A stretch of DNA of 64,000 nucleotides from an uncultured virus (IMG/VR IMGVR_UViG_3300042691_055981) (Duplodnaviria; Heunggongvirae; Uroviricota; Caudoviricetes). Positions 1-64,000 of the stretch are shown here, piece after piece. Below the pieces are notes generated by a model. The model did no database searches and was not told where the DNA came from. It saw only the letters and a program-made list of their open reading frames with translations. The stretch lies in IMG/VR virus record IMGVR_UViG_3300042691_055981; one strand, written 5' to 3'. Numbering within the stretch: position 1 is the first letter of the stretch; each line of letters begins with the position of its first letter. The translations under genes and the position numbers were made by a program.

Positions 1-525
1 AGTAAGCGGCTCTGACATAAGTAAACCAACAACATCATCATCTTTAGCCACCGTGATTCTACCATTCCAATTCACAAATACAAAATAATCTACATTGGAA
101 TGTTCCATTAATGCACTGAGGATGATCTCTTCTTGAAACAAATGAATTGAGTTTTTAAAATCATCACTCAGCTGAAAGGGCTTCATTCGTTTCTTTTCTG
201 GATAATATTCGCGGCCTGTGAACTTCGAAAGTTGATCTGCGTAGGATGAAGCAAGAGTGTCTCCCCATTTAGATACAGCACGTCGGTCTACTTGATTGAA
301 TCCTTGACCGTTATATCTCTTGACTTGGAGATTCTTAGTAATAGCCCCATCTAAGCTCTTAATGATCAGATCGTGTTTTTGCCGGTCAACCACTTCAGCC
401 ACGGAGGAAAAAGGCATATCTATCATTTTGCAAAAGTCGCTTCTAAAATCAGGATTTGTGTTAAAGATTTCCTTGATGGATTCTTCTAAGGCAAATCCTG
501 ATTTAGCAATCTCAGATCCTGTCAT
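1..525 (-). CDS. HinP1I/MspI-like type II restriction endonuclease (3' end runs off the window; absent from the ORF track)
   Basis: Manual translation from ATG 525: MTGSEIAKSGFALEESIKEIFN...KHDLIIKSLDGAITKNLQVKRYNGQGFNQVDRR...LSKFTG, open to position 1. Matches the R.HinP1I pattern as I recall it (GS.TAK.GF.NE / K.D / N.QVK / GFNQID / FTG). Preceded by cgTATATT-N5-ATG. Confidence 0.8.
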   Translation of the reverse strand, partial: MTGSEIAKSGFALEESIKEIFNTNPDFRSDFCKMIDMPFSSVAEVVDRQKHDLIIKSLDGAITKNLQVKRYNGQGFNQVDRRAVSKWGDTLASSYADQLSKFTGREYYPEKKRMKPFQLSDDFKNSIHLFQEEIILSALMEHSNVDYFVFVNWNGRITVAKDDDVVGLLMSEPLT

Positions 526-542
526 GCTTTAATATACGCTGA

Positions 543-1007
543 TTAAAGCAAGCATTTTCCTATGATTTGGCTTTTATGAATTAAACCGAAATTTTTTGAA
601 TCAAAAGAGCCAGATCTGTTATCCCCTTCAACGAAGTAATAATTCTCGGGGATTTCCTTCAAAGATATTTTTTTGTTATTTTGTATGTGAAAGTTCAAAC
701 CAGCTTTTTCTGACGCAAGCATATAACTGGCTTCTTTATTCAAATTTTCGACATACTTTTCGCCACGCATAGCTGTAATTCTTTTAACAATGATTCCGTT
801 TTTCATTTTAATTACTATAATATCGTCTAGGAAAAGTGGATTGATTTCTTTCGTAGCAAGAACAAGTTGATTGTTCTTCAGAACGGGCTCCATAGAGCCG
901 CCTTGGACAACAACAAAAAAATCATTACTGGGCTTAGACACGCACAAGAATATGCAGATAGCAAAAAACAATCTGAGAAACCGCTTGAAATTATTAGATA
1001 GTTTCAT
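543..1007 (-). CDS. lepB: Signal peptidase I (S26)
   Basis: N-terminal TM segment, GGSMEP (Ser), IVKRI (Lys), YFVEGDNRSGSFDSK. Confidence 0.9.
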   Translation of the reverse strand: MKLSNNFKRFLRLFFAICIFLCVSKPSNDFFVVVQGGSMEPVLKNNQLVLATKEINPLFLDDIIVIKMKNGIIVKRITAMRGEKYVENLNKEASYMLASEKAGLNFHIQNNKKISLKEIPENYYFVEGDNRSGSFDSKNFGLIHKSQIIGKCLL

Positions 1008-1080
1008 TGTTTGTGCCCTTATATTATTTCTCTAAGGCTGGGCACAAACCTGGGGGAATTGTTAAGACAAAGTGAAGGTG

Positions 1081-1470
1081 TGGTGGAGGCGTCGGGGTTC
1101 GAACCCGATTGTTTTCGAATCAGCGTCTGGCTTCTACACAATTAGTTTATTTGTTACCGACTTTTGATCAATAAGCACAATTAAACAAAGCTTTATGATC
1201 TTGCATCTTGATTTTTATATCATACAAGATTTGATATTTTTCACCAGATTCATTTAAAGAAAATAGAACGCTACTGGTTCGCCTTCATATTTTCCAGACC
1301 GCTTAAGCAGTCATTGTAGCCGCACCATAGCCGAAGCCAGGATTGAATCTACGGGTTTTCTTTGATGTTTTTGCATCTATTTTTTGATCTTCTTTTTAAG
1401 TGGCCGGAAGATCAACCACTTTGTGCGACCTAGAGTCTGACATTCGAAAGTCGATACCAAACTCGCCCCC
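1081..1470 (-). ncRNA. ssrA: tmRNA (one-piece)
   Basis: 5' GGGGGCG pairs with 3' CGCCTCC-ACCA with a G3:U wobble (Ala identity). T-arm TCGGG-TTCGAAC-CCCGA. Tag ORF 1374-1303 after ATAGAT: AKTSKKTRRFNPGFGYGAATMTA*. cgTATAAT upstream at 1481-1488. Confidence 0.95.
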
Positions 1471-1521
1471 ATACAACTATATTATACGATTTTAAACGCG
1501 GAAAAACCTATTATTTGCAAT

Positions 1522-1869
1522 TTAATCACAATCTTGAGAAATCCATCTTCTCATTTGTAGATGGTCAAAAGCGTTTCTCAAGATGTCAACAGATAAATCA
1601 CAATCTGACATTGATCTGAACACCTTCTCAATGGCGTATAACGCATTTCCACGCTCGACAGAAGAATAATCTGCGGAAGCAACATCCGCTGAGAAATAAG
1701 CAACAGAAAAGCCCCTAGTGCCCTCTGCCAGATACTCCATCGCTAGGGTGATTATTGCCTGTGCTTCCTTTAGCGTGTTTCTGTATGTTCCTTGGTACAT
1801 ATTTTTCAATTCGCCAGAAACAAAAAAATTCCTCAGACCATTAAGATCTGAGGAACGCAATGCAATCAA
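1522..1869 (-). CDS. Hypothetical protein
   Basis: ORF fills the gap co-directionally with its neighbours; start uncertain. Confidence 0.5.
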   Translation of the reverse strand: MIALRSSDLNGLRNFFVSGELKNMYQGTYRNTLKEAQAIITLAMEYLAEGTRGFSVAYFSADVASADYSSVERGNALYAIEKVFRSMSDCDLSVDILRNAFDHLQMRRWISQDCD

Positions 1870-1878
1870 AAGTAATCG

Positions 1879-2325
1879 TTACTTACCGAATGGGATCGAG
1901 AATCCAAGACCAAATACATAGCCCCGGTTGCCATCCTGGAGTCGGAAGTTATCAGCAAGATTAAGACCCTTCATACCTCCGAAGAGAGTGAGCTTATATC
2001 CTGCGGTGTTAACTACATCATACGAAACTCCGAGTCCCATATATGCCTGCCGACTAATATCGTTTGGATCGAAAGCACCAATCGTGTTGAGCTTAAATCG
2101 GCCTTGAGTATTAGCAAAGGTATACAGAGGGAGGCTAAAAGCCGCGTAGTTGTCGAAACCATCTCGCAGATAGAGGAAGTTCAGGCTAGTGCTCGAAACA
2201 TCAACCGAAGTGGATTGAGCCGAGAACTGTCCTTGCTTCGTCTTTGGAGTGGTTGTGGTCGTCTGGCCCAGGGCAGTGCCGAGGAGAGCCATAACAGCGA
2301 TGAGAATCATAATAATTTTCTTCAT
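1879..2325 (-). CDS. Secreted, beta-strand-rich protein (small outer-membrane beta-barrel-like)
   Basis: Sec signal peptide MKKIIMILIAVMALLGTALG, alternating hydrophobic strands, C-terminal YVFGLGFSIPF; AAGGA RBS. Confidence 0.6.
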   Translation of the reverse strand: MKKIIMILIAVMALLGTALGQTTTTTPKTKQGQFSAQSTSVDVSSTSLNFLYLRDGFDNYAAFSLPLYTFANTQGRFKLNTIGAFDPNDISRQAYMGLGVSYDVVNTAGYKLTLFGGMKGLNLADNFRLQDGNRGYVFGLGFSIPFGK

Positions 2326-2339
2326 TTGTTTTCCTTAAT

Positions 2340-2900
2340 TTATTGTACGTTAAAAACTGCAAGAAATTGCGGATCAGCATTTTTTCTTAGCATTTTTTTT
2401 GCTCGGTGAATTTTTGTGCGAACCGTACCGATTGGTAATTCCATTTCTTCTGAAATCTCCAAATACGACTTGTCATCAATTAGATGGCACATAACTTCAC
2501 GCAAATCTTCTGGCAGATTGTTTATCATCGTAAACAGTTCGCCAACACTTTCTTTCTGAGCGTAGCTTCGGGCAATATCTGCTGAATTGTCAACAATATC
2601 ATACGTTTCAGATCCTTGTGTCTGGTGATCGAAATATTCAAGAGAATACACGTCAAGCTGTCGATTCTTATTTCTGACAGCATCAATGCTTGCATTTCTG
2701 ACAATAGAGGTCATCCAGTTAGTAAATTTCTTGCTCGGATCGTAAGAATTAAAATTTCTCCAAGCCTTTAGATAGGATACTTGAAGTACATCTTCTGCGG
2801 TTTCCTTGTTCCTGACTACGCTGTAAGCGATAGAATAGAGCTTGCCTTTAGATTCGGCAAACAATCTCTCAAATCTTTCTTTTTTATTTGTTAAGTCCAT
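2340..2900 (-). CDS. ECF-type RNA polymerase sigma factor
   Basis: AEDVLQVSYLKAW, FTNWMTSIVRN (region 2); SYLEISEEMELPIGTVRTKIHRAK (region 4.2). Start moved to ATG 2900 (cGATAAT-N6-ATG). Confidence 0.9.
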   Translation of the reverse strand: MDLTNKKERFERLFAESKGKLYSIAYSVVRNKETAEDVLQVSYLKAWRNFNSYDPSKKFTNWMTSIVRNASIDAVRNKNRQLDVYSLEYFDHQTQGSETYDIVDNSADIARSYAQKESVGELFTMINNLPEDLREVMCHLIDDKSYLEISEEMELPIGTVRTKIHRAKKMLRKNADPQFLAVFNVQ

Positions 2901-3012
2901 AATTACATTATCGTGTGTTTTCATACTTTTTCTCATTAACATAGATATCACAATCTTGATCAACCTATGTTAATGTATTTAGTATACCCGAATTTCGTGA
3001 AAGATGGAAAAA

Positions 3013-3540
3013 CTAGGCAACCGCTTGGACATCTTTGATGTCAAGTTCAACAATTGTGTCACGTCCGAAGACATTAACGTAAGCTTTAAGTTTACCTTTT
3101 GTTTCATCCACTGTGTCGATTTTAGCTGAGAAATCGGCAAATGGCCCAGCGATAATAGATACAATCTCGTTTGCCTTGAAATTAGACTTAGGTGCATCAT
3201 CAACAGACTCAAGTCGTTTCAGAATTGCCTTGATTTCATTGTCGGGCATTGGGCTTGGTCTTGAACCTGATCGAACAAATCCAAGAACACCATCTGTAGC
3301 ATACACCACTTGTTCCGTTTCCTTATCCAAAACCATCTTAACGAATAGATATCCGGGGAAAACCTTCTTATCGGCAATCACTCGCTTACCGCGTCTAGTG
3401 ATATATTCTTTTTCGGTGGGAATAAGAATATCGAAGATAACATTCTGCCACATATTGCTTTTAATAGCTCGTGCCAAAAGATTGTCTCTTGCTTTTCCTT
3501 CTTTGCCAGACATTACATGTAGACTATACCAATTTTCCAT
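3013..3540 (-). CDS. nusG: Transcription elongation/antitermination factor NusG
   Basis: WYSLHVMSGKE, VFPGYLFV, GVLGFV, KOW domain IIAGPFADF...VNVFGRDTIVEL. Confidence 0.95.
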   Translation of the reverse strand: MENWYSLHVMSGKEGKARDNLLARAIKSNMWQNVIFDILIPTEKEYITRRGKRVIADKKVFPGYLFVKMVLDKETEQVVYATDGVLGFVRSGSRPSPMPDNEIKAILKRLESVDDAPKSNFKANEIVSIIAGPFADFSAKIDTVDETKGKLKAYVNVFGRDTIVELDIKDVQAVA

Positions 3541-3547
3541 AATTGTA

Positions 3548-4240
3548 TTATACGAAAAATTCTCTCATCGTTTGCAATTTCTTTTTAATTTGCTTGTCTG
3601 TGATATTTCTTCTCGTTTCTGAAAATATTCGGGCAACTTTTGAAATTGAATAACCTTCTAGCAACAAACACACAATCTGTCTATCATCTTCAGATAGATT
3701 ATCAAGAGCAATGTTGAGCGTCACTTGATCGACAATATGATTTTCGCCCGATGTCTCAACATCTAGTAATTCATCTGAAATTATAACAGAATTAGGAGCA
3801 ATTAATGAATATTTTTTCTTAAAAGATTGAATATCGTTTTCATCTTTCAGATTGTGTTTTTGCTCGAATATTCTCTTCTTCTCTTCTGTAAACTTTCCAG
3901 CAAAATAAGATTTCACTTCTCTTAAATTACTCGGGCAAAGGACAAAAGATTCAGAGTCGTTTGTGCTTAATAGATGGAAATGTACAGTAGAGTACAAAAA
4001 TGTGGAAAGCTTCGCATCTGGGTTCGGCTTAAACCTTTTAAATGCAAGAATAGCACCCACAATGGCGTTTTGATAACAATCTTCGAAGATTGTGTTAGGG
4101 TGAGTGGATTGGTACTTGTAGGCCAATTTCTTTAAAAGACCGGAATGTCTTTCAAGTAGAGTTTCGAGAGCTTCGTTGTTGCCATTTGTGTAATCAGCAA
4201 TCAATTCAGCGTCAGTTTTAAGACGTGCTGTATGTTTCAT
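3548..4240 (-). CDS. Divergent sigma-70 family factor (phage-type)
   Basis: ALETLLERH..L, FEDCYQNAIVGAILAFKRF....KLSTF (region 2); ALDNLSEDDRQIV...GYSISKVA (region 4). Confidence 0.75.
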   Translation of the reverse strand: MKHTARLKTDAELIADYTNGNNEALETLLERHSGLLKKLAYKYQSTHPNTIFEDCYQNAIVGAILAFKRFKPNPDAKLSTFLYSTVHFHLLSTNDSESFVLCPSNLREVKSYFAGKFTEEKKRIFEQKHNLKDENDIQSFKKKYSLIAPNSVIISDELLDVETSGENHIVDQVTLNIALDNLSEDDRQIVCLLLEGYSISKVARIFSETRRNITDKQIKKKLQTMREFFV

Positions 4241-4302
4241 TTTTTCCTTGCTCAGATTGAATCTTGGATTCCTGGAGCTTTTATTTATTTCTGGAAAAAT
4301 GA

Positions 4303-4929
4303 TTAATTAACCTTCACTTTGACACCAGATTGTTCTAGTTCGTGTCTCATTTCTTTTGATAGATCTGGGAACCCTGTGAGTTTTAACCCATTGTCTTCTA
4401 TGATGATTTCGTAGCTTTGATTCATTAATTCTTCTTCTTTAATGTTCTTTTGCTTACCCCAGATAAACTTTTGGTTACTGCTACTCAAGAGGGAATCATA
4501 CACTCTTAGATCTTCTCTATATCGTCCAGAAACAATAACATCAATCAGTTCAACAATCTGATGATATTCGGGGATTTTTTCAAGTTCTTCTTCTGTGTAT
4601 CCTGAATAAATTAAAATTCCTTTGGGAAATGGATTACCATTTTTATATAAATACTGAATGAAATGGAGTAAGGAACTGGGCTGGACAAAGGGTTCCCCGC
4701 CGGAGATTGTTAAACCCGCAAGATTATGTGAGAGGATTTTGTCAGCTAAAGCTTCCACGTCTATTTTATTTTTAATCTTAAATGACCAAGACTCAGGGTT
4801 GAAACAACCCGAACATCCCAGGGGGCATCCCTGAAGATGGATCATATATCTATTACCAGGCCCATTTACTGTGGTAGGGAAAGTTTCCCCCATTAGATTA
4901 AAATAATGCACAATTAATTGTACATTCAT
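4303..4929 (-). CDS. Radical SAM protein, NrdG/organic-radical activase-like
   Basis: NGPG.R, QGCPLGCSGCFNP (CxxxCxxC), TISGGEPF, YSGY, SSNQ. Confidence 0.85.
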   Translation of the reverse strand: MNVQLIVHYFNLMGETFPTTVNGPGNRYMIHLQGCPLGCSGCFNPESWSFKIKNKIDVEALADKILSHNLAGLTISGGEPFVQPSSLLHFIQYLYKNGNPFPKGILIYSGYTEEELEKIPEYHQIVELIDVIVSGRYREDLRVYDSLLSSSNQKFIWGKQKNIKEEELMNQSYEIIIEDNGLKLTGFPDLSKEMRHELEQSGVKVKVN

Positions 4930-6122
4930 CCGGCTGTTTCAAAGGAAATCATTTTAGCATATTTGTCGCGTAAAGATTTCTTTTCTTCTTCTGGCAGCTT
5001 TTTAATTTGAGCGGGAGTAAATCCTAGCTTTGTGAAAAGTTTCTTTGAGAAAATATCAGTAAAATCAGAATTCACGTCATTCAATATTTGTTGCGTTTCT
5101 CTAAAAGCATCAGCTGGATTACCACCAGTGATTGTCGGCATAATTAGGCGGTTTCCTTCTGTCCCGGCCCTACCTAGTGACCTTTGATGAGATGTAGCCA
5201 AATCAGTGGGGACAATGACCACACGAACTTGATAACCTTCAACTAAGTTCCTTACCGCTTCATTTAGGATCATATCTGGCGAACCACCGACCATAGGCAC
5301 AACAATGTCGTTACCCTTGCTGAGTGCATCCTTTTGTATTTCGGGCTTCACTACGCTAACGGCATAAATCAAAGTGTTTTGAGATCCAGCACCGCCTTGA
5401 TAACCAATAAGATCTCTCTGGTATTCATCAGGGTCAACAAGAACACCATAGTTGGTCATTCTAACTGGATTATTGGCATCCCCACCTTCGGGCTCAATAT
5501 ATCTTGATTTTCCAGCACCTGGATAACCAATAAACAAAGTCACAGTCTGAGCCCCAGATGGTGTAGCGGTTGGTATCATGCCTTTATATTCTTCAGCCAC
5601 TTTCAAAGCCCATGTCTTTTTAGCCTCATTGTAGGTATTAAGAGGATTCCCGCCTTCAGACCCAAGATTAAATTGAGAAGAAACTACACTGAGATCTTTT
5701 TCTGAATTATAAATATCTCTTGCTTTTTCTTCAATTTTCCTGATCTTAAAAGCTTCGAAATCAGGTTCTCCAGATTCTTCAAATTTCTTTTCAAGCTGAG
5801 CGTAAAATTTAGGATCTTTCTCTAAAATAATGTTTTCAATTTTTTCAAAAGAATTACTAGCTCTCCAGGATTCATAGTTTGGAAATTGCTCGTTTTGAAA
5901 ATTCGAGTATTGTCTCAATTCATTTACATAATCACCCCAGATGTTTCCTAATTCTTCTGGGTTGTTATTTGGATTAAGTTTATTAGCTTGATCAATATAT
6001 TTTTGTCTAGCTTCGCTCAGACCGTGTGGTGTTTTGGCATTATATTCTCGCATCTTGAGAATATCTTCAATCTTCTGAGCGATTCTTTGCCTTAAATTAT
6101 ACCTGCTATATCGATACCACAC
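4926..6122 (-). CDS. Zeta-toxin-like P-loop kinase with N-terminal extension
   Basis: FIGYPGAGKS Walker A, VDPDEY, later R...R.(L)I pattern; GTG start MWYRYS. Confidence 0.65.
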   Translation of the reverse strand: MWYRYSRYNLRQRIAQKIEDILKMREYNAKTPHGLSEARQKYIDQANKLNPNNNPEELGNIWGDYVNELRQYSNFQNEQFPNYESWRASNSFEKIENIILEKDPKFYAQLEKKFEESGEPDFEAFKIRKIEEKARDIYNSEKDLSVVSSQFNLGSEGGNPLNTYNEAKKTWALKVAEEYKGMIPTATPSGAQTVTLFIGYPGAGKSRYIEPEGGDANNPVRMTNYGVLVDPDEYQRDLIGYQGGAGSQNTLIYAVSVVKPEIQKDALSKGNDIVVPMVGGSPDMILNEAVRNLVEGYQVRVVIVPTDLATSHQRSLGRAGTEGNRLIMPTITGGNPADAFRETQQILNDVNSDFTDIFSKKLFTKLGFTPAQIKKLPEEEKKSLRDKYAKMISFETAG

Positions 6123-6169
6123 AATCTGATTTTAAGAATTATGAGGCGAGATTCCTTTGTTTATCGTGT

Positions 6170-6844
6170 TTAAGTTGTTCTCTTATCAACACCTGTCTTA
6201 TTAGAAATCAATTTTGCGGTGAATCTTTTATATTCCGGCGAATTTCCCTGTGACATCCAAGGGTAACGGGCGGAGAGCTCATTAACAATATCAAGAAACT
6301 TTCTTTCAGGATTTTGCTGCTTCTTGTATTTGTATTGATTGTATGCTTCATTTACAGCTGGATCAAGCGTGGGGTTTAATCTATCTGTGTCGTAGATATC
6401 GTTGATATCTTTGTAGGGATCTTGTTGGAAATTTTTTGCCAAGGGATCAAAGTCCATAATTTTCGTATTTGGACCTTGAGGGAGATTTCCTTTTTGACCT
6501 TGCATTATAATATTAGTACCAAAGGGGATTGGTTTATTAATATCAACAACACCTACGGCTTTCAAATACGCTGCAACATCATTTGCAAATCTTGGGTTTG
6601 TTTTTAAAAGCTCGTTGTAAAGTTGGTCTGGTGTTTGCCTCTTTCCTATTGCATTTTGTATAGCTTGTTGAACTCTGTATGGGTCTGTTGTTAATTGCCC
6701 CGCGTCTTGTCTTTTATTATAATCTTCTACTCTTTGCTGAGCCATTCGAGCCATCGACTCAGTAACCTGATTTGCTTCTTTTTCAAAGCCATTAAGGTCA
6801 AGTTCATTAGCAATAGATGCCATTTTGATCAACAGTGCTTTCAT
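6170..6844 (-). CDS. Hypothetical phage protein with N-terminal 'IANELD..G...EA' motif
   Basis: Long ORF; AGG at -34. Confidence 0.6.
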   Translation of the reverse strand: MKALLIKMASIANELDLNGFEKEANQVTESMARMAQQRVEDYNKRQDAGQLTTDPYRVQQAIQNAIGKRQTPDQLYNELLKTNPRFANDVAAYLKAVGVVDINKPIPFGTNIIMQGQKGNLPQGPNTKIMDFDPLAKNFQQDPYKDINDIYDTDRLNPTLDPAVNEAYNQYKYKKQQNPERKFLDIVNELSARYPWMSQGNSPEYKRFTAKLISNKTGVDKRTT

Positions 6845-6896
6845 ACTATTAATTTACACAATCTGAAAAAGATTTCCTTTTATGTACAATTTTTTC

Positions 6897-7109
6897 ATGG
6901 ACATCGTGGTTAGTGTTATCAAGGACAATGAGAACGCTGAATATTGCGGGCAACTGTCAATAACTCAAATTAATTCCGAGTTTCTTTGTAAATATCACCT
7001 GGCAAACCAGACACAATCTGGAAAGGTGCTGACGGGAGATTTTAAAAGTAATTTTCAAAGCCTTTCTTCAATCATAGGGAAGCTTGAAGAAATTGTCAAC
7101 TCAAACTAG
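6897..7109 (+). CDS. Hypothetical protein
   Basis: TGTACAAT-N6-ATG places the start at 6897. Confidence 0.55.
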   Translation: MDIVVSVIKDNENAEYCGQLSITQINSEFLCKYHLANQTQSGKVLTGDFKSNFQSLSSIIGKLEEIVNSN

Positions 7110-7790
7110 GCACCATTTCTCCACACAATCTGGATAAAACTGAACAGATGTGAAGTTAGACTTAAGAATTAATAGCAGAGCTTTAAAATCCACAATTGAC
7201 AAAGAAGAATGGTAATTAGTGATAAAAGACTTTAAATCAAAGGCCTGGATTTGTTTTTGTTCAAAAAACTCCTGAAGATTATCTATTATCTCTGAAACAT
7301 AATGGCAATCACCAAATGTAGCTTCAAAATCAATTTTCTCCTTTAGATAGAGAAAGTGAGAATTAGGAACAAGGCTGGAGATGAAACCATATTTCTTAAC
7401 AAAATCTTGATTTAATTCAACTGATATGTTGTCATCGTAAATATACTTATCTTTATAATAACTTGGTTTTGACATTTTCACTTCTACATTTCCGTGATTG
7501 AATTTATCCAATCTAAATAATGTAGATTTGTTTTTTGACATTAGATCTAATCCAGATTGTGTATTGAGGTCACGATTAAAAACGCAAACAAAATCTGATA
7601 AATCAACAGATGTGCAATTATCGGGGAACCCACCAACGACATCAAACTGAGAAAGATCGAAATAATTTAGAGAGATATTATTTGGGATAATTGCACAAGA
7701 TTGTTTCGTGAGGGTTTTTAGGCAAATAAGCTCTTGCAGATTTAAATAAATCTCAAAAACATCACCAGAAACAATCCGATGATAAATCAT
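7101..7790 (-). CDS. Hypothetical protein
   Basis: 229 aa ORF coupled to the thyX stop (TAATG overlap). Confidence 0.6.
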   Translation of the reverse strand: MIYHRIVSGDVFEIYLNLQELICLKTLTKQSCAIIPNNISLNYFDLSQFDVVGGFPDNCTSVDLSDFVCVFNRDLNTQSGLDLMSKNKSTLFRLDKFNHGNVEVKMSKPSYYKDKYIYDDNISVELNQDFVKKYGFISSLVPNSHFLYLKEKIDFEATFGDCHYVSEIIDNLQEFFEQKQIQAFDLKSFITNYHSSLSIVDFKALLLILKSNFTSVQFYPDCVEKWCLV

Positions 7791-8662
7791 TAATTACCCT
7801 GGTATTCGCCAGGGAATGTTTTCCTTAGCTGAGTGAACCCAACAAAATTACCCGAAATAATTTCTTCTGATTCAGCTCTGGCAATATGCTCGAAAGGTGA
7901 CCAATGGCCCGTTCCACTTCCGTTGGTGAGCCTATCATAGAGCTCAAGGTCTTTATCTATACTCCTAACTCCATCATGAGTTAGATATGAAACGCGAGCA
8001 CAACGGGCCACACTGATGGATTTTCTTGTCTCTAAATCTAACCCAAGTTCGTCTGGTTGTATGTATGGGATATGCCATTCGCCATCAGCAAGCTCCTTGG
8101 GTGTAGAATTATTGTATGCCTCTTTCATCATATAAGCAAGGTGTTGTATTTCTGGCTGAGCATCAGGATGGCACCTCAAAGCAAAAAAGTTGTCATAATC
8201 AGTGGCTGTAATAATAACCGTAATCCACATCCAGGGCTCCAAAACTCTATTAACCACCTGCTTGTGTAAGTCAAGCTTGATAGCTTCAGGGTCGTCATCA
8301 GAACAAACTTCTCCTGAGTTTTTATTCACGGAAACAAGGCCGCCTAATTTCTGTGCGGCGACAATCATCTGCCTTGAGGCTTCCAACCAGATTTTTTCAG
8401 CGAGAAAAGTGAGTGCGGTTTCCTCACCCGCTTGCATACCAGATTTCGCAGTTCCCCAATAAACGGGCATCACAGGATTTATTGCAATATTTTCAATCAT
8501 TTTTTTGATTGGGATAGCCCTTGAACTTGCAGAATTTCTTGATTTAGTTCTGTGAGTCATAAGCTCTGAGTGAACAAACCGAGGATATCTTACCTCCATT
8601 GTGGTACATCGCTTGCCGGATGGGGCGACAGAATCTTCAATAATCTTCACATAATAACTCAT
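7790..8662 (-). CDS. thyX: FAD-dependent thymidylate synthase (phage-type ThyX)
   Basis: RFVHSELMTHR, SRNSASSRAIP, FFALRCHPDAQPEI, ARCARVSY, HWSPFEH. Confidence 0.85.
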   Translation of the reverse strand: MSYYVKIIEDSVAPSGKRCTTMEVRYPRFVHSELMTHRTKSRNSASSRAIPIKKMIENIAINPVMPVYWGTAKSGMQAGEETALTFLAEKIWLEASRQMIVAAQKLGGLVSVNKNSGEVCSDDDPEAIKLDLHKQVVNRVLEPWMWITVIITATDYDNFFALRCHPDAQPEIQHLAYMMKEAYNNSTPKELADGEWHIPYIQPDELGLDLETRKSISVARCARVSYLTHDGVRSIDKDLELYDRLTNGSGTGHWSPFEHIARAESEEIISGNFVGFTQLRKTFPGEYQGN

Positions 8663-8707
8663 ACTAATATTATACGGGGAAAATGATTAAAGCTGCAAAT
8701 TATAAAC

Positions 8708-8737
8708 AAAAAAACCACGCTAAAAAAGCGTGGTTTT
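8708..8737 (-). terminator. Rho-independent terminator
   Basis: AAAACCACGC-N7-GCGTGGTTTT hairpin followed by a U-run on the minus strand. Confidence 0.75.
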
Positions 8738-8757
8738 AAACAATGCCATCAATTCAA

Positions 8758-9261
8758 TTAGCGATTATCTTCCACTTCTCCGATAAATGAGTTTTTCATT
8801 TTAAAATTGGGCACATGAACCAATTCTTCAGTCTTAGCAACATCAACAAAAGCCAACACTGGAATCAATTGTTTTCCAGTAACCTTGTCAACAATAGAAT
8901 CGTTGTTTACGATTTCATAGTTCTCACAATCAAGCACGAAATAGCATTCCACTTCACTTGTTTTTGTATCAGATTTCAAGCTAGGAGGTGGAACTTGTGA
9001 AAATTGATTCGGAGATTGAGCTGGGGCAGAAGCCTCTCCACGCTGTAGAATCTCTTTCATTCTCGGGTTATCCTTCTGTGCTTCCACCGTGGTGATAATA
9101 AAATCAAGCAATGCTTCCCCAGAGCCCACTTCGTTCTTCAAGAATTGAGAGGCGTCTTTAAAGTTGGGGAAAACCAAAAGTTGCTCGTTATCATCTACCG
9201 CAAAGTCAAGAAATTGGATATTATCCACAGATACTTTTTTGGCAATACAAATTTTGTCCAT
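8758..9261 (-). CDS. Hypothetical protein
   Basis: Start moved to ATG 9261 (tgTATAAA-N6-ATG). Confidence 0.6.
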   Translation of the reverse strand: MDKICIAKKVSVDNIQFLDFAVDDNEQLLVFPNFKDASQFLKNEVGSGEALLDFIITTVEAQKDNPRMKEILQRGEASAPAQSPNQFSQVPPPSLKSDTKTSEVECYFVLDCENYEIVNNDSIVDKVTGKQLIPVLAFVDVAKTEELVHVPNFKMKNSFIGEVEDNR

Positions 9262-9277
9262 AGTTGATTTATACAAA

Positions 9278-9565
9278 TTATTCGAGGGGTTTATAGAATC
9301 TTTTCTTTTTATCTCTGATATTATTTGGTAAAGTGCTGAGAACAAATTTAGTGAAATTGAATGAAAGATCGTTTTGGGTGTTATAATTCAAAACACAATC
9401 TTTATTCAGCATCATAAGATAACAATCAAAAATCTCTCGTTGATTACTAAAAAAATAAACACTTTCTAATTGATCGATCCATTTTAGATGCCCATCTTGT
9501 TGTTTTCTAAAATGGATAGGCAATGGAATGTAAATAATATTTCTGTCTTTCTGAAACGATTCCAC
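9278..9565 (-). CDS. Hypothetical protein
   Basis: In-frame GTG 7 nt after the minus-strand TACAAT of a bidirectional palindrome. Confidence 0.5.
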   Translation of the reverse strand: MESFQKDRNIIYIPLPIHFRKQQDGHLKWIDQLESVYFFSNQREIFDCYLMMLNKDCVLNYNTQNDLSFNFTKFVLSTLPNNIRDKKKRFYKPLE

Positions 9566-9572
9566 ACTCCAA

Positions 9573-9582
9573 ATTGTACAAT
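9573..9582. promoter_or_regulatory. Bidirectional -10 palindrome ATTGTACAAT
   Basis: ATG 9589 at +6 on plus; GTG 9565 at +7 on minus. Confidence 0.7.
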
Positions 9583-9588
9583 TCAAAT

Positions 9589-9927
9589 ATGTTCAAATGG
9601 TTAAAAAAGAAGTTTGAGAAACCCACTCAAAATGAAGAAAGCGAAATGGGCCAAATCTTTCAAGTAGCTTTGGATACCGAAGAAGGAAAGCGGGCTCTCG
9701 CTGAAGCCATGCACGAACCAATTAAAAACGCATTAACTAATAAGCCAATTGGATTGAGTAGTTTTCCCGAAGAAGCCATACCTGAAGTAGTAGCCCGGTA
9801 TGAAAAAGGCATTACTGCCAACCCAATCACCATAACAATTGATGGAAAAACATACAGTAGTTCAAATGAAGAGGAAATTGCTGAAATTTTGAAATACGTT
9901 GGAGAGCAACTTAGAGCAAGCAAATGA
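9589..9927 (+). CDS. Small protein resembling the N-terminus of a large-phage major capsid protein
   Basis: ALDTEEGKRALAEAMHEPIKNAL...VARYEK; resemblance recalled from memory only. Confidence 0.4.
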   Translation: MFKWLKKKFEKPTQNEESEMGQIFQVALDTEEGKRALAEAMHEPIKNALTNKPIGLSSFPEEAIPEVVARYEKGITANPITITIDGKTYSSSNEEEIAEILKYVGEQLRASK

Positions 9928-10469
9928 TGGAATTGTTTGGCGGGCTAAAACTGATAAAGCTTAAAACTTTCCAAGATGAAAGAGGGCAATTTTCTGAAAC
10001 TTTTGTTTTGAAAGATGATCTGTACCCTGTTAAATTTGTTCAAGATAATTGCTCGGTTTCAAAATTAGGAACAATCAGGGGCATGCATTATCAAATGAAA
10101 GTTCCTCAAACTAAATTAGTTTATTGCTTAGCTGGCCGAGTTTTAGATGTTGCAGTGGATTTAAGAGAAGACTCTCCGGATTTCGGCAAATGGTATAGCG
10201 TGGAATTATCGAGCGAAAATAATCTGGCTTTATATATACCTGGCGGGTTTGCACACGGGTTCCAGGCACTGGAAGATAATTCAGTGGTGTATTACAAATG
10301 TTCCAGCTATTATATGCCCGAAAATGATCGCTCGTTGCTTTATAACAGTGTAGATATAGATTGGAGAGATCTGCCTCAGATTGTGTCTGATAAGGATAAA
10401 GCGGGCAAACCATTTGATACTTGCGACAAGTACACATACAAGGATTTTAGCTTTTTGAAAGCTAATTAA
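9924..10469 (+). CDS. rmlC: dTDP-4-dehydrorhamnose 3,5-epimerase
   Basis: DERGQFSE, VQDNCS.S..GTIRGMHYQ, DVAVDLREDSP.FG.W, IPGGFAHGF. Confidence 0.95.
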   Translation: MMELFGGLKLIKLKTFQDERGQFSETFVLKDDLYPVKFVQDNCSVSKLGTIRGMHYQMKVPQTKLVYCLAGRVLDVAVDLREDSPDFGKWYSVELSSENNLALYIPGGFAHGFQALEDNSVVYYKCSSYYMPENDRSLLYNSVDIDWRDLPQIVSDKDKAGKPFDTCDKYTYKDFSFLKAN

Positions 10470-10474
10470 AGATT

Positions 10475-10915
10475 GTGTGGTACAGATACAGCCAAGAAGA
10501 TCCTAATGTTCAAGAATTAGACCCGAATAAATTCAGGCAGAACATTCCTTCCGGTGGAAGACTGGAAATTGAGTTAATTGGTGGGCAATTCAACATGGGT
10601 CCAAATGATCCGCCTAAGCAGATCCAAATAAAAACTAGCAATGGCACACAAAGAAGCATTTACATTCTCCATGGAACACCAGATGGCATGTTGGCATTTG
10701 GTGATGCGGGGCAATTACAAAGCGGTACCGCAGATGAATTTAAAGATTGGCTAAAATCCAAAGGCATGCCAGATCTTCCGTACATATCTTGTTTTGGATC
10801 TAAGATTGTGGGATCTTCTGGCGGAGCAGATCAGCTCATTAATGCCGCCGGGGCTGTGCAAGTAGGAACCACACAACAAGATGGTGTACAGAAATTAGTG
10901 TTTGAAGATGCTTAA
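10475..10915 (+). CDS. Hypothetical protein; possible caspase-hemoglobinase-fold (HG...SC) peptidase domain
   Basis: YILHGTPDG and YISCF; GTG start MWYRYS; AGG at -34. Confidence 0.45.
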   Translation: MWYRYSQEDPNVQELDPNKFRQNIPSGGRLEIELIGGQFNMGPNDPPKQIQIKTSNGTQRSIYILHGTPDGMLAFGDAGQLQSGTADEFKDWLKSKGMPDLPYISCFGSKIVGSSGGADQLINAAGAVQVGTTQQDGVQKLVFEDA

Positions 10916-10922
10916 GTTTTTT

Positions 10923-12232
10923 GTGAACTACCGCTAGGCTAAAGACCTAGCGGCTTCCTGCTTCATAGATTCCGATTTGCGGCCCGGAAGGGCCGTAGGG
11001 ATCAGATTCTCCACAGGCGTGAATTCGGTATGTTCCGTACCTATAAGATTTTGTCCGAATAATATCATCATGTTAGCTGAGTGAATGTCTCTATCACAGC
11101 TATAACCACAAGCACATTCGTAAATACGCTGACTTAGATTGTGTTTGTTCTTACATCCGCAAATGCAAGATTGTGTAGTTGGAATGAATTGATCTAACAT
11201 AATTGCCCTTGGACAATTTTTTAATTTCATCTTCACTCTGCCTAGCACAGAATGTTGTATCTTCTTACTCCCTCTGGCTAATGATTTTTTATTCTTCCAT
11301 CCTTTGATGTTTTCGTCTTGAAAATAAATATGCTCAAATTGTTTCAATTCTGACACAATCTTATTAGCAATGTCATTTTTAACATTACCAATCTGTTGAT
11401 ATTCTTTTCTGATTTTCTTGATTGTTTTATCTCTGTTGTTAGAACCTTTTTTTCTTCTAGATAATTCTCTCTGAAGAGTTTTAAGTCGTTCAGTTTCTTC
11501 AACATAAACATTGATTTTCTTTCCATTAGATAAAGTTATATTATCTTTAATTCCCATATCCAGACCTATGCTTGTTCCTGTTTCATACTGGTCTTTAACT
11601 TTACTTTTATGTACATATGTCGTGATAGCTACATAATATCCATCAGGTCTGCTAATTAGTTTTGCATTCGCACAATCACAATCTGGATCAAGCTGGTGCA
11701 ATCCTTTAACTCTAACATCACCTGAAACTCCTTGTATTTTCATTTTAGTTTCAGATTTAATTTTGTATGTAGCCCCGAATTGTTTCAGATTAATGGATTT
11801 CACTTCAGATGTGAATTTTAGTGAACCAATCTTCTTTCCTTTTTCTCTTACTCTTGCTAATGCCCTAATATTGTCTTTCACTTCATCTATCACAGATTGG
11901 GTTTGCTGTGCTGAGATGAATTTCTTTTCTCTTGGCTCAAGTACACCATCTTTATTCATCACTTGAATTAAATCACCACATTTGTAATCAAAAATAGGAT
12001 TATCTTGACCAAATGCAATCATTTCATTTCTAATCCATTTAGCTTCAACAAAAAGCATTTTTAGTTGTTCTTTTTGCTTTTGATTAAGTTTATTAGATTG
12101 TATTTTAACTGTGAACACTTTGCAAGATTGGGTTTTTCTTTTTTCCTTAGTTTCAGACATGCTCATGCTAATCAGCATGTTCCTCTCAGAACGTGCTGAT
12201 TGATCCATATTAGATCTTCTGTGATGAGGCAT
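10923..12232 (-). mobile_element. Solo TnpB element (IS200/IS605-type, no tnpA) with right end and omega-RNA region
   Basis: tnpB 3' end overlaps GAAGCC-GCTAGG-TCTTTAG-CCTAGCGG-TAGTTCAC, a typical right-end hairpin plus TTCAC terminus. Left end not identified. Confidence 0.75.
10934..12232 (-). CDS. tnpB: RNA-guided endonuclease TnpB
   Basis: RuvC-I IGLDMGIK, RuvC-II YFQDENI, Zn finger CICG...CACG, RuvC-III DRDIHSA. Confidence 0.9.
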   Translation of the reverse strand: MPHHRRSNMDQSARSERNMLISMSMSETKEKRKTQSCKVFTVKIQSNKLNQKQKEQLKMLFVEAKWIRNEMIAFGQDNPIFDYKCGDLIQVMNKDGVLEPREKKFISAQQTQSVIDEVKDNIRALARVREKGKKIGSLKFTSEVKSINLKQFGATYKIKSETKMKIQGVSGDVRVKGLHQLDPDCDCANAKLISRPDGYYVAITTYVHKSKVKDQYETGTSIGLDMGIKDNITLSNGKKINVYVEETERLKTLQRELSRRKKGSNNRDKTIKKIRKEYQQIGNVKNDIANKIVSELKQFEHIYFQDENIKGWKNKKSLARGSKKIQHSVLGRVKMKLKNCPRAIMLDQFIPTTQSCICGCKNKHNLSQRIYECACGYSCDRDIHSANMMILFGQNLIGTEHTEFTPVENLIPTALPGRKSESMKQEAARSLA

Positions 12233-12351
12233 GATATATTATTATAAGTAACCTATAATATCACCTTCTTTCCAAGTCTTATTCGCCAATTCACATGACG
12301 AAACTAAAGATGTCGCATCTATCTTGGCGAATTAATCTGTATAATTATCTT

Positions 12352-12666
12352 ATGTTGGAAAACACAAAAGAAGAAAAACTAAAAGATATTTTGCTCAATG
12401 TTCTGCGAGTTGACACTATCGTTAATCGCTTCCATAATAAGGTTCAATTCATGAATCTTAACTTCATGATGGGGAGGATTGATACTTGGGAGGAAGATAG
12501 ACTTGAAAAGGTTCTTGAAGCTATTCAGCCCGTATATCAGAAAATGCTGAATATTCAAGATCTTGTCGATGGTATGGGAGCCGAAGTGCAGACACTGATC
12601 GAGGCGTATACTTACGAAGCTGCGACTACTATCCCAGATACTGAATGGAAAGCTGATGAGCTTTGA
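12352..12666 (+). CDS. Hypothetical protein
   Basis: tgTATAAT-N6-ATG places the start at 12352 (MLENTKEEK). Confidence 0.6.
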   Translation: MLENTKEEKLKDILLNVLRVDTIVNRFHNKVQFMNLNFMMGRIDTWEEDRLEKVLEAIQPVYQKMLNIQDLVDGMGAEVQTLIEAYTYEAATTIPDTEWKADEL

Positions 12667-12676
12667 ATAAAACTCT

Positions 12677-12699
12677 GAGAGGGCGAATTTTGCCCTCTC
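12677..12699. terminator. Hairpin between convergent genes
   Basis: GAGAGGGC-N7-GCCCTCTC. Confidence 0.55.
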
Positions 12700-12717
12700 T
12701 ATTAATTTAGGCGTAGA

Positions 12718-13041
12718 TTATCTTCCGTTTCCAAATCCGCCTTGACCATTCATTCCACCAAATCCTCCCTCACCGCCGCCGGGATTGCCAAATCCACCTT
12801 GACCGTTCATTCCACCAAATCCACCTTGGCTTAGATTCATCAATTGCGAGGGGACAGGAGATCCGTTGTAGTTCTGCGTTCCGCTGAGAAGAATAGCAAT
12901 CAAAAGAGGATCTGCCGATCTAATATAAATCTTCCTCACGGTCTTGGGTGGCTGTGCATCATTTAATTGTGCAAAGGATGCAGAAGTTAGAATCAGAGCA
13001 CCGATGAGGGTGGTGAAAGTTTTCAAGATTGTTTTTCTCAT
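12718..13041 (-). CDS. Secreted small protein with Gly-rich GGFGGMNGQ repeat tail
   Basis: Signal peptide ending ASFA-Q; RKIYIRSADPLLIAILL; two GGFGGMNGQGGFG repeats; AAGGA RBS. Confidence 0.65.
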   Translation of the reverse strand: MRKTILKTFTTLIGALILTSASFAQLNDAQPPKTVRKIYIRSADPLLIAILLSGTQNYNGSPVPSQLMNLSQGGFGGMNGQGGFGNPGGGEGGFGGMNGQGGFGNGR

Positions 13042-13078
13042 TTTTTCCTTCAAGCTCAACATCGAGCTTATATATTAA

Positions 13079-13103
13079 GACGTTTCTCGCGGGGAAAAGT
13101 TTT
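13079..13103 (-). promoter_or_regulatory. Candidate ECF-sigma promoter AAAC-N16-CGTC
   Basis: gcAAAAC-ttttccccgcgagaaa-CGTC upstream of the 13041 gene; the leader has an AAGCTC/GAGCTT hairpin. Confidence 0.45.
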
Positions 13104-13150
13104 GCCCTTTAATTTTTCCATCTCTCACAATCTGAAGGTATAATGTATAT

Positions 13151-13768
13151 ATGCAAGTTTTTATGCCGTATGCAGATTACAAAAAAAGCGTTCAAGCACT
13201 TGATAAGAAGAGACTCGTCAAGCAATCGCTTGAGGCTACGCAGTTATTGGACATCATTTTTAACCTCCCAACAAAATCTGGAAAACCCAGAAAGGGTTGG
13301 ATGAACCACCCAGCTTTGATAGCATGGAAAGACACTCCCGGTGCTTTAATTGAATATTTGATTCATAATGCAACAGAAATGAGAGCAAGGGGATGCAAAA
13401 CTGATTATGTAGACAGAAAGCTACAAGAGTACAAAAAGTTTACCACATCTTTACAAAACCCTATTTGGCTCGGAGACGAAGAAATCCACTCGTCACATAG
13501 ATTCAGGCTCTTACAAAAAGGCTTTGAAGAAAAATTCAATGTAATTTCATACAAGTATGGAGATACAGAAAAAGCAGATGAAACCATAATGTGGTATTCG
13601 AGTTTTGGATGGGAAGAGATGAAAGACGATGAGTTTTTTATGAAAGAGTATTTCTGGCCTATTAATCTAACATCATCTTCATATGACAAGGCACAAAAAA
13701 TTCACAAAAATGGCGTTAAACATAAACACTATCTGATTCAGACATTTGGAGCAAATCCATGGGCGTAA
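13151..13768 (+). CDS. Pyrimidine-dimer DNA glycosylase (DenV/MSMEG_6728-like)
   Basis: MQVFMPY, LDKKRLVKQ..E..Q, GWMNHPA...W, P.WLG....H.SHR..LL.K. Confidence 0.8.
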   Translation: MQVFMPYADYKKSVQALDKKRLVKQSLEATQLLDIIFNLPTKSGKPRKGWMNHPALIAWKDTPGALIEYLIHNATEMRARGCKTDYVDRKLQEYKKFTTSLQNPIWLGDEEIHSSHRFRLLQKGFEEKFNVISYKYGDTEKADETIMWYSSFGWEEMKDDEFFMKEYFWPINLTSSSYDKAQKIHKNGVKHKHYLIQTFGANPWA

Positions 13769-14286
13769 TTAGATATTCTGGTATAGGCTCAAGAGAGACT
13801 CCAGACAATGTTTTAGTTGTGATGGAAAAACTCGGGGCGGCATTCGCAAAGAAAGGATTTGTTTTGAGATCAGGCGGTGCAGAAGGGGCTGATTCAGCTT
13901 TTGAAAGGGGTTGCGACGCAGGTGGTGGAAAGAAGGAAATCTATTTACCCTGGAAAGGATTCAATGGAAATAATTCAGATCTTTACAATCTGTGCGACGA
14001 GGCATTCCAGATTGCCTGGGATTTCCATCCAAATCTATACGGAACCACAGGCGGAACACAAAAGCTAATGGCTCGCAATACTTACCAGGTTCTGGGGTTG
14101 GATTGCAAGACAAAAGCAGATTTTATCGCCTGCTACTGCCCTCTTGATAAAAAAGGAAACTGGCGAGGCGGCACATCACAAGCTCTCAGAATTGCAAAAA
14201 GTTACAACATCCCAATCTTCAATCTCCTCAGTAAAGAAGATCTTGATCAGTTAAAAAACTTTGTAAATCAATTAAGCACAATCTGA
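13759..14286 (+). CDS. SLOG/DprA-like Rossmann-fold protein
   Basis: YSGIGSRETP, LRSGGAEGADSAFE, LMARN..QVLG, GGT.QALR.A...IP.FNL. Confidence 0.8.
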   Translation: MGVIRYSGIGSRETPDNVLVVMEKLGAAFAKKGFVLRSGGAEGADSAFERGCDAGGGKKEIYLPWKGFNGNNSDLYNLCDEAFQIAWDFHPNLYGTTGGTQKLMARNTYQVLGLDCKTKADFIACYCPLDKKGNWRGGTSQALRIAKSYNIPIFNLLSKEDLDQLKNFVNQLSTI

Positions 14287-14292
14287 AGCTAA

Positions 14293-14835
14293 TTAAACAT
14301 TAGCTTCAGCAAAAATCTTTTCCATCAGAGAATGGATTTTTTCTTTAAATTCATCTTCGGTTCCATTGTTCTCTATTGTGTGCTCAAACAGATGATGATA
14401 GTTATCTAATTCAATTTCAGAAGAGTGATTGGAAAAAGAATCAACCGACAAATCACGCTTAATATGAATAGTGTGACCACCCTTTGAGTTAATGTAATTA
14501 ATCTCATTAAGGTATCTGGCATCAGTGATGATATAGATCGCATCAGGGTCTGTCATCTTATAGAAAGCTCGGCCTACCCAATAATTTTCACCACAGAATT
14601 CTCTCCTAATGGTTCCCCATCCTTGCAACAAAGGTCTGGCGATTTCTTTAAGATCGTCATCGTCAAACATTTTTCTAGACAAACCACAAGGGGTGAGCAA
14701 GATTGTGTCAAGCTCTTCTTTTAGCTCGTCTGCGAAAGCAACACGAATTACCTTTTTATCTGGGTAAAGCTCTTGGACTAGGCGGCAGAAAGTGTCCTTC
14801 CCCACTCGTTTCTTGTAAGAACAACTAATGATCAT
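14293..14835 (-). CDS. Deoxynucleotide monophosphate kinase-like
   Basis: KKRVGKDT, AFADELK, R.LLQ.WGT..R, IITDARY.NE, HSSE..LD. Confidence 0.8.
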   Translation of the reverse strand: MIISCSYKKRVGKDTFCRLVQELYPDKKVIRVAFADELKEELDTILLTPCGLSRKMFDDDDLKEIARPLLQGWGTIRREFCGENYWVGRAFYKMTDPDAIYIITDARYLNEINYINSKGGHTIHIKRDLSVDSFSNHSSEIELDNYHHLFEHTIENNGTEDEFKEKIHSLMEKIFAEANV

Positions 14836-14887
14836 CTCATAGTATTATACGACAGGTTTTTGGCGGATTTTCTTTTAAAATAAGATT

Positions 14888-17074
14888 GTGTGGAATAGTT
14901 ATAATTTTTTCAAAGAATCAAAAATACAAGAAGATATTATGAATGTGGAAAGAGATTTTTCCAGAAGAAATCCAGATTTTGATCTTTTTTCAAATGAAGA
15001 TACATTGTTCTCTCAAAACACAGAATTAGAGAATGAAATCAAATTAGCGATTCAAAAAGTTTTCATTAAAAATAACATAGATCTTGAATATAATCCTGCT
15101 CTTCACAAGTTTTTGAGATCAAGTCTCAAAAGAGTGACTTCAATAGCAGCATTCTTAAACAATTCAGAAGCTAACGAGGTTAGAACCGTTATTCGTGCAT
15201 TAAGGCAAGAACAAATACAAGCTGTAGCCGACAAACTTCTTGAAGATTACGAAGTTGAATTTGAGCCTTTTGGTGTTACAAAAAGTGAATTCTCTAAGAT
15301 TTTGCAGACCGTATCTGCTAATAGTGATCCCGTTAAGGAAGTAGTTCAAAAAGTTGGAGAAGAAAAAGTAAAAAAGGCACAACACGCCTTTAATGAATCT
15401 TACCTGAGCCGGCTAAGATTCAATGGGCAGAATGGTGCATCTTTAATTCCTCTCTTATTCGGGAAAATAAGCCCAGAGTTAAGAGAGAAAATTCAAGATA
15501 AAGAAGCAATACAATCTATATTGTCCGAATTCAAATTACAACCTGGAGAACTAAAAAAAGAAGTTTTGATGGCATCTGAATTCAGTTCTTTGATGTATCC
15601 GGTCAGTGCCGAATTCTATTGGCCCCCGATGAAAGAAGAGTATTCAGGGATAATAGAGGAAAAAATATTAGAAACTTTCGATATTAACAACCCAAACACA
15701 GTAATTGAAGCAATTATGTCGTCGAAGTACGGAACTGTTGTTTTGAACGACGAGGCTGATAAGATTAAAGTTTTATACAAGAATAAATTTAATTCTGATG
15801 ACGAGACTTTCTTTGATTTTATATCCAAGACATTAATAAAAGATGGCAATCCAGCAGAAACAGTTGATAATTATATTCAAGCTATTCGAGCTGGTCTTCA
15901 AGGTAGTTTTAACAAGAAAGGGCAGGAAAGAGATGAAAGAAAAAGAGACACACTGTTCCCGGAGGCAGAATCTTATTTTGATTCGATTAAAGAAAAAGAA
16001 ATCGTAGATTTGATTAGAAATGAATTTTATTTAGCATGTGTTGCTTCGGCCATGGAATTTCCGATCACAAATGATTTTACCATGAATAAAAAGAATTTTA
16101 TTACAGATTTTGTAATTTATTGTGATGGTCTTGACGGATTTCAAGAAAAAGAAAAAGACGGTATCAGATATACAACACCCGTCATTAAACACAGATTATT
16201 GTTAATTGGAGAATATTACGGATATGATAACGTAAATCAATCAAAGCCTTTAAAAACGGACTTGATCAATCCAGATGGCACTCCATTTTTAAAATCAGAC
16301 GGAACTCCAGCTTTGGCTGGAGATGTTTTACAGATTGGAGAGGAATATAAATACAAAACAAAATATAAGATTCTCACAAACGATTTTTGCGGAAGGGCGA
16401 TTGGTTGCAAAACCATCTCGATTAATAAAGCAACAACTAAAAAAGAACAACGGAGCGAAGTATCTCGTGGATTAGATGAAAACAAGGTGCTATATAATAC
16501 AAGCTTCACGGATGTGGAAATAAAAAGCGATGCCCTTATTGAATTAACTAGATGGTACGAAAATGCATCTGATTTTGAAAAACAAGAATCCAAAGCTTTA
16601 GTTGGAAAATATATCAATCCTGACACATTGAAGAAGAAACCAGGGTCGGAATATCCATTGTCGATGCAGAACCCAAAAAGTAAATATCTAAGTACAATCT
16701 ACGAAGCCATACACCTGATTAAATCTAAAGATTTGTCAATAGCAATACAAAGAGCCAAAGAGAGCTATTCCATTGATACTCTCAAAAATAAAGAGTTAGC
16801 TGCGGAGTATCTAAAGACAATTTCAGGGGAGAGGGCCAAGCTCGCGGGGGCTACGGCGTGGAGAATACAAATGCTGAAGAATTTGTTCAATGAAGTTCAG
16901 GGCATCCCTGTAGAAAACGGTGGGCTGACTACACCAATTAATAACAGAGTGTTTCTTGAATTCATAAAGAACATAGGTAACTTCAATAAAGAAAATCTAG
17001 AATACCCAAATATATATGCAATTAAGCGGGCCTTTAATTACTTAAAAGCTATCAAAAGAGGTATAATCAATTAG
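14888..17074 (+). CDS. Large hypothetical protein with possible PD-(D/E)xK nuclease domain
   Basis: 728 aa; FITDFVIY...LIGEYYG; GTG start MWNSY; AGG at -34. Confidence 0.5.
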   Translation: MWNSYNFFKESKIQEDIMNVERDFSRRNPDFDLFSNEDTLFSQNTELENEIKLAIQKVFIKNNIDLEYNPALHKFLRSSLKRVTSIAAFLNNSEANEVRTVIRALRQEQIQAVADKLLEDYEVEFEPFGVTKSEFSKILQTVSANSDPVKEVVQKVGEEKVKKAQHAFNESYLSRLRFNGQNGASLIPLLFGKISPELREKIQDKEAIQSILSEFKLQPGELKKEVLMASEFSSLMYPVSAEFYWPPMKEEYSGIIEEKILETFDINNPNTVIEAIMSSKYGTVVLNDEADKIKVLYKNKFNSDDETFFDFISKTLIKDGNPAETVDNYIQAIRAGLQGSFNKKGQERDERKRDTLFPEAESYFDSIKEKEIVDLIRNEFYLACVASAMEFPITNDFTMNKKNFITDFVIYCDGLDGFQEKEKDGIRYTTPVIKHRLLLIGEYYGYDNVNQSKPLKTDLINPDGTPFLKSDGTPALAGDVLQIGEEYKYKTKYKILTNDFCGRAIGCKTISINKATTKKEQRSEVSRGLDENKVLYNTSFTDVEIKSDALIELTRWYENASDFEKQESKALVGKYINPDTLKKKPGSEYPLSMQNPKSKYLSTIYEAIHLIKSKDLSIAIQRAKESYSIDTLKNKELAAEYLKTISGERAKLAGATAWRIQMLKNLFNEVQGIPVENGGLTTPINNRVFLEFIKNIGNFNKENLEYPNIYAIKRAFNYLKAIKRGIIN

Positions 17075-17094
17075 TGAGGGGAAAAAAATTATAA

Positions 17095-17619
17095 ATGAAT
17101 AAGGTTAGTTTATTTAAGCATTTAGTCAGATTGGCACAGATTTCAGAAGAGCTAGAAGAAACAAATCCAGCTGCCGCAAATTTAATTGATGAAAATGCTA
17201 ACGAATTAGTTCAGGATTTAATGCCAGAGGGAACTAATGTAGATGTCTCGCCTGACATGTTTCCTAAACAAACCACTCCCGTTATTCCTTACAATCAATA
17301 TGAGACTGGTCAAGCTGAAGAGTTCACTCAAAAGCAATTTGAAAACAATTCTGAAATGCCCTTCGCTGATGCACTCGAAGTGGTAGAAGAAGTAACAGGA
17401 GAAGATCCAGATTGGAGTGAGGGTGTGGTTGAGAAAACAGACGCAACTTTTAATGGTCTTGATGGACGACCTATTCAGTATACTAATGAGCCCGAATCAC
17501 CTGAAAAAATTGGGGAAGAAATTTTCAATGACATTCTTCCAATGATTGAAAAGGGTGCTTCAGATGCTGAAATCAATTCTGAAATTGATAAAATGATAAA
17601 AGAAAAATTAGGCAGTTGA
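17095..17619 (+). CDS. Acidic hypothetical protein
   Basis: LVRLAQISEELE...AANLID N-terminal motif; AGG at -36. Confidence 0.6.
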   Translation: MNKVSLFKHLVRLAQISEELEETNPAAANLIDENANELVQDLMPEGTNVDVSPDMFPKQTTPVIPYNQYETGQAEEFTQKQFENNSEMPFADALEVVEEVTGEDPDWSEGVVEKTDATFNGLDGRPIQYTNEPESPEKIGEEIFNDILPMIEKGASDAEINSEIDKMIKEKLGS

Positions 17620-17621
17620 TC

Positions 17622-17945
17622 TTAAATGAATCTGCTTAAGAATTTTCTATTCTTATTAACGAAATAATAAAACACAATAAAACACGGTCTGAACAGAATA
17701 TGTGAAAACCAAGCGTACTTCGTGTGAGAAATGATTTTAAGCCAAGCTTTTTTTCCCCGGTAAATATCGGGGCCAATTTCAAGAACCACTTGGCTTAAGT
17801 CATAACCTTTTGATTTGGCAATTGAGCTATTTAAATCAACCACGGCAAGCTTGATGTCATTGCCCAGCAGATTGGCAATCTTGTATTTAGTCTTTATGCA
17901 GAGTGGGCAAGCTCCGTCGTAAAACAAAATCCATCTGCTTTTCAT
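17622..17945 (-). CDS. DCC1-like thiol-disulfide oxidoreductase
   Basis: ILFYDGACPLC (DxxCxxC), C-terminal Y..V..NR. Confidence 0.8.
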   Translation of the reverse strand: MKSRWILFYDGACPLCIKTKYKIANLLGNDIKLAVVDLNSSIAKSKGYDLSQVVLEIGPDIYRGKKAWLKIISHTKYAWFSHILFRPCFIVFYYFVNKNRKFLSRFI

Positions 17946-18382
17946 ATGATATTTTTAATTGATTCAAGCTCATCCAAAGGAACGAAGAGGAATGTTTTTT
18001 TATTTGCGACAAGTTCATAAGCCTCATACAAACTTGAAACATTATCTAGCCTGAAGTAAGTTTCATATGTATCAGAGCATCTAGATGCCATGCACTCATG
18101 AAACTCAAAATCATTCATGAAAATGGGGGTTTGCGGGCCAAGATAACCACCGATGATGTTGTAGTTATAATATTCAATTGCATCTGTCTCAGGATCTTCA
18201 CTGCCGGAAAACTCTTGAATCAGGGTGTTTATAACCTTATTTTCATCGTATACCACAACCCAGTTACAATCAGAATCATAAATAAGACCCATTCCGATAA
18301 TATCATCATCAGAAACGGGGGAATCGTAAATAATAGCATCGCCGAAAAGTTCCCAGATGTTGTCTCTCAAAGTTTCGTTCAT
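17942..18382 (-). CDS. Conserved phage hypothetical protein
   Basis: DIIG...VVYD..K...AIEYYNYNIIGGYLG..TP pattern seen in phage proteins. Confidence 0.6.
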   Translation of the reverse strand: MNETLRDNIWELFGDAIIYDSPVSDDDIIGMGLIYDSDCNWVVVYDENKVINTLIQEFSGSEDPETDAIEYYNYNIIGGYLGPQTPIFMNDFEFHECMASRCSDTYETYFRLDNVSSLYEAYELVANKKTFLFVPLDELESIKNII

Positions 18383-18759
18383 AGGTAGATGTCTCCAAAT
18401 TTTTTGTTAATCGTGTCAACTAGATAAGAAAATGTTTTAGGGGCTCTCACAGGTAGCTCCGCAAGTCCCGTTCCAAGCCCATCCTCTGGAAAGACGATGC
18501 AATCATAGCCCGATGGAATATTCTCAATAGCGTTGTTGATAGCATCAACATTCTGATCATATTCGGAATCGCTAAAGAAAGACTTACTCGACATCGAAGG
18601 AGCCTTCTTTGTGGGAATGCCGTAAGCATTTGGTTCATTTCTAATAATCGCTTGTCCGCCGCAACCTATATCCAGAAGATTATTACCAAATATGAAAACA
18701 CAATCTGGGTTTTCGCGGACTACATCAACAGTGTAACGCTTCAATTTCTTGACTTGCAT
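18379..18759 (-). CDS. Conserved phage protein (FG.N...G.GGQA.IR..PNA.GIPTK family)
   Basis: Motif string present, plus FPEDGLGTGLA.L. Confidence 0.7.
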   Translation of the reverse strand: MQVKKLKRYTVDVVRENPDCVFIFGNNLLDIGCGGQAIIRNEPNAYGIPTKKAPSMSSKSFFSDSEYDQNVDAINNAIENIPSGYDCIVFPEDGLGTGLAELPVRAPKTFSYLVDTINKKFGDIYL

Positions 18760-18764
18760 ACCTG

Positions 18765-19106
18765 TTATACGAATTCAGCTGACCAGAGATTTTCAGATTC
18801 AGGAATTTTTTCAGACCACCAAAGAGTTGAAGATCTTTTCTTATTAAAATAATGCTCAGTGCTATGCATCACGGAGCCAGCGAGCATGAAAACTTTTTGC
18901 TGGGGAATACCGACAAAATCTTTCTCTCTTAAAAATTCAACACCATCTTCTTTAAGCATCTCGCCCGAAACTTCTTCGATTGTGTGTGAGTACATCAGCC
19001 GATTTTCATACTTTTCTTTTAAGATTATGTTTTCGGCTTCTTTTGCATCATGAGCGAAACAATAAGTTGCTCCGTATTTTGTTACAAATCTAAATAAGTT
19101 AGTCAT
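18765..19106 (-). CDS. Hypothetical protein
   Basis: ORF coupled to the upstream gene (TAATG). Confidence 0.55.
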   Translation of the reverse strand: MTNLFRFVTKYGATYCFAHDAKEAENIILKEKYENRLMYSHTIEEVSGEMLKEDGVEFLREKDFVGIPQQKVFMLAGSVMHSTEHYFNKKRSSTLWWSEKIPESENLWSAEFV

Positions 19107-19366
19107 TATTCACCTGGTGCCGGATGGAAATTGGCTTCCGCCCAAGCAGTAACTGCATCTGTGACAGTCTCATCTGTCCAATCTGTAAAATAAGTATCTC
19201 CGTCAAGAACTGTAACCCAGACTTTCTCGGAAGCAATAGAAACAAAAGCATGAACCCACATTTCGCCGGGATTTTCTACTATTTGAATGATTCTAAATGT
19301 GTTAGCTAAGGTAGCTGGCTGGACTACAATTTCATTATTTAATGTTACAACTGGATATTCAGGCAT
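19106..19366 (-). CDS. Hypothetical (possibly virion-associated) protein
   Basis: 86 aa ORF; AGG at -34. Confidence 0.55.
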   Translation of the reverse strand: MPEYPVVTLNNEIVVQPATLANTFRIIQIVENPGEMWVHAFVSIASEKVWVTVLDGDTYFTDWTDETVTDAVTAWAEANFHPAPGE

Positions 19367-19390
19367 ATTTATTTTTTCCCAAATTAATTA

Positions 19391-20629
19391 CTAGGTGCCT
19401 TCTTTCCAGGAGCTAATGTAATCAATTTGTTCATCTGTTAGGTAATCAATCTCAAGGTTAAGAGAATTTAATTTCAAATCTGCAACGTAAACGTCTACTT
19501 CATGAGGCACCGAGTGCAGTCCGGGCTCAAGATGCACATCGCAAAGGTAAGAAGCACATAGGGCTTGGTTGGCAAAAGACATATCCATTACACATGAAGG
19601 GTGGCCTTCGGCACAAACCAGATTAACCAATCTGCCATCTCCCAAAACATAAATTTTAATAACTGTGTCCCAGCTATTTATGGAGTATTCCATAATATTA
19701 TCTTTCACAAGCTTTGTGCTTTCTGACATTTCTTTAAGGGCTTTAATATTAATTTCTGAATCAAAATGACCAGAATTACATAAAATGGCACCATCTTTCA
19801 TGTTGACGAAATGTTTCGAATCAATAACATTTTTGTTACCAGTGACGGTGACGAAAATATCTCCACTGAAAACAGCCATATCCATAGAATGAACTTCGAA
19901 GCCATCCATGTGAGCCTGTAGTGCCTTAATCGGGTCAACTTCTGTAACAATTACTTTTGCACCCATACCACGAGCTTTTGCGGCCAATCCTCTCCCGCAC
20001 CAGCCATAACCTGCTACAACAATAATTTTACCAGCAAGAAGGATGTTTGTCGCCCGAATAATTCCATCTAAAGTGGATTGCCCCGTTCCATATTGATTAT
20101 CGAACATATGCTTTGTCAAAGCGTCATTAACTGAAATGATTGGATACTTCAGTAATCCATCTTTCTCCATAGCTTTAAGTCTTTGAACGCCGGTGGTGGT
20201 TTCTTCAGTTCCACCAATGACATTCTCTAATAAAGAAGGCTCTTTGGTGTAAAGGTAGTTAACCAAATCACATCCATCATCCATCACCAGATGGGGTTTA
20301 TTACTTAAAACAGCCGCAATATGATTGTAATAAGCTTCAGTGTCATCACCATATTTGGCGTAAACCTTAATATTATCTTCATTGTTAAGTGCTTCAACAA
20401 CATCATCTTGTGTAGATAGGGGATTGGAAGCACAAAGATGTACTTCAGCCCCGCCTGCAGCCAAAGTCTTGATCAGATTGGCTGTCTCTGTGGTTATGTG
20501 CATACAAGCCGCCACAATCTTGTCAGCAAATGGCTGACGCACCTCAAAATCTTGCTTAATGCGTTCGAGAACGGGCATTTCTCTTGCGGCCCATTCGATT
20601 CTATTTTTTCCTTTTTCTGACAATGACAT
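19391..20629 (-). CDS. ahcY: Adenosylhomocysteinase (SAH hydrolase)
   Basis: EMPVL, CMHITTETA, SNPLSTQD, EETTTG, KHMFDNQYGTGQS, GYGWCGRG, GRLVNL...GHP..VMDMSF. Confidence 0.97.
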   Translation of the reverse strand: MSLSEKGKNRIEWAAREMPVLERIKQDFEVRQPFADKIVAACMHITTETANLIKTLAAGGAEVHLCASNPLSTQDDVVEALNNEDNIKVYAKYGDDTEAYYNHIAAVLSNKPHLVMDDGCDLVNYLYTKEPSLLENVIGGTEETTTGVQRLKAMEKDGLLKYPIISVNDALTKHMFDNQYGTGQSTLDGIIRATNILLAGKIIVVAGYGWCGRGLAAKARGMGAKVIVTEVDPIKALQAHMDGFEVHSMDMAVFSGDIFVTVTGNKNVIDSKHFVNMKDGAILCNSGHFDSEINIKALKEMSESTKLVKDNIMEYSINSWDTVIKIYVLGDGRLVNLVCAEGHPSCVMDMSFANQALCASYLCDVHLEPGLHSVPHEVDVYVADLKLNSLNLEIDYLTDEQIDYISSWKEGT

Positions 20630-20633
20630 AATT

Positions 20634-20843
20634 TTACCAAGCGTAATTTTTTCTTAAATCGTCAACAGAGACAATCAGATATTTACCCATGCCATTTGCC
20701 AATCTCACCTTGTATTCGTCTGGAGATTGCTTGGCGATAGAGGAAAAAGACGTGACAAAATCTGTAATAATCCAGTTCTTAGATGTTTTATTGTTCTTAA
20801 CCATAAGCCCCACCCTTAATCCTGAAAATTGTTCTTGCATCAT
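20634..20843 (-). CDS. Small hypothetical protein
   Basis: AAGGAG RBS upstream. Confidence 0.55.
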   Translation of the reverse strand: MMQEQFSGLRVGLMVKNNKTSKNWIITDFVTSFSSIAKQSPDEYKVRLANGMGKYLIVSVDDLRKNYAW

Positions 20844-20899
20844 AATATCTTTCTCCTTTTTTGCCTTTAAGCATAAGTATAAGTATTATACTGAAAAAA

Positions 20900-21820
20900 T
20901 CAGGCGAGCTCTTTAATGGATTGTAAAATAATCTCTTTTCCTTTAAGTTTTGGCTCCCAACCTAGTACATTTTTGATTTTTGAATTGTCAATGTTGTATT
21001 TCAGATCGTGTCCTGGTCTATTTTCCCTATCTGTGATAGAAATATCAGGATATAATTCTCTTAAAATATCAACAATGTCATTTATGGAATAGCTAACGTC
21101 TGAGCAAACATTCCATACAGAATCTGATTCAGCTTCGGTGAGCACTTTAAAAACAGCTTCAGCATGATCTGATGCATGTATGTACTGTCTGATAGCTCTC
21201 CCGTCGCCATAAACTGGAAGTGGAAGATTATTTTGGGCGTTGTGAATGAATTTTGGAAGTAGTTTTTCTTTATTCTGTCTTCCGCCCACTGTATTACATC
21301 CTCTTGTAATTGTGTATTTCACTCCATAAGTGCGTCCATAGGCTGTTGCCAATTGTTCAGAGGCGGCTTTGGTTGCTGAGTATGGTGATGATGAATGGAT
21401 GAGATCAGATTCTGTGGATGGCTTATCTTTGTCAATAACATCACCGTATACTTCATCTGTGGAAATAAGATGAAACCAAACATTTCTCCCTATGAGTTTA
21501 TCGAGCAAATTATAAGTGCCCACCACATTGGAAGACACAAACGAGAAGGGATCTGATACGCTTCTGTCAACATGTGTTTCAGCGGCGAAATGAACAACCG
21601 CATCAACATCATCTGGAATTATTAAGGATGGATCTGAAATATCTATTTCTGAAAAATGATAGAGAGGATGTTTTTTGTCCGGGCCAAATTCAAGCATGCT
21701 TCCCGTTTTAAGGGCATCATAATTTAAGATCGTGATTCCCTTGCTTAAACATAAATCAACGAAATAACTGCCTATGAAGCCAGCTGCACCCGTTGTTAAT
21801 ATTTTTTTAAAATATCTCAT
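20900..21820 (-). CDS. rmlB: dTDP-glucose 4,6-dehydratase
   Basis: TGAAGFIGS, HFAAETHVDRS, ISTDEVYG, PYSATKA, RPGHD..Y. Confidence 0.9.
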   Translation of the reverse strand: MRYFKKILTTGAAGFIGSYFVDLCLSKGITILNYDALKTGSMLEFGPDKKHPLYHFSEIDISDPSLIIPDDVDAVVHFAAETHVDRSVSDPFSFVSSNVVGTYNLLDKLIGRNVWFHLISTDEVYGDVIDKDKPSTESDLIHSSSPYSATKAASEQLATAYGRTYGVKYTITRGCNTVGGRQNKEKLLPKFIHNAQNNLPLPVYGDGRAIRQYIHASDHAEAVFKVLTEAESDSVWNVCSDVSYSINDIVDILRELYPDISITDRENRPGHDLKYNIDNSKIKNVLGWEPKLKGKEIILQSIKELA

Positions 21821-21843
21821 TATCTCAGATTGTACAATTGGAA

Positions 21844-22506
21844 ATGATGAGTAATATTAGTTTTTTTAAACTCTGGCATGAAGATCTAAGCCATGATATG
21901 CAAAGAATCGTTCCTGGGAACTTAAAAATCTTGAATCAATTGAATCATGAAGAAAAACATAACAGAATCTGGGAGTATCTGCAAGAATATCGTATACATT
22001 TTGCAGATTTAGAACTTAAGACAGATTATGTGGGATTTGCTTCTGCGAGCTTTGCTGGAAAATTCGGCATGGAGGCAAACAAAGTGCTGAATTACAGACT
22101 TGAGAATCAAGATTATGTTGGTGTTGATTTAGCACCCACAGTTGCCTCTCAGTCTCAATGGATTCACCAAGCTACAAATTACCATGTTGGAATGGATAGA
22201 TATATATTTGATTATGCCGAAAGAGTGGGGATTGATCAAAGTAAATTTTTGAAACCGATTGTGTATTGTAATTCATTTATATGCTCTACAGAAGTGTATT
22301 TAAGAGCAAGAGAAATTTTCGTCAAGAATGTGTTTGATATTTTTGAGGAAGCTAATTACAATCTTATTTTCACTGATGGGGGCTACGGGCCAATCAGAAA
22401 GGGTGGATGCCTCTCAGAGAGGCTCTGGGGGCTCACATTAAGCCATTGTTCACAATCTTATGCTCCAAGCGTAACTAATATTATGTGGAGAAATATGGTG
22501 CAATGA
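21844..22506 (+). CDS. Hypothetical protein (glycan-island, possible glycosyltransferase fragment)
   Basis: E-Y...YVG, YCNSFI, GCLSERLW resemble DUF4422-type proteins. Confidence 0.5.
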   Translation: MMSNISFFKLWHEDLSHDMQRIVPGNLKILNQLNHEEKHNRIWEYLQEYRIHFADLELKTDYVGFASASFAGKFGMEANKVLNYRLENQDYVGVDLAPTVASQSQWIHQATNYHVGMDRYIFDYAERVGIDQSKFLKPIVYCNSFICSTEVYLRAREIFVKNVFDIFEEANYNLIFTDGGYGPIRKGGCLSERLWGLTLSHCSQSYAPSVTNIMWRNMVQ

Positions 22507-23621
22507 TAAGCCAGGTGGTTATTTTTGCCGGGGGCAAAGGAACACGCTTGGGAATTGATAATGCTAAGTGCTTAGTAGAAGTGGCAGGCGAGCCAATCAT
22601 CAATTACATCATTCGAGAATTTTCAAATCAAAATGTAAACAAATTTCATTTCTGCTTGGGTTTTTATGCAGATGCGGTGATTGATCATTTAAAGTCTTTA
22701 GATATAAATTTCACTTATTCTTTAGATCCAGAGAAAAGCTGTGGAACCTGGAAAGCACTTGAAAATTCTCGTGAATATTTAGATGATGAATTTTTTGTAA
22801 CCTATGGAGATTCTGTAGCATTTTGCGATTTAGAACTTATGTATTGGCAATATGTTGAATCGGAGCAATCATCTATGATGTCTGTATCTAATTACAAATC
22901 AACACAATCTAATGTAGAGATATCCTTGTCTTTAAATCCAAATTGCATTGCCGGAACAAAAAATCCAAACTTCGTAGAACACGGTGTGTCAATTTTCTCA
23001 AAGAAAGAATTAGAAAAAGAACATACAAAAAGGCCATTTAATTTTTCGGATTATTTCATGGATAGGATTCTGGAAAAAATCCATTATGCAAATGCTAATT
23101 ATTATCAAATTAACACTCCGCAAGATCATAAGGATGTAGATAGCATTTTTAAAAATTTCAAAACACAATCTGAATATAATTTCCTAGATCGAGACGGGAC
23201 GATTAACAAATGGGATAGTGATATTTATAACCACATGGATTTTAAGCCAGTGGATGACTTACTTGATAAGCTCAATGATGCAGATTGTGTGATTATTACA
23301 AATCAGCCCGATAAAGCTAAGCAAATTGCCACTTTAAGCAATATCAATAGGATGACTTGGGAAGCGAGACAACATTTAATTGATAATGGCAAAAATGTTA
23401 TTTTTTCAATGTCTTGTATACATAGAGATGTTCAGCAAACAGGTGACTCATTTGATGATTTAAGATTTGCATGCTTGTGTAGAAAGCCAGAAGTTGGAAT
23501 GCTTGAAAAAGCAAGCAATAGAATCTCAATATCAAAAACATCTACATTCTATGGAGATTCAGATTGTGATGAAGAATGTGCAAAAAACTATGGTCTAAAG
23601 TTCATAAAAATGTACAATTAA
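22503..23621 (+). CDS. Fused heptose-1-P nucleotidyltransferase (HddC-like) and heptose-1,7-bisphosphate phosphatase (GmhB-like)
   Basis: IFAGGKGTRL N-domain; FLDRDGTIN, ITNQP, CLCRKP..GM, GDSDCD C-domain. Confidence 0.85.
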   Translation: MISQVVIFAGGKGTRLGIDNAKCLVEVAGEPIINYIIREFSNQNVNKFHFCLGFYADAVIDHLKSLDINFTYSLDPEKSCGTWKALENSREYLDDEFFVTYGDSVAFCDLELMYWQYVESEQSSMMSVSNYKSTQSNVEISLSLNPNCIAGTKNPNFVEHGVSIFSKKELEKEHTKRPFNFSDYFMDRILEKIHYANANYYQINTPQDHKDVDSIFKNFKTQSEYNFLDRDGTINKWDSDIYNHMDFKPVDDLLDKLNDADCVIITNQPDKAKQIATLSNINRMTWEARQHLIDNGKNVIFSMSCIHRDVQQTGDSFDDLRFACLCRKPEVGMLEKASNRISISKTSTFYGDSDCDEECAKNYGLKFIKMYN

Positions 23622-23624
23622 ACC

Positions 23625-24317
23625 ATGAGCAATTTGCCAGAAATCAAACTGTTTTGCGATACGGGTAACCTTGAGGAGCTCAAGAAATTTTCAACCGACG
23701 CAAGATTCACAGGCTTCACCACCAACCCAAGCCTAATCGCTAAAGAAATTGGGGACAAGACTTATATTGAAACAATCAAGGAAATCTTGCAAGTTATCCC
23801 CGAGGCTCCCGTATCTTTCGAAGTGGTTAGCGATGATCACGATGAGATGCTAAATCAGGCACTTTTGCTTTCCAGTCTGGGAGCTAATGTTTACGTTAAA
23901 ATCCCCGTGGTTAATCCCGATGGCTCAAATAATGTAGCCCTGGTTAACGAACTGGTCAGCCAGGATGTTAAGATCAATCTCACTTGTGTTGCAAGCATGA
24001 GTCAGCTAAAAGATTTGAAGGATTCAGAGCTATTAATTATCTCTGTGTTTGCTGGGCGGATTTTTGACACTCTGAAGGATGCTCAGGCTATCTGCTGGGA
24101 TATTAAAAAGTTCTTTCCCAAGGCAGAAATGCTTTGGGCTTCAATGAGAGAGCTTTATAACATTAAGCAAGCTGCAGATTGTGGCTGTGATATCATCACG
24201 GTTCCTACATCTTACATTGCTAAGTTTAATTGGTTCGATTACACTCTCGATGATGTTTCAAGATTGTCGTCTGAGCAATTCTTGGGAGATGCAAAGAAGG
24301 CTGGGCTGAAATTATGA
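23625..24317 (+). CDS. tal: Transaldolase
   Basis: GFTTNPSL, VSFEV, VYVKIP, SVFAGRI, LWAS.RE, DIIT. Confidence 0.9.
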   Translation: MSNLPEIKLFCDTGNLEELKKFSTDARFTGFTTNPSLIAKEIGDKTYIETIKEILQVIPEAPVSFEVVSDDHDEMLNQALLLSSLGANVYVKIPVVNPDGSNNVALVNELVSQDVKINLTCVASMSQLKDLKDSELLIISVFAGRIFDTLKDAQAICWDIKKFFPKAEMLWASMRELYNIKQAADCGCDIITVPTSYIAKFNWFDYTLDDVSRLSSEQFLGDAKKAGLKL

Positions 24318-24862
24318 ACTACAAAGATTACATGAATGCAACTTTTGATTGTATTTCGCAGGTTAGCGAAGAAACAGTTGAAGATTTTGTCTCGGCACTT
24401 CGGTTAGTAAAAGAAAAGGGAGGCAGAGTTTTCTTTCTTGGTGTAGGCGGATCTGCCGCTAACTGTTCACACGCAGTTAATGATTTCAGAAAGATCGGCG
24501 GAATTGATGCTCTTACCCCACTTGATAATGTTGCCGAACTTACAGCTTACATCAATGATGTGAGCTTTGAAGATTGCCTAGTTGGTAGTTTGAAAACAAG
24601 CAAACTAAACGAAAAGGATGCTATTGTTGTCTTTAGTGTTGGGGGAGGATCTGAAACAACATCAAGAAACATCTCTAAGGCAATTGATTATGCAAAAGAT
24701 CAAAATGCAACTGTGCTGGGAATTGTTTCAAGAGATGGCGGATACACAAAGAAGAAAGCAGATGTCTGTATTAATTTTTGCCCCGCAGACGCTTCTATGA
24801 TTACCCCGATTGCAGAGAGTCTGCAGGCTGTATTCTGGCACTATCTGGTGAATAAATTATGA
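24314..24862 (+). CDS. gmhA: Sedoheptulose-7-phosphate isomerase (SIS domain)
   Basis: GVGGSAANCSHAVND, LTAYIND, FSVGGGS, ESLQ.V..H. Confidence 0.85.
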   Translation: MNYKDYMNATFDCISQVSEETVEDFVSALRLVKEKGGRVFFLGVGGSAANCSHAVNDFRKIGGIDALTPLDNVAELTAYINDVSFEDCLVGSLKTSKLNEKDAIVVFSVGGGSETTSRNISKAIDYAKDQNATVLGIVSRDGGYTKKKADVCINFCPADASMITPIAESLQAVFWHYLVNKL

Positions 24863-25440
24863 AAACATATTTGCAAATTGGAACAGCATATGGCAATGAC
24901 TTCTTTTATAATCAAATTAAAGACTTAGACCCGAGCGAGACAAGATTAATCTTGGTAGAACCTATGCAATGGCAAGCTTCTATGGATTTTTATAAAGATA
25001 AACCTTTCAAGAGCGAGGTATTAAAGAACGCAGTAGTCCCAAATGACTATAAAGAAAATTTTGTAGAAATGTACCTGTTCGGTAATGACCTGAATCTGTC
25101 AAGTATTTTGAACAGAAAGGTCATCAGCTCAAGTAATGCTGTATTTTGTCCAGCTATTAAGATTCACGATCTTTTAGATATGGCAGGGGGAGAAATAGAA
25201 TTCCTAAGCATAGACGCAGAGGGACTTGATGTGGAGCTTTTAAATTCCATTGATTATTCGAAGTATGAAATTAACAACATTTTCTTTGAGTATTGGGATT
25301 TTGATGATGATGCAAATGGCAACTATGTTAGCAAATCTAAGTTTGATGAATTGGATAAAAAATTATCTGACAGCGGATTTAATTCAAGAGAGACGATAGA
25401 CACAGATGGTAATTTAAATTACCTTTACAGGAAAGTTTAA
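24859..25440 (+). CDS. FkbM-family methyltransferase
   Basis: LQIG...GND, LVEP, LSIDAEGLD, IFFE. Confidence 0.8.
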   Translation: MKTYLQIGTAYGNDFFYNQIKDLDPSETRLILVEPMQWQASMDFYKDKPFKSEVLKNAVVPNDYKENFVEMYLFGNDLNLSSILNRKVISSSNAVFCPAIKIHDLLDMAGGEIEFLSIDAEGLDVELLNSIDYSKYEINNIFFEYWDFDDDANGNYVSKSKFDELDKKLSDSGFNSRETIDTDGNLNYLYRKV

Positions 25441-25443
25441 TTC

Positions 25444-26394
25444 ATGAAAATAGCAATCACGGGTGTGGCTGGCTTTGTTGGATCGAATCTTGCAGATTTG
25501 CTCCTGTCCAATAATCATGAAGTGGTTGGAGTTGATAATTTCTCTACGGGTTATAAGAATCACATCTTGCAGCACAAAGAGAATAAAAACTTTTCATTTC
25601 ATAAATTAGACCTGAGTGCAGATTTTGATAAAAACATCTTTTCAGACTGTGATTGCATTGTTCATCTTGCTGCGTTAGCTGACATAAGGTATAATAAGAA
25701 TAATTTCAAAGAATGTTTAAATAAAAATGTTCTGGCAACAAATAATGTTATTGAAGCTTGTGTGGACAACAATGTAAAGAAATTGCTTTTTGCGTCAACG
25801 TGTTCAGTTTACGGAGATGTTCTGACATTCCCGACAAAAGAATCAGAGGTGAACAATCAAACTTCAGTTTACAGCTCCACCAAGATTGCAAGCGAAATGC
25901 TACTAGAAGGATTTGCAAACACATTTGGTTTCCAAGCCTACACAATGAGATTCGTATCTATGCTTGGGCAGAGATACTCACATGGTCATGTTTTTGATTT
26001 CACTAAGAAAATACTCAATAATGAAACCCTTAACGTCCTTGGAAGTGGCGATGGTATTAAATCGTACTTGCACATAAAAGACGCCGTTAGAGCTATTGAT
26101 GTTTTGATTAATCATAACTCGGTGAACAAATTTGAAGCCTATAACATTGGGCACTCTAGCACTATTAAGCTAAAATACTCGGTTGAGACAATCACCGAAT
26201 ATTTAAATTACACTGGCGAAATTAAATTCGGAGAAGGTGCCTCAGGATGGGTAGGTGATGTCCCTGTAATATCCCCATCTGTTGAAAAAATGAAACAGTT
26301 AGGATGGGAGCCTAAATTCTCCATCAAGAAAGGAATAACTGATACTATTGACTACCTGGTTGATAATCAGTGGTTATTAAACCCCAATAGCTGA
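25444..26394 (+). CDS. NAD-dependent nucleotide-sugar epimerase/dehydratase
   Basis: TGVAGFVGS, HLAA, YSSTK, GWVGD. Confidence 0.9.
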   Translation: MKIAITGVAGFVGSNLADLLLSNNHEVVGVDNFSTGYKNHILQHKENKNFSFHKLDLSADFDKNIFSDCDCIVHLAALADIRYNKNNFKECLNKNVLATNNVIEACVDNNVKKLLFASTCSVYGDVLTFPTKESEVNNQTSVYSSTKIASEMLLEGFANTFGFQAYTMRFVSMLGQRYSHGHVFDFTKKILNNETLNVLGSGDGIKSYLHIKDAVRAIDVLINHNSVNKFEAYNIGHSSTIKLKYSVETITEYLNYTGEIKFGEGASGWVGDVPVISPSVEKMKQLGWEPKFSIKKGITDTIDYLVDNQWLLNPNS

Positions 26395-27528
26395 GTTGAT
26401 TTTTTCAACCATGAATCCAAGCTCGCCTTGAGATAGATCGGGGTTATTAGGAATGTACATTCCTTGCTCATCTATTAAAGAGACATTTGGAAGATTGAGT
26501 TCTCCAAATTGATTTTTATAAAAAGGCTGAAGACCCATTGAACCACATATTAATGGACGACACTCAATCTTGCTCTCCATCAAGCTTTTAATAATATCAT
26601 CTCTATGTTCAGAAATAATAGGATAACAGAAATTAGAAACAAATTTAGATGAACTATCCTCTGGCTTCCAATCAAGCTTCAAGCTGTTTTTGAGAAAATT
26701 ATAATTCTTGTTTCTTTTTGAAATTATATCACCAGCTTTATCAAGTTGCCTAATCCCAATAGTGGCCTGAAGATCCGTTCCTCTTACATTAAAGCCTGGG
26801 TAATAAAAAGTGTAAGACGCGGAGAAATCATCAATTTGATATTTTTCTCGCAAAGTTTTTTGCTTCTCAGGCGAAAGTTCTCTATCCCAGCCATGGGCAC
26901 GAATCATTTTGAGGACATCATTCAACTCTTCGTTGTCTGTACAGATCATTCCACCCTCAATAGTTGAAAGGTGATGTCCGTAAAATAGGCTAAAAACAGA
27001 AACATCCCCAAAAGAACCTAGTTTTTTACCATTAAATTCAGAACCGAAAGACTCACATACATCCTCAAGCAAAATGAAATTATATTTCTCTTTGAGCTCC
27101 ATAATCTTATCCATCTGAGGGACAAGACCCAAAACCGAAACTAAACAAACAACACAATCTGGATTAGACTTAAGAAGCAACTCTAAATGATTCAGATCCA
27201 AAGATAAATCATCCAAATTGCAGTCGCATAAAATTGGGGTAAGTCCAAATTGAATCACAGGGGCTAAATCAGTGGCCCATGAAAGAGCTGGGATGATTAT
27301 ATTCCTCCTACCTGTAGTGAGGTAAATCGCGTAATAAGCAAGCAATAAAGCAGATGATCCACTGTTCACAAATGTAGAAAACTTACAGCCGAGAAAATTC
27401 GACCATTTTGATTCAAATTCCTTAACTTTAGGGCCTTGTGTTAATTGAGGATAACTGCTTAGCCAAGTTATCAATTCATCAATTTCAAAATTTTCAATAG
27501 TGTTCTTTACTAGCTTTATACCATTCAT
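26377..27528 (-). CDS. ColD-like GDP-4-keto-6-deoxymannose 3-dehydratase (PLP-dependent, DegT fold)
   Basis: FVNSGSSA, LEDVCES, FSLFYGHHLSTIEGG with His where aminotransferases have Lys; adjacent to an Fcl/ColC-type reductase. Start moved to MNGIKL. Confidence 0.75.
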   Translation of the reverse strand: MNGIKLVKNTIENFEIDELITWLSSYPQLTQGPKVKEFESKWSNFLGCKFSTFVNSGSSALLLAYYAIYLTTGRRNIIIPALSWATDLAPVIQFGLTPILCDCNLDDLSLDLNHLELLLKSNPDCVVCLVSVLGLVPQMDKIMELKEKYNFILLEDVCESFGSEFNGKKLGSFGDVSVFSLFYGHHLSTIEGGMICTDNEELNDVLKMIRAHGWDRELSPEKQKTLREKYQIDDFSASYTFYYPGFNVRGTDLQATIGIRQLDKAGDIISKRNKNYNFLKNSLKLDWKPEDSSSKFVSNFCYPIISEHRDDIIKSLMESKIECRPLICGSMGLQPFYKNQFGELNLPNVSLIDEQGMYIPNNPDLSQGELGFMVEKINSAIGV

Positions 27529-28405
27529 ATGTTTCTTTAATTCCTTGTTCAAACCCAGTGAATGAAAAATTATATTTCTCAATTAATTTTTCACTACACA
27601 CATCTTTCCTAAATTGCCCGTCGGGGAAATTAGGGTTTAAAGCGATAGTATGATGCAGATTATTTGATTTAATTGCCTCTTGTGCAATTTGATAAATTGA
27701 CATGTTTTCCGGCGACGCACAGTTCAAAACAGAATCATCATTATGTGCTGTCATTAAACTTATAGCCCTAGCAACATCCTGAACGTAAGTAAACTGCCTC
27801 ATGGGCTTACCGGAGCCGCCTACAGTGACACAATCTGGATTAAGAATCAAGTTGTATATCAGATTGGTTACATAATGTGCTGAGGGTGAGCCATAGTGCC
27901 TATCATGTGGGCCATATAGATTAGAAGGAATAATAACACCATATTTTTTATTATGCTCCTGGTTGGCAAAATTTGTGGCAAAAATTATATTTCTCTTAGC
28001 TATGCCATATCCCAAGTTGCCCACGCTCGGAGTACCTTCAAACACTTGCTCTTCGGTCATAGGATAAGATGTTGCAACATCTGGATAAGCACAGGTGCTT
28101 GAGCAAGATAACAAATAATCTACATTGCAATTTAGACAAGCCGCCAAAACATTCATTGACATTTTTTGATTATCAGTGAAATATTCGTATGGATGTTCGA
28201 TGTTTGATAACAAACCAGCGGTCTTGCCTGAAATATTAATAACTTTGTCTGGTTTTATATGATTTAAATAATCATATACCACATCTTCGTTGAGCAAGTC
28301 CACTTCGAAAGATCGCGGAGAATATAATTCGTATTCAACTATATAAGGTGCCAGAGCTTTTCCCAGCATCCCACCACCGCCAAATACAACTAATTTTTCC
28401 TTCAT
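27494..28405 (-). CDS. GDP-L-fucose synthase / ColC-type epimerase-reductase
   Basis: GGGGMLG, SSTCAYP, GYGIAKR, IPSNLYGPHD, GSGKPMRQF, PDGQFRK. Confidence 0.9.
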   Translation of the reverse strand: MKEKLVVFGGGGMLGKALAPYIVEYELYSPRSFEVDLLNEDVVYDYLNHIKPDKVINISGKTAGLLSNIEHPYEYFTDNQKMSMNVLAACLNCNVDYLLSCSSTCAYPDVATSYPMTEEQVFEGTPSVGNLGYGIAKRNIIFATNFANQEHNKKYGVIIPSNLYGPHDRHYGSPSAHYVTNLIYNLILNPDCVTVGGSGKPMRQFTYVQDVARAISLMTAHNDDSVLNCASPENMSIYQIAQEAIKSNNLHHTIALNPNFPDGQFRKDVCSEKLIEKYNFSFTGFEQGIKETYEWYKASKEHY

Positions 28406-28980
28406 TTCAGGCCTTCTTTAAAGCTTTCCCAATCCAGAATATTAAGGAATTCATTTCTGTGCCGCACATAATTTTCCCAAGTCTCTTCGATATCCAAAGT
28501 AAATCTTGGAAGGGTTTTGTTTTTCCTAATAATGGTTAGCCCAAAATCAGAATCCAAAGTCTGAACATAGATATTAGTTTTAGATCTCAATCTTAAAATT
28601 GATTTCCAAACATCTCCACACCATCCAGCTTGCTCCCTGGGGACAATCTGCATACCCTCTTCATGTGGACAAGTGTCATGGCATAAAATGAAACCATTAT
28701 CGGAAATAAACTTTAAAGAGTTCTCAATATCTCTGTCTACCTGATTTGAGTGATGATCTCCGTCAATGAAGATAAAATCAAAAGTATGATTTAGTTGGTA
28801 AAAAAATGTATCAGAAGACACCATCTGCATGGCATATGGGTTGCGTGTGATATCAATCGAGTATTTAAATGGTGCCTTGATATTTTTCCAATTTCCAGCA
28901 TCACCCTCAATCCCAATCTCAAGATATTTCTCAAGATTGTGATTAGAGATAATGTGATTAATAACTGTAGGTCGATCCAT
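28402..28980 (-). CDS. Class I SAM-dependent methyltransferase (Methyltransf_24-like)
   Basis: YLEIG, FDFIFIDGDH, GFILCHD, WCGDVWK. Confidence 0.85.
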   Translation of the reverse strand: MDRPTVINHIISNHNLEKYLEIGIEGDAGNWKNIKAPFKYSIDITRNPYAMQMVSSDTFFYQLNHTFDFIFIDGDHHSNQVDRDIENSLKFISDNGFILCHDTCPHEEGMQIVPREQAGWCGDVWKSILRLRSKTNIYVQTLDSDFGLTIIRKNKTLPRFTLDIEETWENYVRHRNEFLNILDWESFKEGLK

Positions 28981-28987
28981 TTCTTAA

Positions 28988-29755
28988 TTATACAAGTTGG
29001 AGGTCTTTATATTTCTGCGGAATTAACTCCAAATTCAACTTTTCATTTTCATTTAACCAGTCATACCAAAGCTCATCATCGTTCATCCACACATGCCCGC
29101 CTTCGCCGTGTTTGTTGAAGGCGGGGTGCTTGTTTTCGGTTTGAGTTTTGATGAAGAATCGGCAATTACAAAGATTGAAATCAAATTTTTGCAAGTGTAT
29201 ATTAACTAGATCAGGATCTGGTGCAACATCTGGTCTGCAAACATGAAACCCGGTGCCATAGTATTCCATTGGTTTTCTGATGATTACCAATTTATCTTCA
29301 GGGCCGGGATCTTTAAACCAATACTTTCGTTGCTCCAGGATAGTAAGTGTTGGGTCGTAGAAAGACTCAGAATTTAAATCCTGTCTAACATTCCAGCCGG
29401 AAACCTTGATGTAATCTTGAGTGTTTCGGTACAAATAATCATTCAAGTTAAGGTACTTTTCAGGATCTGGAATGAAAAATTGATCTGCTTCAGCAAAGAT
29501 AACAACATCATACTTAGACAGTAATTCTTTTTGAACCTGAAGAATAAGCTGGGTATGCTCTGAGTGGTTCGCATACAAAGGTGGAGAGTAATTCAAGAAG
29601 TTCACACCCTTATTAAACAATCTGAAGGTTTCATCTTTCTCAAGATCCCCGATTACATAAAGATTTTCTAACCCAAATAACTTGCCGTAATAATTCTGCC
29701 ACCTAGGGATGAAAAAAAATTCTCGATGAAATAAACCAATAACCGCTACTCGCAT
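28988..29755 (-). CDS. GT-A glycosyltransferase-like protein (paralog of 35103-35879)
   Basis: W..YY...FG.ENLY, YDVVIFAEADQF, GFH, LVNIHL; start from the bidirectional -10 site. Confidence 0.7.
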   Translation of the reverse strand: MRVAVIGLFHREFFFIPRWQNYYGKLFGLENLYVIGDLEKDETFRLFNKGVNFLNYSPPLYANHSEHTQLILQVQKELLSKYDVVIFAEADQFFIPDPEKYLNLNDYLYRNTQDYIKVSGWNVRQDLNSESFYDPTLTILEQRKYWFKDPGPEDKLVIIRKPMEYYGTGFHVCRPDVAPDPDLVNIHLQKFDFNLCNCRFFIKTQTENKHPAFNKHGEGGHVWMNDDELWYDWLNENEKLNLELIPQKYKDLQLV

Positions 29756-29761
29756 ATTCCA

Positions 29762-29771
29762 ATTGTACAAT
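29762..29771. promoter_or_regulatory. Bidirectional -10 palindrome ATTGTACAAT
   Basis: CAT-N6-ATTGTACAAT-N6-ATG: symmetric, both starts at +6. Confidence 0.8.
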
Positions 29772-29777
29772 CTAATT

Positions 29778-30680
29778 ATGGCAAATGCTTTTATAGGCTG
29801 TGGATTGGCTGCAAAATTCAGAGCGGAATATTTAACTCAAGATTCAATTAAATATTGCTATGACATAATTCCACAAACACAATCTGATTTTGAAACAAAA
29901 TTCAATTGCACAGGATTTGACCCAAATAACATTCCAGATGATGTGGTAAATGTTTTTGTTTGCACAACTCATAAAGAGTTGTTTGAATTTTCAAAACAAG
30001 CTTTATTACAAAATAAAAATGTGTGCGTGGAAAAGCCTGGTGCTATCCGATCAGAAGATTTGAATTTATTAAATGAAATAGCAATTAAAAACAATAGAGT
30101 GGTGCATGTGGGATATTCAATCAGCAACACTTTATTTGAAAAACACAACTGGAGTAATTTATTGCATTTCCGTGGCTATTATGCACACGGGGCGAGAGAT
30201 GGATATGATAAAGAGTGGAGAATGCGAAAAAATGGTGGAGGAGTGGACTATGATCTTTTGCCTCACCTTGTGCATTTAAGCTTATTAATTGATGATTTTG
30301 AATTCAAAAGCGGATACAATCAAAATATATACTGGCAGAGTTCTTGCCCAGATTTTTCACAAATAAACCTAATCTGTGATTCAAAGGTAAGTAACTGCAT
30401 CGTAAATGTTTGTGACTGGAAAAATACTTTCGAGGTGAGTGCGGTTTTTAATAACAGCAAGATTGTGATAAAAGATTTAAATTCTCAATCTGGAAAATAC
30501 ACATCTGTAAACTATACAGAAACTGGGCCAGGTATTAAACCAAAAGAAGACATTAGAGAGAACCAGGAGAATTTCTGGAACTATGACACGAATCTGTTCC
30601 TTGAAAAAGTAAAAAATAATCAGCCTAAAGATTTGGCTAAGGAAATTAAAGTATTAGAGATACTGGAGAAAATGAAATGA
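29778..30680 (+). CDS. Gfo/Idh/MocA oxidoreductase
   Basis: FIGCG, VCVEKPG, Y.HG.R.GY.KEWR, GGG..YDL..H. Confidence 0.85.
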   Translation: MANAFIGCGLAAKFRAEYLTQDSIKYCYDIIPQTQSDFETKFNCTGFDPNNIPDDVVNVFVCTTHKELFEFSKQALLQNKNVCVEKPGAIRSEDLNLLNEIAIKNNRVVHVGYSISNTLFEKHNWSNLLHFRGYYAHGARDGYDKEWRMRKNGGGVDYDLLPHLVHLSLLIDDFEFKSGYNQNIYWQSSCPDFSQINLICDSKVSNCIVNVCDWKNTFEVSAVFNNSKIVIKDLNSQSGKYTSVNYTETGPGIKPKEDIRENQENFWNYDTNLFLEKVKNNQPKDLAKEIKVLEILEKMK

Positions 30681-31900
30681 GAAACATAACTGTCGGTGTA
30701 ATAGGACTTAACCATCTTGGCATGGTTACATCAGCCTGTCTTTTGGCGTTGGGGTACACAATTATAGCAATTGATTTCGATGAACAGATCGTTGAAAAAT
30801 ACAATCAGGATATTTTGTTCCTTAATGAGCCAGCTGTTAAAGATCTTTTTAAAAGCTATAGAAAGCGAATTAAATTTTCTTCTTCAGAGAGTTTGGAAGA
30901 TTGTGATTATGTTTGGATTACAATAGATATGCCCCTTGATGAAATTGGATTACCAGACTATGAAAAATTTGATGAACATATTGAAAAATTAGTCCCAATG
31001 GTTCCTGATAATTGTAAAGTAATAGTTTCTTCACAAGTTAAACTTGGAACCACGGAAGAAATACTTGGTAAATTTAAAAAAGCTGGCAAAAATATTAAGA
31101 TTTGTTATTCGCCAGAAAATTTGAGGCTTGGAAAGTCTGTTGATTTGTTTTTGAAGCCAGACAGAATAGTAATCGGATGTGAAGAGTCAAGCAGGGATGA
31201 ATTCCTCCCCTTGTTTGAATCAATATCTAACAGGCTTGTGTGGATGGATGTTAAAGAGGCGGAGCTATCCAAGCATGCAATTAATTCATTTTTAGCTATT
31301 TGCATTTCTTTCATTAATCAATTATCTGGAATCTGTGAAGATCATCAAATTAGCTGTTCGAAGGTTACACAGGCTCTTAAAACAGAGAGTAGAATAGGGC
31401 AAAATTTACCTCTTCAGGCTGGATTGCCATTTGCGGGCGGAACACTGCCAAGAGATTTGCATTATTTAAATGATTTATTCGGGAGAGAAAATTTATTTGA
31501 AGATGTACTTTTTTACAATGACAGACATAGGTATTGGATTTTAAAACAAACAGTTGCCTATTTTGGAACACTTCAAGAACTCATAGATAAAAAGATTCTT
31601 ATTGTTGGTCTGTCTTACAAAGAAGGCATTAATGACTCTAGGTTCTCCGAAGCTTCTAGGTTTATTGAAGAACTCAAGCATTACACATCTAATATCACAC
31701 TCTATGATGATAAATTCGATCAAGAATCTGAGCTAGGCGAATATGATTGTGTGGCGATTTTTAATAAATCAGACAAAATCTCAGAATATCTAAAAACATT
31801 GAATAAAAAAACTTTAATTCTAGATCCAAATAATCTATGTAGAGATGTCTACCCTCCTGAGCTTGTGTTCGCTAAAATAGGAGAACCGCGTGGATTTTAA
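30677..31900 (+). CDS. UDP-glucose/GDP-mannose dehydrogenase family protein
   Basis: GVIGLNHLG, SPENLRLG, PDRIVIG, AELSKHAINSFLA, GGTLPRD (Thr where UGD has catalytic Cys), GLSYK. Confidence 0.85.
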   Translation: MRNITVGVIGLNHLGMVTSACLLALGYTIIAIDFDEQIVEKYNQDILFLNEPAVKDLFKSYRKRIKFSSSESLEDCDYVWITIDMPLDEIGLPDYEKFDEHIEKLVPMVPDNCKVIVSSQVKLGTTEEILGKFKKAGKNIKICYSPENLRLGKSVDLFLKPDRIVIGCEESSRDEFLPLFESISNRLVWMDVKEAELSKHAINSFLAICISFINQLSGICEDHQISCSKVTQALKTESRIGQNLPLQAGLPFAGGTLPRDLHYLNDLFGRENLFEDVLFYNDRHRYWILKQTVAYFGTLQELIDKKILIVGLSYKEGINDSRFSEASRFIEELKHYTSNITLYDDKFDQESELGEYDCVAIFNKSDKISEYLKTLNKKTLILDPNNLCRDVYPPELVFAKIGEPRGF

Positions 31901-32723
31901 AGGCAAGAACGCAATAGTCACAGGGGGGTCTAAAGGGCTGGGATACGAAATATGCAAGCATTTCTTGCAGAAGGGTGCCAATGTTTCTTTGTGTGCCAGG
32001 AATCCCATAGATTTATTTAAGGCAGACAACTCATTAATGCAATTTAAAACAGAAACGCAAATTTTACATTCTATGTCTGTAGATGTTTCTGACTACCAAT
32101 CAATTAAAGAATATATTTTTGAGGCGGAAAAAGCATTAGGGGAGATTGACATCCTTGTATCAAATGCTGGTGTAATTGGCAGCAAAGGGCTGATAGAGGA
32201 TGTGGACATCGAAGAGTGGACACAATCTGTGGCAATTAATTTATTTTCAAATCTTTATTTATTCAAGACATTAATTCCAAAAATGAAAGAAAATAATAAC
32301 GGAAGGATTGTTGTTATTTCAGGCGGAGGGGCAACTAAACCCTTGATTAATATGAGTGCTTATGGAGCTTCCAAGGCTGGATTGGTTAGGCTGGCAGAAA
32401 CTGTTGCAAAAGAATGCGAAGGTTTCAATATAAAGATTAATTGCTTGGCACCTGGAGCACTCAACACTTCCATTCTTGATGAAATGTTGGAGAATAAAGA
32501 TAATATAGATGAAGATTTTTATGACAAATGTCTGAAGCAGAAAGAACAAGGTGGGGATTCAATTGAACACGCGGCGGCAGTATGTTTAAGATTGTGTAAG
32601 GAAGATGTAAAGATCACGGGCAAATTAATTAGTGCCGTTTGGGACGACCTGGAATCAATTGTCTGTGAGGAAATAGATTCAGACGCCTACACAATCCGAA
32701 GATTGGTGCCTGCGAATAATTAA
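31890..32723 (+). CDS. Short-chain dehydrogenase/reductase
   Basis: TGGSKGLG, SNAG, SGGGAT, YGASK. Confidence 0.9.
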   Translation: MDFKGKNAIVTGGSKGLGYEICKHFLQKGANVSLCARNPIDLFKADNSLMQFKTETQILHSMSVDVSDYQSIKEYIFEAEKALGEIDILVSNAGVIGSKGLIEDVDIEEWTQSVAINLFSNLYLFKTLIPKMKENNNGRIVVISGGGATKPLINMSAYGASKAGLVRLAETVAKECEGFNIKINCLAPGALNTSILDEMLENKDNIDEDFYDKCLKQKEQGGDSIEHAAAVCLRLCKEDVKITGKLISAVWDDLESIVCEEIDSDAYTIRRLVPANN

Positions 32724-32728
32724 ATCAA

Positions 32729-33307
32729 TTATTTCTCGCACCAATAATTGTCCATCATGTCTTTATGCTTGGAATTATAGATTGTGTATCCGTGCGAAAG
32801 AAGCTTATCCATGATTTTATTTTCGAATTCTTCATCAGCAATATAATTGTATTGCTTATCCAAGAAATATCCTCCGCCCCATGAAGATTGTAGCTTTTCA
32901 AAAACAATATTCTTGATAGAATGTTTGCTAAGTTCCAGAGAATCGATCAGCTGATAGTCGTAGCCTTCTGCGTCGATCCAAAGCATCTCCACTTCATCAA
33001 ATTGGGATAGCAAATTGTTTAAATTCTCAGCTTCAGACCTGTGCGGAGTATTTGCAAAAGATTTCTTAATGACAGACGATAAATCTGAATTCTCTGATAG
33101 ATAAAATTCAATAAATTCTTGATCATTATCAACAACAGCTTTATTGTGAAGATTCACATTGAGATTCTTATCTTCGTAAAATTCCAAAAGTTTCCCGAAA
33201 GAATCTGGATGAGGTTCAAACAAAAAAGCTTCGCAATTATCTTGCTCTTTAAGCCATTCATAAAAAGAATCATTTCCAGTGCCCGCACCAATTTGAATTG
33301 CAATCAT
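32729..33307 (-). CDS. FkbM-family methyltransferase (paralog of 24859)
   Basis: IQIGAGTGND, FEP, LWIDAEGYD, IVFE; start from TACAAT-N6-ATG. Confidence 0.8.
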   Translation of the reverse strand: MIAIQIGAGTGNDSFYEWLKEQDNCEAFLFEPHPDSFGKLLEFYEDKNLNVNLHNKAVVDNDQEFIEFYLSENSDLSSVIKKSFANTPHRSEAENLNNLLSQFDEVEMLWIDAEGYDYQLIDSLELSKHSIKNIVFEKLQSSWGGGYFLDKQYNYIADEEFENKIMDKLLSHGYTIYNSKHKDMMDNYWCEK

Positions 33308-33323
33308 AGTCAAATTGTACAAA

Positions 33324-34301
33324 TTAACTCAAGCCGGTGAAGTCCGGTCTGACTAAAAATGAAATCTTATTGGATTTTTCTATGAAAGCGTTTGCTTGAT
33401 TTGCATCTTCAAAAATGCCCAGCATGTACCCAGAACTACCTGCACCGCAAAGCTTTGTGCCTATTGCACCAGATTGTTTTAGCATTTCATCCACCTCAAA
33501 TACTTCTTGGTGAAAATTATTATTAAAGGCATTTAATTTATTTTGCCAATGCTCTTCGACTAAACGGCCGAATGAAGTGATGTCATTTTTTTTGAGAATA
33601 TCAATAACTTGATAAGCTATTTCTTTTGTTTTGTGATATTTATTTTCAAAATTAGAATCCACAACCAATTGTGCGGCTTGTTTCTGCAACGACTCATTTG
33701 CCAATCTTGGCTCGCCTGCCTTTACCATAATTAAATGATTGCATAAGTTCTCTATTTGATTTCTTGTTAAGAAAGGCTCTATAGTAACATTACCGGACTT
33801 GTCCGCCTTATATATATTGAGCCCTCCTGCAAAAGCTGAGTATTGATCTTGTTTACCAACAAATTCTTTTAAAATGTTCCTCTCGAAATTAAAAACATAC
33901 TCTGGCAAATTCTGAATATATCTTCCTGTGAATTGGCTCAATAATTTCGCCAAACATAGAGCGAAGTTGCTACTGCTACCCATTCCGGAATTGCCAGCAA
34001 GTTCAGAAATAGAGTGAATCACCAATGGTTCGTCTACTTGAAAATCTTTAAGCATTTCTCTTATAATAGGGTGCTTAATATCGTTAACGCTTTGGCATCT
34101 CTCGTTGTTTTTATAATGAATTAAAAATTCGTTTTCAACATTTTTATGAGCCACCACTTGAACTTTTTTATTAATAGCAAGGGTTAGCCAAATGGCTTCG
34201 TGTCTGCTATAATATTCAGGCAGGTCAGTCCCGCCGCCAGCTATGGGAACCCGAAGAGGAGCGGATGTTGTAAAAATTCCATTTAGTTTTTTAGCGTTCA
34301 T
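33324..34301 (-). CDS. hddA: GHMP kinase, D-glycero-D-manno-heptose-7-P kinase type
   Basis: APLRV..AGGGTD, GMGSSS, GKQDQY, KLCGAG.SG. Confidence 0.85.
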   Translation of the reverse strand: MNAKKLNGIFTTSAPLRVPIAGGGTDLPEYYSRHEAIWLTLAINKKVQVVAHKNVENEFLIHYKNNERCQSVNDIKHPIIREMLKDFQVDEPLVIHSISELAGNSGMGSSSNFALCLAKLLSQFTGRYIQNLPEYVFNFERNILKEFVGKQDQYSAFAGGLNIYKADKSGNVTIEPFLTRNQIENLCNHLIMVKAGEPRLANESLQKQAAQLVVDSNFENKYHKTKEIAYQVIDILKKNDITSFGRLVEEHWQNKLNAFNNNFHQEVFEVDEMLKQSGAIGTKLCGAGSSGYMLGIFEDANQANAFIEKSNKISFLVRPDFTGLS

Positions 34302-35103
34302 ATCTGATTGTGTTCCAGTGTTTTAAGTTGTTAGAATTAACGTGGGTGTCTAAATTAGTGTACCATTTATACGGCGAAAAAACATTATTGTTATTTAATA
34401 TACCAGACCATCTTGAAAATTGAGATTGGCAAATAATAAGATTGGGTGCTTTCATCATCAATTCAAATTGAATAATTGGCTTGTCTTGAAAAACATTAAC
34501 TTCAATGCCTGGGAAGTGAGGTTTTAATGTTTGATTAAACCATTCCCATGTCCATCGAAGATCATCTGAGACAAGGAAAATTCGCTTAGGATTCAATTCT
34601 TGCAAAGCTTTTAAGTAATAATCTGTAAAGCACAGATCTATAAACTCAATACTGGCACCAGGATACTCACCCCGTCTTGTGTTTAGCACTACATCGTCAG
34701 ATTCAAATTTAAAATTTAATACATTCGGTAGATTCAATGAATCTTTAATTTCTTTCAGTCTGTGTTCAAAATAGCCGTTGGAAAATGGAACTCCACCAAT
34801 GTGTACCGGGCCATTATCAAATGACATTTTTTCTAATGGCTCATATGGAAGCTCAACCACAAGATAGTTTTCATGCTCTGGTTTAATTGCCTCAACGAAT
34901 CTAAAACCCTCCTTGAATAGCTCTGTCCAGCCAGTAGTGTCTCTCTTGATGTAAGGATTGGTGTTATGATTCCAGTCTATAAACCCATTCCAGCCATATA
35001 AATAAAACTCTCTATTGTGATCCAATGATAAAGTTTTCATGGAGGCGTAATTGCACAGAAAATCCCCCAATCCCCCGCCAATGCCTCTGAAAAAATATTC
35101 CAT
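34291..35103 (-). CDS. GT11 alpha-1,2-fucosyl/colitosyltransferase-like
   Basis: GGLGD, NTRRGEY, YY..A, VSDD..W, SQFSRW. Confidence 0.75.
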   Translation of the reverse strand: MEYFFRGIGGGLGDFLCNYASMKTLSLDHNREFYLYGWNGFIDWNHNTNPYIKRDTTGWTELFKEGFRFVEAIKPEHENYLVVELPYEPLEKMSFDNGPVHIGGVPFSNGYFEHRLKEIKDSLNLPNVLNFKFESDDVVLNTRRGEYPGASIEFIDLCFTDYYLKALQELNPKRIFLVSDDLRWTWEWFNQTLKPHFPGIEVNVFQDKPIIQFELMMKAPNLIICQSQFSRWSGILNNNNVFSPYKWYTNLDTHVNSNNLKHWNTIRYER

Positions 35104-35879
35104 TAAACTAAACCACTATTGACAAACATTTCGGGGATTAGCTCCACTCCTTTGGTTTCAAATTTATGTCTATGAAATAGAACTAATTCCTCATCCAAGA
35201 TGTAGCCCTCCGAGCCCATATTTCCAGGTCTAAAAGAAGGGTGCAGAGGCAATAAGGTGTCAAATCTCATTTTAGCCCTTGCATTTGAGTAGTTATAATC
35301 GAAATCATGAAGATGAATGTTGAATAATTCAGGATGCTCTGGGATGCTTGGATAACAAATGTGGAACCCTCCTGAATAAGAAGTTACGGGCTTTCTAACA
35401 ATTAAAGTTTTAGATTCACCTGCATTTTTATACCACCATCTACGCTGAGAGAGTAAAGACTTTGTAGGGTTTATCGGGGGCTCGTCATCGATATCAGAAA
35501 TGACATTATAACCTTGTGCAGTAAAGTAATCATCGGGGTTTTTGATTAAAAAATCTTTTAAATCCGTATACTTATTTAAATTGGGAACAAAAAATTCATC
35601 TGCTTCAGCGAAAATAACAACATCATAGCTGTCAAGTAATTGTTTTTGAACTTTTACCACTGTTGAGACGTGCAAATCATAATCACTTTGATAATGTGCA
35701 CCAAGCTCGATAAAATTTTTCCTAGGAATTGAGAACAAACTCATAAAGAAATCATTCTTCAAGTCTCCAACTGGATACAGGTTTTCTCTGCCAAATAAAT
35801 TGCCATAGTAATTTTGCCAATAGGGGATCATTAAGGCTTCTTTATGAAACAATCCAAACACAGCTACTTTTAAGTCCAC
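35103..35879 (-). CDS. GT-A glycosyltransferase-like protein (paralog of 28988-29755)
   Basis: YDVVIFAEADEFF; GTG start 6 nt after TACAAA. Confidence 0.7.
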   Translation of the reverse strand: MDLKVAVFGLFHKEALMIPYWQNYYGNLFGRENLYPVGDLKNDFFMSLFSIPRKNFIELGAHYQSDYDLHVSTVVKVQKQLLDSYDVVIFAEADEFFVPNLNKYTDLKDFLIKNPDDYFTAQGYNVISDIDDEPPINPTKSLLSQRRWWYKNAGESKTLIVRKPVTSYSGGFHICYPSIPEHPELFNIHLHDFDYNYSNARAKMRFDTLLPLHPSFRPGNMGSEGYILDEELVLFHRHKFETKGVELIPEMFVNSGLV

Positions 35880-35901
35880 CTGTAATTTGTACAAAAAAAA
35901 G

Positions 35902-36699
35902 ATGGAACCCAAAGTTGTTTGTAACCTACAGGGCTTGCTCGGAAATATAATGTTTCAAGTTGCAGCTGTTAAATCACACTGCGATAGACACGGATACAGT
36001 CTTGAATTTTCAGGATTCAATGATATACCTAGAAATTACCCCGGAAAAGATCTGAGATTTCTTTCACTTTATCCATACACAATCTTCTCCAACCTAAACA
36101 ATGAATTCAATTTCAAGTCTTCAATCGAGCGGAAGCAAATTAATGAAGACAATGGATTATTTCACAATCTTGATTTTATTGAAGACGGGAATTATCTATT
36201 GCAGGGCTATTTCCAAAATAAAAATCTTTTCGGCAAACACGAAGCACAATCTTATTTCAGATTTGATAAAATTACAATCCCCGATCAAATTGATAAAATG
36301 CTACGAAATGAAAACTGTGTAAGCGTTCATGTAAGAAGAACTGACTATCTGCATGTCAGCCAAGTGCTTCCATCTTTAAGCGTGAATTACTACAACAATG
36401 CATTAGATGAAATAAAAAACTATGACAAAATTTTATTCTTCAGTGACGATATAAACTGGTGCAAAGAAAATTTCAAAATGAATAATTCTCATTTTGTTGA
36501 AGAAAACGAGCTAGTCTCCCTAAAGATTATGCAATATTGCCAGTCTAATGTTATAGCTAATTCAACATTTTCATGGTGGGGTGCTTTTCTGAATAACAAC
36601 GATAATCAAGTGGTTATGCCCGAGACTTGGTTTGGCCCCGCTGTCGCTGAGCCAAGACCTATGAATCACTTCAGGTGTGCTTCCTGGAAGGCCATTTGA
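35902..36699 (+). CDS. GT11 alpha-1,2-fucosyl/colitosyltransferase
   Basis: GLLGNIMFQ, GYFQ, SVHVRRTDY, FSDDINWC, ANSTFSWWGA. Confidence 0.9.
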   Translation: MEPKVVCNLQGLLGNIMFQVAAVKSHCDRHGYSLEFSGFNDIPRNYPGKDLRFLSLYPYTIFSNLNNEFNFKSSIERKQINEDNGLFHNLDFIEDGNYLLQGYFQNKNLFGKHEAQSYFRFDKITIPDQIDKMLRNENCVSVHVRRTDYLHVSQVLPSLSVNYYNNALDEIKNYDKILFFSDDINWCKENFKMNNSHFVEENELVSLKIMQYCQSNVIANSTFSWWGAFLNNNDNQVVMPETWFGPAVAEPRPMNHFRCASWKAI

Positions 36700-36713
36700 T
36701 GTACAATTAAGAT

Positions 36714-37841
36714 ATGAATCAAATAGATCTTTTTAAAGTCTTCATGTCGGAGACAGCTGGCGACAAAGTAAAAGATGTGCTATATTCTGGATATATCGGC
36801 CAAGGAAAAAAGGTAGAAGAGTTTGAACAAAATCTGTCGCAATTTCTAAACACTGATTTCGTTAGCACACTTAACTCTGGAACGTCTGCATTGCATCTTG
36901 CCCTTCATTTAATTAAACAAAAATTTAATGAAGATGATTTTGAGGTAATCACAACACCTTTAACTTGCACTGCAACAAACTGGCCAATTCTTGCCAATGG
37001 ATTAAAAATCAAATGGGCTGATATCGATCCAAAGACAATGAATATAGATCTCGATGATGTTGCAAGAAAAATCACGAGAACAACCAAGGCAATCATGCTT
37101 GTTCACTGGGGTGGATATCCAGTAGATATGAACAAACTCAACACAATCTTAGACAAGGCTGAAAAGAATTTTGGATTTAGGCCACTTATAATTGAAGATT
37201 GTGCCCATGCCATGGGATCATATTACAACGGGAAGCATGTGGGAACAGAACATGGTTTTGGGTGTTTTTCTTTTCAAGCGATTAAGCATGTCACATCAGT
37301 TGATGGTGGAATGATCGTATGCCCGAATCTAGATTGCCACAAAAAAACAAGACTTCTGAGGTGGTATGGAATTGATAGGGAATCAAATAGAAAAGATTTT
37401 CGATGCGAAGCAAATATTGAAAACTGGGGATTCAAGTTTCACATGAACGATGTATGTGCAACAATCGGGGTAGAGAATTTAAAAGAAGCAAATGGAATTA
37501 TCTCTAAACACCAGGCTAATGCGGCTTTTTATGACAAGGAGTTAAAAAACATTCCGGGGTTGACTATGTTAGAAAGAAAACCAGAATGCAAATCTGGTTT
37601 TTGGATCTACTCTATGTTAGTGGAAAACAGAGATGGTTTTTATGCGGCTATGAAAGAGAAGAACATTGTTGTGTCCCAGGTGCATGAAAGAAATGATGTT
37701 CACACTTGTGTTGATGAATATAAGACTATTCTTCCCAACTTGGACGCAACCATCGGGAAGCTAGTTAATATCCCTGTTGGATGGTGGGTTACTAAAGAGC
37801 AACGAGAATATATCGTGGATTCGATTAAGAAAGGATGGTGA
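36714..37841 (+). CDS. DegT/DnrJ/EryC1 sugar aminotransferase
   Basis: NSGTSAL, IEDCAHA, FSFQAIKH (Schiff-base Lys), DGG. Confidence 0.9.
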   Translation: MNQIDLFKVFMSETAGDKVKDVLYSGYIGQGKKVEEFEQNLSQFLNTDFVSTLNSGTSALHLALHLIKQKFNEDDFEVITTPLTCTATNWPILANGLKIKWADIDPKTMNIDLDDVARKITRTTKAIMLVHWGGYPVDMNKLNTILDKAEKNFGFRPLIIEDCAHAMGSYYNGKHVGTEHGFGCFSFQAIKHVTSVDGGMIVCPNLDCHKKTRLLRWYGIDRESNRKDFRCEANIENWGFKFHMNDVCATIGVENLKEANGIISKHQANAAFYDKELKNIPGLTMLERKPECKSGFWIYSMLVENRDGFYAAMKEKNIVVSQVHERNDVHTCVDEYKTILPNLDATIGKLVNIPVGWWVTKEQREYIVDSIKKGW

Positions 37842-39076
37842 TAAATTTAAGAAAGATGAGTATAGATGATGCAGATTTTGTGTTGTCTATACGAAACAGA
37901 TTGGATACCAGAAGTTTTCTGCATAATTCTCAGGAGTTTAATCGAGAGCAATTTATTAAATGGTTTGCCGAGAATTCACCTGAGTGGCATATTATCCAGT
38001 CAGATTGTGTTGATGTGGGTTATGTGCGAACCAAATGGATGGATCACCGAAAAACAAACTTGCAAGTGGGTGTGGATATTGCCGCCGGATACAGAGGTAA
38101 AAAAATTGCCTATGAAACTTACAAGCTGATTGAAAAAAGATGCTATGATAAGATGGTTTCCAAAATGAGCTTAGAAGTTTTAGATAACAACCCTATCGCC
38201 CTATCTCTTTATGAAAAATTAGGATTCGTGAGCACGGGTGCCCATGGCTATATAAATAATTTCGGCTCGTCTTTTTCAATAGAAATGGAAAAAGAAATTC
38301 AAACAATCACTAAAAAAACATTGAAAGTGATTTCATGTTGGTTCGGAGACAGAAGAGGTGATTGGGCTGGTAAACACGGGCCAACAGTATCTTTAGACAT
38401 GTTCAAGAGAATAATTAAAAAAGAAATTGAACTAGATAAGGGAACAGATTGTGATACACTTTTTGTCATTAATCACGCGGAAGAGCTAAGCTCAGACCCA
38501 ATCTATCAAGAGTGTATGAACCTTCTACTTTCTGAAAATAATACAAGAACTAAAAATGGCGTGATTAAAGTAGAAGTAAGGGAAAACAAGGGACTATCTT
38601 TTGCATGTTTTGACTATGGTTTTAATAAATATTGTGAAGATTATGATTTCTTTTATTTCCTAGAAGATGATCAAGTGATCTTAGAAGAATTTTGCCTTAA
38701 AAATGATATAGATAAATTCAAAAGATTAGAAAACAACGCGGGGTTCATAGCGACAGTGGGAATGGATTTTGCAGTGGATCCACATTGCCATGGAGCTTGT
38801 GGAGTTTCTTCAAGAAATGTTCTCAAAGTGCTAAAAGAAAAAACATACTCAGATGCATTAAAAAGAAATTGCCTTCCGCATTGGGATAAAGGAAGCGAAG
38901 GGGCTGCGGGGCACGAAGGGGCGGCGGAGGTTCCTTTCACAAATTTAATTTACAAAGCTGGATATGATCTTTTAGATACAGATAACAAAAAGTTTTTCGT
39001 ATCTTGGCTCGCTAATTGGCTTAGAAATTGCCACGGAGAAGCTGAAAGATTAATTTACTGGAGAGATGGTCTTTAA
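37835..39076 (+). CDS. GNAT N-acetyltransferase (PseH-like) fused to a glycosyltransferase-like domain
   Basis: YRGK.IA, LEVL..N..A..LYEKLGF in the N-domain; RENKG.SF, FLEDD in the C-domain. Confidence 0.7.
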   Translation: MVINLRKMSIDDADFVLSIRNRLDTRSFLHNSQEFNREQFIKWFAENSPEWHIIQSDCVDVGYVRTKWMDHRKTNLQVGVDIAAGYRGKKIAYETYKLIEKRCYDKMVSKMSLEVLDNNPIALSLYEKLGFVSTGAHGYINNFGSSFSIEMEKEIQTITKKTLKVISCWFGDRRGDWAGKHGPTVSLDMFKRIIKKEIELDKGTDCDTLFVINHAEELSSDPIYQECMNLLLSENNTRTKNGVIKVEVRENKGLSFACFDYGFNKYCEDYDFFYFLEDDQVILEEFCLKNDIDKFKRLENNAGFIATVGMDFAVDPHCHGACGVSSRNVLKVLKEKTYSDALKRNCLPHWDKGSEGAAGHEGAAEVPFTNLIYKAGYDLLDTDNKKFFVSWLANWLRNCHGEAERLIYWRDGL

Positions 39077-39772
39077 ACTTGTACTGCTGTAATATTTCAA
39101 GATCCTGTCTGCCCATGTATCAAATTTTGTGACATCATAATCTACATGTAACAAGCTCTGCATACTATTGATTGCAGTGGTTTCATTTTGATTTCTTAAG
39201 TCCTGCCTGATAACAGCATGCCGATAAAAAACATTAGCCTTGGAATACAACATGGTCTTTTCAGCAAGATGAGCGGTGAACACGTCATTCTCGTGTAAAT
39301 CTGAATAAAATCCTATAATTTCAGTCCATTTCTTTGGAGTGATTGGCAATGTGCATGTGATTGTCTTATTTTGGTTTAAAACTGGATTTTCCGGATCAAC
39401 TGTGTAGATGTAATGATTTACGGGAGTTTTATCTATCTCATGATTGAAATTATGAGTTAACATCTCCGCATCATCATTCCAAAGCCACAATCTGGGTGCC
39501 CTGGCCTGATCTGCCAAGACATTGTAGTAATTATTTAATCTTCTGTAACCCCAGGAGGGACAAACAAAGAGCTCCACTTTTAACTTTGGACAATTGTATT
39601 CTTTAGCCAATGATTCATAAACGTCCATTTGGCTGTCATCCATGTCAATAGCTATTAAAAACTCATTCACATAATCTTCACCTGTTGATCGAAGAACTGA
39701 TTCAATTGAATTTTTCACCAGATAAGCCCTTTCTCTTGATGGGCACATGAAAGTTATTGAAGGAATTGACAT
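39050..39772 (-). CDS. GT2-like glycosyltransferase
   Basis: MCPSRER, IDMDD, YYN.LA, WNDDA. Confidence 0.7.
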   Translation of the reverse strand: MSIPSITFMCPSRERAYLVKNSIESVLRSTGEDYVNEFLIAIDMDDSQMDVYESLAKEYNCPKLKVELFVCPSWGYRRLNNYYNVLADQARAPRLWLWNDDAEMLTHNFNHEIDKTPVNHYIYTVDPENPVLNQNKTITCTLPITPKKWTEIIGFYSDLHENDVFTAHLAEKTMLYSKANVFYRHAVIRQDLRNQNETTAINSMQSLLHVDYDVTKFDTWADRILKYYSSTSLKTISPVN

Positions 39773-39799
39773 ACAGGATTATTGTACAAACTATGTTAA

Positions 39800-40855
39800 A
39801 TGTATCCAGAAACAGTAAAGCACAAACATCTCGCAGCAGAAGAAAGAGAAATTAAATATCAAATCAAATTTTTGTGCGAAGGCGACGATGACATTCTTGA
39901 CATAGCAAAAACATCCCACCTTCCGTATAAAATGTACGATGAAATACAACCTTATCCTAGGTTTCATCGGGGTGAAAGCTACCTGTTGCCGTTTACGGAT
40001 TACAAGATATTTAAATACAACAACTGTTCACTTATAACAGCTTATCCTAGAGCAAATGGGTGGGGCCAATATAACTTTCCCAGCTATAATTACGATGAAG
40101 CGTACACAGATGAATACTATTCCATACACTGCTTTTGCAACAACTTGTGGCAGCATTTTGTAATTGATGCCCTACCTATGCTTTGGTTTGGAAGAGATAT
40201 TCTTATCGAGAACCCGCAAATCAAAGTGATGATGATTTACAAGAACAAATCTGTGATTGATTATATTTGGAAAAAATTTGAACTCAAAAATGAGATTGTT
40301 TTTGTGCCTGATGAATTAGATGCACCTAAGCATTATCCCGCAAAAAATACATACATACTAGACACTAATTTTGATGTGCCTTGTCACTGGTGGAATCAAT
40401 TTGTTTATAAAGGCATAAATGATCTTTTCATTAAAGATGAGGAAACAAACGGGGAAAATATTATCTACTGCAAAAGAAACCACACACGATCTGTATCAAA
40501 TGAAATTGAATTAATATTCACCCTAAAGAATGTGGCGGATATCTTAGGTAAAAATTTTATAATTTTTGAATCTGAAAACAGATCGTTTGAAGATAATGTC
40601 AAGCTCTTCAATAACGCATACGCGGTGGTTGCACCACACGGAGGTGCAAATTACAATGTGATTTTCTCTCCACCTGGTACTAAATTTTTTGAGTTTACTT
40701 TCATAGATCAGATGAATTCTCTATTTCTAATTTCCGCAGGTATAGGGCTTGATTATTACATGATACCAATAAGAGGCACCACTGCATCCACAGGAAAATT
40801 TCATGTTGAAGAAAAATACATCCTGGAAATCGCAAACAAGCTTTTAGCTGTATAA
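39800..40855 (+). CDS. GT61-like glycosyltransferase
   Basis: W.HF..D.LP, R...RSVSNE, VVAPHGGA.YN..F...GT.F.E. Confidence 0.8.
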   Translation: MYPETVKHKHLAAEEREIKYQIKFLCEGDDDILDIAKTSHLPYKMYDEIQPYPRFHRGESYLLPFTDYKIFKYNNCSLITAYPRANGWGQYNFPSYNYDEAYTDEYYSIHCFCNNLWQHFVIDALPMLWFGRDILIENPQIKVMMIYKNKSVIDYIWKKFELKNEIVFVPDELDAPKHYPAKNTYILDTNFDVPCHWWNQFVYKGINDLFIKDEETNGENIIYCKRNHTRSVSNEIELIFTLKNVADILGKNFIIFESENRSFEDNVKLFNNAYAVVAPHGGANYNVIFSPPGTKFFEFTFIDQMNSLFLISAGIGLDYYMIPIRGTTASTGKFHVEEKYILEIANKLLAV

Positions 40856-40863
40856 AAAATAAT

Positions 40864-41799
40864 ATGAAAAAGACTATGTTGATAACTGGTGCTGCGGGAT
40901 TTCTTGGCACACATTTGTGTAAAAAATACAAAGATGATTACAATGTAGTAGGCGTTTCGAGAAATCTTGATAATCTACAAAAGCTATCTCGTGAAGTCAA
41001 GGGCGTGGAATTCTATCCATGCGATGTGTCAAACCTGAATGAGCTTGAAAAAGCATTCAATCATTTTAAGCCTCAGATTGTAATTCACGCGGCGGCGAAT
41101 AAATATATCGATTTGTCTGAGAAGTTTCCATCAGAATGTGTGAATTCAAATATCATTGGTGCAAAAAATATTCTTGATTTAAGCGAAAAATACGGAACTG
41201 AAATTCTAATTGGAGTGTCTACCGATAAAGCTTCTCCGCCTACGAAGAGTATGTATGGATTGTCTAAAGCTATACTGGAAAAACTCTTCACGTTGTCATC
41301 TAGTGAAAATCTTAAAGTGGCTTGCGTTAGATTCGGGAACATCCTTTGGTCAACAGGATCTGTATTGCCCATTTGGTATAAAACACATCAAAACAAAGAA
41401 AAACTTAAATTTACAGGCAATGATATGACGAGATACTTCTTTAGCGTTGATGAAGCTGTAAGCGTCATAGATTATGCTTTAATGAATATCGAAGTTACCC
41501 AAGGGAAAATCCTAAGCTACAAAATGAAAGCAGGGAAGATAAAAGACCTACTGGATGCATTCTGCGAAGTATATGGTGCAGAATATGTTAGCGAGCCATC
41601 AAGACCGGGTGAAAGAGTGTATGAATCTTTGATATCAAAAACAGAAATTGAATTCTCAGAACTTCTTGACGATAAATATATTCTGTATCATATTAATTCA
41701 CATCATAAAATAGAAAATCACCTTGATGAAATTTTTTGTTCAGAAACTAATGAATTATACACGAATGATGAATTGAAAAAATTCGTTAAAATTGTATAA
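40864..41799 (+). CDS. UDP-GlcNAc 4,6-dehydratase (PseB/CapD-like)
   Basis: TGAAGFLG, HAAA.K, STDKA, YG.SK, VRFGN...S.GSV.P, RPGE..YE. Confidence 0.85.
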   Translation: MKKTMLITGAAGFLGTHLCKKYKDDYNVVGVSRNLDNLQKLSREVKGVEFYPCDVSNLNELEKAFNHFKPQIVIHAAANKYIDLSEKFPSECVNSNIIGAKNILDLSEKYGTEILIGVSTDKASPPTKSMYGLSKAILEKLFTLSSSENLKVACVRFGNILWSTGSVLPIWYKTHQNKEKLKFTGNDMTRYFFSVDEAVSVIDYALMNIEVTQGKILSYKMKAGKIKDLLDAFCEVYGAEYVSEPSRPGERVYESLISKTEIEFSELLDDKYILYHINSHHKIENHLDEIFCSETNELYTNDELKKFVKIV

Positions 41800-41806
41800 T
41801 TAAATC

Positions 41807-43060
41807 ATGTCAAGTGATGTTATTTCAAAAAAAATTGGCTTCATAGGTTTGGGTAAACTCGGGCTGCCATGTGCCTTAGCAATCGAGAAAAAAGGCCATA
41901 CCGTTGTTGGCTTCGATGTAAACCCCGAAGTGCCAAAGATCCTCGAAAGTAGAATTCTGCCCTATAAAGAAGTGGACGGTCAGGAATATCTAGAGTCACA
42001 TAATATAAAATTCCTACCGGTTGATGAAGTGGTAAAAGAAAGCGAGATTATTTTTGTAGCAGTACAAACACCCCATGATCCGCAGTATGAAGGAATTACA
42101 AGAATTCCGTGGGAACGATGTGATTTCAATTATGAATACCTAAAGAAAAGCATTTCGGACATCTCAGATGTTCTTGATAATATTAAAGAGGAGCGAATTG
42201 TAGTCATAATTTCCACAGTCTTGCCTACAACGGTTAAAGAGCAAATTATGCCGCTTGTATCACAATATATGAAATTGTGCTACAATCCATTCTTTATTGC
42301 TATGGGCACCACAATTTATGACTTCTTGAATCCAGAGTTCGTGCTTCTAGGCAATGACAATCCGGAGGCGGCGAATGAAGTGGAGAAATTCTACAGAACT
42401 TTGCATAATTCACCGGTTTACAAAACAAGTATCACCAATGCAGAATTGATCAAAGTTTCTTATAACACATTCATTTCAATGAAGATTGTGTTTGCAAATA
42501 CATTGATGGAAATTTGCCATAAGATGGGTGGCGATGTCGATCAAGTTACTGGTGCTTTGGCATTAGCGAACCAAAGAATCATTAGTGATAAATATCTCAC
42601 AGGCGGAATGGGGGATGGAGGAGGATGCCATCCACGCGATAATATCGCTATGTCCTTCCTTGCTGAGAAGTTGGATTTGAGCTTTGACTTCTTCGATCAA
42701 ATTATGATAGCCAGGGAAGAACAAACTGAATGGCTTAGTGAGCTTGTCAAAGAAAATAGCAAGGAATTGCCGATTGTTATCATGGGTAAGGCCTTCAAGC
42801 CAGAAACCAATCTGGTTTCTGGAAGCCCGAGCATCCTACTGAAGAACATACTAGATGAAACTGAAGATGGTGTTGAAATATATGATCCACATATTGATGA
42901 AACCAGAGAATTCAAATCTCCTGCTGTGTTCTTCATCGGCACAAAGCATGAGGCGTTTGCAAACATCCAATATCCTGTCGGATCGGTTGTCATTGACCCT
43001 TGGCGGTACATTCCCAATGCAGACGGTGTAAAGGTTATTCATGTAGGAAGGCCAAACTAA
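41807..43060 (+). CDS. ugd: UDP-glucose 6-dehydrogenase family
   Basis: GLGKLG, AVQTP, YNPFFIAMG, AELIK..YN, GGGCHPRD. Confidence 0.9.
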   Translation: MSSDVISKKIGFIGLGKLGLPCALAIEKKGHTVVGFDVNPEVPKILESRILPYKEVDGQEYLESHNIKFLPVDEVVKESEIIFVAVQTPHDPQYEGITRIPWERCDFNYEYLKKSISDISDVLDNIKEERIVVIISTVLPTTVKEQIMPLVSQYMKLCYNPFFIAMGTTIYDFLNPEFVLLGNDNPEAANEVEKFYRTLHNSPVYKTSITNAELIKVSYNTFISMKIVFANTLMEICHKMGGDVDQVTGALALANQRIISDKYLTGGMGDGGGCHPRDNIAMSFLAEKLDLSFDFFDQIMIAREEQTEWLSELVKENSKELPIVIMGKAFKPETNLVSGSPSILLKNILDETEDGVEIYDPHIDETREFKSPAVFFIGTKHEAFANIQYPVGSVVIDPWRYIPNADGVKVIHVGRPN

Positions 43061-43061
43061 C

Positions 43062-44033
43062 ATGAAGGCCTTGATTACGGGGATCTCGGGGATGGATGGA
43101 TCTTATCTCTCCGAGTATCTCCTTGATCTGGGCTACGAAGTTCATGGAATTGTCAGAAGGCACTCTGTGGCGGAAAATCAAAGCTACAGATTGAACCATA
43201 TTGCCGACAGATTAAATTTACATTACGGCGATCTTACTGATAGTGCAAATATTTTCCATCTAGTAAATAAGATACAGCCAGACGAGATATACAATCTGGC
43301 GGCTCAATCACATGTTAGAATTAGCTTTGATCTCCCTGGGTATACAAACCAAGTGAACTATCAAGGGTTTTTAAACATCTTAGAAGCCGCAAGAGCTGTT
43401 AATAAAAACATCAAAATATACCAAGCGTCATCAAGCGAGATGTTTGGTAATAACATTGACGAAGATGGCTTTCAAAGAATTACCACACCTATGCAGCCCG
43501 TGAGCCCTTATGGCTGCAGTAAGCTCGCGGCACATAATATTGCTGTAAATTATAGACATTCATACAATATGTTTATTGTTTCTGGGATTTTATTCAACCA
43601 TGAAAGCCCAAGAAGGGGAACAAATTTTGTTACAGCCAAGGTTGTAGATGGAGCTTTAAAAATCAAAAATGGTCTTCAAGATCATCTTAGCTTAGGTAAT
43701 CTTGAAGCGGCAAGGGACTGGGGGCACTCTAAAGACTATGTGCGAGCTATGCACTTAATGATGCAAAATAATAAGCCGAAAGATTATGTCGTTGCCACAG
43801 GGGAAAGCAGAACGGTTGGAGATCTGACAGAATATGTTTTCAGTAAGCTTGGTATGAATTATCAAGCTTACATTACACAAGATGAAAGATTCTTAAGACC
43901 GGAGGAGCTTGATGTTTTAAAGGGAGATTCCAAAAGCATACGAAGAGAGCTAGGGTGGCAACCAGAGTATAGTTTCGAGCAGATGATTGACGAAATGATC
44001 CTGGCAAGAGAGGGCTGTTATCAGAAGAAATAG
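43062..44033 (+). CDS. gmd: GDP-mannose 4,6-dehydratase
   Basis: ALITGISGMDGSYL, YNLAAQSHV, QASSSEMFG, FNHESPRRG.NFV, RDWGH. Confidence 0.97.
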   Translation: MKALITGISGMDGSYLSEYLLDLGYEVHGIVRRHSVAENQSYRLNHIADRLNLHYGDLTDSANIFHLVNKIQPDEIYNLAAQSHVRISFDLPGYTNQVNYQGFLNILEAARAVNKNIKIYQASSSEMFGNNIDEDGFQRITTPMQPVSPYGCSKLAAHNIAVNYRHSYNMFIVSGILFNHESPRRGTNFVTAKVVDGALKIKNGLQDHLSLGNLEAARDWGHSKDYVRAMHLMMQNNKPKDYVVATGESRTVGDLTEYVFSKLGMNYQAYITQDERFLRPEELDVLKGDSKSIRRELGWQPEYSFEQMIDEMILAREGCYQKK

Positions 44034-44044
44034 AAAAAATAACA

Positions 44045-44692
44045 GTGAGTATAGAATTATTAAAATTTGCTAATAAGCTTGACGAAGAAAAGAAATACGG
44101 CAAAGCGGATTCTGTAACTCAGTATTTAGTCAATCTATCTAAATCAAAAAATTTAAAATCGTCACCAAAACTAAAAAATGATGCAGTGACTAAATTGCTG
44201 ATGCTTGAAAAAGCTGGCGTAGACACATCAGAATTCTTTGAAAAATTAAATCATTCTGGTTTAAGCAAGGATGATATAGAGTCAATAAACCAAAAAACAA
44301 AAGTAAATTGCCCGGAAAAAGATGTAAACGAAACAAGCACAGATCTACATGAATATGTTCTCTGGATGAACAAGGAAAAAGATTTACCAGAAGATAAAAG
44401 CAAGGATGAAAGCGAGAAATACCTGGATGGATTAAGAGAAGATTTTCTTGATTTCTTAACAGATATTGTTGCGAAAGATTTTAAGAAAGAAAATTCAGAT
44501 CAATCATTAACTTCAGATAGCCTTATTAAATTCTATTTTGATAATAGAGAAAAATATGAAAAAGAATTAGATAATTATGATTTGATGCTTGGGCAAACTG
44601 AGGGCATTATGTCAGATGAAGAGTTTACTGATGATTTAGAAGGCGAGCTCTCAAGTAGCGAGCCTGGGCCTATCGTCCGCCACGCCGAATAA
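44045..44692 (+). CDS. Acidic hypothetical protein with 'LLKFANKLD.....KAD' N-terminus
   Basis: AGG at -34; N-terminal motif shared with 6170-6844. Confidence 0.6.
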   Translation: MSIELLKFANKLDEEKKYGKADSVTQYLVNLSKSKNLKSSPKLKNDAVTKLLMLEKAGVDTSEFFEKLNHSGLSKDDIESINQKTKVNCPEKDVNETSTDLHEYVLWMNKEKDLPEDKSKDESEKYLDGLREDFLDFLTDIVAKDFKKENSDQSLTSDSLIKFYFDNREKYEKELDNYDLMLGQTEGIMSDEEFTDDLEGELSSSEPGPIVRHAE

Positions 44693-46223
44693 ATCTATAA
44701 AAATTAAATGCTGCCTTGGCGGGAGCAAAAGAAAGATTCTGCTCTAAATCATTTAAATGCTTTTTAAAAGCCTTATAAATACCCTCAATATCTGATCCAA
44801 GACTTTTAGTAATCTTCTCTCTTTCTGGTTTGTATTTAGCGATCTTTTGTGCCAAAAATCTTAATGTTCTAACAGACAAGCTACCGCATCTAGCGGCACA
44901 ATCTGTATGGACTAACTGCCATTGAAAATCATCCAAGCTTTCAGTGATATCAAAAAGCGTAGATGATGAAGATCTATTTAAAGGAGAGGGTTCGGTTGTT
45001 TTTTTTCCGCAAATACCACAATGGCACTCATTCTTTGTTGCAAAAATAGTTTTTTTGTCTTTAAAATCACTAGCTTTTTTATCTCGGATTAATTCATTAA
45101 AGCTATTTCTTCTTGACGTATAATTTTTATTTTGTGTAACTTCAGCGTATTTTGGATTTTTCAAAACTCTTTCCAACGAAACTACTTTCTCTAGAATTTT
45201 TCCAGGAGGAGTGCCTCTGGTCAAATAAATTTTAGACATAACATTTTCTGGCAAGTTCGCGTCAAAGTTTTCGATGAGAGATGAAAGATATTCATGATAT
45301 ATTTCATAACTTTTGGCTTTTCCCGTTTCAATTACATCATCTGGCTTTTTATCTTTGTAGTTTTGATTTGAAGAGGCAAATTTCTTATATATCTCTTTAT
45401 TTTTATTAATGATATCTGGAGTGTTTACAGATTGTATTTGCTCCATAAAATTAATAAAATCGTAATGAGTTAAGTCCATTTTAGATAAATTACATTCCGA
45501 ATCAGCATACATCCAGTTTTGCAAGGAGTTAACCGCATTTGATTTTATCACTGATTTTATATAAGACGCGTCATTTAAAGTTTTTTCATAATCAAAAATA
45601 TCTTGCGATGGTGTTTGTAAAAATTTTATTAATAATTCTTCTCCATGGACTATCTCATCTATCCAATTTGCTTTATCAATCAAATGCTCAAGATGAATAT
45701 TGGATTGATTGAATTTTCCGGAGTAAAGATCTCTGCCGCAATAATAACATTTATCTGATTGTTTCTCAAAATGAATCTGCTCTTCATTTAAGCTTGAAGA
45801 TGGCTTGATTTTTAAATCAATTTCAGGCAATTTGCTGTAATTTTTTCCAAGATTGCCAGAGGTCAGCTTTTTTAAATTATTCCTGAATTGATAAATTCTT
45901 TCATTCTTGGCGTCACTTAACATGTAGTCAGGATCAGTCATGTTTTTGTATGTTCGGTTTCCAGCTTTGTATTTGCCTTCTATATTCTTTTGCTTATCAA
46001 TGGGTGATTGTTTTCTTTTGAGCTCTTCTATCGTATATTCAATTTTATCCTGAATGTTGTCCGCCCAAGCATTAAGAGATAAATTATAGATATTTTTTTC
46101 TAAGGGTTGCGTATCAACTTCAGCACCTAAGTTATGTTTATTTCGCCTATCATTGACATTCATTTTCACTTGTTGCTCCAACAAAGATGCGGAATTGCTG
46201 TACTTTTTGAAGTTGAATGGCAT
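44670..46223 (-). CDS. HNH endonuclease-domain protein
   Basis: CYYCGR...HLEHL...N.....CNLSK; second Cys cluster CGICG...HTDCAARC; AGG at -34. Confidence 0.65.
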   Translation of the reverse strand: MPFNFKKYSNSASLLEQQVKMNVNDRRNKHNLGAEVDTQPLEKNIYNLSLNAWADNIQDKIEYTIEELKRKQSPIDKQKNIEGKYKAGNRTYKNMTDPDYMLSDAKNERIYQFRNNLKKLTSGNLGKNYSKLPEIDLKIKPSSSLNEEQIHFEKQSDKCYYCGRDLYSGKFNQSNIHLEHLIDKANWIDEIVHGEELLIKFLQTPSQDIFDYEKTLNDASYIKSVIKSNAVNSLQNWMYADSECNLSKMDLTHYDFINFMEQIQSVNTPDIINKNKEIYKKFASSNQNYKDKKPDDVIETGKAKSYEIYHEYLSSLIENFDANLPENVMSKIYLTRGTPPGKILEKVVSLERVLKNPKYAEVTQNKNYTSRRNSFNELIRDKKASDFKDKKTIFATKNECHCGICGKKTTEPSPLNRSSSSTLFDITESLDDFQWQLVHTDCAARCGSLSVRTLRFLAQKIAKYKPEREKITKSLGSDIEGIYKAFKKHLNDLEQNLSFAPAKAAFNFYRFIRRGGR

Positions 46224-46278
46224 ATATATTTTTTTCTTAATTGAATAATTCGAACCTGTTTAATCCGTATAATAAAGC

Positions 46279-46707
46279 ATGGATGAAACAACGCTGAAAA
46301 TTTACACAAAGCTTCTCCCCTGTTGGAAAAAATTGCAAAAGGCAGATCTTGAGTTTGAATTGGAATATTTTGGATTCGAGGAAGAAGGAAATCTTGAAAA
46401 ACTTTCTACATTTTTGATCACGCGATTTGAAGATAGCTACTGGGAATCCATTCCTATGCAATGGTTTGAGCAATGGCTACCTTACGCTGATCAAGATCTC
46501 AAAAATTGGCATGAGGGTTGGGTTGATTTCGAAGACAAGTACGCAAAAATCTCTGCCGGACTCCTCCCCGAAGATACTGAATTAGACTACGGATCATATC
46601 AAGGTGCAGAGCTAAGTATCAAGCAAGGATTGGTTCAGTTCTGCCAGCCTCTCAAAGATGAGATCATCAGGATGTGCCAAGACCAAACCCTCTACGACCC
46701 AATCTGA
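46279..46707 (+). CDS. Hypothetical protein
   Basis: cgTATAAT-N5-ATG. Confidence 0.6.
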   Translation: MDETTLKIYTKLLPCWKKLQKADLEFELEYFGFEEEGNLEKLSTFLITRFEDSYWESIPMQWFEQWLPYADQDLKNWHEGWVDFEDKYAKISAGLLPEDTELDYGSYQGAELSIKQGLVQFCQPLKDEIIRMCQDQTLYDPI

Positions 46708-46711
46708 GTAT

Positions 46712-47572
46712 TCAATCTTTTTTTTCAAACAAGCTTTTATGCGGACATTGTGTCAATTCTGATTTCTTTAATTTCTTGAATGTAAATGGATCTTTCTCTC
46801 CAGTCATGATCCATTTTTTGTAATTGTATTCAGAATACCTTTCATACATCTGAACACAATCTTGATCATCAGCATTCATTAGTTTCTCTTCAGTGACCCA
46901 TTGCGTGTCAAAACTAGATCTGTGAATAGGGATAAGCTGAGCGATTGGCCATTCTTGATCCTTTCTAAGGCTAAGCATTTTATCAAATGCATGGAATTTA
47001 AAATTAGTCCATATATCATATCTCATCCAGTCCATCTCTAGCATGCCTTCTTGCACCGTTACTGGACAACCCTGGTCATAGATTAAACCAATATTAGAGG
47101 GGCTTTTTACCAATAGGCACCAATCTTTAGGCATCTGAAATACACAACCAGTCCATAAGCTAATACAATTCTTCTCTGGTTCATCAATACTATAATGCTG
47201 TCTGCCATTATAAATTTGCCCGTATTTATTAGGATTCTTTGACTCAAACTCTGACATTTGAATTAAATCAGAATTGTCATAGCTTTTGATATTATAAGTG
47301 AAATTACCACCCCATCTGCCAGTGAAGCAATTGTCTGTTTTTTGTGCATGGCAAGTAATATCTAAATCAAAACCGGGGTAAACCCACCAACCCAAGGAAT
47401 TAGCTATCCCATATGGCCCGCACCAAACCAATGCATCTTTATTTGCGTGACCTTTGAGAGTTCGCTCGGCCTTCTCAATTCTCGCTCCATTGGGATGAAT
47501 TCTATAAACTTTCAAAAGAGGATCGCTATAATGGTGAGCACTCGTCTCAAAAACTGTTTTCTTGTCATCCAT
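46712..47572 (-). CDS. DUF6065-like protein
   Basis: WCGPYGIANSLGW, E.DW, PIAQLIP; start from the bidirectional -10 site (MDDKK). Confidence 0.6.
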   Translation of the reverse strand: MDDKKTVFETSAHHYSDPLLKVYRIHPNGARIEKAERTLKGHANKDALVWCGPYGIANSLGWWVYPGFDLDITCHAQKTDNCFTGRWGGNFTYNIKSYDNSDLIQMSEFESKNPNKYGQIYNGRQHYSIDEPEKNCISLWTGCVFQMPKDWCLLVKSPSNIGLIYDQGCPVTVQEGMLEMDWMRYDIWTNFKFHAFDKMLSLRKDQEWPIAQLIPIHRSSFDTQWVTEEKLMNADDQDCVQMYERYSEYNYKKWIMTGEKDPFTFKKLKKSELTQCPHKSLFEKKD

Positions 47573-47578
47573 AATGAA

Positions 47579-47588
47579 ATTGTACAAT
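47579..47588. promoter_or_regulatory. Bidirectional -10 palindrome ATTGTACAAT
   Basis: ATG 47572 (minus, +6) and ATG 47596 (plus, +7). Confidence 0.75.
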
Positions 47589-47595
47589 TGTATAT

Positions 47596-48471
47596 ATGGA
47601 AAATAGAGAAACAGAAATCCTACAGCAAATAATTGAGAAATTTGTACACAAAAACATAGACACAGTTGTGCAGGCACAAAAATTTGCACAAAAAATATTA
47701 GACTGTGGGTTCCTGGAGCCAAATAAAACTTTGCCTTTTCAAATTTTACCAACAAACCTGTCAGATTCTGAAGGAGATGTTATTTGTAAAATTTATATCA
47801 ATTTAGAAAACCCAATCTATGGCTTCTTTACAATTGAACTGGAAAAAGATAAATGCTTAATCTCGTGTCCTAAAACTTACCACACAGAATATTTCGAAAC
47901 ATCTTTTTCAGACTGTGATGCGTGGATTAACTCCTTGGATGAAGAAATGGATATTTTCTACCAACTCTCCAGTGCAGGCGAACAAAAACAAACTCAATTC
48001 TGTAATATGAAATTAAACGAAATGCTCGCTGCTTATAAAAGCTTTGTTAACCCTCAGATTGAGTTAATTAAAAATGAAATTGCAATGGAGCCGCGAGTTG
48101 CGATTGTGTCTGAAAAGATGTATGCACTTGCGAGCGAAGCACAGAGAGATCTGGCTCGGGCATTATTAATTCCGCCAATTTGGGTGGTTTTCGAATCTTT
48201 AGATAATTTACCGAGCCAGGGAGAAGACGTTGATGATTATGTGAATATTGTTGAGACAAACGATCTAATTAGTGTACTTGACGATTTTGTTAGGCAAGAA
48301 AATTATTACTCAGCCCCACTCTATCTTGCTCAAAGAGTGATTTTACAATCTGGAATGAAATTGAGAGGCTTCGCAAGCACTGAAAATGGATGGGCTGAAG
48401 CCACATCTACTGAAGATTTTGGGGAGTTTGTGCTTCCGCCGATTGACATCACTGAATTTGAAGTGAATTAA
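47596..48471 (+). CDS. Hypothetical protein
   Basis: 291 aa ORF. Confidence 0.65.
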   Translation: MENRETEILQQIIEKFVHKNIDTVVQAQKFAQKILDCGFLEPNKTLPFQILPTNLSDSEGDVICKIYINLENPIYGFFTIELEKDKCLISCPKTYHTEYFETSFSDCDAWINSLDEEMDIFYQLSSAGEQKQTQFCNMKLNEMLAAYKSFVNPQIELIKNEIAMEPRVAIVSEKMYALASEAQRDLARALLIPPIWVVFESLDNLPSQGEDVDDYVNIVETNDLISVLDDFVRQENYYSAPLYLAQRVILQSGMKLRGFASTENGWAEATSTEDFGEFVLPPIDITEFEVN

Positions 48472-48492
48472 TTATTTAACTAAATTAAAAAC

Positions 48493-48521
48493 AAAAAAAG
48501 GAGGCTTTCGCCTCCTTTTTT
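48493..48521. terminator. Bidirectional Rho-independent terminator
   Basis: A7-GGAGGC-TTTC-GCCTCC-T6 between convergent genes. Confidence 0.85.
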
Positions 48522-48540
48522 ATTACTAGCAAGCCTCTGT

Positions 48541-49629
48541 TTAGAAGCCCCGATTATATGAGCTAGGGTACTTGGATTGTGGTGGAAGGTTGTTGAGAGT
48601 AGAGAATCCAATGTTGTATTGAGTATTCGCAGCTCCGATAGGTACAACCACATCGGTCTGGTACGAAGACACAAACGGAGTGTAGTTCTCTCGCATCTTG
48701 AAGATCTGGAATGCCAGTCTCCGTGCCCTGTTTCGCAGATACATGAACTTTTGTTCAGAAGCCTGAGCCAAGAAGTCATATTCACCAGTATTAAGAACTG
48801 ATGCTGGGTTGAACGAAGGGAAGATGAGCGAGGTATTACCCGCACCTTGTGATCCAAGAACAGTAGCATTGATACCAGAGGTGCCAATAGGGCTGTAGTA
48901 TGTCTGAACGAGGTTAATTGGGTTACCGAAGAACGCTGCAGTTGAAAGGGCGGCGGAGGCAACACTGGTGCCATAAGCAACAGTGAAGGTCGGTCCCACT
49001 TCAAAAGCATCAGACTGCAAGCTCAAAACGCTGCCTCTGAGATTAACTCCACCGTTAACAACAAATGCTTTCGGTTTGACGAATTGATATGGGAAGAAGA
49101 GATCTGATGATCGTTGCAGGAAGTACCAATTCAACCCTCCGGTTCCGGTTCTTCCAAAGCCAACTGTATACACTCCATTGAGCGAAGAAGTTTGAAGACC
49201 AAAGTAGGCCACTCGCATACCTGTTGAAATTGCAACGCCGTCGATTACAATACCTTCTGCGATAGTTGTGGTCACTCCACCTGGCACGTTTGCGTTACCC
49301 TGTCCGCCAATGTAGGACACGGCTGCACCTACTGGGCCGAGAAGACGGTTTGTCGCAACTCCTACGGAGCTGAGAATAACCGGGGTTCCCATGTCTGGAA
49401 GAACTGGCGAGATGAGATTAAGTTCGTTGACGAGTTGCTGGCAAGCAGCTACTGCATCAATAATAGTTCCTTGGTAGGGGGTGGGGCAGTTCAGATCCTC
49501 TAAAAACTGACCACCGAATCTGGCAGATCTTCCCCAGGCAACGCGATCTCTGACTCCAAGTCTACGAGTTACGATATTATTGATATTAGTCCCAAGACCT
49601 GGGCCGTAATAGTTTGATGGATATGGCAT
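48541..49629 (-). CDS. Putative virion structural protein
   Basis: IDGVAI..GMRV..., NGVY.V...R..D resembles tail/head-fibre domains; G/T/V/N-rich; AGGAG RBS. Confidence 0.55.
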   Translation of the reverse strand: MPYPSNYYGPGLGTNINNIVTRRLGVRDRVAWGRSARFGGQFLEDLNCPTPYQGTIIDAVAACQQLVNELNLISPVLPDMGTPVILSSVGVATNRLLGPVGAAVSYIGGQGNANVPGGVTTTIAEGIVIDGVAISTGMRVAYFGLQTSSLNGVYTVGFGRTGTGGLNWYFLQRSSDLFFPYQFVKPKAFVVNGGVNLRGSVLSLQSDAFEVGPTFTVAYGTSVASAALSTAAFFGNPINLVQTYYSPIGTSGINATVLGSQGAGNTSLIFPSFNPASVLNTGEYDFLAQASEQKFMYLRNRARRLAFQIFKMRENYTPFVSSYQTDVVVPIGAANTQYNIGFSTLNNLPPQSKYPSSYNRGF

Positions 49630-49684
49630 TGTTTATTTCTCCTTTTAAAGGTCACCTTTTCGACCTCAATTTAATGATTAAAGA

Positions 49685-50806
49685 TTACGAAGGGATCAAC
49701 CTTCTTCTTCCTGTTAGGGGTAGATCTGGGTCTATAAGGGGAACAACAGCAGATATAAAAAGCCTATTATTTCTGTCAGCTGTTGTGGTTGCGAAGCCCA
49801 CCTGGCATTGAATCCAGTACATACTCGGATTATTTATTAAATTATTAGAAGCCAGTGTGCCCAGCCCAAGGATGTTATTGTTATACACTGTGTTTGGGTC
49901 TTTAGACATTACTGTTGGCCTCCAGCTAGATGGATTTGACGGGTTAAAAATAATCACACCGTCATTAGCGAATTGATAAGTTCCAGGGCCGAGAGCACCA
50001 GAAAAAACATTTGTGTCAGCAAACCCAACAAAGTTAGATCCATCGAAATATCTGAAAGTGACAAGGCCGATATTCGGCGTGTTATCGCTAGAGAATCCTA
50101 AAAACCATCGTTTTGTCGGGTATGGCGTTCCAAAGTAGAAAAACGGATTAGAACTATTTATTGAAAATCCAAAAGTAGTGATCTCGGCATTATTTCTCGG
50201 ATTTACGCTAAGAGAAACATTGTGAGTCTGATCTATCATGGCCGTGGTTGGGTGTATATAGGTTTGCAGGCCAGCCTGAGAAAGAACTCGCATTGGCATC
50301 TCACTGGATACCTGATTTCTCGTATTTATTTTGCTATTCAGGGTTGTTTGAGGTTGATAAATAACAGCCATCGTAAAGCCCGCTGTGTATGGAACCACCA
50401 CTCCAGCTATTGTTCTGGTGAGCTTGACATAAATGTTACCAATACCTTCAGAATCTTGAGTGGCGGAGTTTACATAAGCCTCAACGATTCTAGGCGAAAG
50501 CTGATTCAACACAGCCTGAGTGTTTGTGCCACCAGAGACATTATTTACAGAAGTGCCAATCGCGGCATAAGTAATAGGAATGAATCCGTTTATAGGGCCG
50601 GGGTATGAATGTCCTCGATCATTTATTGTAATTTGAGTTTGGGTGGCGAAAGAAGCATCGGCAGAATCTAGATAGAATACAATCTTCTGTATATATGCAT
50701 TCACATGACAATTCTCAACCGTAAAGTTTAATACGCCAGTGTTTGCCAGGGTAGCATCATATCTCACTTCCTTAACTACCGTTGCATTAAGATTAAGCTC
50801 GTTCAT
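49685..50806 (-). CDS. Putative virion structural protein
   Basis: Beta-rich, N/T-rich, C-terminal YWI; AGG at -34. Confidence 0.5.
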   Translation of the reverse strand: MNELNLNATVVKEVRYDATLANTGVLNFTVENCHVNAYIQKIVFYLDSADASFATQTQITINDRGHSYPGPINGFIPITYAAIGTSVNNVSGGTNTQAVLNQLSPRIVEAYVNSATQDSEGIGNIYVKLTRTIAGVVVPYTAGFTMAVIYQPQTTLNSKINTRNQVSSEMPMRVLSQAGLQTYIHPTTAMIDQTHNVSLSVNPRNNAEITTFGFSINSSNPFFYFGTPYPTKRWFLGFSSDNTPNIGLVTFRYFDGSNFVGFADTNVFSGALGPGTYQFANDGVIIFNPSNPSSWRPTVMSKDPNTVYNNNILGLGTLASNNLINNPSMYWIQCQVGFATTTADRNNRLFISAVVPLIDPDLPLTGRRRLIPS

Positions 50807-50838
50807 GCTTTATTTTTCTTAATTAAAAAAAGAATATC

Positions 50839-51189
50839 CTAGTTTTGAAAAAGCCCACGTTGAACGAAACTGTAATCTAATCTTTCTGGTTCAAAGAAAT
50901 CTGTGATAACATTGATGAGAGATTGCTCGCTGCAATTTGATCCACACCAGTAAACATCTAGAGATACAAAGCCAAGCTCAACCCATATATGAAAGCTTAG
51001 GTGACTTTCTGCTAAAATAAATATGCCACTAACACCGTGTGGTTCAAATGTATGGTGGTGGTCATTTAATACTGTGAAATTGCCTTTATTAAGACCTGAG
51101 GTAAATATCTCTTTGAGATCGTCCCAAGGCTTATCTGCATTTTTGCAATTGTAGAGATCCAAGAGAATATGTTGCCCTAAGCTTTCCAT
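50839..51189 (-). CDS. speD: S-adenosylmethionine decarboxylase proenzyme
   Basis: LGQHILLDLY.C, HTFEPHGVS, LAESHLSFH.W.E, DVY.CG. Confidence 0.9.
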   Translation of the reverse strand: MESLGQHILLDLYNCKNADKPWDDLKEIFTSGLNKGNFTVLNDHHHTFEPHGVSGIFILAESHLSFHIWVELGFVSLDVYWCGSNCSEQSLINVITDFFEPERLDYSFVQRGLFQN

Positions 51190-51755
51190 GATTTTTGTCT
51201 TTCTTTCCATATCTGTAAATCAAGTTCGTGAGGTTTTAAGTTTTTTCGCTGACATTCAGATATGAAAAACTGTTCGTATTTGGTGTACTCTTTTTTGTTT
51301 GATGGAGTGGCCTTGGGTGCTTGAGGATAGTAGTTGCGAAGCCAAGCCAGGATATGAGTATCTAAGATTGCGTAATTAGTTTCGGGGCGAGAATATGTAA
51401 CAAAAAATCTGGAAGTTTTCATACCTATGCCGGGAACAGATTCAAGATCCTCGCAAGAGCATGTATTAAGATCGAATTGCTTCCTTGATAGAATAAACAG
51501 ACATCCACACAATCTGTTGTATTGTCCCGCTTTAACTTCAATCAGCTTATCCTTAATCTCTTCTATGGATAGTTTTCCAAGTGCATTAAAAATTCCATTT
51601 TCGAGATTCAATTTTTCCAGAAAAAGTTCTAGCTTTTTAGATTGTGTTTTTGAGCTTTTACCAGCAACGAAGATGCAAAGAAGTAAGAATTCTTCAAGCT
51701 CGTATTGAGTGCGAGAATAGTTCTGGGGATTTAATAGATCAGTCTTCAGTTTCAT
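51177..51755 (-). CDS. HhH DNA glycosylase/lyase (Ogg-like)
   Basis: VPGIGMKTSRFF, AILDTHIL, Y...E..F, ELDL.IW. Confidence 0.75.
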   Translation of the reverse strand: MKLKTDLLNPQNYSRTQYELEEFLLLCIFVAGKSSKTQSKKLELFLEKLNLENGIFNALGKLSIEEIKDKLIEVKAGQYNRLCGCLFILSRKQFDLNTCSCEDLESVPGIGMKTSRFFVTYSRPETNYAILDTHILAWLRNYYPQAPKATPSNKKEYTKYEQFFISECQRKNLKPHELDLQIWKERQKSWKA

Positions 51756-52275
51756 AATTGAATTGGACTACTTGTTTTTTAATAAGCGGCCACTCAGTAG
51801 TATACGAGGATTGATCCCCCTGCATTCTCCTTAAGATAGAAAAATCTTTCACTTGATCCCATGTCAATGAATTTTGAGCCCATTCCGCAAGCTCCACTGG
51901 GCTTGACAGAAGGGCGTTTTTGCTCAGACCCTTTTCTGGATTATTGATAATTTTAATACTGGCGAGGTCACTTAAAGATAATGACCATTCAGAACCATCG
52001 CTAAACTTGAAAACAAGTTCTTGCATAAGCAATTCATGCTGTCTTGCTTCAAATTTGATAAAATCCTCAAGCCACTTTTGGTCGCTAAAGGAATACACAA
52101 ATTTCTTATTCTCCCTGAGAAAAGACAGACAAAGTTCTTTATGCTTGATGAAGGACTTTTTGAAGTTTGTTGCTTTATTCAACATTACAGAGCGAGTGGT
52201 GAGCAAATTTGCCATATGAGATGCTACTGCATTTTTTGGTAAATTAGTAATTGTGTTGCCCACTTTAACTTTCAT
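51739..52275 (-). CDS. Hypothetical protein
   Basis: 178 aa ORF overlapping the next start. Confidence 0.6.
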   Translation of the reverse strand: MKVKVGNTITNLPKNAVASHMANLLTTRSVMLNKATNFKKSFIKHKELCLSFLRENKKFVYSFSDQKWLEDFIKFEARQHELLMQELVFKFSDGSEWSLSLSDLASIKIINNPEKGLSKNALLSSPVELAEWAQNSLTWDQVKDFSILRRMQGDQSSYTTEWPLIKKQVVQFNYETED

Positions 52276-52323
52276 AATTTTCTATACGCTGAATAACATG
52301 GTGAATCTTTGTTATCTAATCAT

Positions 52324-54289
<1,966 letters not shown>

Positions 54290-54453
54290 CCTTTACTGAG
54301 TTAGGGAAAATATACATTATAATTTCAGATTGAATTAGATCTAATTTACTTGAAAAGATGGAATTTTTTATCTTCTTCAGAAGTATATAACAATGAAGCA
54401 GAGTTCCGTCATGTTATGGGAAAAAGGCGTACTTACTCTAATTCATTGATGCC

Positions 54454-54777
54454 ATGGAAAATGTTCTATTTGATCTTAAAATAAAAGAACTCACACTTCT
54501 GAATAAAAAGTTCAAAGTTATAGAAGATTGCCTGGTTATGGAAGATACTTTAGAGCTTTTGGGGTGCAGATTCTGCTACATGGTTAAACCTGAACCTACA
54601 CGAAAAGGATTCAAGATACCAAAGGGTGATTTAATTAATTCTTTCAATGATCTAAAAGAAAAGACATTGCCTACAGAGATGATGATAAATTGCTGGTTAT
54701 GTCCATATTGTGGAAGATTATTTCAAGAGCTTTTGCCGGATTTTGAAACGATAATGGTGAACAATGTCAGCTTATAA
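54454..54777 (+). CDS. Hypothetical protein with CxxC pairs (Zn ribbon-like)
   Basis: CRFC ... CPYCG. Confidence 0.55.
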   Translation: MENVLFDLKIKELTLLNKKFKVIEDCLVMEDTLELLGCRFCYMVKPEPTRKGFKIPKGDLINSFNDLKEKTLPTEMMINCWLCPYCGRLFQELLPDFETIMVNNVSL

Positions 54778-55162
54778 AACAATTCAATGCTCGTTTAAGG
54801 ATCAAGAAGTCTTGCTAGATTGCTTGAAAGATATTGGATATAATCCAGTGGTGTATAAAGAAAAAAACAATCTGACAGGATACAGGGGTGACTCAAGAAG
54901 CCAATCTGCTGAAATAATTGTTCCAAGATCTCAGATTTCCGCTGTTTCAAATGATTTAGGTTTTTCTTTTGATGAAGAAAAAGGTGAGTATGTAATGTTA
55001 TGTTCTGAATACGACAGTCATAGAGGCGTAGGAGATAAAATCAAACAATCTTACGCAATTGTTGCTATCAGAAAAGCGTTATCCAAAAATAAATTCTCAA
55101 TAAACACTGAAACCAAAGACAAAAACAAAACAGTAACTATTACTGCAGGAAAGATTATATGA
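54764..55162 (+). CDS. DUF1257 (Ycf35-like) protein
   Basis: MS.Y..I...F.D...L...L...G, L.GY.GD.R...AEI..., SNDLGF, Q.YA. Confidence 0.75.
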   Translation: MSAYKTIQCSFKDQEVLLDCLKDIGYNPVVYKEKNNLTGYRGDSRSQSAEIIVPRSQISAVSNDLGFSFDEEKGEYVMLCSEYDSHRGVGDKIKQSYAIVAIRKALSKNKFSINTETKDKNKTVTITAGKII

Positions 55163-55374
55163 GCAAGAAAGTAGAACTCATCATCGAAATAGATGATTCA
55201 GGAAAGATCACTGTCACGCCAAAGGGAACTAGCGGAAAAGAGTGTTTAGACTTAATGTCATTTCTGGATAAAATAGAAGGGCTTAATGTGATCGAAACTA
55301 CGCCTAACGAAGATATGATTGCGAAATCTAAAACATCTTTGGTGAGAAAAATCAATAACACTTTAAAGGATTGA
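55159..55374 (+). CDS. DUF2997 protein
   Basis: IEIDDSGKI.....G..G..C; coupled to DUF1257 as is typical. Confidence 0.7.
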   Translation: MSKKVELIIEIDDSGKITVTPKGTSGKECLDLMSFLDKIEGLNVIETTPNEDMIAKSKTSLVRKINNTLKD

Positions 55375-55377
55375 TGA

Positions 55378-56142
55378 TCACATCATCACAGCTGGCACAA
55401 CTATTCTTCTTCTGGCAGGAGAGCTTGATGTTGACGCTGTGGCGTTTAGTGCAATAGCCAGACCATTGTAAGCCAAACCACCGAAGTTTGCATCTGTAAT
55501 ATTTCCGCCTGCTGTACCAGTTGCCGTAACAATTTTATAAGCCACAATCTGACCGGCACTAATGCTGGCTGGCGAACCCCCTCCGGCAACCCACCCGCCA
55601 GCGGAGGTTTGAAGAGGGTTGGGCGATACAATTGTATAGCCATTAGTGGGTAAAGTTCCCGAAGGGGCTCCGCTCAGGAATTGATCATCCCAGGAATATA
55701 TATTTACCCAGTATTCATCAGCTGTAGTAGTTGTGGCAGTGGTTCCAGTTTGGTAAGAGTCTCCACTGCCAGCGAATGTGCTGGATTTGTCAAGAAGATT
55801 GGCAGCGACGGCAACTAAACCGGAAACTTCCTCTATTATGGTGGTGAATAAATTATTTGCTGATCCTAAGACCATCGTTATAGTCGTATTGCTACTGACC
55901 GGTGTATCAGCAAGTGCATAAACATATATATTATTATTGGAAACAACAGATGAAGTAATTAAAGTCCATGTCGCTGATGACCCCCCCTGAGTAATAGAAG
56001 TAATCGACAAGGCCGATCTACTTTGAATATACATGAGGAGGCATCTTCCCGAGGTTGGAGTGAAGGACAGAGTAAACGTCCACGTTGTTGCTGCATTTTC
56101 ATTAGCAGACCCCGAGTTTAAATTATTCCTTACTGCTGGCAT
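55378..56142 (-). CDS. Putative virion/tail-associated beta-sandwich protein
   Basis: T/S/A/G-rich; directly downstream of the tail fibre; GGAG RBS. Confidence 0.55.
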   Translation of the reverse strand: MPAVRNNLNSGSANENAATTWTFTLSFTPTSGRCLLMYIQSRSALSITSITQGGSSATWTLITSSVVSNNNIYVYALADTPVSSNTTITMVLGSANNLFTTIIEEVSGLVAVAANLLDKSSTFAGSGDSYQTGTTATTTTADEYWVNIYSWDDQFLSGAPSGTLPTNGYTIVSPNPLQTSAGGWVAGGGSPASISAGQIVAYKIVTATGTAGGNITDANFGGLAYNGLAIALNATASTSSSPARRRIVVPAVMM

Positions 56143-56151
56143 AAATCTCCG

Positions 56152-59100
56152 TTAAGCTTCTTGTGCTATTAATTCTACAGTAAAGTTTTGGTGGAAAGTA
56201 TTTACGCCAATGAAATTAACAGAAAGTTTATCCCCTGAAGAGCATGTGGTGTAGCCCACAGCAAACGAAGTGGAATTGCTTTCATATGTCGCGGCACCGA
56301 TTATATTTAAGTTAGACTGAAGTATGCTAGTTCCCACAAATCGTCCAGAACCTGTGCTCTTGGCGATGTTAATGGTTGTTATACCCGCGTAAGGAGTTTC
56401 TACGCGAAGATTTACTCTTCTGAAATTAAATGTTACAATTCCTATTCCGTTGATTGGGTCTTGAGGAACAATAAAGACAGCTGAATCAATTCCAACTTGG
56501 GTGGGTGTGAAGGCTGTCATGAGAGGGATTACAAGGCTTCTCTTGATTGGTGCCCAGGTTACACCTGTACCAGTAGAAGTTAAAACCTGGCTGATAATTC
56601 CAATGGGGCCACCAGATGAATTGTTTCTGTCAAAGATTTCCCCGTTAAATCTTGCTCCAGCCTGAACATGCAGCCCAGCTGTAGGGGCTACAGTTCCTAC
56701 GCCTAAATTCCCGTTCCGATAAACAAACGTGGATGCTCCTGTAATGGTTGTTGTTCCAATGCCATATGCAACTTGATCCGCACCAAGATTGTAATATATT
56801 GCATCAATAGTTGTCCAGGCAATACCAGAGTTTGTGGAGGTAAGCAGCTGACCTGTATTACCGCTTCCTACGGAATTATCATAAAGCCGACCAGATATGT
56901 TTATGTTTCGAACTGTTGAGAAACCGCTAACATTAAACGTGCCGAAAACATCAAGATTGGAGAGGGGGTTATCTGTGTTGACACCCAGAAGTCCATTATT
57001 TAACACAAAAGTGCTAACGCCTTGAATTGTATTTGCTGACGCACCGAAAGGAATTTGATTTACACTGATTGATCCACCGATAGTTCCGCCACCAGGACCG
57101 CCACCTGCTGAAGCAGACCAAAGAACAGCTGTACCGATGGATGTAAGTACAGAATTGGCTAAGCCAGGTCTGCCAGCAAGATCTAATAAAAAGCTGGATA
57201 TGGATGCACCAGCTAAAGTGGAAATGCCAGTGACCCTCAGCTGTGTTAGTGTGCCGACAGACGTAATTCCAGAGTAAGTTCCACTGACTACCGCCGAAGG
57301 AACTGTTCCAGATGCAAGATTAGATGCATTAAGATTGGTTAAGCTTGTGCCTGGGCCGAAGTAACCAAGAGAAGTTACCACCCCGATTACATTAAGCTGA
57401 GTTAGATTACCTACAGATGTAATTCCGGAATAGTTTCCAGCTACTCTAGCCGAAGGCACTGTTCCAGATGCTAAGCTAGATGCGTTCAGATTGGTTAAGT
57501 TTGTACCTGGGCCGTAAAACCCAAGAGAACTACTAAATCCATTAACGGACATTCCTAATCCAATCGTAATTACAGAACCATTATCGATTATATTTGAAGT
57601 GGTAAGCGAATTAGGGTTTCCAAACTTAGCTATGTAATTAGTTAAACCATTTATTACTGTAGCTATACCGATTGTGTTAGCTGATGTCCATAGTATTCCA
57701 GAGCTGGTCGAAACCAGAACCTGATTGGCCAATCCAGATGTATTAGATGAATCGAAAATATTTCCACGGAATCTTACATTACCAGAAACATCAAAGGCTT
57801 GCGTAGGAATAGATGTGTAGATTCCAACAGACCCAATCCCGGTGATAACAAAATAAGGACTGCCATTGGTGATTCGATCAATTTCCAGAAGATTTGCTGT
57901 TTGAGATGGCTGTCCGGCTAGATAAAATCCAGCGTGGCTTGCATTAAGAGTTTCTACATGTAATCTGGATAGAGGATTTAATGTACCAATTCCTAAATCG
58001 GTTCTTGTTGCATTTGTTATTCCTCCCCATGCACCAGCATTAGCTCTTGCTGTCTTTATGGAAACACCAATTGCAATCTGATAATTGCCATCAGTCACTC
58101 CTACACCTCTTCCAATAGCTATATTATCTGAGCCAGTAAAAGGATTGGATGCATTATAGACAGAGTTGGCATTAGCTCCGATAAAGGTGTTTCCTTCAGC
58201 TACCGAACCTTCTTGGTACCACCCGGCTTGGAAGCCGATAAGAGTGTTATTTTGTGACGCCGACAGGGTGTAAGTACCAAGCCCAGCATTAAAGCCAATA
58301 ACCACAGAATTTCCGTGAGTGGCATACCTGGAGGCGTTATTACCTATCACCACCATCGCGGTATGATCTGTCACCGGATTATCTTTTGTCCCCGAGAAAG
58401 CGTCAGCCCCAATAACAACAGAATTTCCGCTGTCAATGTCTAGAGTATTATTTACATTATAGTATGCGTCAGCACCAATAACTACTTTTGCAGAAGCCGG
58501 TCTGAAGTTTAATAGTTCGCTATGTGCATTATTGCCTATAATAACATGTGTGCTAATATCTTCGAATTGTTGATTGGTTTGATTACTGGAAGCGTTACTT
58601 CCTATCAATACGCCTTTGGTGGGCGGGTTATTAGAGTTAATATCAAATCCAATTACCACACTATAATCAGAATCACCACCACCAGTGCTCGCCCCGAATC
58701 CAATAATTGTATTAGTGAAGGAGTTTCCGGCACCTATATAGATATTGTCAACATAAATTTCGTTTGTAGTTTCAAGAGATCCGCGAGGACTGTCTGTTCC
58801 AATTCCTAATGAGCCATTATTAAATACAAAGGTTCCAATACCTTGAATATTGTTTGGAGAAGCACCAAACGCAATCTGAGTTGCACTAATTGATCCGCCG
58901 ATAGTACCACCACCAGCACCTCCTGCAGATGCAGACCACAGGACTGCTGTGCCGATGGATGTAAGTACGGAATTAGCTAAACCAGGTCTGCCAGCAAGAT
59001 CTAATAAAAAGCTGGATATTGATGCACCAGCTAAAGTAGATATACCAGTAACCCTTAATTGAGTTAGTGTACCTACAGATGTAATTCCAGAGTAGTTACC

Positions 59101-62100
59101 GCTCACTCTATCTGAAGGAACAGTTCCAGACGCAAGATTAGATGCATTAAGATTGGTTAAGTTTGTACCTGGACCGGTATATCCTAAGGATGTGACCACG
59201 CCTGTTACATTAACTACACCAAATACATCAAGGTTAGCTACAGGATTGTTGGTATTTACACCCAGGAGTCCATTTATAAGAACAAAGGTTCCAACACCCT
59301 GAATATTGTTTGGAGAAGCACCAAACGCAATCTGAGTTGCACTGATCGATCCGCCTATAGTGCCACCGCCAGGGGTTCCAGATCCTGGAGCCGCCCATAA
59401 AACTCCACCAGATCCAGTGGATGTCAAAACTGAATTAGCTAACCCTTGATTGTTGGAAGAGTCCCAAACCCCTCCACGCAATCTTACATTACCTGAAACA
59501 TCAAAAGCTTGAGTAGGTATAGATGTGTATACACCAATTGATCCAATTCCAGTGACAACTAGATATGGAAGGCCGTTTGTCGTCTGATCAAACCTGAGAA
59601 GATTGGCGGTTTGCGAGGGTTGCCCAGCAAGATAAAATCCACGGGCGGATGCAGATAGTGTCTCTACATGCAGTTTACTATTTGGTATAGTGGTGCCTAT
59701 ACCAAAATTGCCAGCAGGCACTGTGATAGTACCGTTAGTAAATTCTAAATTCCTTGTCCCAGTTGGGTTTCTGAAAATTGTAAAGCCGTCACGGGCGAGC
59801 AATGTAAAGTCGTTAGCGGTGCCTGATCTACCCCCAACCGCAACAAATCCAAGGCTACCATCTTGGTAAAGGCGATTTTGGCCAGCAGCAAAACTACCGC
59901 CGTCAATTCGGACGTAGCCGCCAAAAGAGCCAAATCCGGCGGCGAGCAAACTTCCGTTTGTCAGTTGGAAATCAGATGTCCCCGTGGGATTGGAGAATAC
60001 AATATTGCCTGAACCCGATGTGAATGTCAGATCATTTCCAGAGCCCGCCCGACCAGAAAAAACCAATCCTAGCGAGCTGTCGTAATACATTCTGGCTTTA
60101 TTGGAAAGGAAGGAGTCTTGACCCACCTCTATTCCGCCGCCCAAGGCCAATCTGCTCGTTGCAGCGTCAAAAGTCAGGTTGGTAGATGCCCCCAGCGTAC
60201 CACCTGAATTAAACTGCACCCAAGTGTTTCTACCAGCCGCAGGTACAGATGACCAAGAAATTCCTGTACCTGTGGAAATTAGAACAGATCTAGCAAGCCC
60301 AACATTGTTTACTGAATCATAAATGGAACCAGATACTGCTAAATTGTTAACAGTAGAAAATCCAGTGACTCTCAATTGAGTGAGTGTACCTACAGATGTA
60401 ATTCCAGAGTAAAAACCACTAACTGTAGCCGAAGGCACTGTTCCAGATTCAAGGTTGGATGCATTAAGGTTAGTTAGGTTGGTGCCAGGTCCTGTGTAAC
60501 CAAGTGATGTTACCACGCCTGTTACATTTACTACACCAAATACATCAAGATTAGCCAAGGGAGCGTTGGTATTAACACCCAGCAATCCATTTATAAGAAC
60601 GAGGGTTCCAATGCCCTGTATATTGTTAGGAGAAGCACCAAACGCAATCTGAGTTGCACTAATCGATCCACCGATAGTACCACCCCCACCTCCACCTCCA
60701 CCTGCGGAAGCAGACCAAAGAACAGCCGTGCCTATGGATGTAAGCACAGAATTAGCTAAACCAGGTCTACCAGCAAGATCTAATAAAAAGCTAGATATGG
60801 AGGCTCCAGCTAAAGTAGATATTCCTGTGACCCTTAGCTGAGTTAGTGTTCCAACAGATGTAATTCCAGAATAAGTTCCACTCAATACAACTGAAGGCAC
60901 AGTTCCAGATGCGAGATTGGATGCATTAAGATTGGTTAAGTTTGTTCCATCTCCTGTATATCCTGTGGCAGATGCAATACCGATTACATTAAGATTAGTA
61001 AGATTGCCGACAGATGTAATTCCAGAGTAGCTGCCGCTCACTCTAGCCGAAGGCACTGTTCCAGATGCAATATTAGATGCATTCAGGTTGGTTAAATTTG
61101 TGCCTGGGCCGTAGAATCCAAGTGAACTACTAAATCCATTTACAGACATCCCAAGGCCAATTGTGATTACAGAGCCATTGTCGATTATATTTGAAGTGGT
61201 AAGGGAATTGGGGCTACCAAATTTAGCTAAGTAATTAGCTACACCATTGATTCCTGTAACTATTCCGATTGTGTTAGCTGATGTCCACAGGATTCCAGAA
61301 CTGGTTGAAACCAGAATCTGATTAGCTGTTCCAGATGTATTAGATGAATCGAAGATATTTCCACGGAATCTTACATTACCAAGAACATCAAAAGCTTGAG
61401 TAGGGACAGATGTGTAGATTCCAACAGAACCAATTCCGTTAATAACAAAATAAGGATTACCATTGATAATTTGATCAATCCTGAAGAGGTTTGCCGTTTG
61501 TGAGGGTTGTCCGGCCAGATAAAATCCAGCGTTAGCTGCATTGAGGGTTGCAACATGCAATCTTGCCAATGGATTTAATGTACCAATACCCAGATCGGTT
61601 CTTGTTGCATTTGTTATTCCGCCCCAAGCACCCGCATTGGATCTAGCTGTGCGGGTATTGCCGTCAATTCCGATAGCAATTTGGTAATTGCCATTAGTTA
61701 CTCCCGCTCCAGCCCCAATTGCTATATTATTTTCGCCAGTGAATGGGTTAGTGGGTGAATAGCTTACGTTTACACTATTGCCAATGAATGTATTATTGTT
61801 AGAATTAGACATGTATGGGCCAGCATATGCACCAACTATTGTATTATTACTGTTTGATGATAAAGTAAATGTCCCAAACCCTGCAACATTGCCTATTACA
61901 ACCGAATTACCATGACTTACGGCAAAAACAGCACCATAACCAATAACTACAGAGTTTCCTCCTCCGCTGTCTTGCATCGGAGTAGCAGGAGTGCCACTGT
62001 AAGCATCATGCCCGATTACTGTTGATGTACTAAATACATCGTTGTTCTCAACATAGCGATAAGCATTATTACCGATAATAAGCATGCCAGAGTTAGTGGA

Positions 62101-63012
62101 GCCATTATAATTATCGCTTAATGCATTGTTTCCGATGACAATCGTGGAGCCAGGATTTTCAATACCAAAAGTATTATTAGTATTAGCTGAATCACCGATA
62201 TAAACACCCGGCATTATAGTATCATTCGCGGTTCCCTGGTTTACATTTCTTCCAATTATAGTGGCCCTTTCAACAAATGCAAACCCAAAGCTAGTAGCAC
62301 CAAAACCGATAATTGTATTAGTGAAGGAGTTCCCAGCACCAATATAGATTTTGTCTACATAAATTTCTTCTGTAGTTTCAAAGGATCCACGAGGATTTGT
62401 TAATCCAATACCCAACGAGCCATTTCTGAAGACAAAAGTGCTGATGCCCTGGATAGTGTTTGATGATGAGCCGAACGCCACTTGGTTTGAAGAAATTGAT
62501 CCACCTATGCTTGCAGATGAAGCAGGAATCCATTCTACACCATTTGTGGTAGAAGATAATATTTGACCAGCCGTTCCGGGGCTGAAATTTCTGTCATAAA
62601 ATGGCCCGCTTAAATTTAATGAACTAAATGTAGATAATCCTACGGAGAAGATTTGAGAAAACGATGCGATTCCTGAAACAGTGATTGTATTTGACACAAT
62701 CTTGCCAGAGAGCGGGAAGAATTGAATGGCGGGAAAGCTGGAAATCCCAGTGAAAGAACCAGCATAGTCTTGGTACGGCCCAACAAATTTTCTTTGATTA
62801 TTGAGTGTTCCAATTCCGCCAAGAAGAATTACTGGCTCTGAATTTTGTTCCCAGTTATAGATTGTGGAACGTAAATCATCAACATTTGGGGTAAAAACAA
62901 AGGTGCCGACACCAGATTCATACCATTTTAAATCAATCTGGGAAACAGATGTGCTAAGCCCACTGTAAGAACCCGGAGTAATCAATATGCTTTTATTAGT
63001 CTGTGCTGCCAT
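56152..63012 (-). CDS. Giant repetitive tail fibre / adhesin (2286 aa)
   Basis: Recurrent G.LGIGT..P...L.V, LTNLNASNLASGTVPS and (V/I)IG beta-helix repeats. Confidence 0.8.
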   Translation of the reverse strand: MAAQTNKSILITPGSYSGLSTSVSQIDLKWYESGVGTFVFTPNVDDLRSTIYNWEQNSEPVILLGGIGTLNNQRKFVGPYQDYAGSFTGISSFPAIQFFPLSGKIVSNTITVSGIASFSQIFSVGLSTFSSLNLSGPFYDRNFSPGTAGQILSSTTNGVEWIPASSASIGGSISSNQVAFGSSSNTIQGISTFVFRNGSLGIGLTNPRGSFETTEEIYVDKIYIGAGNSFTNTIIGFGATSFGFAFVERATIIGRNVNQGTANDTIMPGVYIGDSANTNNTFGIENPGSTIVIGNNALSDNYNGSTNSGMLIIGNNAYRYVENNDVFSTSTVIGHDAYSGTPATPMQDSGGGNSVVIGYGAVFAVSHGNSVVIGNVAGFGTFTLSSNSNNTIVGAYAGPYMSNSNNNTFIGNSVNVSYSPTNPFTGENNIAIGAGAGVTNGNYQIAIGIDGNTRTARSNAGAWGGITNATRTDLGIGTLNPLARLHVATLNAANAGFYLAGQPSQTANLFRIDQIINGNPYFVINGIGSVGIYTSVPTQAFDVLGNVRFRGNIFDSSNTSGTANQILVSTSSGILWTSANTIGIVTGINGVANYLAKFGSPNSLTTSNIIDNGSVITIGLGMSVNGFSSSLGFYGPGTNLTNLNASNIASGTVPSARVSGSYSGITSVGNLTNLNVIGIASATGYTGDGTNLTNLNASNLASGTVPSVVLSGTYSGITSVGTLTQLRVTGISTLAGASISSFLLDLAGRPGLANSVLTSIGTAVLWSASAGGGGGGGGTIGGSISATQIAFGASPNNIQGIGTLVLINGLLGVNTNAPLANLDVFGVVNVTGVVTSLGYTGPGTNLTNLNASNLESGTVPSATVSGFYSGITSVGTLTQLRVTGFSTVNNLAVSGSIYDSVNNVGLARSVLISTGTGISWSSVPAAGRNTWVQFNSGGTLGASTNLTFDAATSRLALGGGIEVGQDSFLSNKARMYYDSSLGLVFSGRAGSGNDLTFTSGSGNIVFSNPTGTSDFQLTNGSLLAAGFGSFGGYVRIDGGSFAAGQNRLYQDGSLGFVAVGGRSGTANDFTLLARDGFTIFRNPTGTRNLEFTNGTITVPAGNFGIGTTIPNSKLHVETLSASARGFYLAGQPSQTANLLRFDQTTNGLPYLVVTGIGSIGVYTSIPTQAFDVSGNVRLRGGVWDSSNNQGLANSVLTSTGSGGVLWAAPGSGTPGGGTIGGSISATQIAFGASPNNIQGVGTFVLINGLLGVNTNNPVANLDVFGVVNVTGVVTSLGYTGPGTNLTNLNASNLASGTVPSDRVSGNYSGITSVGTLTQLRVTGISTLAGASISSFLLDLAGRPGLANSVLTSIGTAVLWSASAGGAGGGTIGGSISATQIAFGASPNNIQGIGTFVFNNGSLGIGTDSPRGSLETTNEIYVDNIYIGAGNSFTNTIIGFGASTGGGDSDYSVVIGFDINSNNPPTKGVLIGSNASSNQTNQQFEDISTHVIIGNNAHSELLNFRPASAKVVIGADAYYNVNNTLDIDSGNSVVIGADAFSGTKDNPVTDHTAMVVIGNNASRYATHGNSVVIGFNAGLGTYTLSASQNNTLIGFQAGWYQEGSVAEGNTFIGANANSVYNASNPFTGSDNIAIGRGVGVTDGNYQIAIGVSIKTARANAGAWGGITNATRTDLGIGTLNPLSRLHVETLNASHAGFYLAGQPSQTANLLEIDRITNGSPYFVITGIGSVGIYTSIPTQAFDVSGNVRFRGNIFDSSNTSGLANQVLVSTSSGILWTSANTIGIATVINGLTNYIAKFGNPNSLTTSNIIDNGSVITIGLGMSVNGFSSSLGFYGPGTNLTNLNASSLASGTVPSARVAGNYSGITSVGNLTQLNVIGVVTSLGYFGPGTSLTNLNASNLASGTVPSAVVSGTYSGITSVGTLTQLRVTGISTLAGASISSFLLDLAGRPGLANSVLTSIGTAVLWSASAGGGPGGGTIGGSISVNQIPFGASANTIQGVSTFVLNNGLLGVNTDNPLSNLDVFGTFNVSGFSTVRNINISGRLYDNSVGSGNTGQLLTSTNSGIAWTTIDAIYYNLGADQVAYGIGTTTITGASTFVYRNGNLGVGTVAPTAGLHVQAGARFNGEIFDRNNSSGGPIGIISQVLTSTGTGVTWAPIKRSLVIPLMTAFTPTQVGIDSAVFIVPQDPINGIGIVTFNFRRVNLRVETPYAGITTINIAKSTGSGRFVGTSILQSNLNIIGAATYESNSTSFAVGYTTCSSGDKLSVNFIGVNTFHQNFTVELIAQEA
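57050..62430 (-). repeat. Internal direct repeats of the tail-fibre gene
   Basis: An ~1.7 kb module occurs twice (~62430-60650 and ~58830-57050). The GITSVGTLTQLRVTGISTLAGASISSFLLDLAGRPGLANSVLTSIGTAVLWSASAGG block occurs three times (~57100, ~58920, ~60700). Boundaries approximate. Confidence 0.85.
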
Positions 63013-63369
63013 TTAAAATATCCCGTCAGTGATAACCTTAATGTCTCCTGAAACCGCCACCTTCGTGGATGTTGGGTCGTCTTGAATTTGGAACTTATAT
63101 TTGTACTCCCCAACCTGTGTTAAAACATAATTTATATAATAAACTCCGGCCTCTTCTTCTTCAACTGCGGGAGTGGCGGAGTAAACCCCTGTGCCATTAT
63201 TAAAGCTAGACTGCGTAATGTTGGGGTCGTTTGAAATTATTTGGTTATTTGGTGTAAGGATATACCAATAGATAACGCGGGAGCTGCTCAATCCTACAAG
63301 ATTATTGTTGCTATCCAAAACTTCAAACGAAATTTTAGAATTCGTATTTCTGTAAAATAAGTTCGCCAC
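63013..63369 (-). CDS. Ig-like virion protein
   Basis: GVYYINY.....GEY.Y.F; AGG at -34. Confidence 0.55.
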   Translation of the reverse strand: MANLFYRNTNSKISFEVLDSNNNLVGLSSSRVIYWYILTPNNQIISNDPNITQSSFNNGTGVYSATPAVEEEEAGVYYINYVLTQVGEYKYKFQIQDDPTSTKVAVSGDIKVITDGIF

Positions 63370-63393
63370 GTTATTATATTTGAATTATTGATT

Positions 63394-63606
63394 CTAAAAA
63401 CCTGTTTGCGGATTGGTGCTAATTGTCTTTATCGCCTCAACTTTTGAACGAACAAATCTAGGCTCTACTCCGGTAACAATCGTGCCATTATCTGGTATAA
63501 TTGCAACAACCGCAGTTCTGCCCTTTCGAAATGAATAGGATACCTGACCTGATACTACAAAAAAATCTGAAAAGGTCCCGCCGGCAAATGTTAAATCGCC
63601 AAACAT
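63394..63606 (-). CDS. Small virion-module protein
   Basis: MFG...FA..TFS N-terminus, common in tail modules; abuts the upstream stop. Confidence 0.5.
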   Translation of the reverse strand: MFGDLTFAGGTFSDFFVVSGQVSYSFRKGRTAVVAIIPDNGTIVTGVEPRFVRSKVEAIKTISTNPQTGF

Positions 63607-64000
63607 TTATGACTCCAATGAGAATTTTGTATCAGTTCTTGATCCTATAATTAAATAATTATACTCAATTGGCTTTAAAGATGGAATTAAATTCTTGATT
63701 ATAAACGAATTTTTCATTTTCACAATCTTAAAAGGCATAAAGGAGTTAGATGTAACGGCGATTGTAGGATTTTCTGAAATTTTTAAGAAATAATCGGGCA
63801 AAATAATCTCCGCACACCATCTTGTTTTTATAATTCCCCGCTGATACATTCCGTATTCTGGGCCTTCAAGACAACCATGTATTAAGAATTTGTTTTTCAA
63901 GATTGGGTGTTTGATTTTGAAAGCCTTAGCAGTGGCCTGAATTACACCATTCACGAATAATTCCGGGGTATTTCCGGGGTAAAATTTTAAATCTGGGTCG
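63607..64000 (-). CDS. C-terminal part of a tail-fibre-type protein (5' end outside the window)
   Basis: K.F.I.HP......L.HGCLEGPE..Y.RG...I.LPDY C-terminal domain; frame open to the window edge. Confidence 0.7.
   Translation of the reverse strand, partial: DPDLKFYPGNTPELFVNGVIQATAKAFKIKHPILKNKFLIHGCLEGPEYGMYQRGIIKTRWCAEIILPDYFLKISENPTIAVTSNSFMPFKIVKMKNSFIIKNLIPSLKPIEYNYLIIGSRTDTKFSLES

Follow-up and report, generated by a model that had tools for sequence, protein, structure and literature searches.

The nuclease locus

The window, the whole stretch of 64,000 bases analyzed here, comes from a large uncultured freshwater phage and begins inside a gene on the minus strand. The sequence-only reading had noticed a HinP1I-like restriction endonuclease in the ORF that starts at 525 on this strand, and the translation bears this out: positions 1..525 encode 175 amino acids, with all of the motifs quoted. 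The remaining 63 codons lie past the left edge (the complete gene is L001:748-1464). The full-length database protein, P0001, has 238 amino acids and is 100% identical. The features of the locus are listed here with their positions in the window.

1..525, minus strand: HinP1I-family endonuclease gene, first 175 codons of 238 aa; the ORF runs off the left edge
531..537, minus strand: GTATATT, a -10-like box of the motif class GTAYAWT, 5 nt ahead of the start codon of the nuclease gene
543..1007, minus strand: S26 signal-peptidase gene, the immediate upstream neighbor of the nuclease gene (Pfam Peptidase_S26, E 5.8e-18)
1..64000, no strand: GCGC-free DNA, coding and non-coding (0 against 68.6-81.9 expected)

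The S26 peptidase gene occupies the slot in which relatives carry a C5-methylase (PF00145). Downstream of the nuclease gene are a 98-aa ORF, a nucleotidyltransferase, a 203-aa ORF, and ClpP. The window has 55 copies of the motif GTAYAWT where 33.3 are expected, and none of 100 shuffles reached 55; the motif lies 5-8 nt ahead of the start in 13 of 70 ORFs. Motifs of this class may act as promoters. The RNA cover in one RNA library is confined to 1090-2288, with none over the nuclease gene, and lack of cover does not amount to silence.

A Pfam scan of the 71 window ORFs of at least 100 aa found no DNA methyltransferase, in line with the earlier claim that none is visible in the window. A C5-methylase profile run over all six frames gave no hit in the window, L001, L002, or L003 (best E 0.17); the same profile recovered the methylase in three held-out contigs. 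The 2.2 kb of L001 past the left edge, a place to which the sequence-only reading had pointed, hold no methylase either. The phage DNA covered comes to approximately 66 kb (the 64-kb window and 2.2 kb of L001), and the contig spans at least 142,633 bases; a methylase could therefore sit elsewhere in it.

Family and active site of the nuclease

The complete protein scores 28.9 bits against Pfam PF11463 (R-HINP1I; E 9.7e-7), which is just over the cut-off of 25. The 175-aa window fragment alone is below this cut-off with 13.4 bits. All four phage-clade proteins pass it (P0002-P0004 score 28.8-33.3). A profile match to HinP1I itself (PDB ID: 1YNM) has an E value of 3.1e-8 and pairs residues 3-211 with residues 7-240 of HinP1I. 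The AF2 model of the phage nuclease has a pLDDT of 93.7 and a pTM of 0.89. Foldseek with this model returned the HinP1I–DNA complex as the best match (2FKC_A, E 3e-12, TM 0.74/0.71), followed by 1YNM (E 6.6e-11) and MspI (1SA3, E 8.6e-5, TM 0.50), and nothing else at E ≤ 0.001. The identity between the phage nuclease and HinP1I is 22-25%. These searches with the full ORF, which the sequence-only reading had named as a check, support placing the protein in the HinP1I family at the levels of sequence, profile, and predicted fold, the last being a monomeric PD-(D/E)XK fold of the HinP1I/MspI type.

With the 175-aa fragment as a single query, a search of the PDB sequences missed HinP1I and gave chance matches only (Atg8, E ≥ 0.68); it took the profile to reach HinP1I. 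NCBIfam has no model for the HinP1I family. One candidate family member, P0005 (5,647 aa, 58 stretches), is a repeat protein and was rejected as a false positive.

The residues E18, D62, Q81, and K83 of HinP1I, which we take under this numbering to be the catalytic residues, align with E14, D52, Q67, and K69 of the phage protein. E14, D52, and K69 are invariant in all 58 family members; at the position of Q67, 46 members have Q and 12 have S. The family-invariant residues G10, E14, K50, D52, K69, K194, G195, and G196 are all found in the phage protein. HinP1I recognizes and cuts G^CGC and contacts the bases of GCGC through Q93, K96, and K223, as described in an excerpt of PMC7026639. The aligned phage residues are Q78, R81, and K194. 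Only one contact differs (K96 is R81 in the phage protein); the change is conservative, and R is the majority residue of the family (36/58). Across 22 sequences of the phage clade, the catalytic and base-contact residues are all conserved with two exceptions, one with K at the position of R81 and one that is N-terminally truncated and does not include E14. Between the phage gene and the copy in L003, pN is 0.17 and pS is 0.81 (saturated). By this comparison the nuclease gene is under purifying selection. The phage nuclease is presumably specific for GCGC, catalytically active, and expressed. The M.HhaI-like partner methylases of relatives and the GCGC purge, both described below, lend indirect support to a G^CGC-cleaving enzyme that cytosine methylation would block.

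Loss of GCGC from the phage DNA

Exact counting found no GCGC in the 64,000 bases, which have a G+C content of 37.8%. GCG is present 352 times and CGC 313 times. The words GCGA (136), GCGG (121), GCGT (95), CGCG (36), CCGG (82), and GGCC (88) all occur. The sequence-only reading had reported many GCG trinucleotides with none followed by C, and the presence of these six other tetramers, and the counts agree with it on each point. Its rough estimate that tens of GCGC sites should be expected also holds: base composition predicts 81.9 sites, dinucleotides 74.9, and a second-order Markov model 68.6. Counting of all four-letter words against the Markov model, done over the 64-kb window rather than the whole contig, gives z = -10.5 for GCGC, the strongest depletion among the 256 words. 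The Poisson probability of finding no site at an expectation of 68.6 is approximately 1e-30 by our own arithmetic. The palindromes that rank lowest after GCGC are ACGT, GGCC, and CCGG, which fall only to 0.53, 0.65, and 0.75; the purge is thus specific to GCGC.

GCGC is avoided through synonymous codon choice in all three reading-frame classes. The arrangement NGC|GCN is absent where 41.8 occurrences are expected, despite 224 dipeptides of Ser, Gly, Cys, or Arg followed by Ala in the window ORFs. NNG|CGC (5.9 expected) and GCG|CNN (16.7 expected) are likewise absent from the window codons. Of approximately 870 population differences in other runs, 40 were listed; we applied the 39 of these that fall in positions 1-885, and no GCGC arose; with 0.8% of single-base changes creating the word, only 0.3 sites were expected, and this check has no power.

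Relatives and control phages

One collinear relative, L003, shares 67-73% nucleotide identity with the phage. It has the nuclease gene, no methylase, and no GCGC (7.8 expected). The lineage of the phage is present in 23 runs from 16 studies, and the clade protein P0004 is encoded on a contig of 135,448 bases. Among GenBank phages, the window has no megablast match and the nuclease and a 728-aa ORF have no tblastn match; ThyX and GroEL match only at the general level of 43-47%. IMG/VR gave no match for an exact 42-mer, the nuclease clade, a 398-aa P-loop protein, or a NusG-like protein. GroEL matched only unrelated contigs there, which have no other gene in common with the window and were used as controls.

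Homologous nucleases are encoded in the loci L004-L015 and L033-L054 (tblastn E 4e-9 to 1e-6). A C5-methylase adjoins the nuclease gene in all 12 non-viral relatives, which are cellular or metagenome sequences (nine found by Pfam and the three held-out contigs). Two of the partner methylases, from different branches of a quick version of the family tree, are full-length homologues of M.HhaI (E 4e-124 and 6e-58). These two are M.HhaI-like and hence of the GCGC type.

Of the 22 other viral loci with a HinP1I-family gene, 19 have a C5-methylase. We regarded a viral locus as informative if at least five GCGC sites were expected. All ten informative loci with the methylase keep at least one site, with partial depletion in some (2 against 10.9 and 6 against 21.3 expected). 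The two informative loci without a C5-methylase, L050 and L044, have no GCGC. L050 is a giant-virus contig with 0 sites against 10.7 expected and no methylase of any Pfam type in its 19 ORFs. L044 has 0 against 7.1 expected, and is not cleanly solitary, with two N6/N4-type methylase genes, one of them 320 bases upstream of the nuclease gene. In L053 a methylase is present, yet GCGC is absent against 4.6 expected. In these other viruses, GCGC is thus kept with the methylase and gone without the C5-methylase. This is an association across viruses and was not foreseen in the sequence-only reading.

Two of the unrelated large phage contigs without the nuclease gene show strong but incomplete purges (GGCC 7 against 101 expected, CGCG 4 against 48.5, TCGA 9 against 104, and GCGC 25 against 65.7). 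GCGC, counted on the contig DNA, is thus partly depleted in unrelated phages, with these 25 sites against 65.7 expected and, in another count, 11 against 26.8. This partial depletion, in unrelated contigs and in methylase-bearing loci, means that GCGC-directed pressure exists in nature.

A probable case of restriction without modification

HinP1I, the archetype of the family, recognizes the very word that has been purged. The sequence-only reading had proposed an orphan nuclease with self-protection by deletion of the site. Its family assignment, the absence of GCGC, and the lack of a nearby methylase stand; the use of the enzyme against host or competitor DNA is something that we, too, can only infer. 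The analysis shows that GCGC is purged, that the protein belongs to the family with its key residues intact and its gene under purifying selection, that no methylase lies in the 66 kb covered, and that methylase loss and site loss go together across viruses. The best reading is restriction without modification, in which the phage protects itself by site loss, and we consider this reading probable. As GCGC, the likely target, is absent from the phage DNA, the enzyme could cut other DNA and spare its own.

On this reading, the HinP1I-family nuclease of the phage would be an active Type IIP endonuclease that works as a monomer and recognizes GCGC. The nuclease would derive from a complete restriction–modification pair whose partner methylase is absent. 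A genome without GCGC would be immune to the enzyme that it encodes, a state that selection at the DNA level would maintain through the choice of synonymous codons. In the infected cell, any DNA with unmethylated GCGC would be cut, whether host chromosome, co-infecting phages, or plasmids. The cutting would shut the host down, feed the nucleotide-salvage enzymes of the phage, and exclude rivals.

Ordinary anti-restriction could also empty a genome of GCGC. Hosts with GCGC-specific restriction–modification (HhaI or HinP1I type) would have driven the phage to shed its sites, and the nuclease would have been captured later, for use against rival phages or as a nearly neutral gene. The phage would then tolerate the nuclease solely because it no longer had any sites to cut. 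Restriction-site avoidance is widespread in phages, and Staphylococcus phage K has lost GATC completely under host pressure alone, with no nuclease of its own. There, too, a short palindrome has been removed; however, in the known cases the enzyme is that of the host, whereas here the matching enzyme is phage-encoded and the loss is complete. The partial depletion of GCGC in control contigs without the gene and in methylase-bearing viral loci also fits anti-restriction. Against it, the word missing from the phage DNA is exactly the one that the family recognizes, and the two control phages retain residual sites even for the words that they avoid most. Purifying selection acts on the gene, and the catalytic residues are kept in the phage clade (n = 22, including the truncated sequence without E14). 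In three unrelated virus lineages, complete loss tracks the absence of an own C5-methylase and not the habitat. We therefore judge anti-restriction to be unlikely; it agrees on the main point that a phage without sites is safe from its own enzyme.

A split restriction–modification system, with a cognate GCGC methylase in the rest of the genome and phage DNA protected by methylation, seems very improbable to us. Under half of the contig is covered, and separated restriction–modification genes are known in prokaryotes (excerpt of PMC3488263). A working methylase, however, removes the need to lose every site, and the methylase-bearing viral loci do keep GCGC (10/10 informative). The methylase is immediately adjacent to the nuclease in 12/12 cellular or metagenome relatives and in 19/22 viral loci, and there is no C5-methylase in the 64 kb or in L001-L003.

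Least probable of all is that the protein has ceased to be a GCGC endonuclease, by being inactive, by acting as a nickase in a different role, or by a change of specificity, and that the genome lacks GCGC for unrelated reasons: the low identity to HinP1I, the marginal Pfam score, and the missing RNA contig over the gene in one library (not equal to silence) would allow it, but the family-invariant residues are all kept, purifying selection is strong, a chance match of the one purged word to the family site is unlikely (one word among 16 palindromic tetramers or among 256 tetramers), and the same coincidence is seen again in L050 and L044.

Relation to known systems

R.HinP1I from Haemophilus influenzae P1 (Type IIP, PDB IDs: 1YNM and 2FKC) resembles the phage protein in Pfam family, profile, fold, and length (247 and 238 aa, respectively). 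The catalytic E/D/QxK residues align, as do the base-contact Q and the K of the QRKGGD loop. The phage protein differs in a hairpin between D and QxK that is four residues shorter and in the R that replaces K96. Unlike HinP1I, its gene lies in a phage, has no partner methylase, and is carried by a site-free genome. The bacterial and viral restriction–modification pairs of the family have homologous nucleases, but a C5-methylase is mostly adjacent and GCGC is kept in the DNA; the phage clade has lost both the methylase and the sites.

The virulent phage T4 degrades host DNA with its endonucleases II and IV. The role proposed here is similar, with early cutting of host DNA and exemption of the phage DNA. 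T4 exempts its own DNA by a modified base, whereas here the exemption would come from a missing target word, and the enzyme would be a classical restriction enzyme. Oliveira et al. (2014, PMC4176335) counted 12 solitary restriction endonuclease genes in 831 phages; such genes are therefore already on record as a statistic. In the excerpted text of that survey they are not tied to loss of the cognate site, and no function is proposed. Searches of open-access text found no account of a phage whose genome is free of the site of its own solitary Type II enzyme, which, for open-access text alone, is no proof of absence.

The same arrangement may have arisen more than once. On this broader reading, viruses have repeatedly taken the nuclease half of a bacterial restriction–modification pair, dropped the methylase, and erased every target word, the independent HinP1I-family cases being a large freshwater phage clade, the giant-virus contig L050, and probably the other phage, L044. 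We see the chances of this recurrent viral weapon as evenly balanced. Besides breaking down host and rival DNA, the enzyme would permanently screen incoming DNA, since any acquired gene with GCGC would kill the virus.

In the textbook view, restriction enzymes are a bacterial defense that needs a methylase to spare the DNA of the cell itself. The use seen here appears to be the reverse: a virus has the nuclease alone, and the absence of a word, not a chemical mark, is the signal that separates self from non-self. If this is true, some complete palindrome purges in viruses are self-inflicted and not host-imposed, and the specificity of uncharacterized solitary nucleases could be predicted from the word that is missing in the carrier genome. 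It would also add a mechanism for the breakdown of host DNA and for exclusion between phages, and would imply that gene flow into these viruses meets a strong barrier.

As a separate observation on the gene order in L044, its nuclease gene is followed by a homologue of staphylococcal nuclease.

The phage nuclease and its family

The minus-strand open reading frame at 525–1 comprises the 175 N-terminal codons of a gene truncated by the window edge. Its full-length protein (238 aa) and three related clusters (68–79% identity) were retrieved among 5.8 billion proteins; the four clusters total 23 member sequences. The 175-aa fragment alone fails against the Pfam family R-HINP1I (13.4 bits), and a single-sequence PDB search with it returned nothing real. 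The full proteins pass the gathering score of 25 bits (28.9, 32.4, 28.8, and 33.3). A profile of the four sequences matches R.HinP1I (PDB ID: 1YNM) with E = 3.1e-8, residues 3–211 versus 7–240. AlphaFold modelling from an alignment of 58 sequences gave a structure with a pLDDT of 93.7 and a pTM of 0.89. Its fold matches at E ≤ 0.001 are the HinP1I–DNA complex (PDB ID: 2FKC; E = 3e-12, TM 0.74/0.71), apo HinP1I, and then MspI (TM 0.50), with no others.

In the profile alignment, E14, D52, Q67, and K69 of the nuclease correspond to E18, D62, Q81, and K83 of HinP1I, which we take to be the catalytic residues. G10, E14, K50, D52, K69, K194, G195, and G196 are invariant in the 58 family members, and position 81 is arginine in 36 and lysine in 22. 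Q78, R81, and K194 align with Q93, K96, and K223, named as HinP1I base contacts in a passage of the HhaI structure paper (PMC7026639). Across the phage clade and its closest neighbours (22 sequences), these residues are kept; the exceptions are one lysine at R81 and one sequence truncated at the N-terminus, which is without E14. Between the nuclease and the copy in L003, a collinear phage relative, non-synonymous difference is 0.17 per site and synonymous difference is 0.81 (saturated), thus indicating that the gene is maintained by selection.

The nuclease start codon is preceded, at 5 nt, by a GTATATT box; upstream of the gene lies one for an S26 signal peptidase. It belongs to the motif class GTAYAWT (GTATAAT or GTACAAT), which stands 5–8 nt before the start codon in 13 of 70 ORFs and totals 55 in the window versus 33.3 expected. 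Examples are:

3547–3553, minus: GTAYAWT box
8669–8675, minus: GTAYAWT box
13138–13144, plus: GTAYAWT box
46267–46273, plus: GTAYAWT box

Shine–Dalgarno-like words precede only 11 of 70 starts. The GTAYAWT words resemble −10 boxes of mRNAs with no leader or a very short one, and the GTATATT box suggests that the nuclease gene may have its own promoter.

Absence of GCGC from the window

The sequence-only reading had claimed that the window is free of GCGC, the site of HinP1I. Exact counting bears this out, with 0 GCGC in 64,000 bases. The G+C content is 37.8%; GCG occurs 352 times and CGC 313 times, and GCGA, GCGG, GCGT, CGCG, CCGG, and GGCC are each found. GCGC should occur 81.9 times by base composition, 74.9 by dinucleotides, and 68.6 under a second-order Markov model (z = −10.5). 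This is the deepest depletion among all 256 tetramers. The next palindromes down are only mildly low (ACGT 0.53, GGCC 0.65, CCGG 0.75), and six-base palindromes show no further depletion except in those containing GCGC.

The avoidance operates through synonymous codons. There are 224 Ser/Gly/Cys/Arg–Ala dipeptides in the window, and an NGC codon precedes alanine in none (41.8 expected). CGC never follows a G-ending codon (5.9 expected), and GCG is never followed by a C-starting codon (16.7 expected). Selection has thus acted on the DNA word and not on protein sequence or base composition.

A nuclease with no methylase beside it

No methyltransferase had been noticed in the window by eye, and this held up in a six-frame scan and in the 2.2 kb beyond the left edge. 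The latter is provided by L001, a contig with the identical gene, and holds a 98-aa ORF, a nucleotidyltransferase, a 203-aa ORF, and ClpP. Window and flank together cover about 66 kb of a genome of at least 142.6 kb. A C5-methylase profile built from relatives found none in six frames of the window, L001, L003, and another contig, L002 (best E = 0.17). The same profile recovers the methylase in three held-out short contigs (E = 1e-194, 1e-89, and 5e-14). Among more distant relatives from metagenomes and bacterial MAGs, a C5-methylase lies beside the nuclease in 12 of 12 (9 of 9 by Pfam and the three held-out contigs by profile). Two of these partners belong to different tree branches, and each is a full-length homologue of the GCGC methylase M.HhaI (E = 4e-124 and 6e-58, chain residues 12–317); M.HaeIII aligns with their catalytic half alone. 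A quick tree groups the phage clade as a single branch (SH-aLRT 95) whose sister is P0006, with methylase-paired members on either side of it. The ancestral state was likely a complete GCGC restriction–modification pair, of which the phage lineage retained the nuclease alone.

Comparison with other viruses

L003 is collinear with window positions 1–6,850 at 67–73% nucleotide identity. It encodes the nuclease at 70% protein identity, lacks a methylase, and has 0 GCGC versus 7.8 expected in 11.8 kb. Synonymous sites between these phages are saturated, so the GCGC absence they share is maintained rather than simply inherited.

Scanning IMG/VR with an alignment of nine sequences gave 22 viral loci encoding HinP1I-family proteins, many of them in giant-virus MAGs; the positive control was a complete phage record that carries the nuclease together with two C5-methylases. 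A C5-methylase lies within 140 bases of the nuclease match in 19 of the 22. GCGC is expected at least 5 times in ten methylase-bearing loci, near-duplicates included, and every one of them holds at least one site (observed/expected 1/5.8, 2/10.9, 8/9.3, 4/8.1, 44/69.7, 43/64.6, 19/12.6 twice, 19/23.3, and 6/21.3). One further locus, L053, has a C5-methylase, yet 0 GCGC versus 4.6 expected. The three loci without a C5-methylase are L050, L044, and L049. Two lie on giant-virus contigs, one of which carries NCLDV capsid, VLTF3, and A32 genes:

L050, 9986–10744: HinP1I-family gene without methylase in the DNA examined
L049, 1524–2504: HinP1I-family gene without methylase in the DNA examined

The L050 nuclease is intact (252 aa, 37.3 bits), no methylase of any Pfam type was found among its 19 ORFs, and GCGC is 0 versus 10.7 expected. 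L049 has 0 versus 0.2 expected, too few to inform. The unrelated phage contig L044 has 0 GCGC versus 7.1 expected and a very HinP1I-like nuclease (277.7 bits), 7 bases after which a staphylococcal-nuclease homologue begins (L044:8481–9905). It is not cleanly solitary: the contig has two N6/N4-type methylase genes, one of them 320 bases upstream of the nuclease. AGCT is also missing from it (0 versus 11.5). With near-duplicates counted once in our own grouping, GCGC loss is total in 3 of 3 lineages without a C5-methylase and 0 of 8 with one (Fisher p ≈ 0.006, uncorrected for phylogeny).

Several methylase-bearing viral loci are also without other palindromes. ACGT occurs 0–1 times versus 14–16 expected in L033, L035, and L040; in L041–L043, CTAG is 0 versus 12–32 expected and GATC 0 versus 20.

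Six unrelated viral control loci have observed/expected GCGC of 2/10.7, 50/48.3, 2/9.6, 39/35.4, 23/21.8, and 39/37.3. Two of the records behind these loci, the large phage contigs G001 and G002, were read whole and contain no HinP1I-like gene and no C5-methylase. Their GCGC counts are 25/65.7 and 11/26.8, and they show roughly 10-fold, incomplete purges of other palindromes (GGCC 7/101, CGCG 4/48.5, TCGA 9/104).

Origin of the purge

The best-supported reading of these sequences is that the nuclease would be an active GCGC cutter and the phage protected solely by having no sites. This is compatible with a purge imposed either by the phage itself or by restriction in its hosts. A purely host-imposed purge is the less likely, since the purged word fits the enzyme that the phage itself encodes, the loss is complete whereas control phages hold residual sites, and the pairing recurs in unrelated viruses without a methylase. 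A self-imposed purge is thus favoured. The enzyme might be used against host DNA, the cutting of which would profit the phage's nucleotide-salvage genes (ThyX, dNMP kinase, RNR activase); it might equally be used against co-infecting DNA.

In open-access text we found no published account of a methylase-free nuclease together with a site-free phage genome. Oliveira et al. (2014, PMC4176335) counted 12 solitary REase genes in 831 phages, in passages that draw no link to site loss.

Other features of the window

About 94% of the window is coding, and the window looks like a segment of a large phage. It encodes ThyX (phrog_85), a DprA-like protein (phrog_768), GroEL (phrog_5725), a dNMP kinase, a DenV-type glycosylase, an NrdG-like radical-SAM activase, two sigma factors, NusG, and TnpB, and includes:

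4303–8662, minus: gene run of a radical-SAM activase (NrdG/QueE-like), a 398-aa P-loop kinase (Zeta-toxin/AAA_33-like), two unknown ORFs, and ThyX
20900–44033: 23-kb sugar-biosynthesis cluster of about 25 sugar-nucleotide and glycan genes
56152–63012, minus: 2,286-aa ORF without any Pfam or PHROG match

The run at 4303–8662 may serve either ordinary nucleotide metabolism or a pathway of base modification. The sugar cluster, unusually large for a phage, contains a GDP-mannose dehydratase, two UDP-glucose dehydrogenase-like genes, two DegT aminotransferases, GT11 and GT61 transferases, FkbM methyltransferases, and a GNAT.

No close relatives of the lineage were found in GenBank phages or IMG/VR. 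The nuclease protein occurs on contigs reaching 142,633 bases, and the lineage is present in 23 public runs from 16 studies with labels such as freshwater or lake water.

A tmRNA gene lies at 1081–1470 on the minus strand (ARAGORN call; Rfam RF00023, 102 bits, E = 1e-38, over the full length of the model). An RNA-library contig of 364 nt is identical to 1090–1453, inside this region. Positions 12296–13145, about 0.8 kb with two small ORFs, adjoin the TnpB gene at 10934–12232 and have a depth about 24 times that of the flanks in three DNA runs. In one run, a contig joins 12335 to 13113 (an empty site), and there is a back-joint from 13145 to 12296. This is probably a small mobile element.

Follow-up and report, generated by a model that had tools for sequence, protein, structure and literature searches.

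The octamer CACAATCT and its reverse complement AGATTGTG are present in 58 exact copies, 34 on the plus and 24 on the minus strand, in the 64,000-bp stretch of DNA analyzed here (the window), which is part of the genome of a giant freshwater phage encoding a tmRNA, GroEL, ThyX and sigma factors. The evidence supports a signature at the level of the DNA rather than a protein repeat. In its extended form, A-CACAATCT-G/T, the word is a candidate for the site recognized by a putative sequence-specific DNA-binding protein in this lineage of huge phages, most likely encoded by the phage itself, and the chances that this assignment is right are judged to be about even. Such a protein would probably read the word along the whole chromosome.

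Frequency and coding context of the word

Dinucleotide-preserving shuffles of the window yielded a mean of 3.06 copies (standard deviation 1.76, maximum 8), and none of 100 shuffles reached 58. The manual count in an earlier note on this DNA was exact for both strands, and all positions given there were recovered. No other 8-mer of the window is as common as the word, and among the 7-mers ACAATCT ranks first with 91 copies. The note had also described frequent extension of the octamer and many copies with one mismatch, and both could be quantified: the extended forms ACACAATCT, CACAATCTG and ACACAATCTG occur 34, 27 and 17 times, respectively, and 151 one-mismatch variants were counted compared to about 70 expected. 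The excess of variants is confined to positions 1 to 4 of the word (115 versus 39), with 36 versus 31 at positions 5 to 8, so that the degeneracy resembles that of a position weight matrix with a strict part, 5 to 8, and a tolerant part, 1 to 4. Among the 58 copies, the next base is G 27 times, T 26 times, A five times and never C, and the preceding base is A in 34 of the 58; intragenic copies carry no information beyond this A at position −1 and the G/T at position +9. The spacing of the copies is close to a Poisson distribution, and nothing in it points to selection for an even coverage.

Table 1. Copies of the word and the promoter-like unit in the window. Sense and antisense refer to the ORF named; amino acids in parentheses are those covered at places where the aligned position in the relative G008 also bears the word.
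Feature	Position	Strand	Context
word	1527..1534	+	antisense, ORF 1522-1869(-)
word	1599..1606	+	antisense, ORF 1522-1869(-)
word	2949..2956	+	antisense, near start of sigma-factor ORF 2340-2963(-)
word	3671..3678	+	antisense, sigma-like ORF 3548-4240(-); shared with G008 (QIV)
word	3849..3856	-	sense, ORF 3548-4240(-)
word	4087..4094	-	sense, ORF 3548-4240(-)
word	6120..6127	+	overlaps GTG start, ORF 4926-6122(-); gene strand AGATT-GTG-TGG-TAT; protein M-W-Y-R-Y
word	6857..6864	+	intergenic 6845-6881
word	7012..7019	+	sense, ORF 6882-7109(+)
word	7124..7131	+	antisense, ORF 7101-7790(-)
word	7554..7561	-	sense, ORF 7101-7790(-)
word	9394..9401	+	intergenic 9346-9573
word	10378..10385	-	antisense, dTDP-sugar epimerase ORF 9924-10469(+); shared with G008 (QIV)
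word	10470..10477	-	overlaps GTG start, ORF 10475-10915(+); protein M-W-Y-R-Y
word	10803..10810	-	antisense, ORF 10475-10915(+)
word	11136..11143	-	sense, TnpB-like ORF 10934-12232(-)
word	11168..11175	-	sense, TnpB-like ORF 10934-12232(-)
word	11354..11361	+	antisense, TnpB-like ORF 10934-12232(-)
word	11677..11684	+	antisense, TnpB-like ORF 10934-12232(-)
promoter-like unit	13116..13153	+	TTCCA-TCTCT-CACAATCT-GAAGG-TATAAT-GTATAT-ATG; word 13126-13133 in spacer
word	14277..14284	+	sense, at stop of ORF 13759-14286(+)
word	14700..14707	-	sense, dNMP-kinase ORF 14293-14835(-); shared with G008 (DTIL)
word	14883..14890	-	overlaps GTG start, ORF 14888-17074(+)
word	18699..18706	+	antisense, ORF 18379-18759(-); shared with G008 (PDCV)
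word	20513..20520	+	antisense, S-adenosylhomocysteine hydrolase ORF 19391-20629(-)
word	22451..22458	+	sense, ORF 21838-22506(+)
word	22903..22910	+	sense, ORF 22485-23621(+)
word	23164..23171	+	sense, ORF 22485-23621(+)
word	23282..23289	-	antisense, ORF 22485-23621(+)
word	23561..23568	-	antisense, ORF 22485-23621(+)
word	24176..24183	-	antisense, transaldolase-like ORF 23625-24317(+)
word	27153..27160	+	antisense, aminotransferase ORF 26377-27582(-)
word	27829..27836	+	antisense, epimerase ORF 27494-28405(-)
word	28934..28941	-	sense, ORF 28402-28980(-)
word	29878..29885	+	sense, ORF 29763-30680(+)
word	30460..30467	-	antisense, ORF 29763-30680(+)
word	30898..30905	-	antisense, ORF 30677-31900(+)
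word	32221..32228	+	sense, ORF 31890-32723(+)
word	32589..32596	-	antisense, ORF 31890-32723(+)
word	32779..32786	-	sense, ORF 32729-33322(-)
word	36078..36085	+	sense, ORF 35887-36699(+)
word	36163..36170	+	sense, ORF 35887-36699(+)
word	36245..36252	+	sense, ORF 35887-36699(+)
word	37142..37149	+	sense, ORF 36714-37841(+)
word	37196..37203	-	antisense, ORF 36714-37841(+)
word	38002..38009	-	antisense, ORF 37835-39076(+)
word	38446..38453	-	antisense, ORF 37835-39076(+)
word	39486..39493	+	antisense, ORF 39050-39772(-)
word	42483..42490	-	antisense, ORF 41807-43060(+)
word	44897..44904	+	antisense, ORF 44670-46223(-)
word	46855..46862	+	antisense, ORF 46712-47755(-)
word	51508..51515	+	antisense, ORF 51177-51755(-); shared with G008 (RLC)
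word	51639..51646	-	sense, ORF 51177-51755(-)
word	54022..54029	+	antisense, near start of GroEL ORF 52324-54081(-)
word	55543..55550	+	antisense, ORF 55378-56142(-)
word	62695..62702	+	antisense, 2286-aa ORF 56152-63012(-)
word	62859..62866	-	sense, 2286-aa ORF 56152-63012(-)
word	63721..63728	+	antisense, ORF 63607-63999(-)

Fifty-two of the 58 copies are located inside ORFs, 21 in sense and 31 in antisense orientation, and all six frames are used. When synonymous codons were shuffled within the genes, 15.2 ± 2.5 copies remained (maximum 24 in 300 shuffles, with about 6 unshuffled intergenic or edge copies included in this figure), compared to the 58 observed; shuffling of the codon order left 8.8 ± 1.5 copies (maximum 13). 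The enrichment therefore persists when codon usage is preserved. At 51 of the 90 places in the window where the protein sequence is compatible with the word (57%), the word is indeed there, while control words fill 4.7% of their places on average. The view in the earlier note that this is a genome-wide DNA signature and not a protein repeat stands. Of the likenesses that it drew, that to HIP1 does not hold in form, that to Chi lacks the polarity, and that to uptake sequences would require a host bearing the word.

The word in the relative G008

A single relative was found, the syntenic 347-kb IMG/VR genome G008, with a nucleotide identity to the window of 65 to 72% in BLAST pieces and of 64.9% over 19,386 codon-aligned nucleotides. 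The word is also the top 8-mer of G008, with 389 copies compared to 21 of a control word, and 269 of the 389 are inside ORFs. Between 82 and 347 kb of this genome, 172 of 385 protein-compatible places bear the word (control words, 3.8% on average). Densities are 0.91 copies per kb (window) and 0.71 copies per kb (body of G008), again in all frames. The flanks differ slightly, A-word-G being preferred in G008 and word-G/T in the window. An adapter or assembly artefact was rejected as the origin, because the copies are in frame in unrelated ORFs, the independently assembled relative is saturated with the same word, and the stretch from 48 to 56 kb of the window was found in 20 public runs from 14 studies, 7 of these runs containing at least half of its sampled words.

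At all five places where the two phages have the same amino acids under the word, both of them carry it, compared to a baseline of 16.9% for other 8-mers at equivalent places. Many unshared copies are at places with differing amino acids, for instance TQS versus PNP, SKD or TRK. Window genes without an orthologue in G008 contain 0.91 copies per kb and those with an orthologue 0.70, so that lineage-specific genes receive the word, too. With respect to transcription, the word shows no orientation bias, and the two phages even lean in opposite directions, with the 21 sense and 31 antisense copies of the window compared to 102 and 70 in the body of G008.

G008 contains 60 early promoter units built as TTCCA-NN-TTTAA-[8 nt]-N3-TATAAT-N4-start. 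Their 8-nt slot has a fixed position between the conserved upstream box (TTCCA..TTTAA) and the TATAAT −10 box, and it is filled by CACAATCT in 28, by CATAATCT in 7, by CAAAATCT in 1 and by unrelated sequences in 24 units. The 28 units are paralogous copies of one another and do not represent 28 independent placements. In 8 of these 28, a second, inverted copy is located 22 bp upstream, forming an 11-bp perfect inverted repeat. Nearly all of the promoter evidence is from G008 because the early region of the phage under study lies outside the window, which contains one such unit (Table 1). Here, TTTCCA and TATAAT are 18 nt apart as in G008, with the word displaced by 2 nt, and the ATG of ORF 13151-13768 sits 6 nt past TATAAT, which is a leaderless type of start. 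G008 additionally possesses two arrays: eight copies with a 14-bp period at 68.39 to 68.49 kb, followed by an AT-rich tract, and, at 33.2 to 33.35 kb, a 46-bp unit repeated four times with two words each plus TATGGATAA, which is one mismatch away from the DnaA-box consensus.

A candidate reader and its alternatives

A sequence-specific reader is the best explanation for the word because G008 has it in a fixed slot of early promoters, in inverted pairs and in tandem arrays. The position of the word in the spacer of some early promoters, sometimes with an inverted copy over the −35 region, is that of an operator in its geometry, and binding there may gate these promoters, most simply by repression. 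A plain operator does not account for about one copy per kb inside genes. Elsewhere, the word is written at about this density on either strand and in any frame where the protein sequence permits, and sometimes at the cost of an amino acid change. Since the word is genome-wide as well as at promoters, the same protein would occupy the whole genome, where it may be a silencer or roadblock or may coat or mark the DNA. This agrees with the part of the earlier note that proposed binding by a phage protein, although scans of the window, G008 and the genes beside the arrays and inverted-repeat promoters against Pfam and PHROG yielded no candidate for the reader; these covered a small part of the phage under study and, in G008, ORFs of at least 75 amino acids apart from 16 that cross locus borders. 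Packaging, segregation and "self-marking," also considered in the note, are not supported by anything found.

The closest parallel among phage operators may be the stoperators of cluster A mycobacteriophages. As described in PMC9283540, their L5 gp71-type repressor is a monomer with an HTH and a stoperator domain, and more than 20 sites of 13 bp are located in a genome of about 50 kb, in short intergenic spaces and with an orientation that follows transcription. The asymmetric site, the dozens of dispersed copies, the additional location at early promoters and a density of 0.7 to 0.9 per kb are comparable. Different from the stoperators are the predominantly intragenic location in both phages without any orientation rule, the shorter word of 9 to 10 bp and the genome size of about 350 kb. 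Because orientation is unbiased and opposite in the two phages, the word does not fit the one well-studied case of dispersed repressor sites in phages, and searches of the window and of G008 (there, ORFs of at least 75 amino acids) against Pfam and PHROG gave no family match to a gp71-like repressor.

An improbable alternative to a phage-encoded reader is that the phage mirrors its host, with a host chromosome saturated with the word and the same cellular process or selection acting on phage DNA. Uptake sequences such as the USS of Pasteurellaceae and the DUS of Neisseriaceae are chromosomal words of competent bacteria that are read by the uptake machinery, for example by the minor pilin ComP. 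The word resembles them as a non-palindromic 9- to 10-mer, with about one copy per kb, in both orientations, with Poisson spacing, inside genes in every frame, with some cost to the protein and with a slightly differing flank preference in the two phages; unlike them, it is carried by a huge phage, and USS do not act as promoter-spacer elements. Pasteurellaceae phages accumulate the host USS, but those larger than 150 kb are USS-poor (PMC6776037), different from the word-rich huge phage described here. Uptake-sequence logic requires a word-bearing host, yet none of 411 bacterial genomes, a set without Bacteroidota or Pseudomonadota, was enriched: 401 genomes of Cyanobacteriota contained at most 23 copies of the 10-mer each, and there was no enrichment in 10 further genomes from Omnitrophota, Bacillota, Spirochaetia, Cyanobacteriota, Verrucomicrobiota, Planctomycetota and Saccharibacteria. 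A metagenome scan for dense triples in 4 of 64 parts returned one-strand tandem repeats only. A fixed promoter slot and arrays would not be expected from passive mirroring, and, as a weaker point, the three mobile TnpB genes of G008 contain no copy in about 3.6 kb.

Very unlikely is a Chi-like protection, with the word as a RecBCD/AddAB site of the host that is kept in both orientations by a phage with permuted linear ends and attenuates the exonuclease. Known Chi sequences are G/T-rich and without C, as is AGATTGTG, and the presence of both orientations everywhere may suit headful-packaged DNA. According to Bobay et al. 2013 (PMC3784561), Chi in some lambdoid phages is the known Chi of the host, concentrated between origin and packaging site; it is strongly over-represented in lambdoids lacking recombinases and selected against in those with their own recombination functions. 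The word is similarly an intragenic, strongly over-represented octamer, but it is spread evenly on both strands in a phage lineage with its own recombination genes, since G008 encodes RecA, RecJ, an SbcCD-like pair and a PD-(D/E)XK nuclease. Counted per 10 kb between 70 and 347 kb of G008, plus and minus copies are mixed without a trend, so outside the early region the orientation skew is missing, and with it the polarity of a Chi-like role as suggested earlier. Promoter slot, inverted pairs and the 14-bp array are left unexplained.

Just as unlikely is a mutational or repair drive without function, in which a very-short-patch-type repair or conversion turns near-matches into the word. It could account for words imposed despite amino acid changes and in lineage-specific genes. 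The product of ORF 51177-51755, the most conserved protein of the window with 80% identity to its G008 counterpart, shows a weak match to HhH DNA glycosylases (PF22175, E 7e-07), and G008 contains a second such gene. Against a drive, no single-mismatch precursor is consistently depleted, variants at positions 1 to 4 are enriched instead of consumed, and the fixed slot, the inverted pairs and the arrays do not follow from it.

Least probable of all is a replication signal, an initiator site or extended primase site with iterons at an origin and scattered copies for priming or titration: both arrays look origin-like, direct repeats (one by an AT-rich tract) together with inverted promoter repeats recall the Rep proteins of iteron plasmids and the iterons and Rep operators of such plasmids and of phage origins, as far as G008 is concerned, and this genome encodes a split DnaG-type primase, but its cumulative GC skew has no turning point at the arrays, and the flanking ORFs gave no family match and no initiator gene in Pfam and PHROG. 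Long gaps do not show the per-genome deficit that would be expected if regular priming sites were needed, and known DnaG-type primases read trinucleotides. Iterons, moreover, are found only at origins and control loci, and coding sequence does not contain them by the hundreds.

Genome-wide words and the use of this one

Few DNA signals reshape whole genomes, and USS, DUS, HIP1 and Chi belong to them. The word differs from HIP1, a form considered in the earlier note, in not being its own reverse complement, and GCGATCGC, searched for as a HIP1-type palindrome, has no copy in the window or in G008. A reader of HIP1 is, to our knowledge, not known. Judging from titles and the openings of abstracts, neither this word nor such a signal in huge phages is described in the literature found. 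A huge phage bearing such a word offers a small, closed system of about 350 kb; together with the copies in promoters, inverted pairs and arrays of its relative, it provides direct handles for finding the reader and allows asking whether the genome-wide copies silence, mark or protect.

The proposed phage-encoded reader may be carried further to a "genome address," in which one phage protein reads the 9- to 10-bp word, gates about half of the early promoters and silences, coats or organizes the whole genome of about 350 kb. We consider this possible but rather doubtful. If true, such a protein could tell phage DNA from host DNA, and the word would represent a kind of cis-element for which no phage example has been described. 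In freshwater metagenomes, in any case, it provides a sharp sequence marker of this phage lineage. As a curiosity only, two proteins of G008 possess a pilin-type N-terminal methylation motif.

Frequency of the word and its independence from coding

The 64-kb window contained 58 copies of the octamer CACAATCT or its reverse complement AGATTGTG (34 on the plus strand and 24 on the minus strand), compared to 3.06 ± 1.76 copies (maximum 8) in dinucleotide-preserving shuffles of the window. The octamer was the top-ranking 8-mer, and ACAATCT, with 91 occurrences, was the top-ranking 7-mer. All word coordinates listed in an earlier note on this DNA, which had been made from the sequence alone, were recovered by exact counting, and its statement that many copies with one mismatch exist also held: 151 such variants were found and about 70 expected, an excess of about 2-fold. 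The excess was present only at positions 1 to 4 of the word (115 versus 39 expected), and positions 5 to 8, the AATCT part, were intolerant of change (36 variants versus 31 expected). The flanks contributed little; the preceding base was an A in 34 of the 58 copies, and the following base was a G in 27, a T in 26, and a C in none.

The word was located inside unrelated genes in both orientations, as the earlier note had claimed. Fifty-two of the 58 copies were internal to ORFs, in all six frames, with 21 in sense and 31 in antisense orientation. The genes concerned include those encoding sigma factors, TnpB, S-adenosylhomocysteine hydrolase, GroEL, a 2286-aa protein, and many sugar-nucleotide enzymes. 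A shuffle of synonymous codons within each gene left 15.2 ± 2.5 copies (maximum 24 in 300 shuffles), of which about 6, intergenic or at edges, had not been shuffled, and a shuffle of the codon order left 8.8 ± 1.5, so that the enrichment persisted against the codon-preserving control proposed in the note. The word occupied 51 of the 90 in-gene places compatible with the encoded protein (57%); 40 control words of the same composition used 4.7% of such places on average. Its placement was near Poisson, with a mild, about 1.5-fold excess close to gene ends. The word is a DNA-level signal. A role at the RNA level was rejected because copies lie both sense and antisense to transcription and because the promoter copies are upstream of the start.

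Public sequencing data from 14 studies, 20 runs in all, contained the window stretch from 48 to 56 kb; in 7 of the runs, half or more of its sampled words were recovered. Organism labels among the 20 runs were freshwater, lake-water, "fungus," and plain metagenomes, and no RNA run was among the listed runs containing this stretch. This recurrence across studies indicates that the window sequence is not a one-off assembly artifact.

Conservation and settings of the word in a related phage

Viral contigs were scanned for three word copies at gaps of 60 to 90 nt. Of the 32 stretches that this yielded, one was real; the others were tandem repeats confined to one strand or AT-rich DNA of giant viruses. 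The real one belonged to G008, an IMG/VR phage genome of 347,392 bp (CheckV, 99%), which is syntenic with the window at 247 to 323 kb in reverse orientation. BLAST pieces were 65 to 72% identical at the nucleotide level and proteins 24 to 80% identical, and the codon-aligned 19,386 nt were 64.9% identical. With 389 copies (166 plus, 223 minus), compared to 21 of the reversed control word, the word was also the top 8-mer of G008, and its presence in related phages, a check proposed in the note, was confirmed for this one. Between 82 and 347 kb, it was found at 172 of 385 protein-compatible places (45%), and 30 control words reached a mean of 3.8% and a maximum of 11.5%. The form in G008 was A-CACAATCT-G. 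Intragenic copies carried no further flank information and thus no −10 box after them, so that intragenic copies were rejected as promoters.

The aligned columns of 34 orthologous gene pairs contained 11 window and 19 G008 copies, five of them in common. The covered amino acids were identical at all five shared places, and there was no place with identical amino acids but the word in one phage only. Other aligned 8-mers were identical in 5.9% of the cases overall and in 16.9% of those with identical amino acids, which indicates that at silent positions the word has been retained or written anew. Among the unshared copies, many were at positions where the proteins differ (for example, TQS opposite PNP, SKD, TRK, TSL, or KIS), so that the word also costs amino acid changes. 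The density was 0.91 copies/kb in window genes lacking an orthologue in G008, mostly those of the sugar island, and 0.70 copies/kb in those with one: lineage-specific genes have been raised to the full word density. No copy was present in any of the three G008 TnpB genes, and the TnpB-like gene of the window contained four.

Outside or only partly in called ORFs were 120 of the 389 G008 copies, concentrated at 4 to 82 kb and sorted into four settings: promoter units, arrays, a start-codon class, and a family of tandem units of about 160 bp each. The promoter units and the tandem units are paralogous copies and do not count as independent events; the independent evidence is the G008 genome body with 0.71 copies/kb.

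The 60 early promoter units follow the scheme TTCCA-NN-TTTAA-(8 nt)-N3-TATAAT-N4-start; most are preceded by a terminator hairpin, and nearly all are on the plus strand at 34 to 68 kb. The 8-nt slot was CACAATCT in 28 units, CATAATCT in 7, CAAAATCT in 1, and an unrelated sequence, mostly of the CATTTYCN type, in 24, which means that the promoter exists with and without the word. Where present, the word sits in the spacer adjoining the −10 box. In 8 of these 28 units, a second, inverted copy is located 22 bp upstream, and the pair forms a perfect inverted repeat, CAGATTGTGTT-N10-AACACAATCTG, spanning the −35 region. The window unit has its word displaced by 2 nt, and the distance between TTTCCA and TATAAT is still 18 nt; judged from this arrangement, an operator in the spacer would fit better than an RNA polymerase contact.

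In the start-codon class, AGATT-GTG-TGG-TAY, with the GTG start inside the word, opens otherwise unrelated ORFs beginning with M-W-Y-R/K-Y, of which G008 has seven and the window two, with a TAAAAT-like hexamer 6 nt upstream. Third-position changes (TAT/TAC and AGA/CGA) suggest that the N-terminal peptide itself is apparently conserved; this N terminus may direct targeting or processing, or it may reflect a context for leaderless starts. The units of the tandem family continue with 9-nt CAGGTGNNN-type repeats, which if translated would give short x-x-Q-V repeat peptides, and have a very strong G-over-C skew of 0.38 to 0.52.

Coordinates of features in the window and in G008
Feature	Genome	Position	Strand	Details
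tmRNA gene	Window	1081-1470	-	Rfam RF00023, 102 bits; predicted tag AKTSKKTRRFNPGFGYGAATMTA
Start-codon class, M-W-Y ORF	Window	word 6127, start 6122	-	
Start-codon class, M-W-Y ORF	Window	word 10470, start 10475	+	
ORF on the same GTG-TGG	Window	word 14883, start 14888	+	begins M-W-N-S-Y
Promoter-like unit	Window	13116-13153		sole one in window; TTCCA-TCTCT-CACAATCT-GAAGG-TATAAT-GTATAT-ATG
Sugar-nucleotide/glycosyl- or methyl-transfer island	Window	20900-44033		about 23 kb
HhH-glycosylase-like ORF	Window	51177-51755	-	phrog_11575; weak HhH DNA-glycosylase match, PF22175
2286-aa ORF	Window	56152-63012	-	without Pfam or PHROG family
Tandem family, loci L126 and L127	G008	14-33 kb		about 45 units of about 160 bp, each starting ATGATTAATACAGATTGTGTGG
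Tandem array	G008	33.2-33.35 kb		46-bp unit, two word copies plus TATGGATAA, about 4 repeats
Tandem array	G008	68.39-68.49 kb		8 word copies, 14-bp period; then AT-rich tract and G-runs
Start-codon class	G008	68910, 72591, 74901, 303189	+	
Start-codon class	G008	172150, 81442, 80474	-	
Pilin-motif ORF	G008	147447-148430	-	about 330 aa, PF07963
Pilin-motif ORF	G008	307603-308634	+	about 330 aa, PF07963

Further carriers were sought by several routes. Megablast found no close relatives of the window in the GenBank phage collection, and a search for relatives of its 728-aa ORF gave none. The word was not enriched in three Synechococcus phages with matches to the 2286-aa ORF (17, 16, and 8 copies in 168 to 241 kb) nor in viral contigs with GroEL relatives of 35 to 47% identity. 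One protein-alignment search recovered G008 only, and a second, with the HhH-glycosylase-like ORF, gave 16 further phage loci at about 40% identity. The word occurred 0 to 4 times in each of these loci, and no other word was iterated to a comparable degree, so that dialects of the word were not seen. A 94.7-kb genome (G009) was dropped because TGTGAA..TTCACA palindromes make up its arrays and the word occurs in them only incidentally.

A predicted protein-binding site and competing explanations

The enrichment of the word is real, strong, conserved in G008, imposed against coding constraints, and linked to the architecture of early promoters and arrays. Genome-wide iterated words are a known kind of signal; here one is found in a huge phage and doubles as a promoter-spacer element. 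The word is strict in its 3' half and tolerant in its 5' half; this pattern, the fixed promoter slot, the inverted pairs, and the arrays agree with the anatomy of a protein-binding site. The explanation to which we give an even chance is that the word is the predicted recognition site of a DNA-binding protein, which would gate early promoters and occupy the whole chromosome. A putative sequence-specific protein of this phage lineage would recognize the word; its position at early promoters predicts gating, most simply repression, and the same protein may be bound along the whole chromosome, as the intragenic copies imply. Such an occupation might serve silencing or roadblocking, for which cluster A mycobacteriophages offer a precedent, marking or coating of phage DNA, or titration. 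Pfam and PHROG scans of the window and of 274 G008 ORFs gave no candidate for this protein, and lenient PHROG scans gave no function for the genes beside the G008 arrays and behind the inverted-repeat promoters.

Of the systems described so far, the operator/stoperator set of cluster A mycobacteriophages comes closest. In these phages, a monomeric repressor binds more than 20 asymmetric 13-mers, which are located at promoters and in short stretches between genes, with a site orientation that follows transcription (PMC9283540). Asymmetry, dispersal, and promoter use are common to both systems as described there. The word, however, is mostly located in ORFs and obeys no orientation rule, so it is not a member of that system, although its mode of action may, by analogy, be related. 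It resembles the uptake sequences USS and DUS in density and frame independence. The likeness to HIP1 drawn in the earlier note was not upheld since HIP1 is a palindrome and the word is not. GCGATCGC was absent from the window and G008.

That the phage mirrors a word of its host is unlikely. In 401 genomes of Cyanobacteriota, the 10-mer reached at most 23 copies per genome, and 10 further genomes, of Omnitrophota, Bacillota, Spirochaetia, Cyanobacteriota, Verrucomicrobiota, Planctomycetota, and Saccharibacteria, had no enrichment. A triple-word scan of 4 of the 64 parts of the metagenome contigs gave one-strand tandem repeats only, with none of the 113 loci inspected enriched on both strands. 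Phages of more than 150 kb in Pasteurellaceae are USS poor (PMC6776037).

A Chi-like role, another comparison of the earlier note, is a poor candidate. The word is G/T rich, and some lambdoid phages overrepresent Chi (PMC3784561), but the distribution of the word has no polarity, G008 encodes its own RecA, RecJ, and SbcCD-like genes, and the promoter and array architecture would not be explained. Similarly improbable is that a repair drive produced the word: the amino acid cost and the very conserved HhH-glycosylase-like gene would agree with it, but no precursor variant was depleted. Least probable is a role in replication, to which the origin-like arrays of G008 might point but which neither the GC skew nor the genes neighboring the arrays support.

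Gene content of the window phage

The window derives from the genome of a huge bacteriophage and is 96% coding. It contains genes for a phage-type GroEL, ThyX, a dNMP kinase, NrdG, an SAM decarboxylase, and TnpB, plus two sigma-factor-like genes, a NusG-like gene, and a transaldolase-like gene, the last being part of the sugar island. There it is accompanied by Gmd, several epimerases/dehydratases, two DegT aminotransferases, a GHMP kinase, two UDP-glucose dehydrogenase-like genes, GT11 and GT61, as well as FkbM methyltransferases; most island genes have no G008 orthologue. G008 also encodes a tmRNA, together with 24 tRNA genes.

Use of Shine-Dalgarno sequences is absent or nearly so, with a 4-mer match at 13 of 76 window starts and 77 of 425 G008 starts. 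The DNA upstream of gene starts is A rich in both, and a TATAAT-like box is located within 20 nt of the start in 17 of 76 window genes and 114 of 425 G008 genes; TATAAT is 4 to 7 nt before the start codon in many window genes. Leaderless or near-leaderless messages seem common in both phages.

The 2286-aa ORF, with a counterpart of 2792 aa in G008, had among GenBank phages only weak, partial matches, to the three Synechococcus phages (5 records; 33 to 42% identity over 5 to 11% of its length), and the matched region is annotated as baseplate wedge or tail fiber in some of these records. The HhH-glycosylase-like ORF is the best-conserved protein of the window, being 80% identical to its G008 counterpart, and the early region of G008 contains a second gene of this kind. 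Two G008 ORFs carry an N-terminal methylation motif resembling that of type IV pilins. G008 also encodes a Mom-like protein; the target context of Mu Mom does not fit the word.

A 29.6-kb contig in run X8 represents a strain about 3.5% diverged from the window, in which 866 and 835 other letters stand in place of positions 6141-6738 and 8677-8706; both stretches are variable cassettes flanked by conserved genes. The window contains no GCGC (75.9 ± 8.9 expected), 88 GGCC, and 82 CCGG sites, and G008 contains 228 GCGC, only 9 GGCC, and only 2 CCGG sites. This avoidance of different restriction-type palindromes suggests that the two phages may differ in the restriction systems of their hosts or strains.

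Follow-up and report, generated by a model that had tools for sequence, protein, structure and literature searches.

Ten genes in a 64,000-nt stretch of DNA from an uncultured virus (hereafter the window) are preceded by a two-part signal set at a fixed distance from the start codon: AGG at -34 to -32, [T/G]AA at -12 to -10, a pyrimidine at -1 and an ATG or GTG start. The signal is strongly enriched, is coupled to start codons and is conserved in related genomes. We consider it probable (roughly 0.65) that these AGG/TAA sites form a distinct two-part promoter class of the sigma-70-family type, belonging to an uncultured freshwater jumbo phage and serving leaderless genes. Judged by sequence and spacing, they would act as promoters for host core RNA polymerase carrying a non-housekeeping sigma factor, most likely one encoded by the phage, and a signal at about ten genes may indicate an expression programme specific to the phage. 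Only a handful of cultured phages have had their promoter classes and timing cascades described, and almost nothing of the kind is known for huge phages from metagenomes; we found no description in the literature of the AGG/TAA motif or of leaderless promoters with a link to phage sigma factors.

A first-pass annotation had placed the A of an AGG exactly 34 nt before the start codon of ten genes, and this placement holds for all ten. Each of the ten starts was also recovered by a separate longest-ORF gene call, from which 77 crude gene starts were used for positional counts. The positional enrichment on which the annotation had let its claim hang is pronounced: AGG occupies -34 at 11 of the 77 starts versus 0.92 expected (binomial p 2.3e-9; 1.1e-5 after multiplication by 4,992 tests), ranking first among 4,992 trinucleotide-by-position cells. 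The eleventh AGG, at 24859(+), lacks the -10 part and was rejected as a member; one such site is about the chance expectation. The strict pattern AGG-N20-AA-W5-N4-RTG has nine matches on the two strands, every one at a called gene start (ORFs of 86-728 aa), compared with a mean of 0.67 and a maximum of 4 in 100 Markov simulations. A looser pattern yields 13 matches, comprising the ten listed starts and three positions ahead of short ORFs (10-25 aa), versus a mean of 5.2 in the simulations. The coupling does not depend on gene calls: of the 21 matches to AGG-N20-AA-W5, nine are followed at offset 34 by an RTG that begins an ORF of 60 aa or more, and no more than one such RTG was counted at any of the remaining offsets between 24 and 59. 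The sites are listed in Table 1.

Table 1. Sigma and NusG-like genes, AGG/TAA (class-2) sites and one non-member in the 64,000-nt window; class 1 denotes GTAYAAT-N6-ATG.
Feature	Position	Strand	Description
Sigma 1	2340..2963	-	ECF-type, regions 2 and 4_2, nearest SigW
NusG paralog	3013..3540	-	Class-1 promoter (predicted)
Sigma 2	3548..4240	-	Divergent sigma-70-family protein; with Shine-Dalgarno
Class-2 promoter (predicted) and GTG	6120..6161	-	ORF 4926-6122, 398 aa, MWY family; AGG 6154-6156; loose pattern
Class-2 promoter (predicted) and ATG	6842..6883	-	ORF 6170-6844, 224 aa, no assigned function
Class-2 promoter (predicted) and GTG	10436..10477	+	ORF 10475-10915, 146 aa, MWY family
Class-2-like site	12230..12271	-	Precedes TnpB ORF 10934-12232
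Class-2 promoter (predicted) and GTG	14849..14890	+	ORF 14888-17074, 728 aa, no assigned function
Class-2-like site	19364..19405	-	Precedes ORF 19106-19366, 86 aa
Class-2 promoter (predicted) and GTG	44006..44047	+	ORF 44045-44692, 215 aa, no assigned function
Class-2 promoter (predicted) and ATG	46221..46262	-	ORF 44670-46223, 517 aa, no assigned function
Class-2 promoter (predicted) and ATG	50804..50845	-	ORF 49685-50806, 373 aa, no assigned function
Class-2 promoter (predicted) and GTG	63367..63408	-	ORF 63013-63369, 118 aa
Non-class-2 AGG and TATAAT	17056..17097	+	Box about 28-33 nt before the 17095 ATG, then G-rich, A-rich Shine-Dalgarno-like tract

Metagenome relatives L001-L003 were found through the 728-aa protein, and the motif comparison covered contigs L002 and L003 plus a 347-kb relative, G001. 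The window is a 64-kb part of a contig of 142,633 bp, and further relatives (P0002-P0009) lie on contigs of up to 281 kb. AGG stands at -34 in 30 of 443 G001 starts, with 6.9 expected (p 4e-11), and gene-call-free coupling places 19 of 98 matches at offset 34, with shoulders at 33, 35 and 36. The 30 G001 genes, chosen on AGG at -34 alone, and the ten window sites share the remaining features of the signal, as judged against 383 G001 control genes. A at -11 is found in 10/10 window sites and 29/30 G001 sites (32% of controls), A at -10 in 29/30 G001 sites (36%), T at -12 in 5/10 and 21/30 (34%) and a pyrimidine at -1 in 9/10 and 25/30 (53%). Start codons are divided between ATG and GTG (5 and 5 in the window, 18 and 12 in G001) and TTG is absent from both sets, while GTG makes up 9% and TTG 19% of control starts.

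Closer inspection of the window sites upholds most of the motif as first described. AA at -11/-10 is present at all ten. The surrounding A/T-rich tract holds for nine, in which -11 to -5 is purely A or T, with one exception, and the reported lack of a Shine-Dalgarno sequence also holds for nine, which have no Shine-Dalgarno-like tetramer between -18 and -4, whereas 19366 has GGGA at -14. The core of the proposed consensus, AGG-N20-AAWW-N7-start, stands, but AGG-N19-[T/G]AA-N9-RTG is the better form. The AGG tends to follow A-rich and to precede W/T-rich sequence. Setting hexamers at -35 to -30 and -12 to -7 gives a spacer of 17 bp, within the 16-18 bp of sigma-70-family promoters, and orthologs show one-base shifts. 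With the start codon taken as +1, the A at -11, the pyrimidine at -1 and a +1 that is always A or G likewise agree with sigma-70-family start sites. No terminators were seen directly upstream of class-2 sites within positions 1-20,000.

Some sites are less clear than others. The 12232 site is ambiguous because TATAAT is also present at -14 to -9, and 19366 is less certain because its AGG is part of the final codons of an SAH-hydrolase gene and because of its GGGA. Together with 44045, 46223 and 50806, 19366 belongs to a subgroup in which -12 is G or A and a run of A comes next; a true GGAG occurs in some orthologs of this subgroup (L002 15528, G001 145364), so some of its members may be led by a Shine-Dalgarno sequence.

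One could suppose that the pattern is a by-product of a few duplicated upstream regions of paralogs and of coding constraint in upstream genes. The MWY gene family (6122 and 10475, loosely 14888), named for its common first residues, accounts for three sites in the window and about 12 in G001, which are not independent because they have the block AGATT-GTG-TGG in common. Four AGGs are located within, or overlapping, the 3' end of the preceding gene: in addition to that of 19366, those of 10475 and 44045 fall within the ends of an RmlC-like gene (9924-10469) and a GDP-mannose dehydratase gene, and that of 50806 overlaps the TAG stop of an AdoMet-decarboxylase gene. Since these AGGs sit in coding sequence, protein-coding constraint may account for part of the conservation at 10475 and 19366, and the single chance match that would be expected is matched by 24859. 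Yet the spacers of the non-MWY window sites are mutually unrelated, the statistics hold after multiple-test correction, both halves of the motif are replicated in a second genome and the AGG is retained where upstream genes differ (L003 4836, G001 273465). Such an origin is already largely refuted by the strict pattern, the gene-call-free coupling and the G001 replication, and we regard it as extremely improbable. Separately, the AGATT-GTG-TGG block overlaps a 10-mer that is over-represented in its own right.

The signal recurs at orthologous genes in L002, L003 and G001, with a drifting spacer. The best-conserved example, 14888, is kept in four of four genomes, and in their alignment (A2) neither AGGTTTTT nor the -10/start block varies, whereas eight spacer nucleotides do; the encoded proteins are only 24-59% identical. 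AGG at -34 is kept in all five copies of 10475 (also L002 5932, L003 4083 and 4836, and G001 309113), of which the second L003 copy stands behind another upstream gene. The conserved RTG is evidently the start codon, because L003 4083 swaps GTG for ATG there. AGG at -34 is likewise found at a G001 TnpB paralog (342592), at the 19366 orthologs G001 298207 and L002 15528 (where AAGGAG is present too), and at the 44045 ortholog G001 273465, which retains GAA at -12 to -10 and the GTG start. The G001 orthologs of 50806 (269332) and 63369 (248804) have AGG at -33, the former with the same -10/start block and the latter with its GTG retained. The 6844 site is not conserved, as its weak G001 homolog reads AAG rather than AGG, and no G001 ortholog was found for ORF 4926-6122 or ORF 44670-46223. 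One of seven comparable sites is lost.

We read the sites as a leaderless promoter class because a -35 box, a 17-bp spacer and a -10 box are followed by a +1 that coincides with the start codon's first base. The geometry fits the earlier proposal that transcription starts on the start codon, with A-11 and A-10 invariant, a pyrimidine at -1, A or G at +1 and no TTG. The mRNAs would be leaderless or nearly so, since the first base of the start codon occupies the expected +1. Short divergent gaps point the same way. Four of the ten sites are in divergent intergenic regions, and little space for leaders is left at 6844 (52 nt, back to back with the predicted class-1 promoter of 6897(+)), 14888 (52 nt, facing that of 14835(-)) and 46223 (55 nt, facing that of 46279(+)), where the gaps are only 52-55 nt; the gap at 12232 is about 119 nt.

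Leaderless design seems to be general in this genome, because the class-1 promoters fix a canonical TAYAAT at exactly -12 to -7 from ATG (18 cases). Class 1 is the commoner of the two, and the AGG/TAA sites form a real second promoter-like class separate from it, as had been proposed: GTA at -13 (9 of 77 starts) is second only to AGG at -34 among positional signals. Full sigma-70 consensus promoters show no enrichment in positions 1-20,000 (51 found versus 61 expected).

As AGG/TAA genes combine ATG or GTG starts with a general lack of Shine-Dalgarno sequences, their mRNAs would be translated without one. Alternatively, the AGG could act on RNA, as a distant Shine-Dalgarno or standby site that a hairpin brings near the start codon of mRNAs with leaders, in the manner of the split ribosome-binding site of T4 gene 38. 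AGG is indeed the Shine-Dalgarno core of operon-internal genes of the same genome, which use AGG/AAGG/GGAG-type sequences, and at 10475 a 6-8-bp hairpin links AGG and GTG. However, folding of -31 to -1 gives a mean MFE of -1.9 kcal/mol, equal to that of 65 control upstream regions, with a mean z-score of -0.6; two of the ten sites are unstructured and only one has a z-score below -2. A split-Shine-Dalgarno hairpin was rejected on this comparison, and an RNA-level role, which would also leave the invariant A-11/A-10, the pyrimidine at -1 and the missing TTG starts unexplained, strikes us as very unlikely.

Leaderless promoters, the reading that we prefer, have well-described counterparts. The part of PMC4633059 available to us describes mycobacterial leaderless translation with RTG-only starts and a +1 on the first base of ATG or GTG; AGG/TAA genes resemble these and other actinobacterial leaderless genes in having a -10 element directly before the start, ATG or GTG, no TTG and no Shine-Dalgarno sequence, with the +1 here deduced from geometry. 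Unlike the actinobacterial genes, those described here lie in phage sequence of 34-37% G+C. Typical actinobacterial leaderless promoters are not known to have a -35-like AGG such as the one conserved here. Leaderless mRNAs with a GUG start function poorly in E. coli according to the available part of PMC4633059, which counts against our reading.

The two sigma genes previously annotated at 2340-4240 are real, as judged by domain matches, and a NusG paralog lies between them. The sigma 1 gene is preceded by a predicted early-type promoter (TTTCCA-N18-TATACT), and the sigma 2 gene sits behind a radical-SAM gene whose start (4911) has a predicted class-1 promoter. G001 carries a third sigma-like ORF at around 119,943-120,662, giving the lineage at least three sigma-like genes. 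The AGG/TAA -35 and -10 cores are unlike typical ECF promoters, though sigma 1 is ECF-type.

Leaderless promoters of this form might also be served without a phage sigma, if a phage activator that binds AGG re-targeted the host housekeeping sigma, resembling the sigma appropriation by MotA/AsiA at T4 middle promoters. At half of the window sites the sequence from -12 to -7 is close to the housekeeping -10 consensus (TAAAAT, as at 6122, TAAATT, TAATTA or TAATAA), which together with the frequent T at -12 in G001 would suit such an arrangement, and AGG does not resemble the known -35 elements of ECF sigmas. But A at -10 is invariant, unlike in the housekeeping TATAAT box, the lineage retains at least two or three sigma genes that need targets and the window ORFs scanned for domains (73 with Pfam, 36 with PHROGs) included none resembling MotA or AsiA. 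We consider such an activator unlikely.

Phage-encoded sigma factors, for their part, have precedents in phiEco32 gp36 and SPO1 gp28, which read middle or late promoters; SPO1 gp28 promoters have a -35 AGGAGA and a -10 TTTNTTT. Like these systems, the window combines a phage-specific consensus, two-part or centred on -10, unlike the host housekeeping promoter with sigma genes of its own, and the SPO1 -35 box also starts with AGG. The -10 element here is [T/G]AA plus A/T instead of TTTNTTT. Unlike in SPO1 and phiEco32, the start-codon distance is fixed, implying leaderless mRNAs. T4 late promoters, which involve gp55, gp33 and the sliding clamp, have TATAAATA at -10, no known -35 element and transcripts with leaders. 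Here too an A/T-rich, -10-centred element precedes morphogenesis and lysis genes, but the pattern depends on an upstream AGG at a set distance, and the scanned window ORFs (73 with Pfam, 36 with PHROGs) yielded no homolog of gp55 or gp33.

A further parallel is with Firmicute sigma-H, whose consensus is RNAGGAWWW / RNNGAATWW in the portion of PMC8510167 available to us, and a host factor of this type might read the promoter, with the phage borrowing a stationary-phase or sporulation programme. The cores have an AGG followed by W-rich sequence and an xAA in the -10 box in common. The A of AGG lies about 22 nt before the first base of the -10 core, which equals the sigma-H spacing, and Bacillus phage G has the closest counterpart of the G001 major head protein (about 49% identical). 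In the -35 box, AGG itself is at 100% by selection, W is common at -30 (8/10 window and 28/30 G001 sites) and A at -31 is dispensable (4/10 and 14/30). The -10 box departs from sigma-H: G at -12 (3/10 and 6/30) is less favoured than T, and T at -9 (3/10 and 10/30) less favoured than A. Sigma-H transcripts normally have leaders, the samples are from freshwater and phage G, at 497,513 bp, matches the strict pattern in its TAA form (AGG-N19-TAA-W5-N4-RTG) once, versus no match for the control. A host sigma-H-type factor thus appears distinctly unlikely.

Phage G does not tie the motif to sigma genes through joint absence, because it lacks the motif and has sigma genes. Three sigma-like genes are reported for it in the part of PMC12484599 that we could consult, whereas the corresponding part of PMC7824862 describes its group as being without sigma factors; the latter statement is not borne out, given the sigma-70 region-2 ORFs of phage G (two matches, one above the cut-off). 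A 2025 phage G multi-omics paper offers, in the sections available, generic promoter predictions only.

The genes behind the motif had been described as structural-like or orphan and not metabolic. This stands for the unassigned ORFs and for the operon headed by ORF 63013-63369, which includes a 2286-aa ORF (56152-63012) with tail-fibre/baseplate likeness. It does not stand for ORF 4926-6122, which has a Zeta_toxin/AAA_33 kinase-type domain (Pfam), for TnpB or for the operon of 19366, which ends in a DCC1-like oxidoreductase. The label "late" similarly captures part of the set. Among 85 annotated G001 proteins (45 of 59 candidates with AGG at -35 to -33 and 40 of 88 other ORFs of at least 280 aa), the genes that follow the motif include an endolysin gene, one resembling a prohead protease and the one heading the major-head-protein operon; in the window the motif heads the tail-fibre-like operon. 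The G001 portal and large terminase genes do not carry it convincingly: the portal gene has no motif and the terminase gene has AGG at -33 without TAA. TnpB, a Dps-like gene and MWY genes also follow the motif.

A regulatory cascade can be proposed from these arrangements. Early promoters of the TTTCCA-N18-TATAAT type would drive sigma 1; GTAYAAT class-1 promoters would then supply NusG and sigma 2 (in G001, the third sigma as well); and the AGG/TAA class would finally serve a middle-to-late set that includes the G001 head operon, prohead protease and endolysin and the tail-fibre operon of the window. Extending this to a whole clade is tentative and, in our view, rather doubtful: freshwater relatives of phage G would be almost fully leaderless, with three promoter tiers set against start codons and two or three phage sigmas plus NusG. 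As joint parts of the same doubtful picture, palindromic AATTGTACAATT boxes among the GTAYAAT-N6-ATG promoters might serve two divergent genes at once, the AGG/TAA tier might be read by sigma 2 or the third sigma with a specificity undescribed for any sigma, and GUG-initiated leaderless mRNAs might be efficiently translated in a low-G+C host.

All 24 sequencing runs matching window positions 5500-15400 are DNA runs, none of them RNA, labelled mostly as freshwater, lake or "fungus" metagenome. No near-identical phage records were found for the window, and the 728-aa protein had no relatives among phages by tblastn, in viral contigs (queried singly or as alignment A1) or in genome contigs. ESM Atlas searches with the 373-aa class-2 protein (ORF 49685-50806) gave unnamed viral clusters only, with scores below 0.9. 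The TnpB matches, at 48% to an unclassified MAG and 42% to a Bacteroidales MAG, are uninformative on the host.

The gene at 17095 does have AGG at -36, as had been noted, but was rejected as a class-2 member: its AGG is joined to TATAAT, and the predicted leader, about 20 nt long, comes with a Shine-Dalgarno-like tract. The distance of this AGG is not fixed, as the L002 ortholog has it at -35.

A consensus this sharp across genomes provides testable targets for phage sigma factors, opens the regulons of uncultured relatives to prediction and hints at host ribosomes that accept AUG- and GUG-initiated leaderless mRNAs. It also allows gene starts to be corrected, and several TTG calls in the window are really promoter boxes.

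The sequence evidence indicates that class 2 (AGG at -34 to -32 and TAA or GAA at -12 to -10 before an RTG start) constitutes a genuine and conserved promoter-like class, made of two parts and locked to the start codon, most likely a leaderless promoter read by an alternative sigma factor. AGG exactly 34 nt upstream had been claimed for ten window genes, together with AA at -11/-10 in an A/T-rich tract; both elements are present in 10/10, with A/T only through -5 in 9/10, and the AGG at -36 reported for a further start, 17095, was confirmed. A mechanical longest-ORF gene call reproduces the ten starts. Across 77 starts AGG falls at -34 in 11, versus 0.92 expected (p 2.3e-9), the best of 64 x 78 trinucleotide-by-position cells (corrected p 1.1e-5). 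The eleventh of these starts, 24859, lacks the -10 part and equals the number of matches expected by chance. The strict pattern AGG-N20-AA-W5-N4-RTG has nine matches on both strands versus 0.67 expected anywhere, and 9/9 lie at gene starts; independently of gene calls, 9/21 AGG-N20-AA-W5 matches have an ORF-opening ATG or GTG at one fixed offset.

In the ten-site profile, an A-rich flank (-39 to -35) precedes the AGG, positions -31 to -27 are W/T-rich and -26 to -13 are unconserved. Position -12 is T in five sites, G in three and A in two; A at -3 and a pyrimidine at -1 each occur in 9/10, and the start codons are ATG (5) and GTG (5), never TTG. This geometry is, as far as sequence can tell, that of a sigma-70-family promoter with a predicted -35 hexamer at -35 to -30, a 17-bp spacer and a -10 hexamer at -12 to -7, and the start codon's first base would be +1.

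DNA of three relatives was compared: L002 (59% amino-acid identity, 22 kb) and L003 (54%, 11 kb), both metagenome relatives, and G001, a 99%-complete IMG/VR record of 347,392 bp that is syntenic with the window. In L002 and L003 the pattern recurs at orthologous starts, and a tandem paralog retains AGG at -34 despite a different upstream gene. Because one relative copy has ATG replacing GTG, the conserved position is the start codon. A four-genome alignment of the 14888 region leaves AGGTTTTT and the -10/start block invariant and eight spacer bases variable, with proteins just 24-59% identical. AGG lies at -34 in 30/443 G001 starts versus 6.9 expected (p 4e-11); the adjacent positions -35 and -33 form shoulders of 13 and 16 starts. 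These 30 genes, picked on AGG at -34 alone and set against 383 control genes, have A-11 in 29/30 and A-10 in 29/30 (controls 32-36%), T-12 in 21/30 (34%), a pyrimidine at -1 in 25/30 (53%), GTG starts in 12/30 (9%) and TTG starts in 0/30 (19%). The strict pattern yields 20 matches in G001 versus 4 for a reversed control. AGG at -34 is retained in the G001 counterparts of 14888, 10475, 19366, 44045 and TnpB, lies at -33 in those of 50806 and 63369, and is lost in that of 6844. Several class-2 AGGs fall inside 3' ends of coding sequences, and genes of the MWY family (proteins sharing these first residues) have an upstream block in common; chance or paralogy alone was rejected on the strict-pattern scan, the gene-call-free coupling and the replication of the -10 part in G001.

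The first-pass annotation had seen no Shine-Dalgarno (SD) sequence at normal spacing before these starts, which holds for the nine sites without an SD-like tetramer but not for the one that has it. The G-12/A-run subgroup may be partly SD-led, because two orthologs have a true GGAG at this place. The alternative that a hairpin draws a distant SD towards the start codon was rejected, with fold energy equal to controls (-1.9 kcal/mol) and only 1/10 sites significantly structured. Leaderless design seems general in this genome, because class 1 (GTAYAAT-N6-ATG), the commoner class, is also fixed to the start codon, its TAYAAT box lying exactly at -12 to -7 from ATG in 18 cases, and because eight palindromic GTACAA[A/T] boxes, most of them AATTGTACAATT, lie between divergent ORFs. 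The majority of these palindromes would serve two putative leaderless genes simultaneously. Divergent gaps also hold four class-2 sites (6844, 12232, 14888 and 46223), each paired with an oppositely directed class-1 box, and three of these gaps (6844, 14888 and 46223) are only 52-55 nt long. A simple classifier places the 77 window genes in class 1 (24), class 2 (10), SD-led (21) or none of these (22). Phage transcripts are frequently leaderless, according to PMC5312081.

Coordinates of promoter-like sites and associated features in the window and G001
Feature	Window	G001	Remark
Class-2 starts	6122(-), 6844(-), 10475(+), 12232(-), 14888(+), 19366(-), 44045(+), 46223(-), 50806(-), 63369(-)		
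Class-1 examples	3553(-), 8675(-), 13138(+), 23612(+), 28993(-), 36701(+), 41794(+)		GTAYAAT-N6-ATG
Palindromic boxes	9576/9579, 21832/21835, 29765/29768, 33317/33320, 35889/35892, 39784/39787, 47582/47585, 53953/53956		
TTG starts of mechanical ORF calling that are a class-1 box	9574, 29763, 29770, 33322, 35887, 35912		genuine ATG/GTG 15-33 nt downstream
MWY-type starts	6122(-), 10475(+), 14888(+)	68910, 72591, 74901, 80474, 81442, 168257, 172150, 303189, 309113, others	
TnpB (IS605 OrfB-type)	10934-12232(-)	342592(-), 317174(+), 123879-125069(-)	
Sigma 1	2340-2963(-)		
NusG paralog	3013-3540		
Sigma 2	3548-4240(-)		
Sigma 2 - NusG paralog - sigma 1 block	2340-4240(-)	319102-320987(+)	kept
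Third sigma region-2 ORF (sigma 3)		about 119943-120662(+)	near 120 kb
tmRNA gene	1081-1470(-)		Rfam RF00023, 102 bits
GTATAAT box	1487(-)		directly upstream of tmRNA gene
GroEL-like ORF	52324-54081(-)		

Two sigma-70-family genes lie either side of a NusG paralog that passes the NCBIfam cut-off for NusG and matches LoaP and RfaH less strongly. Sigma 1 belongs to the ECF type, with SigW as its nearest match, and is preceded in the window and in G001 by an early-type TTTCCA-N18-TATA(C/A)T promoter; sigma 2, a divergent family member with faint similarity to SigF/G/B-type factors, lies within a class-1-driven operon. It is attractive to infer a cascade that would run from early promoters through class 1 to class 2 and in which class 2 would be recognised by sigma 2 or sigma 3. 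A host sigma factor aided by a phage activator seems an unlikely reader. We regard a host alternative sigma of the Firmicute sigma-H type as quite improbable, although its spacing presumably agrees with that of class 2. Its consensus (RNAGGAWWW / RNNGAATWW), as given in PMC8510167, is the nearest published one and agrees in the AGG and AA cores, but its G-12 and T-9 are mostly absent from the class-2 sites of the window and G001.

As to the phage sigma factors favored here, phage G (497,513 bp) lacks the class-2 motif (1 match vs 0 for the control), and two of its ORFs match sigma-70 region 2, one above the Pfam cut-off. These ORFs agree with the sigma-like genes described in PMC12484599 and contradict the statement in PMC7824862 that phage G's jumbo-phage group lacks sigma factors. 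Because phage G has sigma-like ORFs without the motif, no presence/absence argument links motif to sigma genes. Literature searches returned no description of the class-2 motif and none that connects leaderless promoters with phage sigma factors.

The 0-70-kb early region of G001 holds 31-38 TTTTCCAGG...TATAAT promoters, a GC-rich hairpin ahead of each. Between 3 and 68 kb, at least 31 small genes share an upstream arrangement, a GC-rich hairpin (CCCCCTCC...GGGGAGG) followed by nearly the same promoter, TTTTCCAGGTTTAACA...GATTATAAT-AGAT-ATG (TTTCCA-N18-TATAAT), with ATG just 4 nt past the box. The window promoters of 13151 and sigma 1 are of the same type.

The genes behind class-2 sites had been called structural-like or orphan. 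That description fits four orphans and a class-2-headed operon encoding a 2286-aa tail-fibre-like protein, but not TnpB, an 86-aa ORF whose class-2-headed operon ends in a DCC1-like oxidoreductase gene, or, among three MWY-family genes, the one with a Zeta_toxin/AAA_33 kinase-type domain. A two-part filter is passed by 42 G001 genes, all but three outside the early region. In G001, 45/59 candidates (AGG at -35 to -33) were annotated, as were 40/88 of the remaining ORFs with a length of 280 aa or more. Among the genes that convincingly belong to class 2 are a prohead-protease-like gene, an endolysin, the immediate upstream neighbour of the major head protein gene, a Dps-like gene, two TnpBs and four phrog_3532 (MWY) genes. 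On the suggested check of capsid, portal and tail genes, class-2 sites lie before the prohead-protease-like gene, the head-protein neighbour and the window tail-fibre-like operon, but the G001 portal has no class-2 site and the large terminase has only AGG at -33 and no TAA. Given this mixture of morphogenesis and lysis members with a portal and terminase lacking the site, a late assignment is plausible, not more. TnpB may be expressed from the phage's class 2, because the window copy and two G001 copies have AGG at -34/-35 and an A/T-rich -10.

The gene content of the window (G+C 34-43%) marks a large phage, and includes radical-SAM, ThyX-like, TnpB, DenV-like glycosylase, AdoMet decarboxylase, GroEL-like chaperonin and tmRNA genes; the 2286-aa ORF has weak similarity to cyanophage tail-fibre and baseplate proteins. 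A search of phage records found no near-identical record, and a TnpB similarity search was uninformative about the host. The major head protein of G001 shares 48.7% identity with its Bacillus phage G counterpart. Runs containing the window sequence are DNA, labelled mostly freshwater or lake, with no RNA runs among those listed. Sugar-nucleotide synthesis, aminotransferase, methyltransferase and glycosyltransferase genes cluster at 20900-44033 (~23 kb), the majority behind class-1 boxes and the majority without a G001 counterpart. The ARAGORN tag peptide of the tmRNA ends ...AATMTA. The GroEL-like ORF probably starts at an ATG near 53943 rather than the GTG at 54081, which gives a 539-aa product, the length of the G001 ortholog, with a GTACAAT-N6 box ahead.

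Proteins of 105-941 aa with no other relationship share the start M-W-Y-[R/K]-[Y/F]-[S/C]. The 728-aa protein of ORF 14888, whose homologs (86-34% identical) lie on contigs as long as 281 kb, starts MWN. Because Arg codons vary (CGA, AGA, CGG, CGT), the peptide itself is under selection, and it may direct targeting or processing from the N terminus. The phrog_3532 C-terminal domain is common to four G001 members. The 8-mer AGATTGTG (10-mer consensus CAGATTGTGT) occurs 58 times in the window and 389 times in G001, ~17-21 times over-represented (simulation means 3.4 and 18). It lies on either strand, in every reading frame, and inside genes as well as between them, which marks it as a DNA-level signal, and it is found in the spacer of G001 early promoters and across MWY gene starts.
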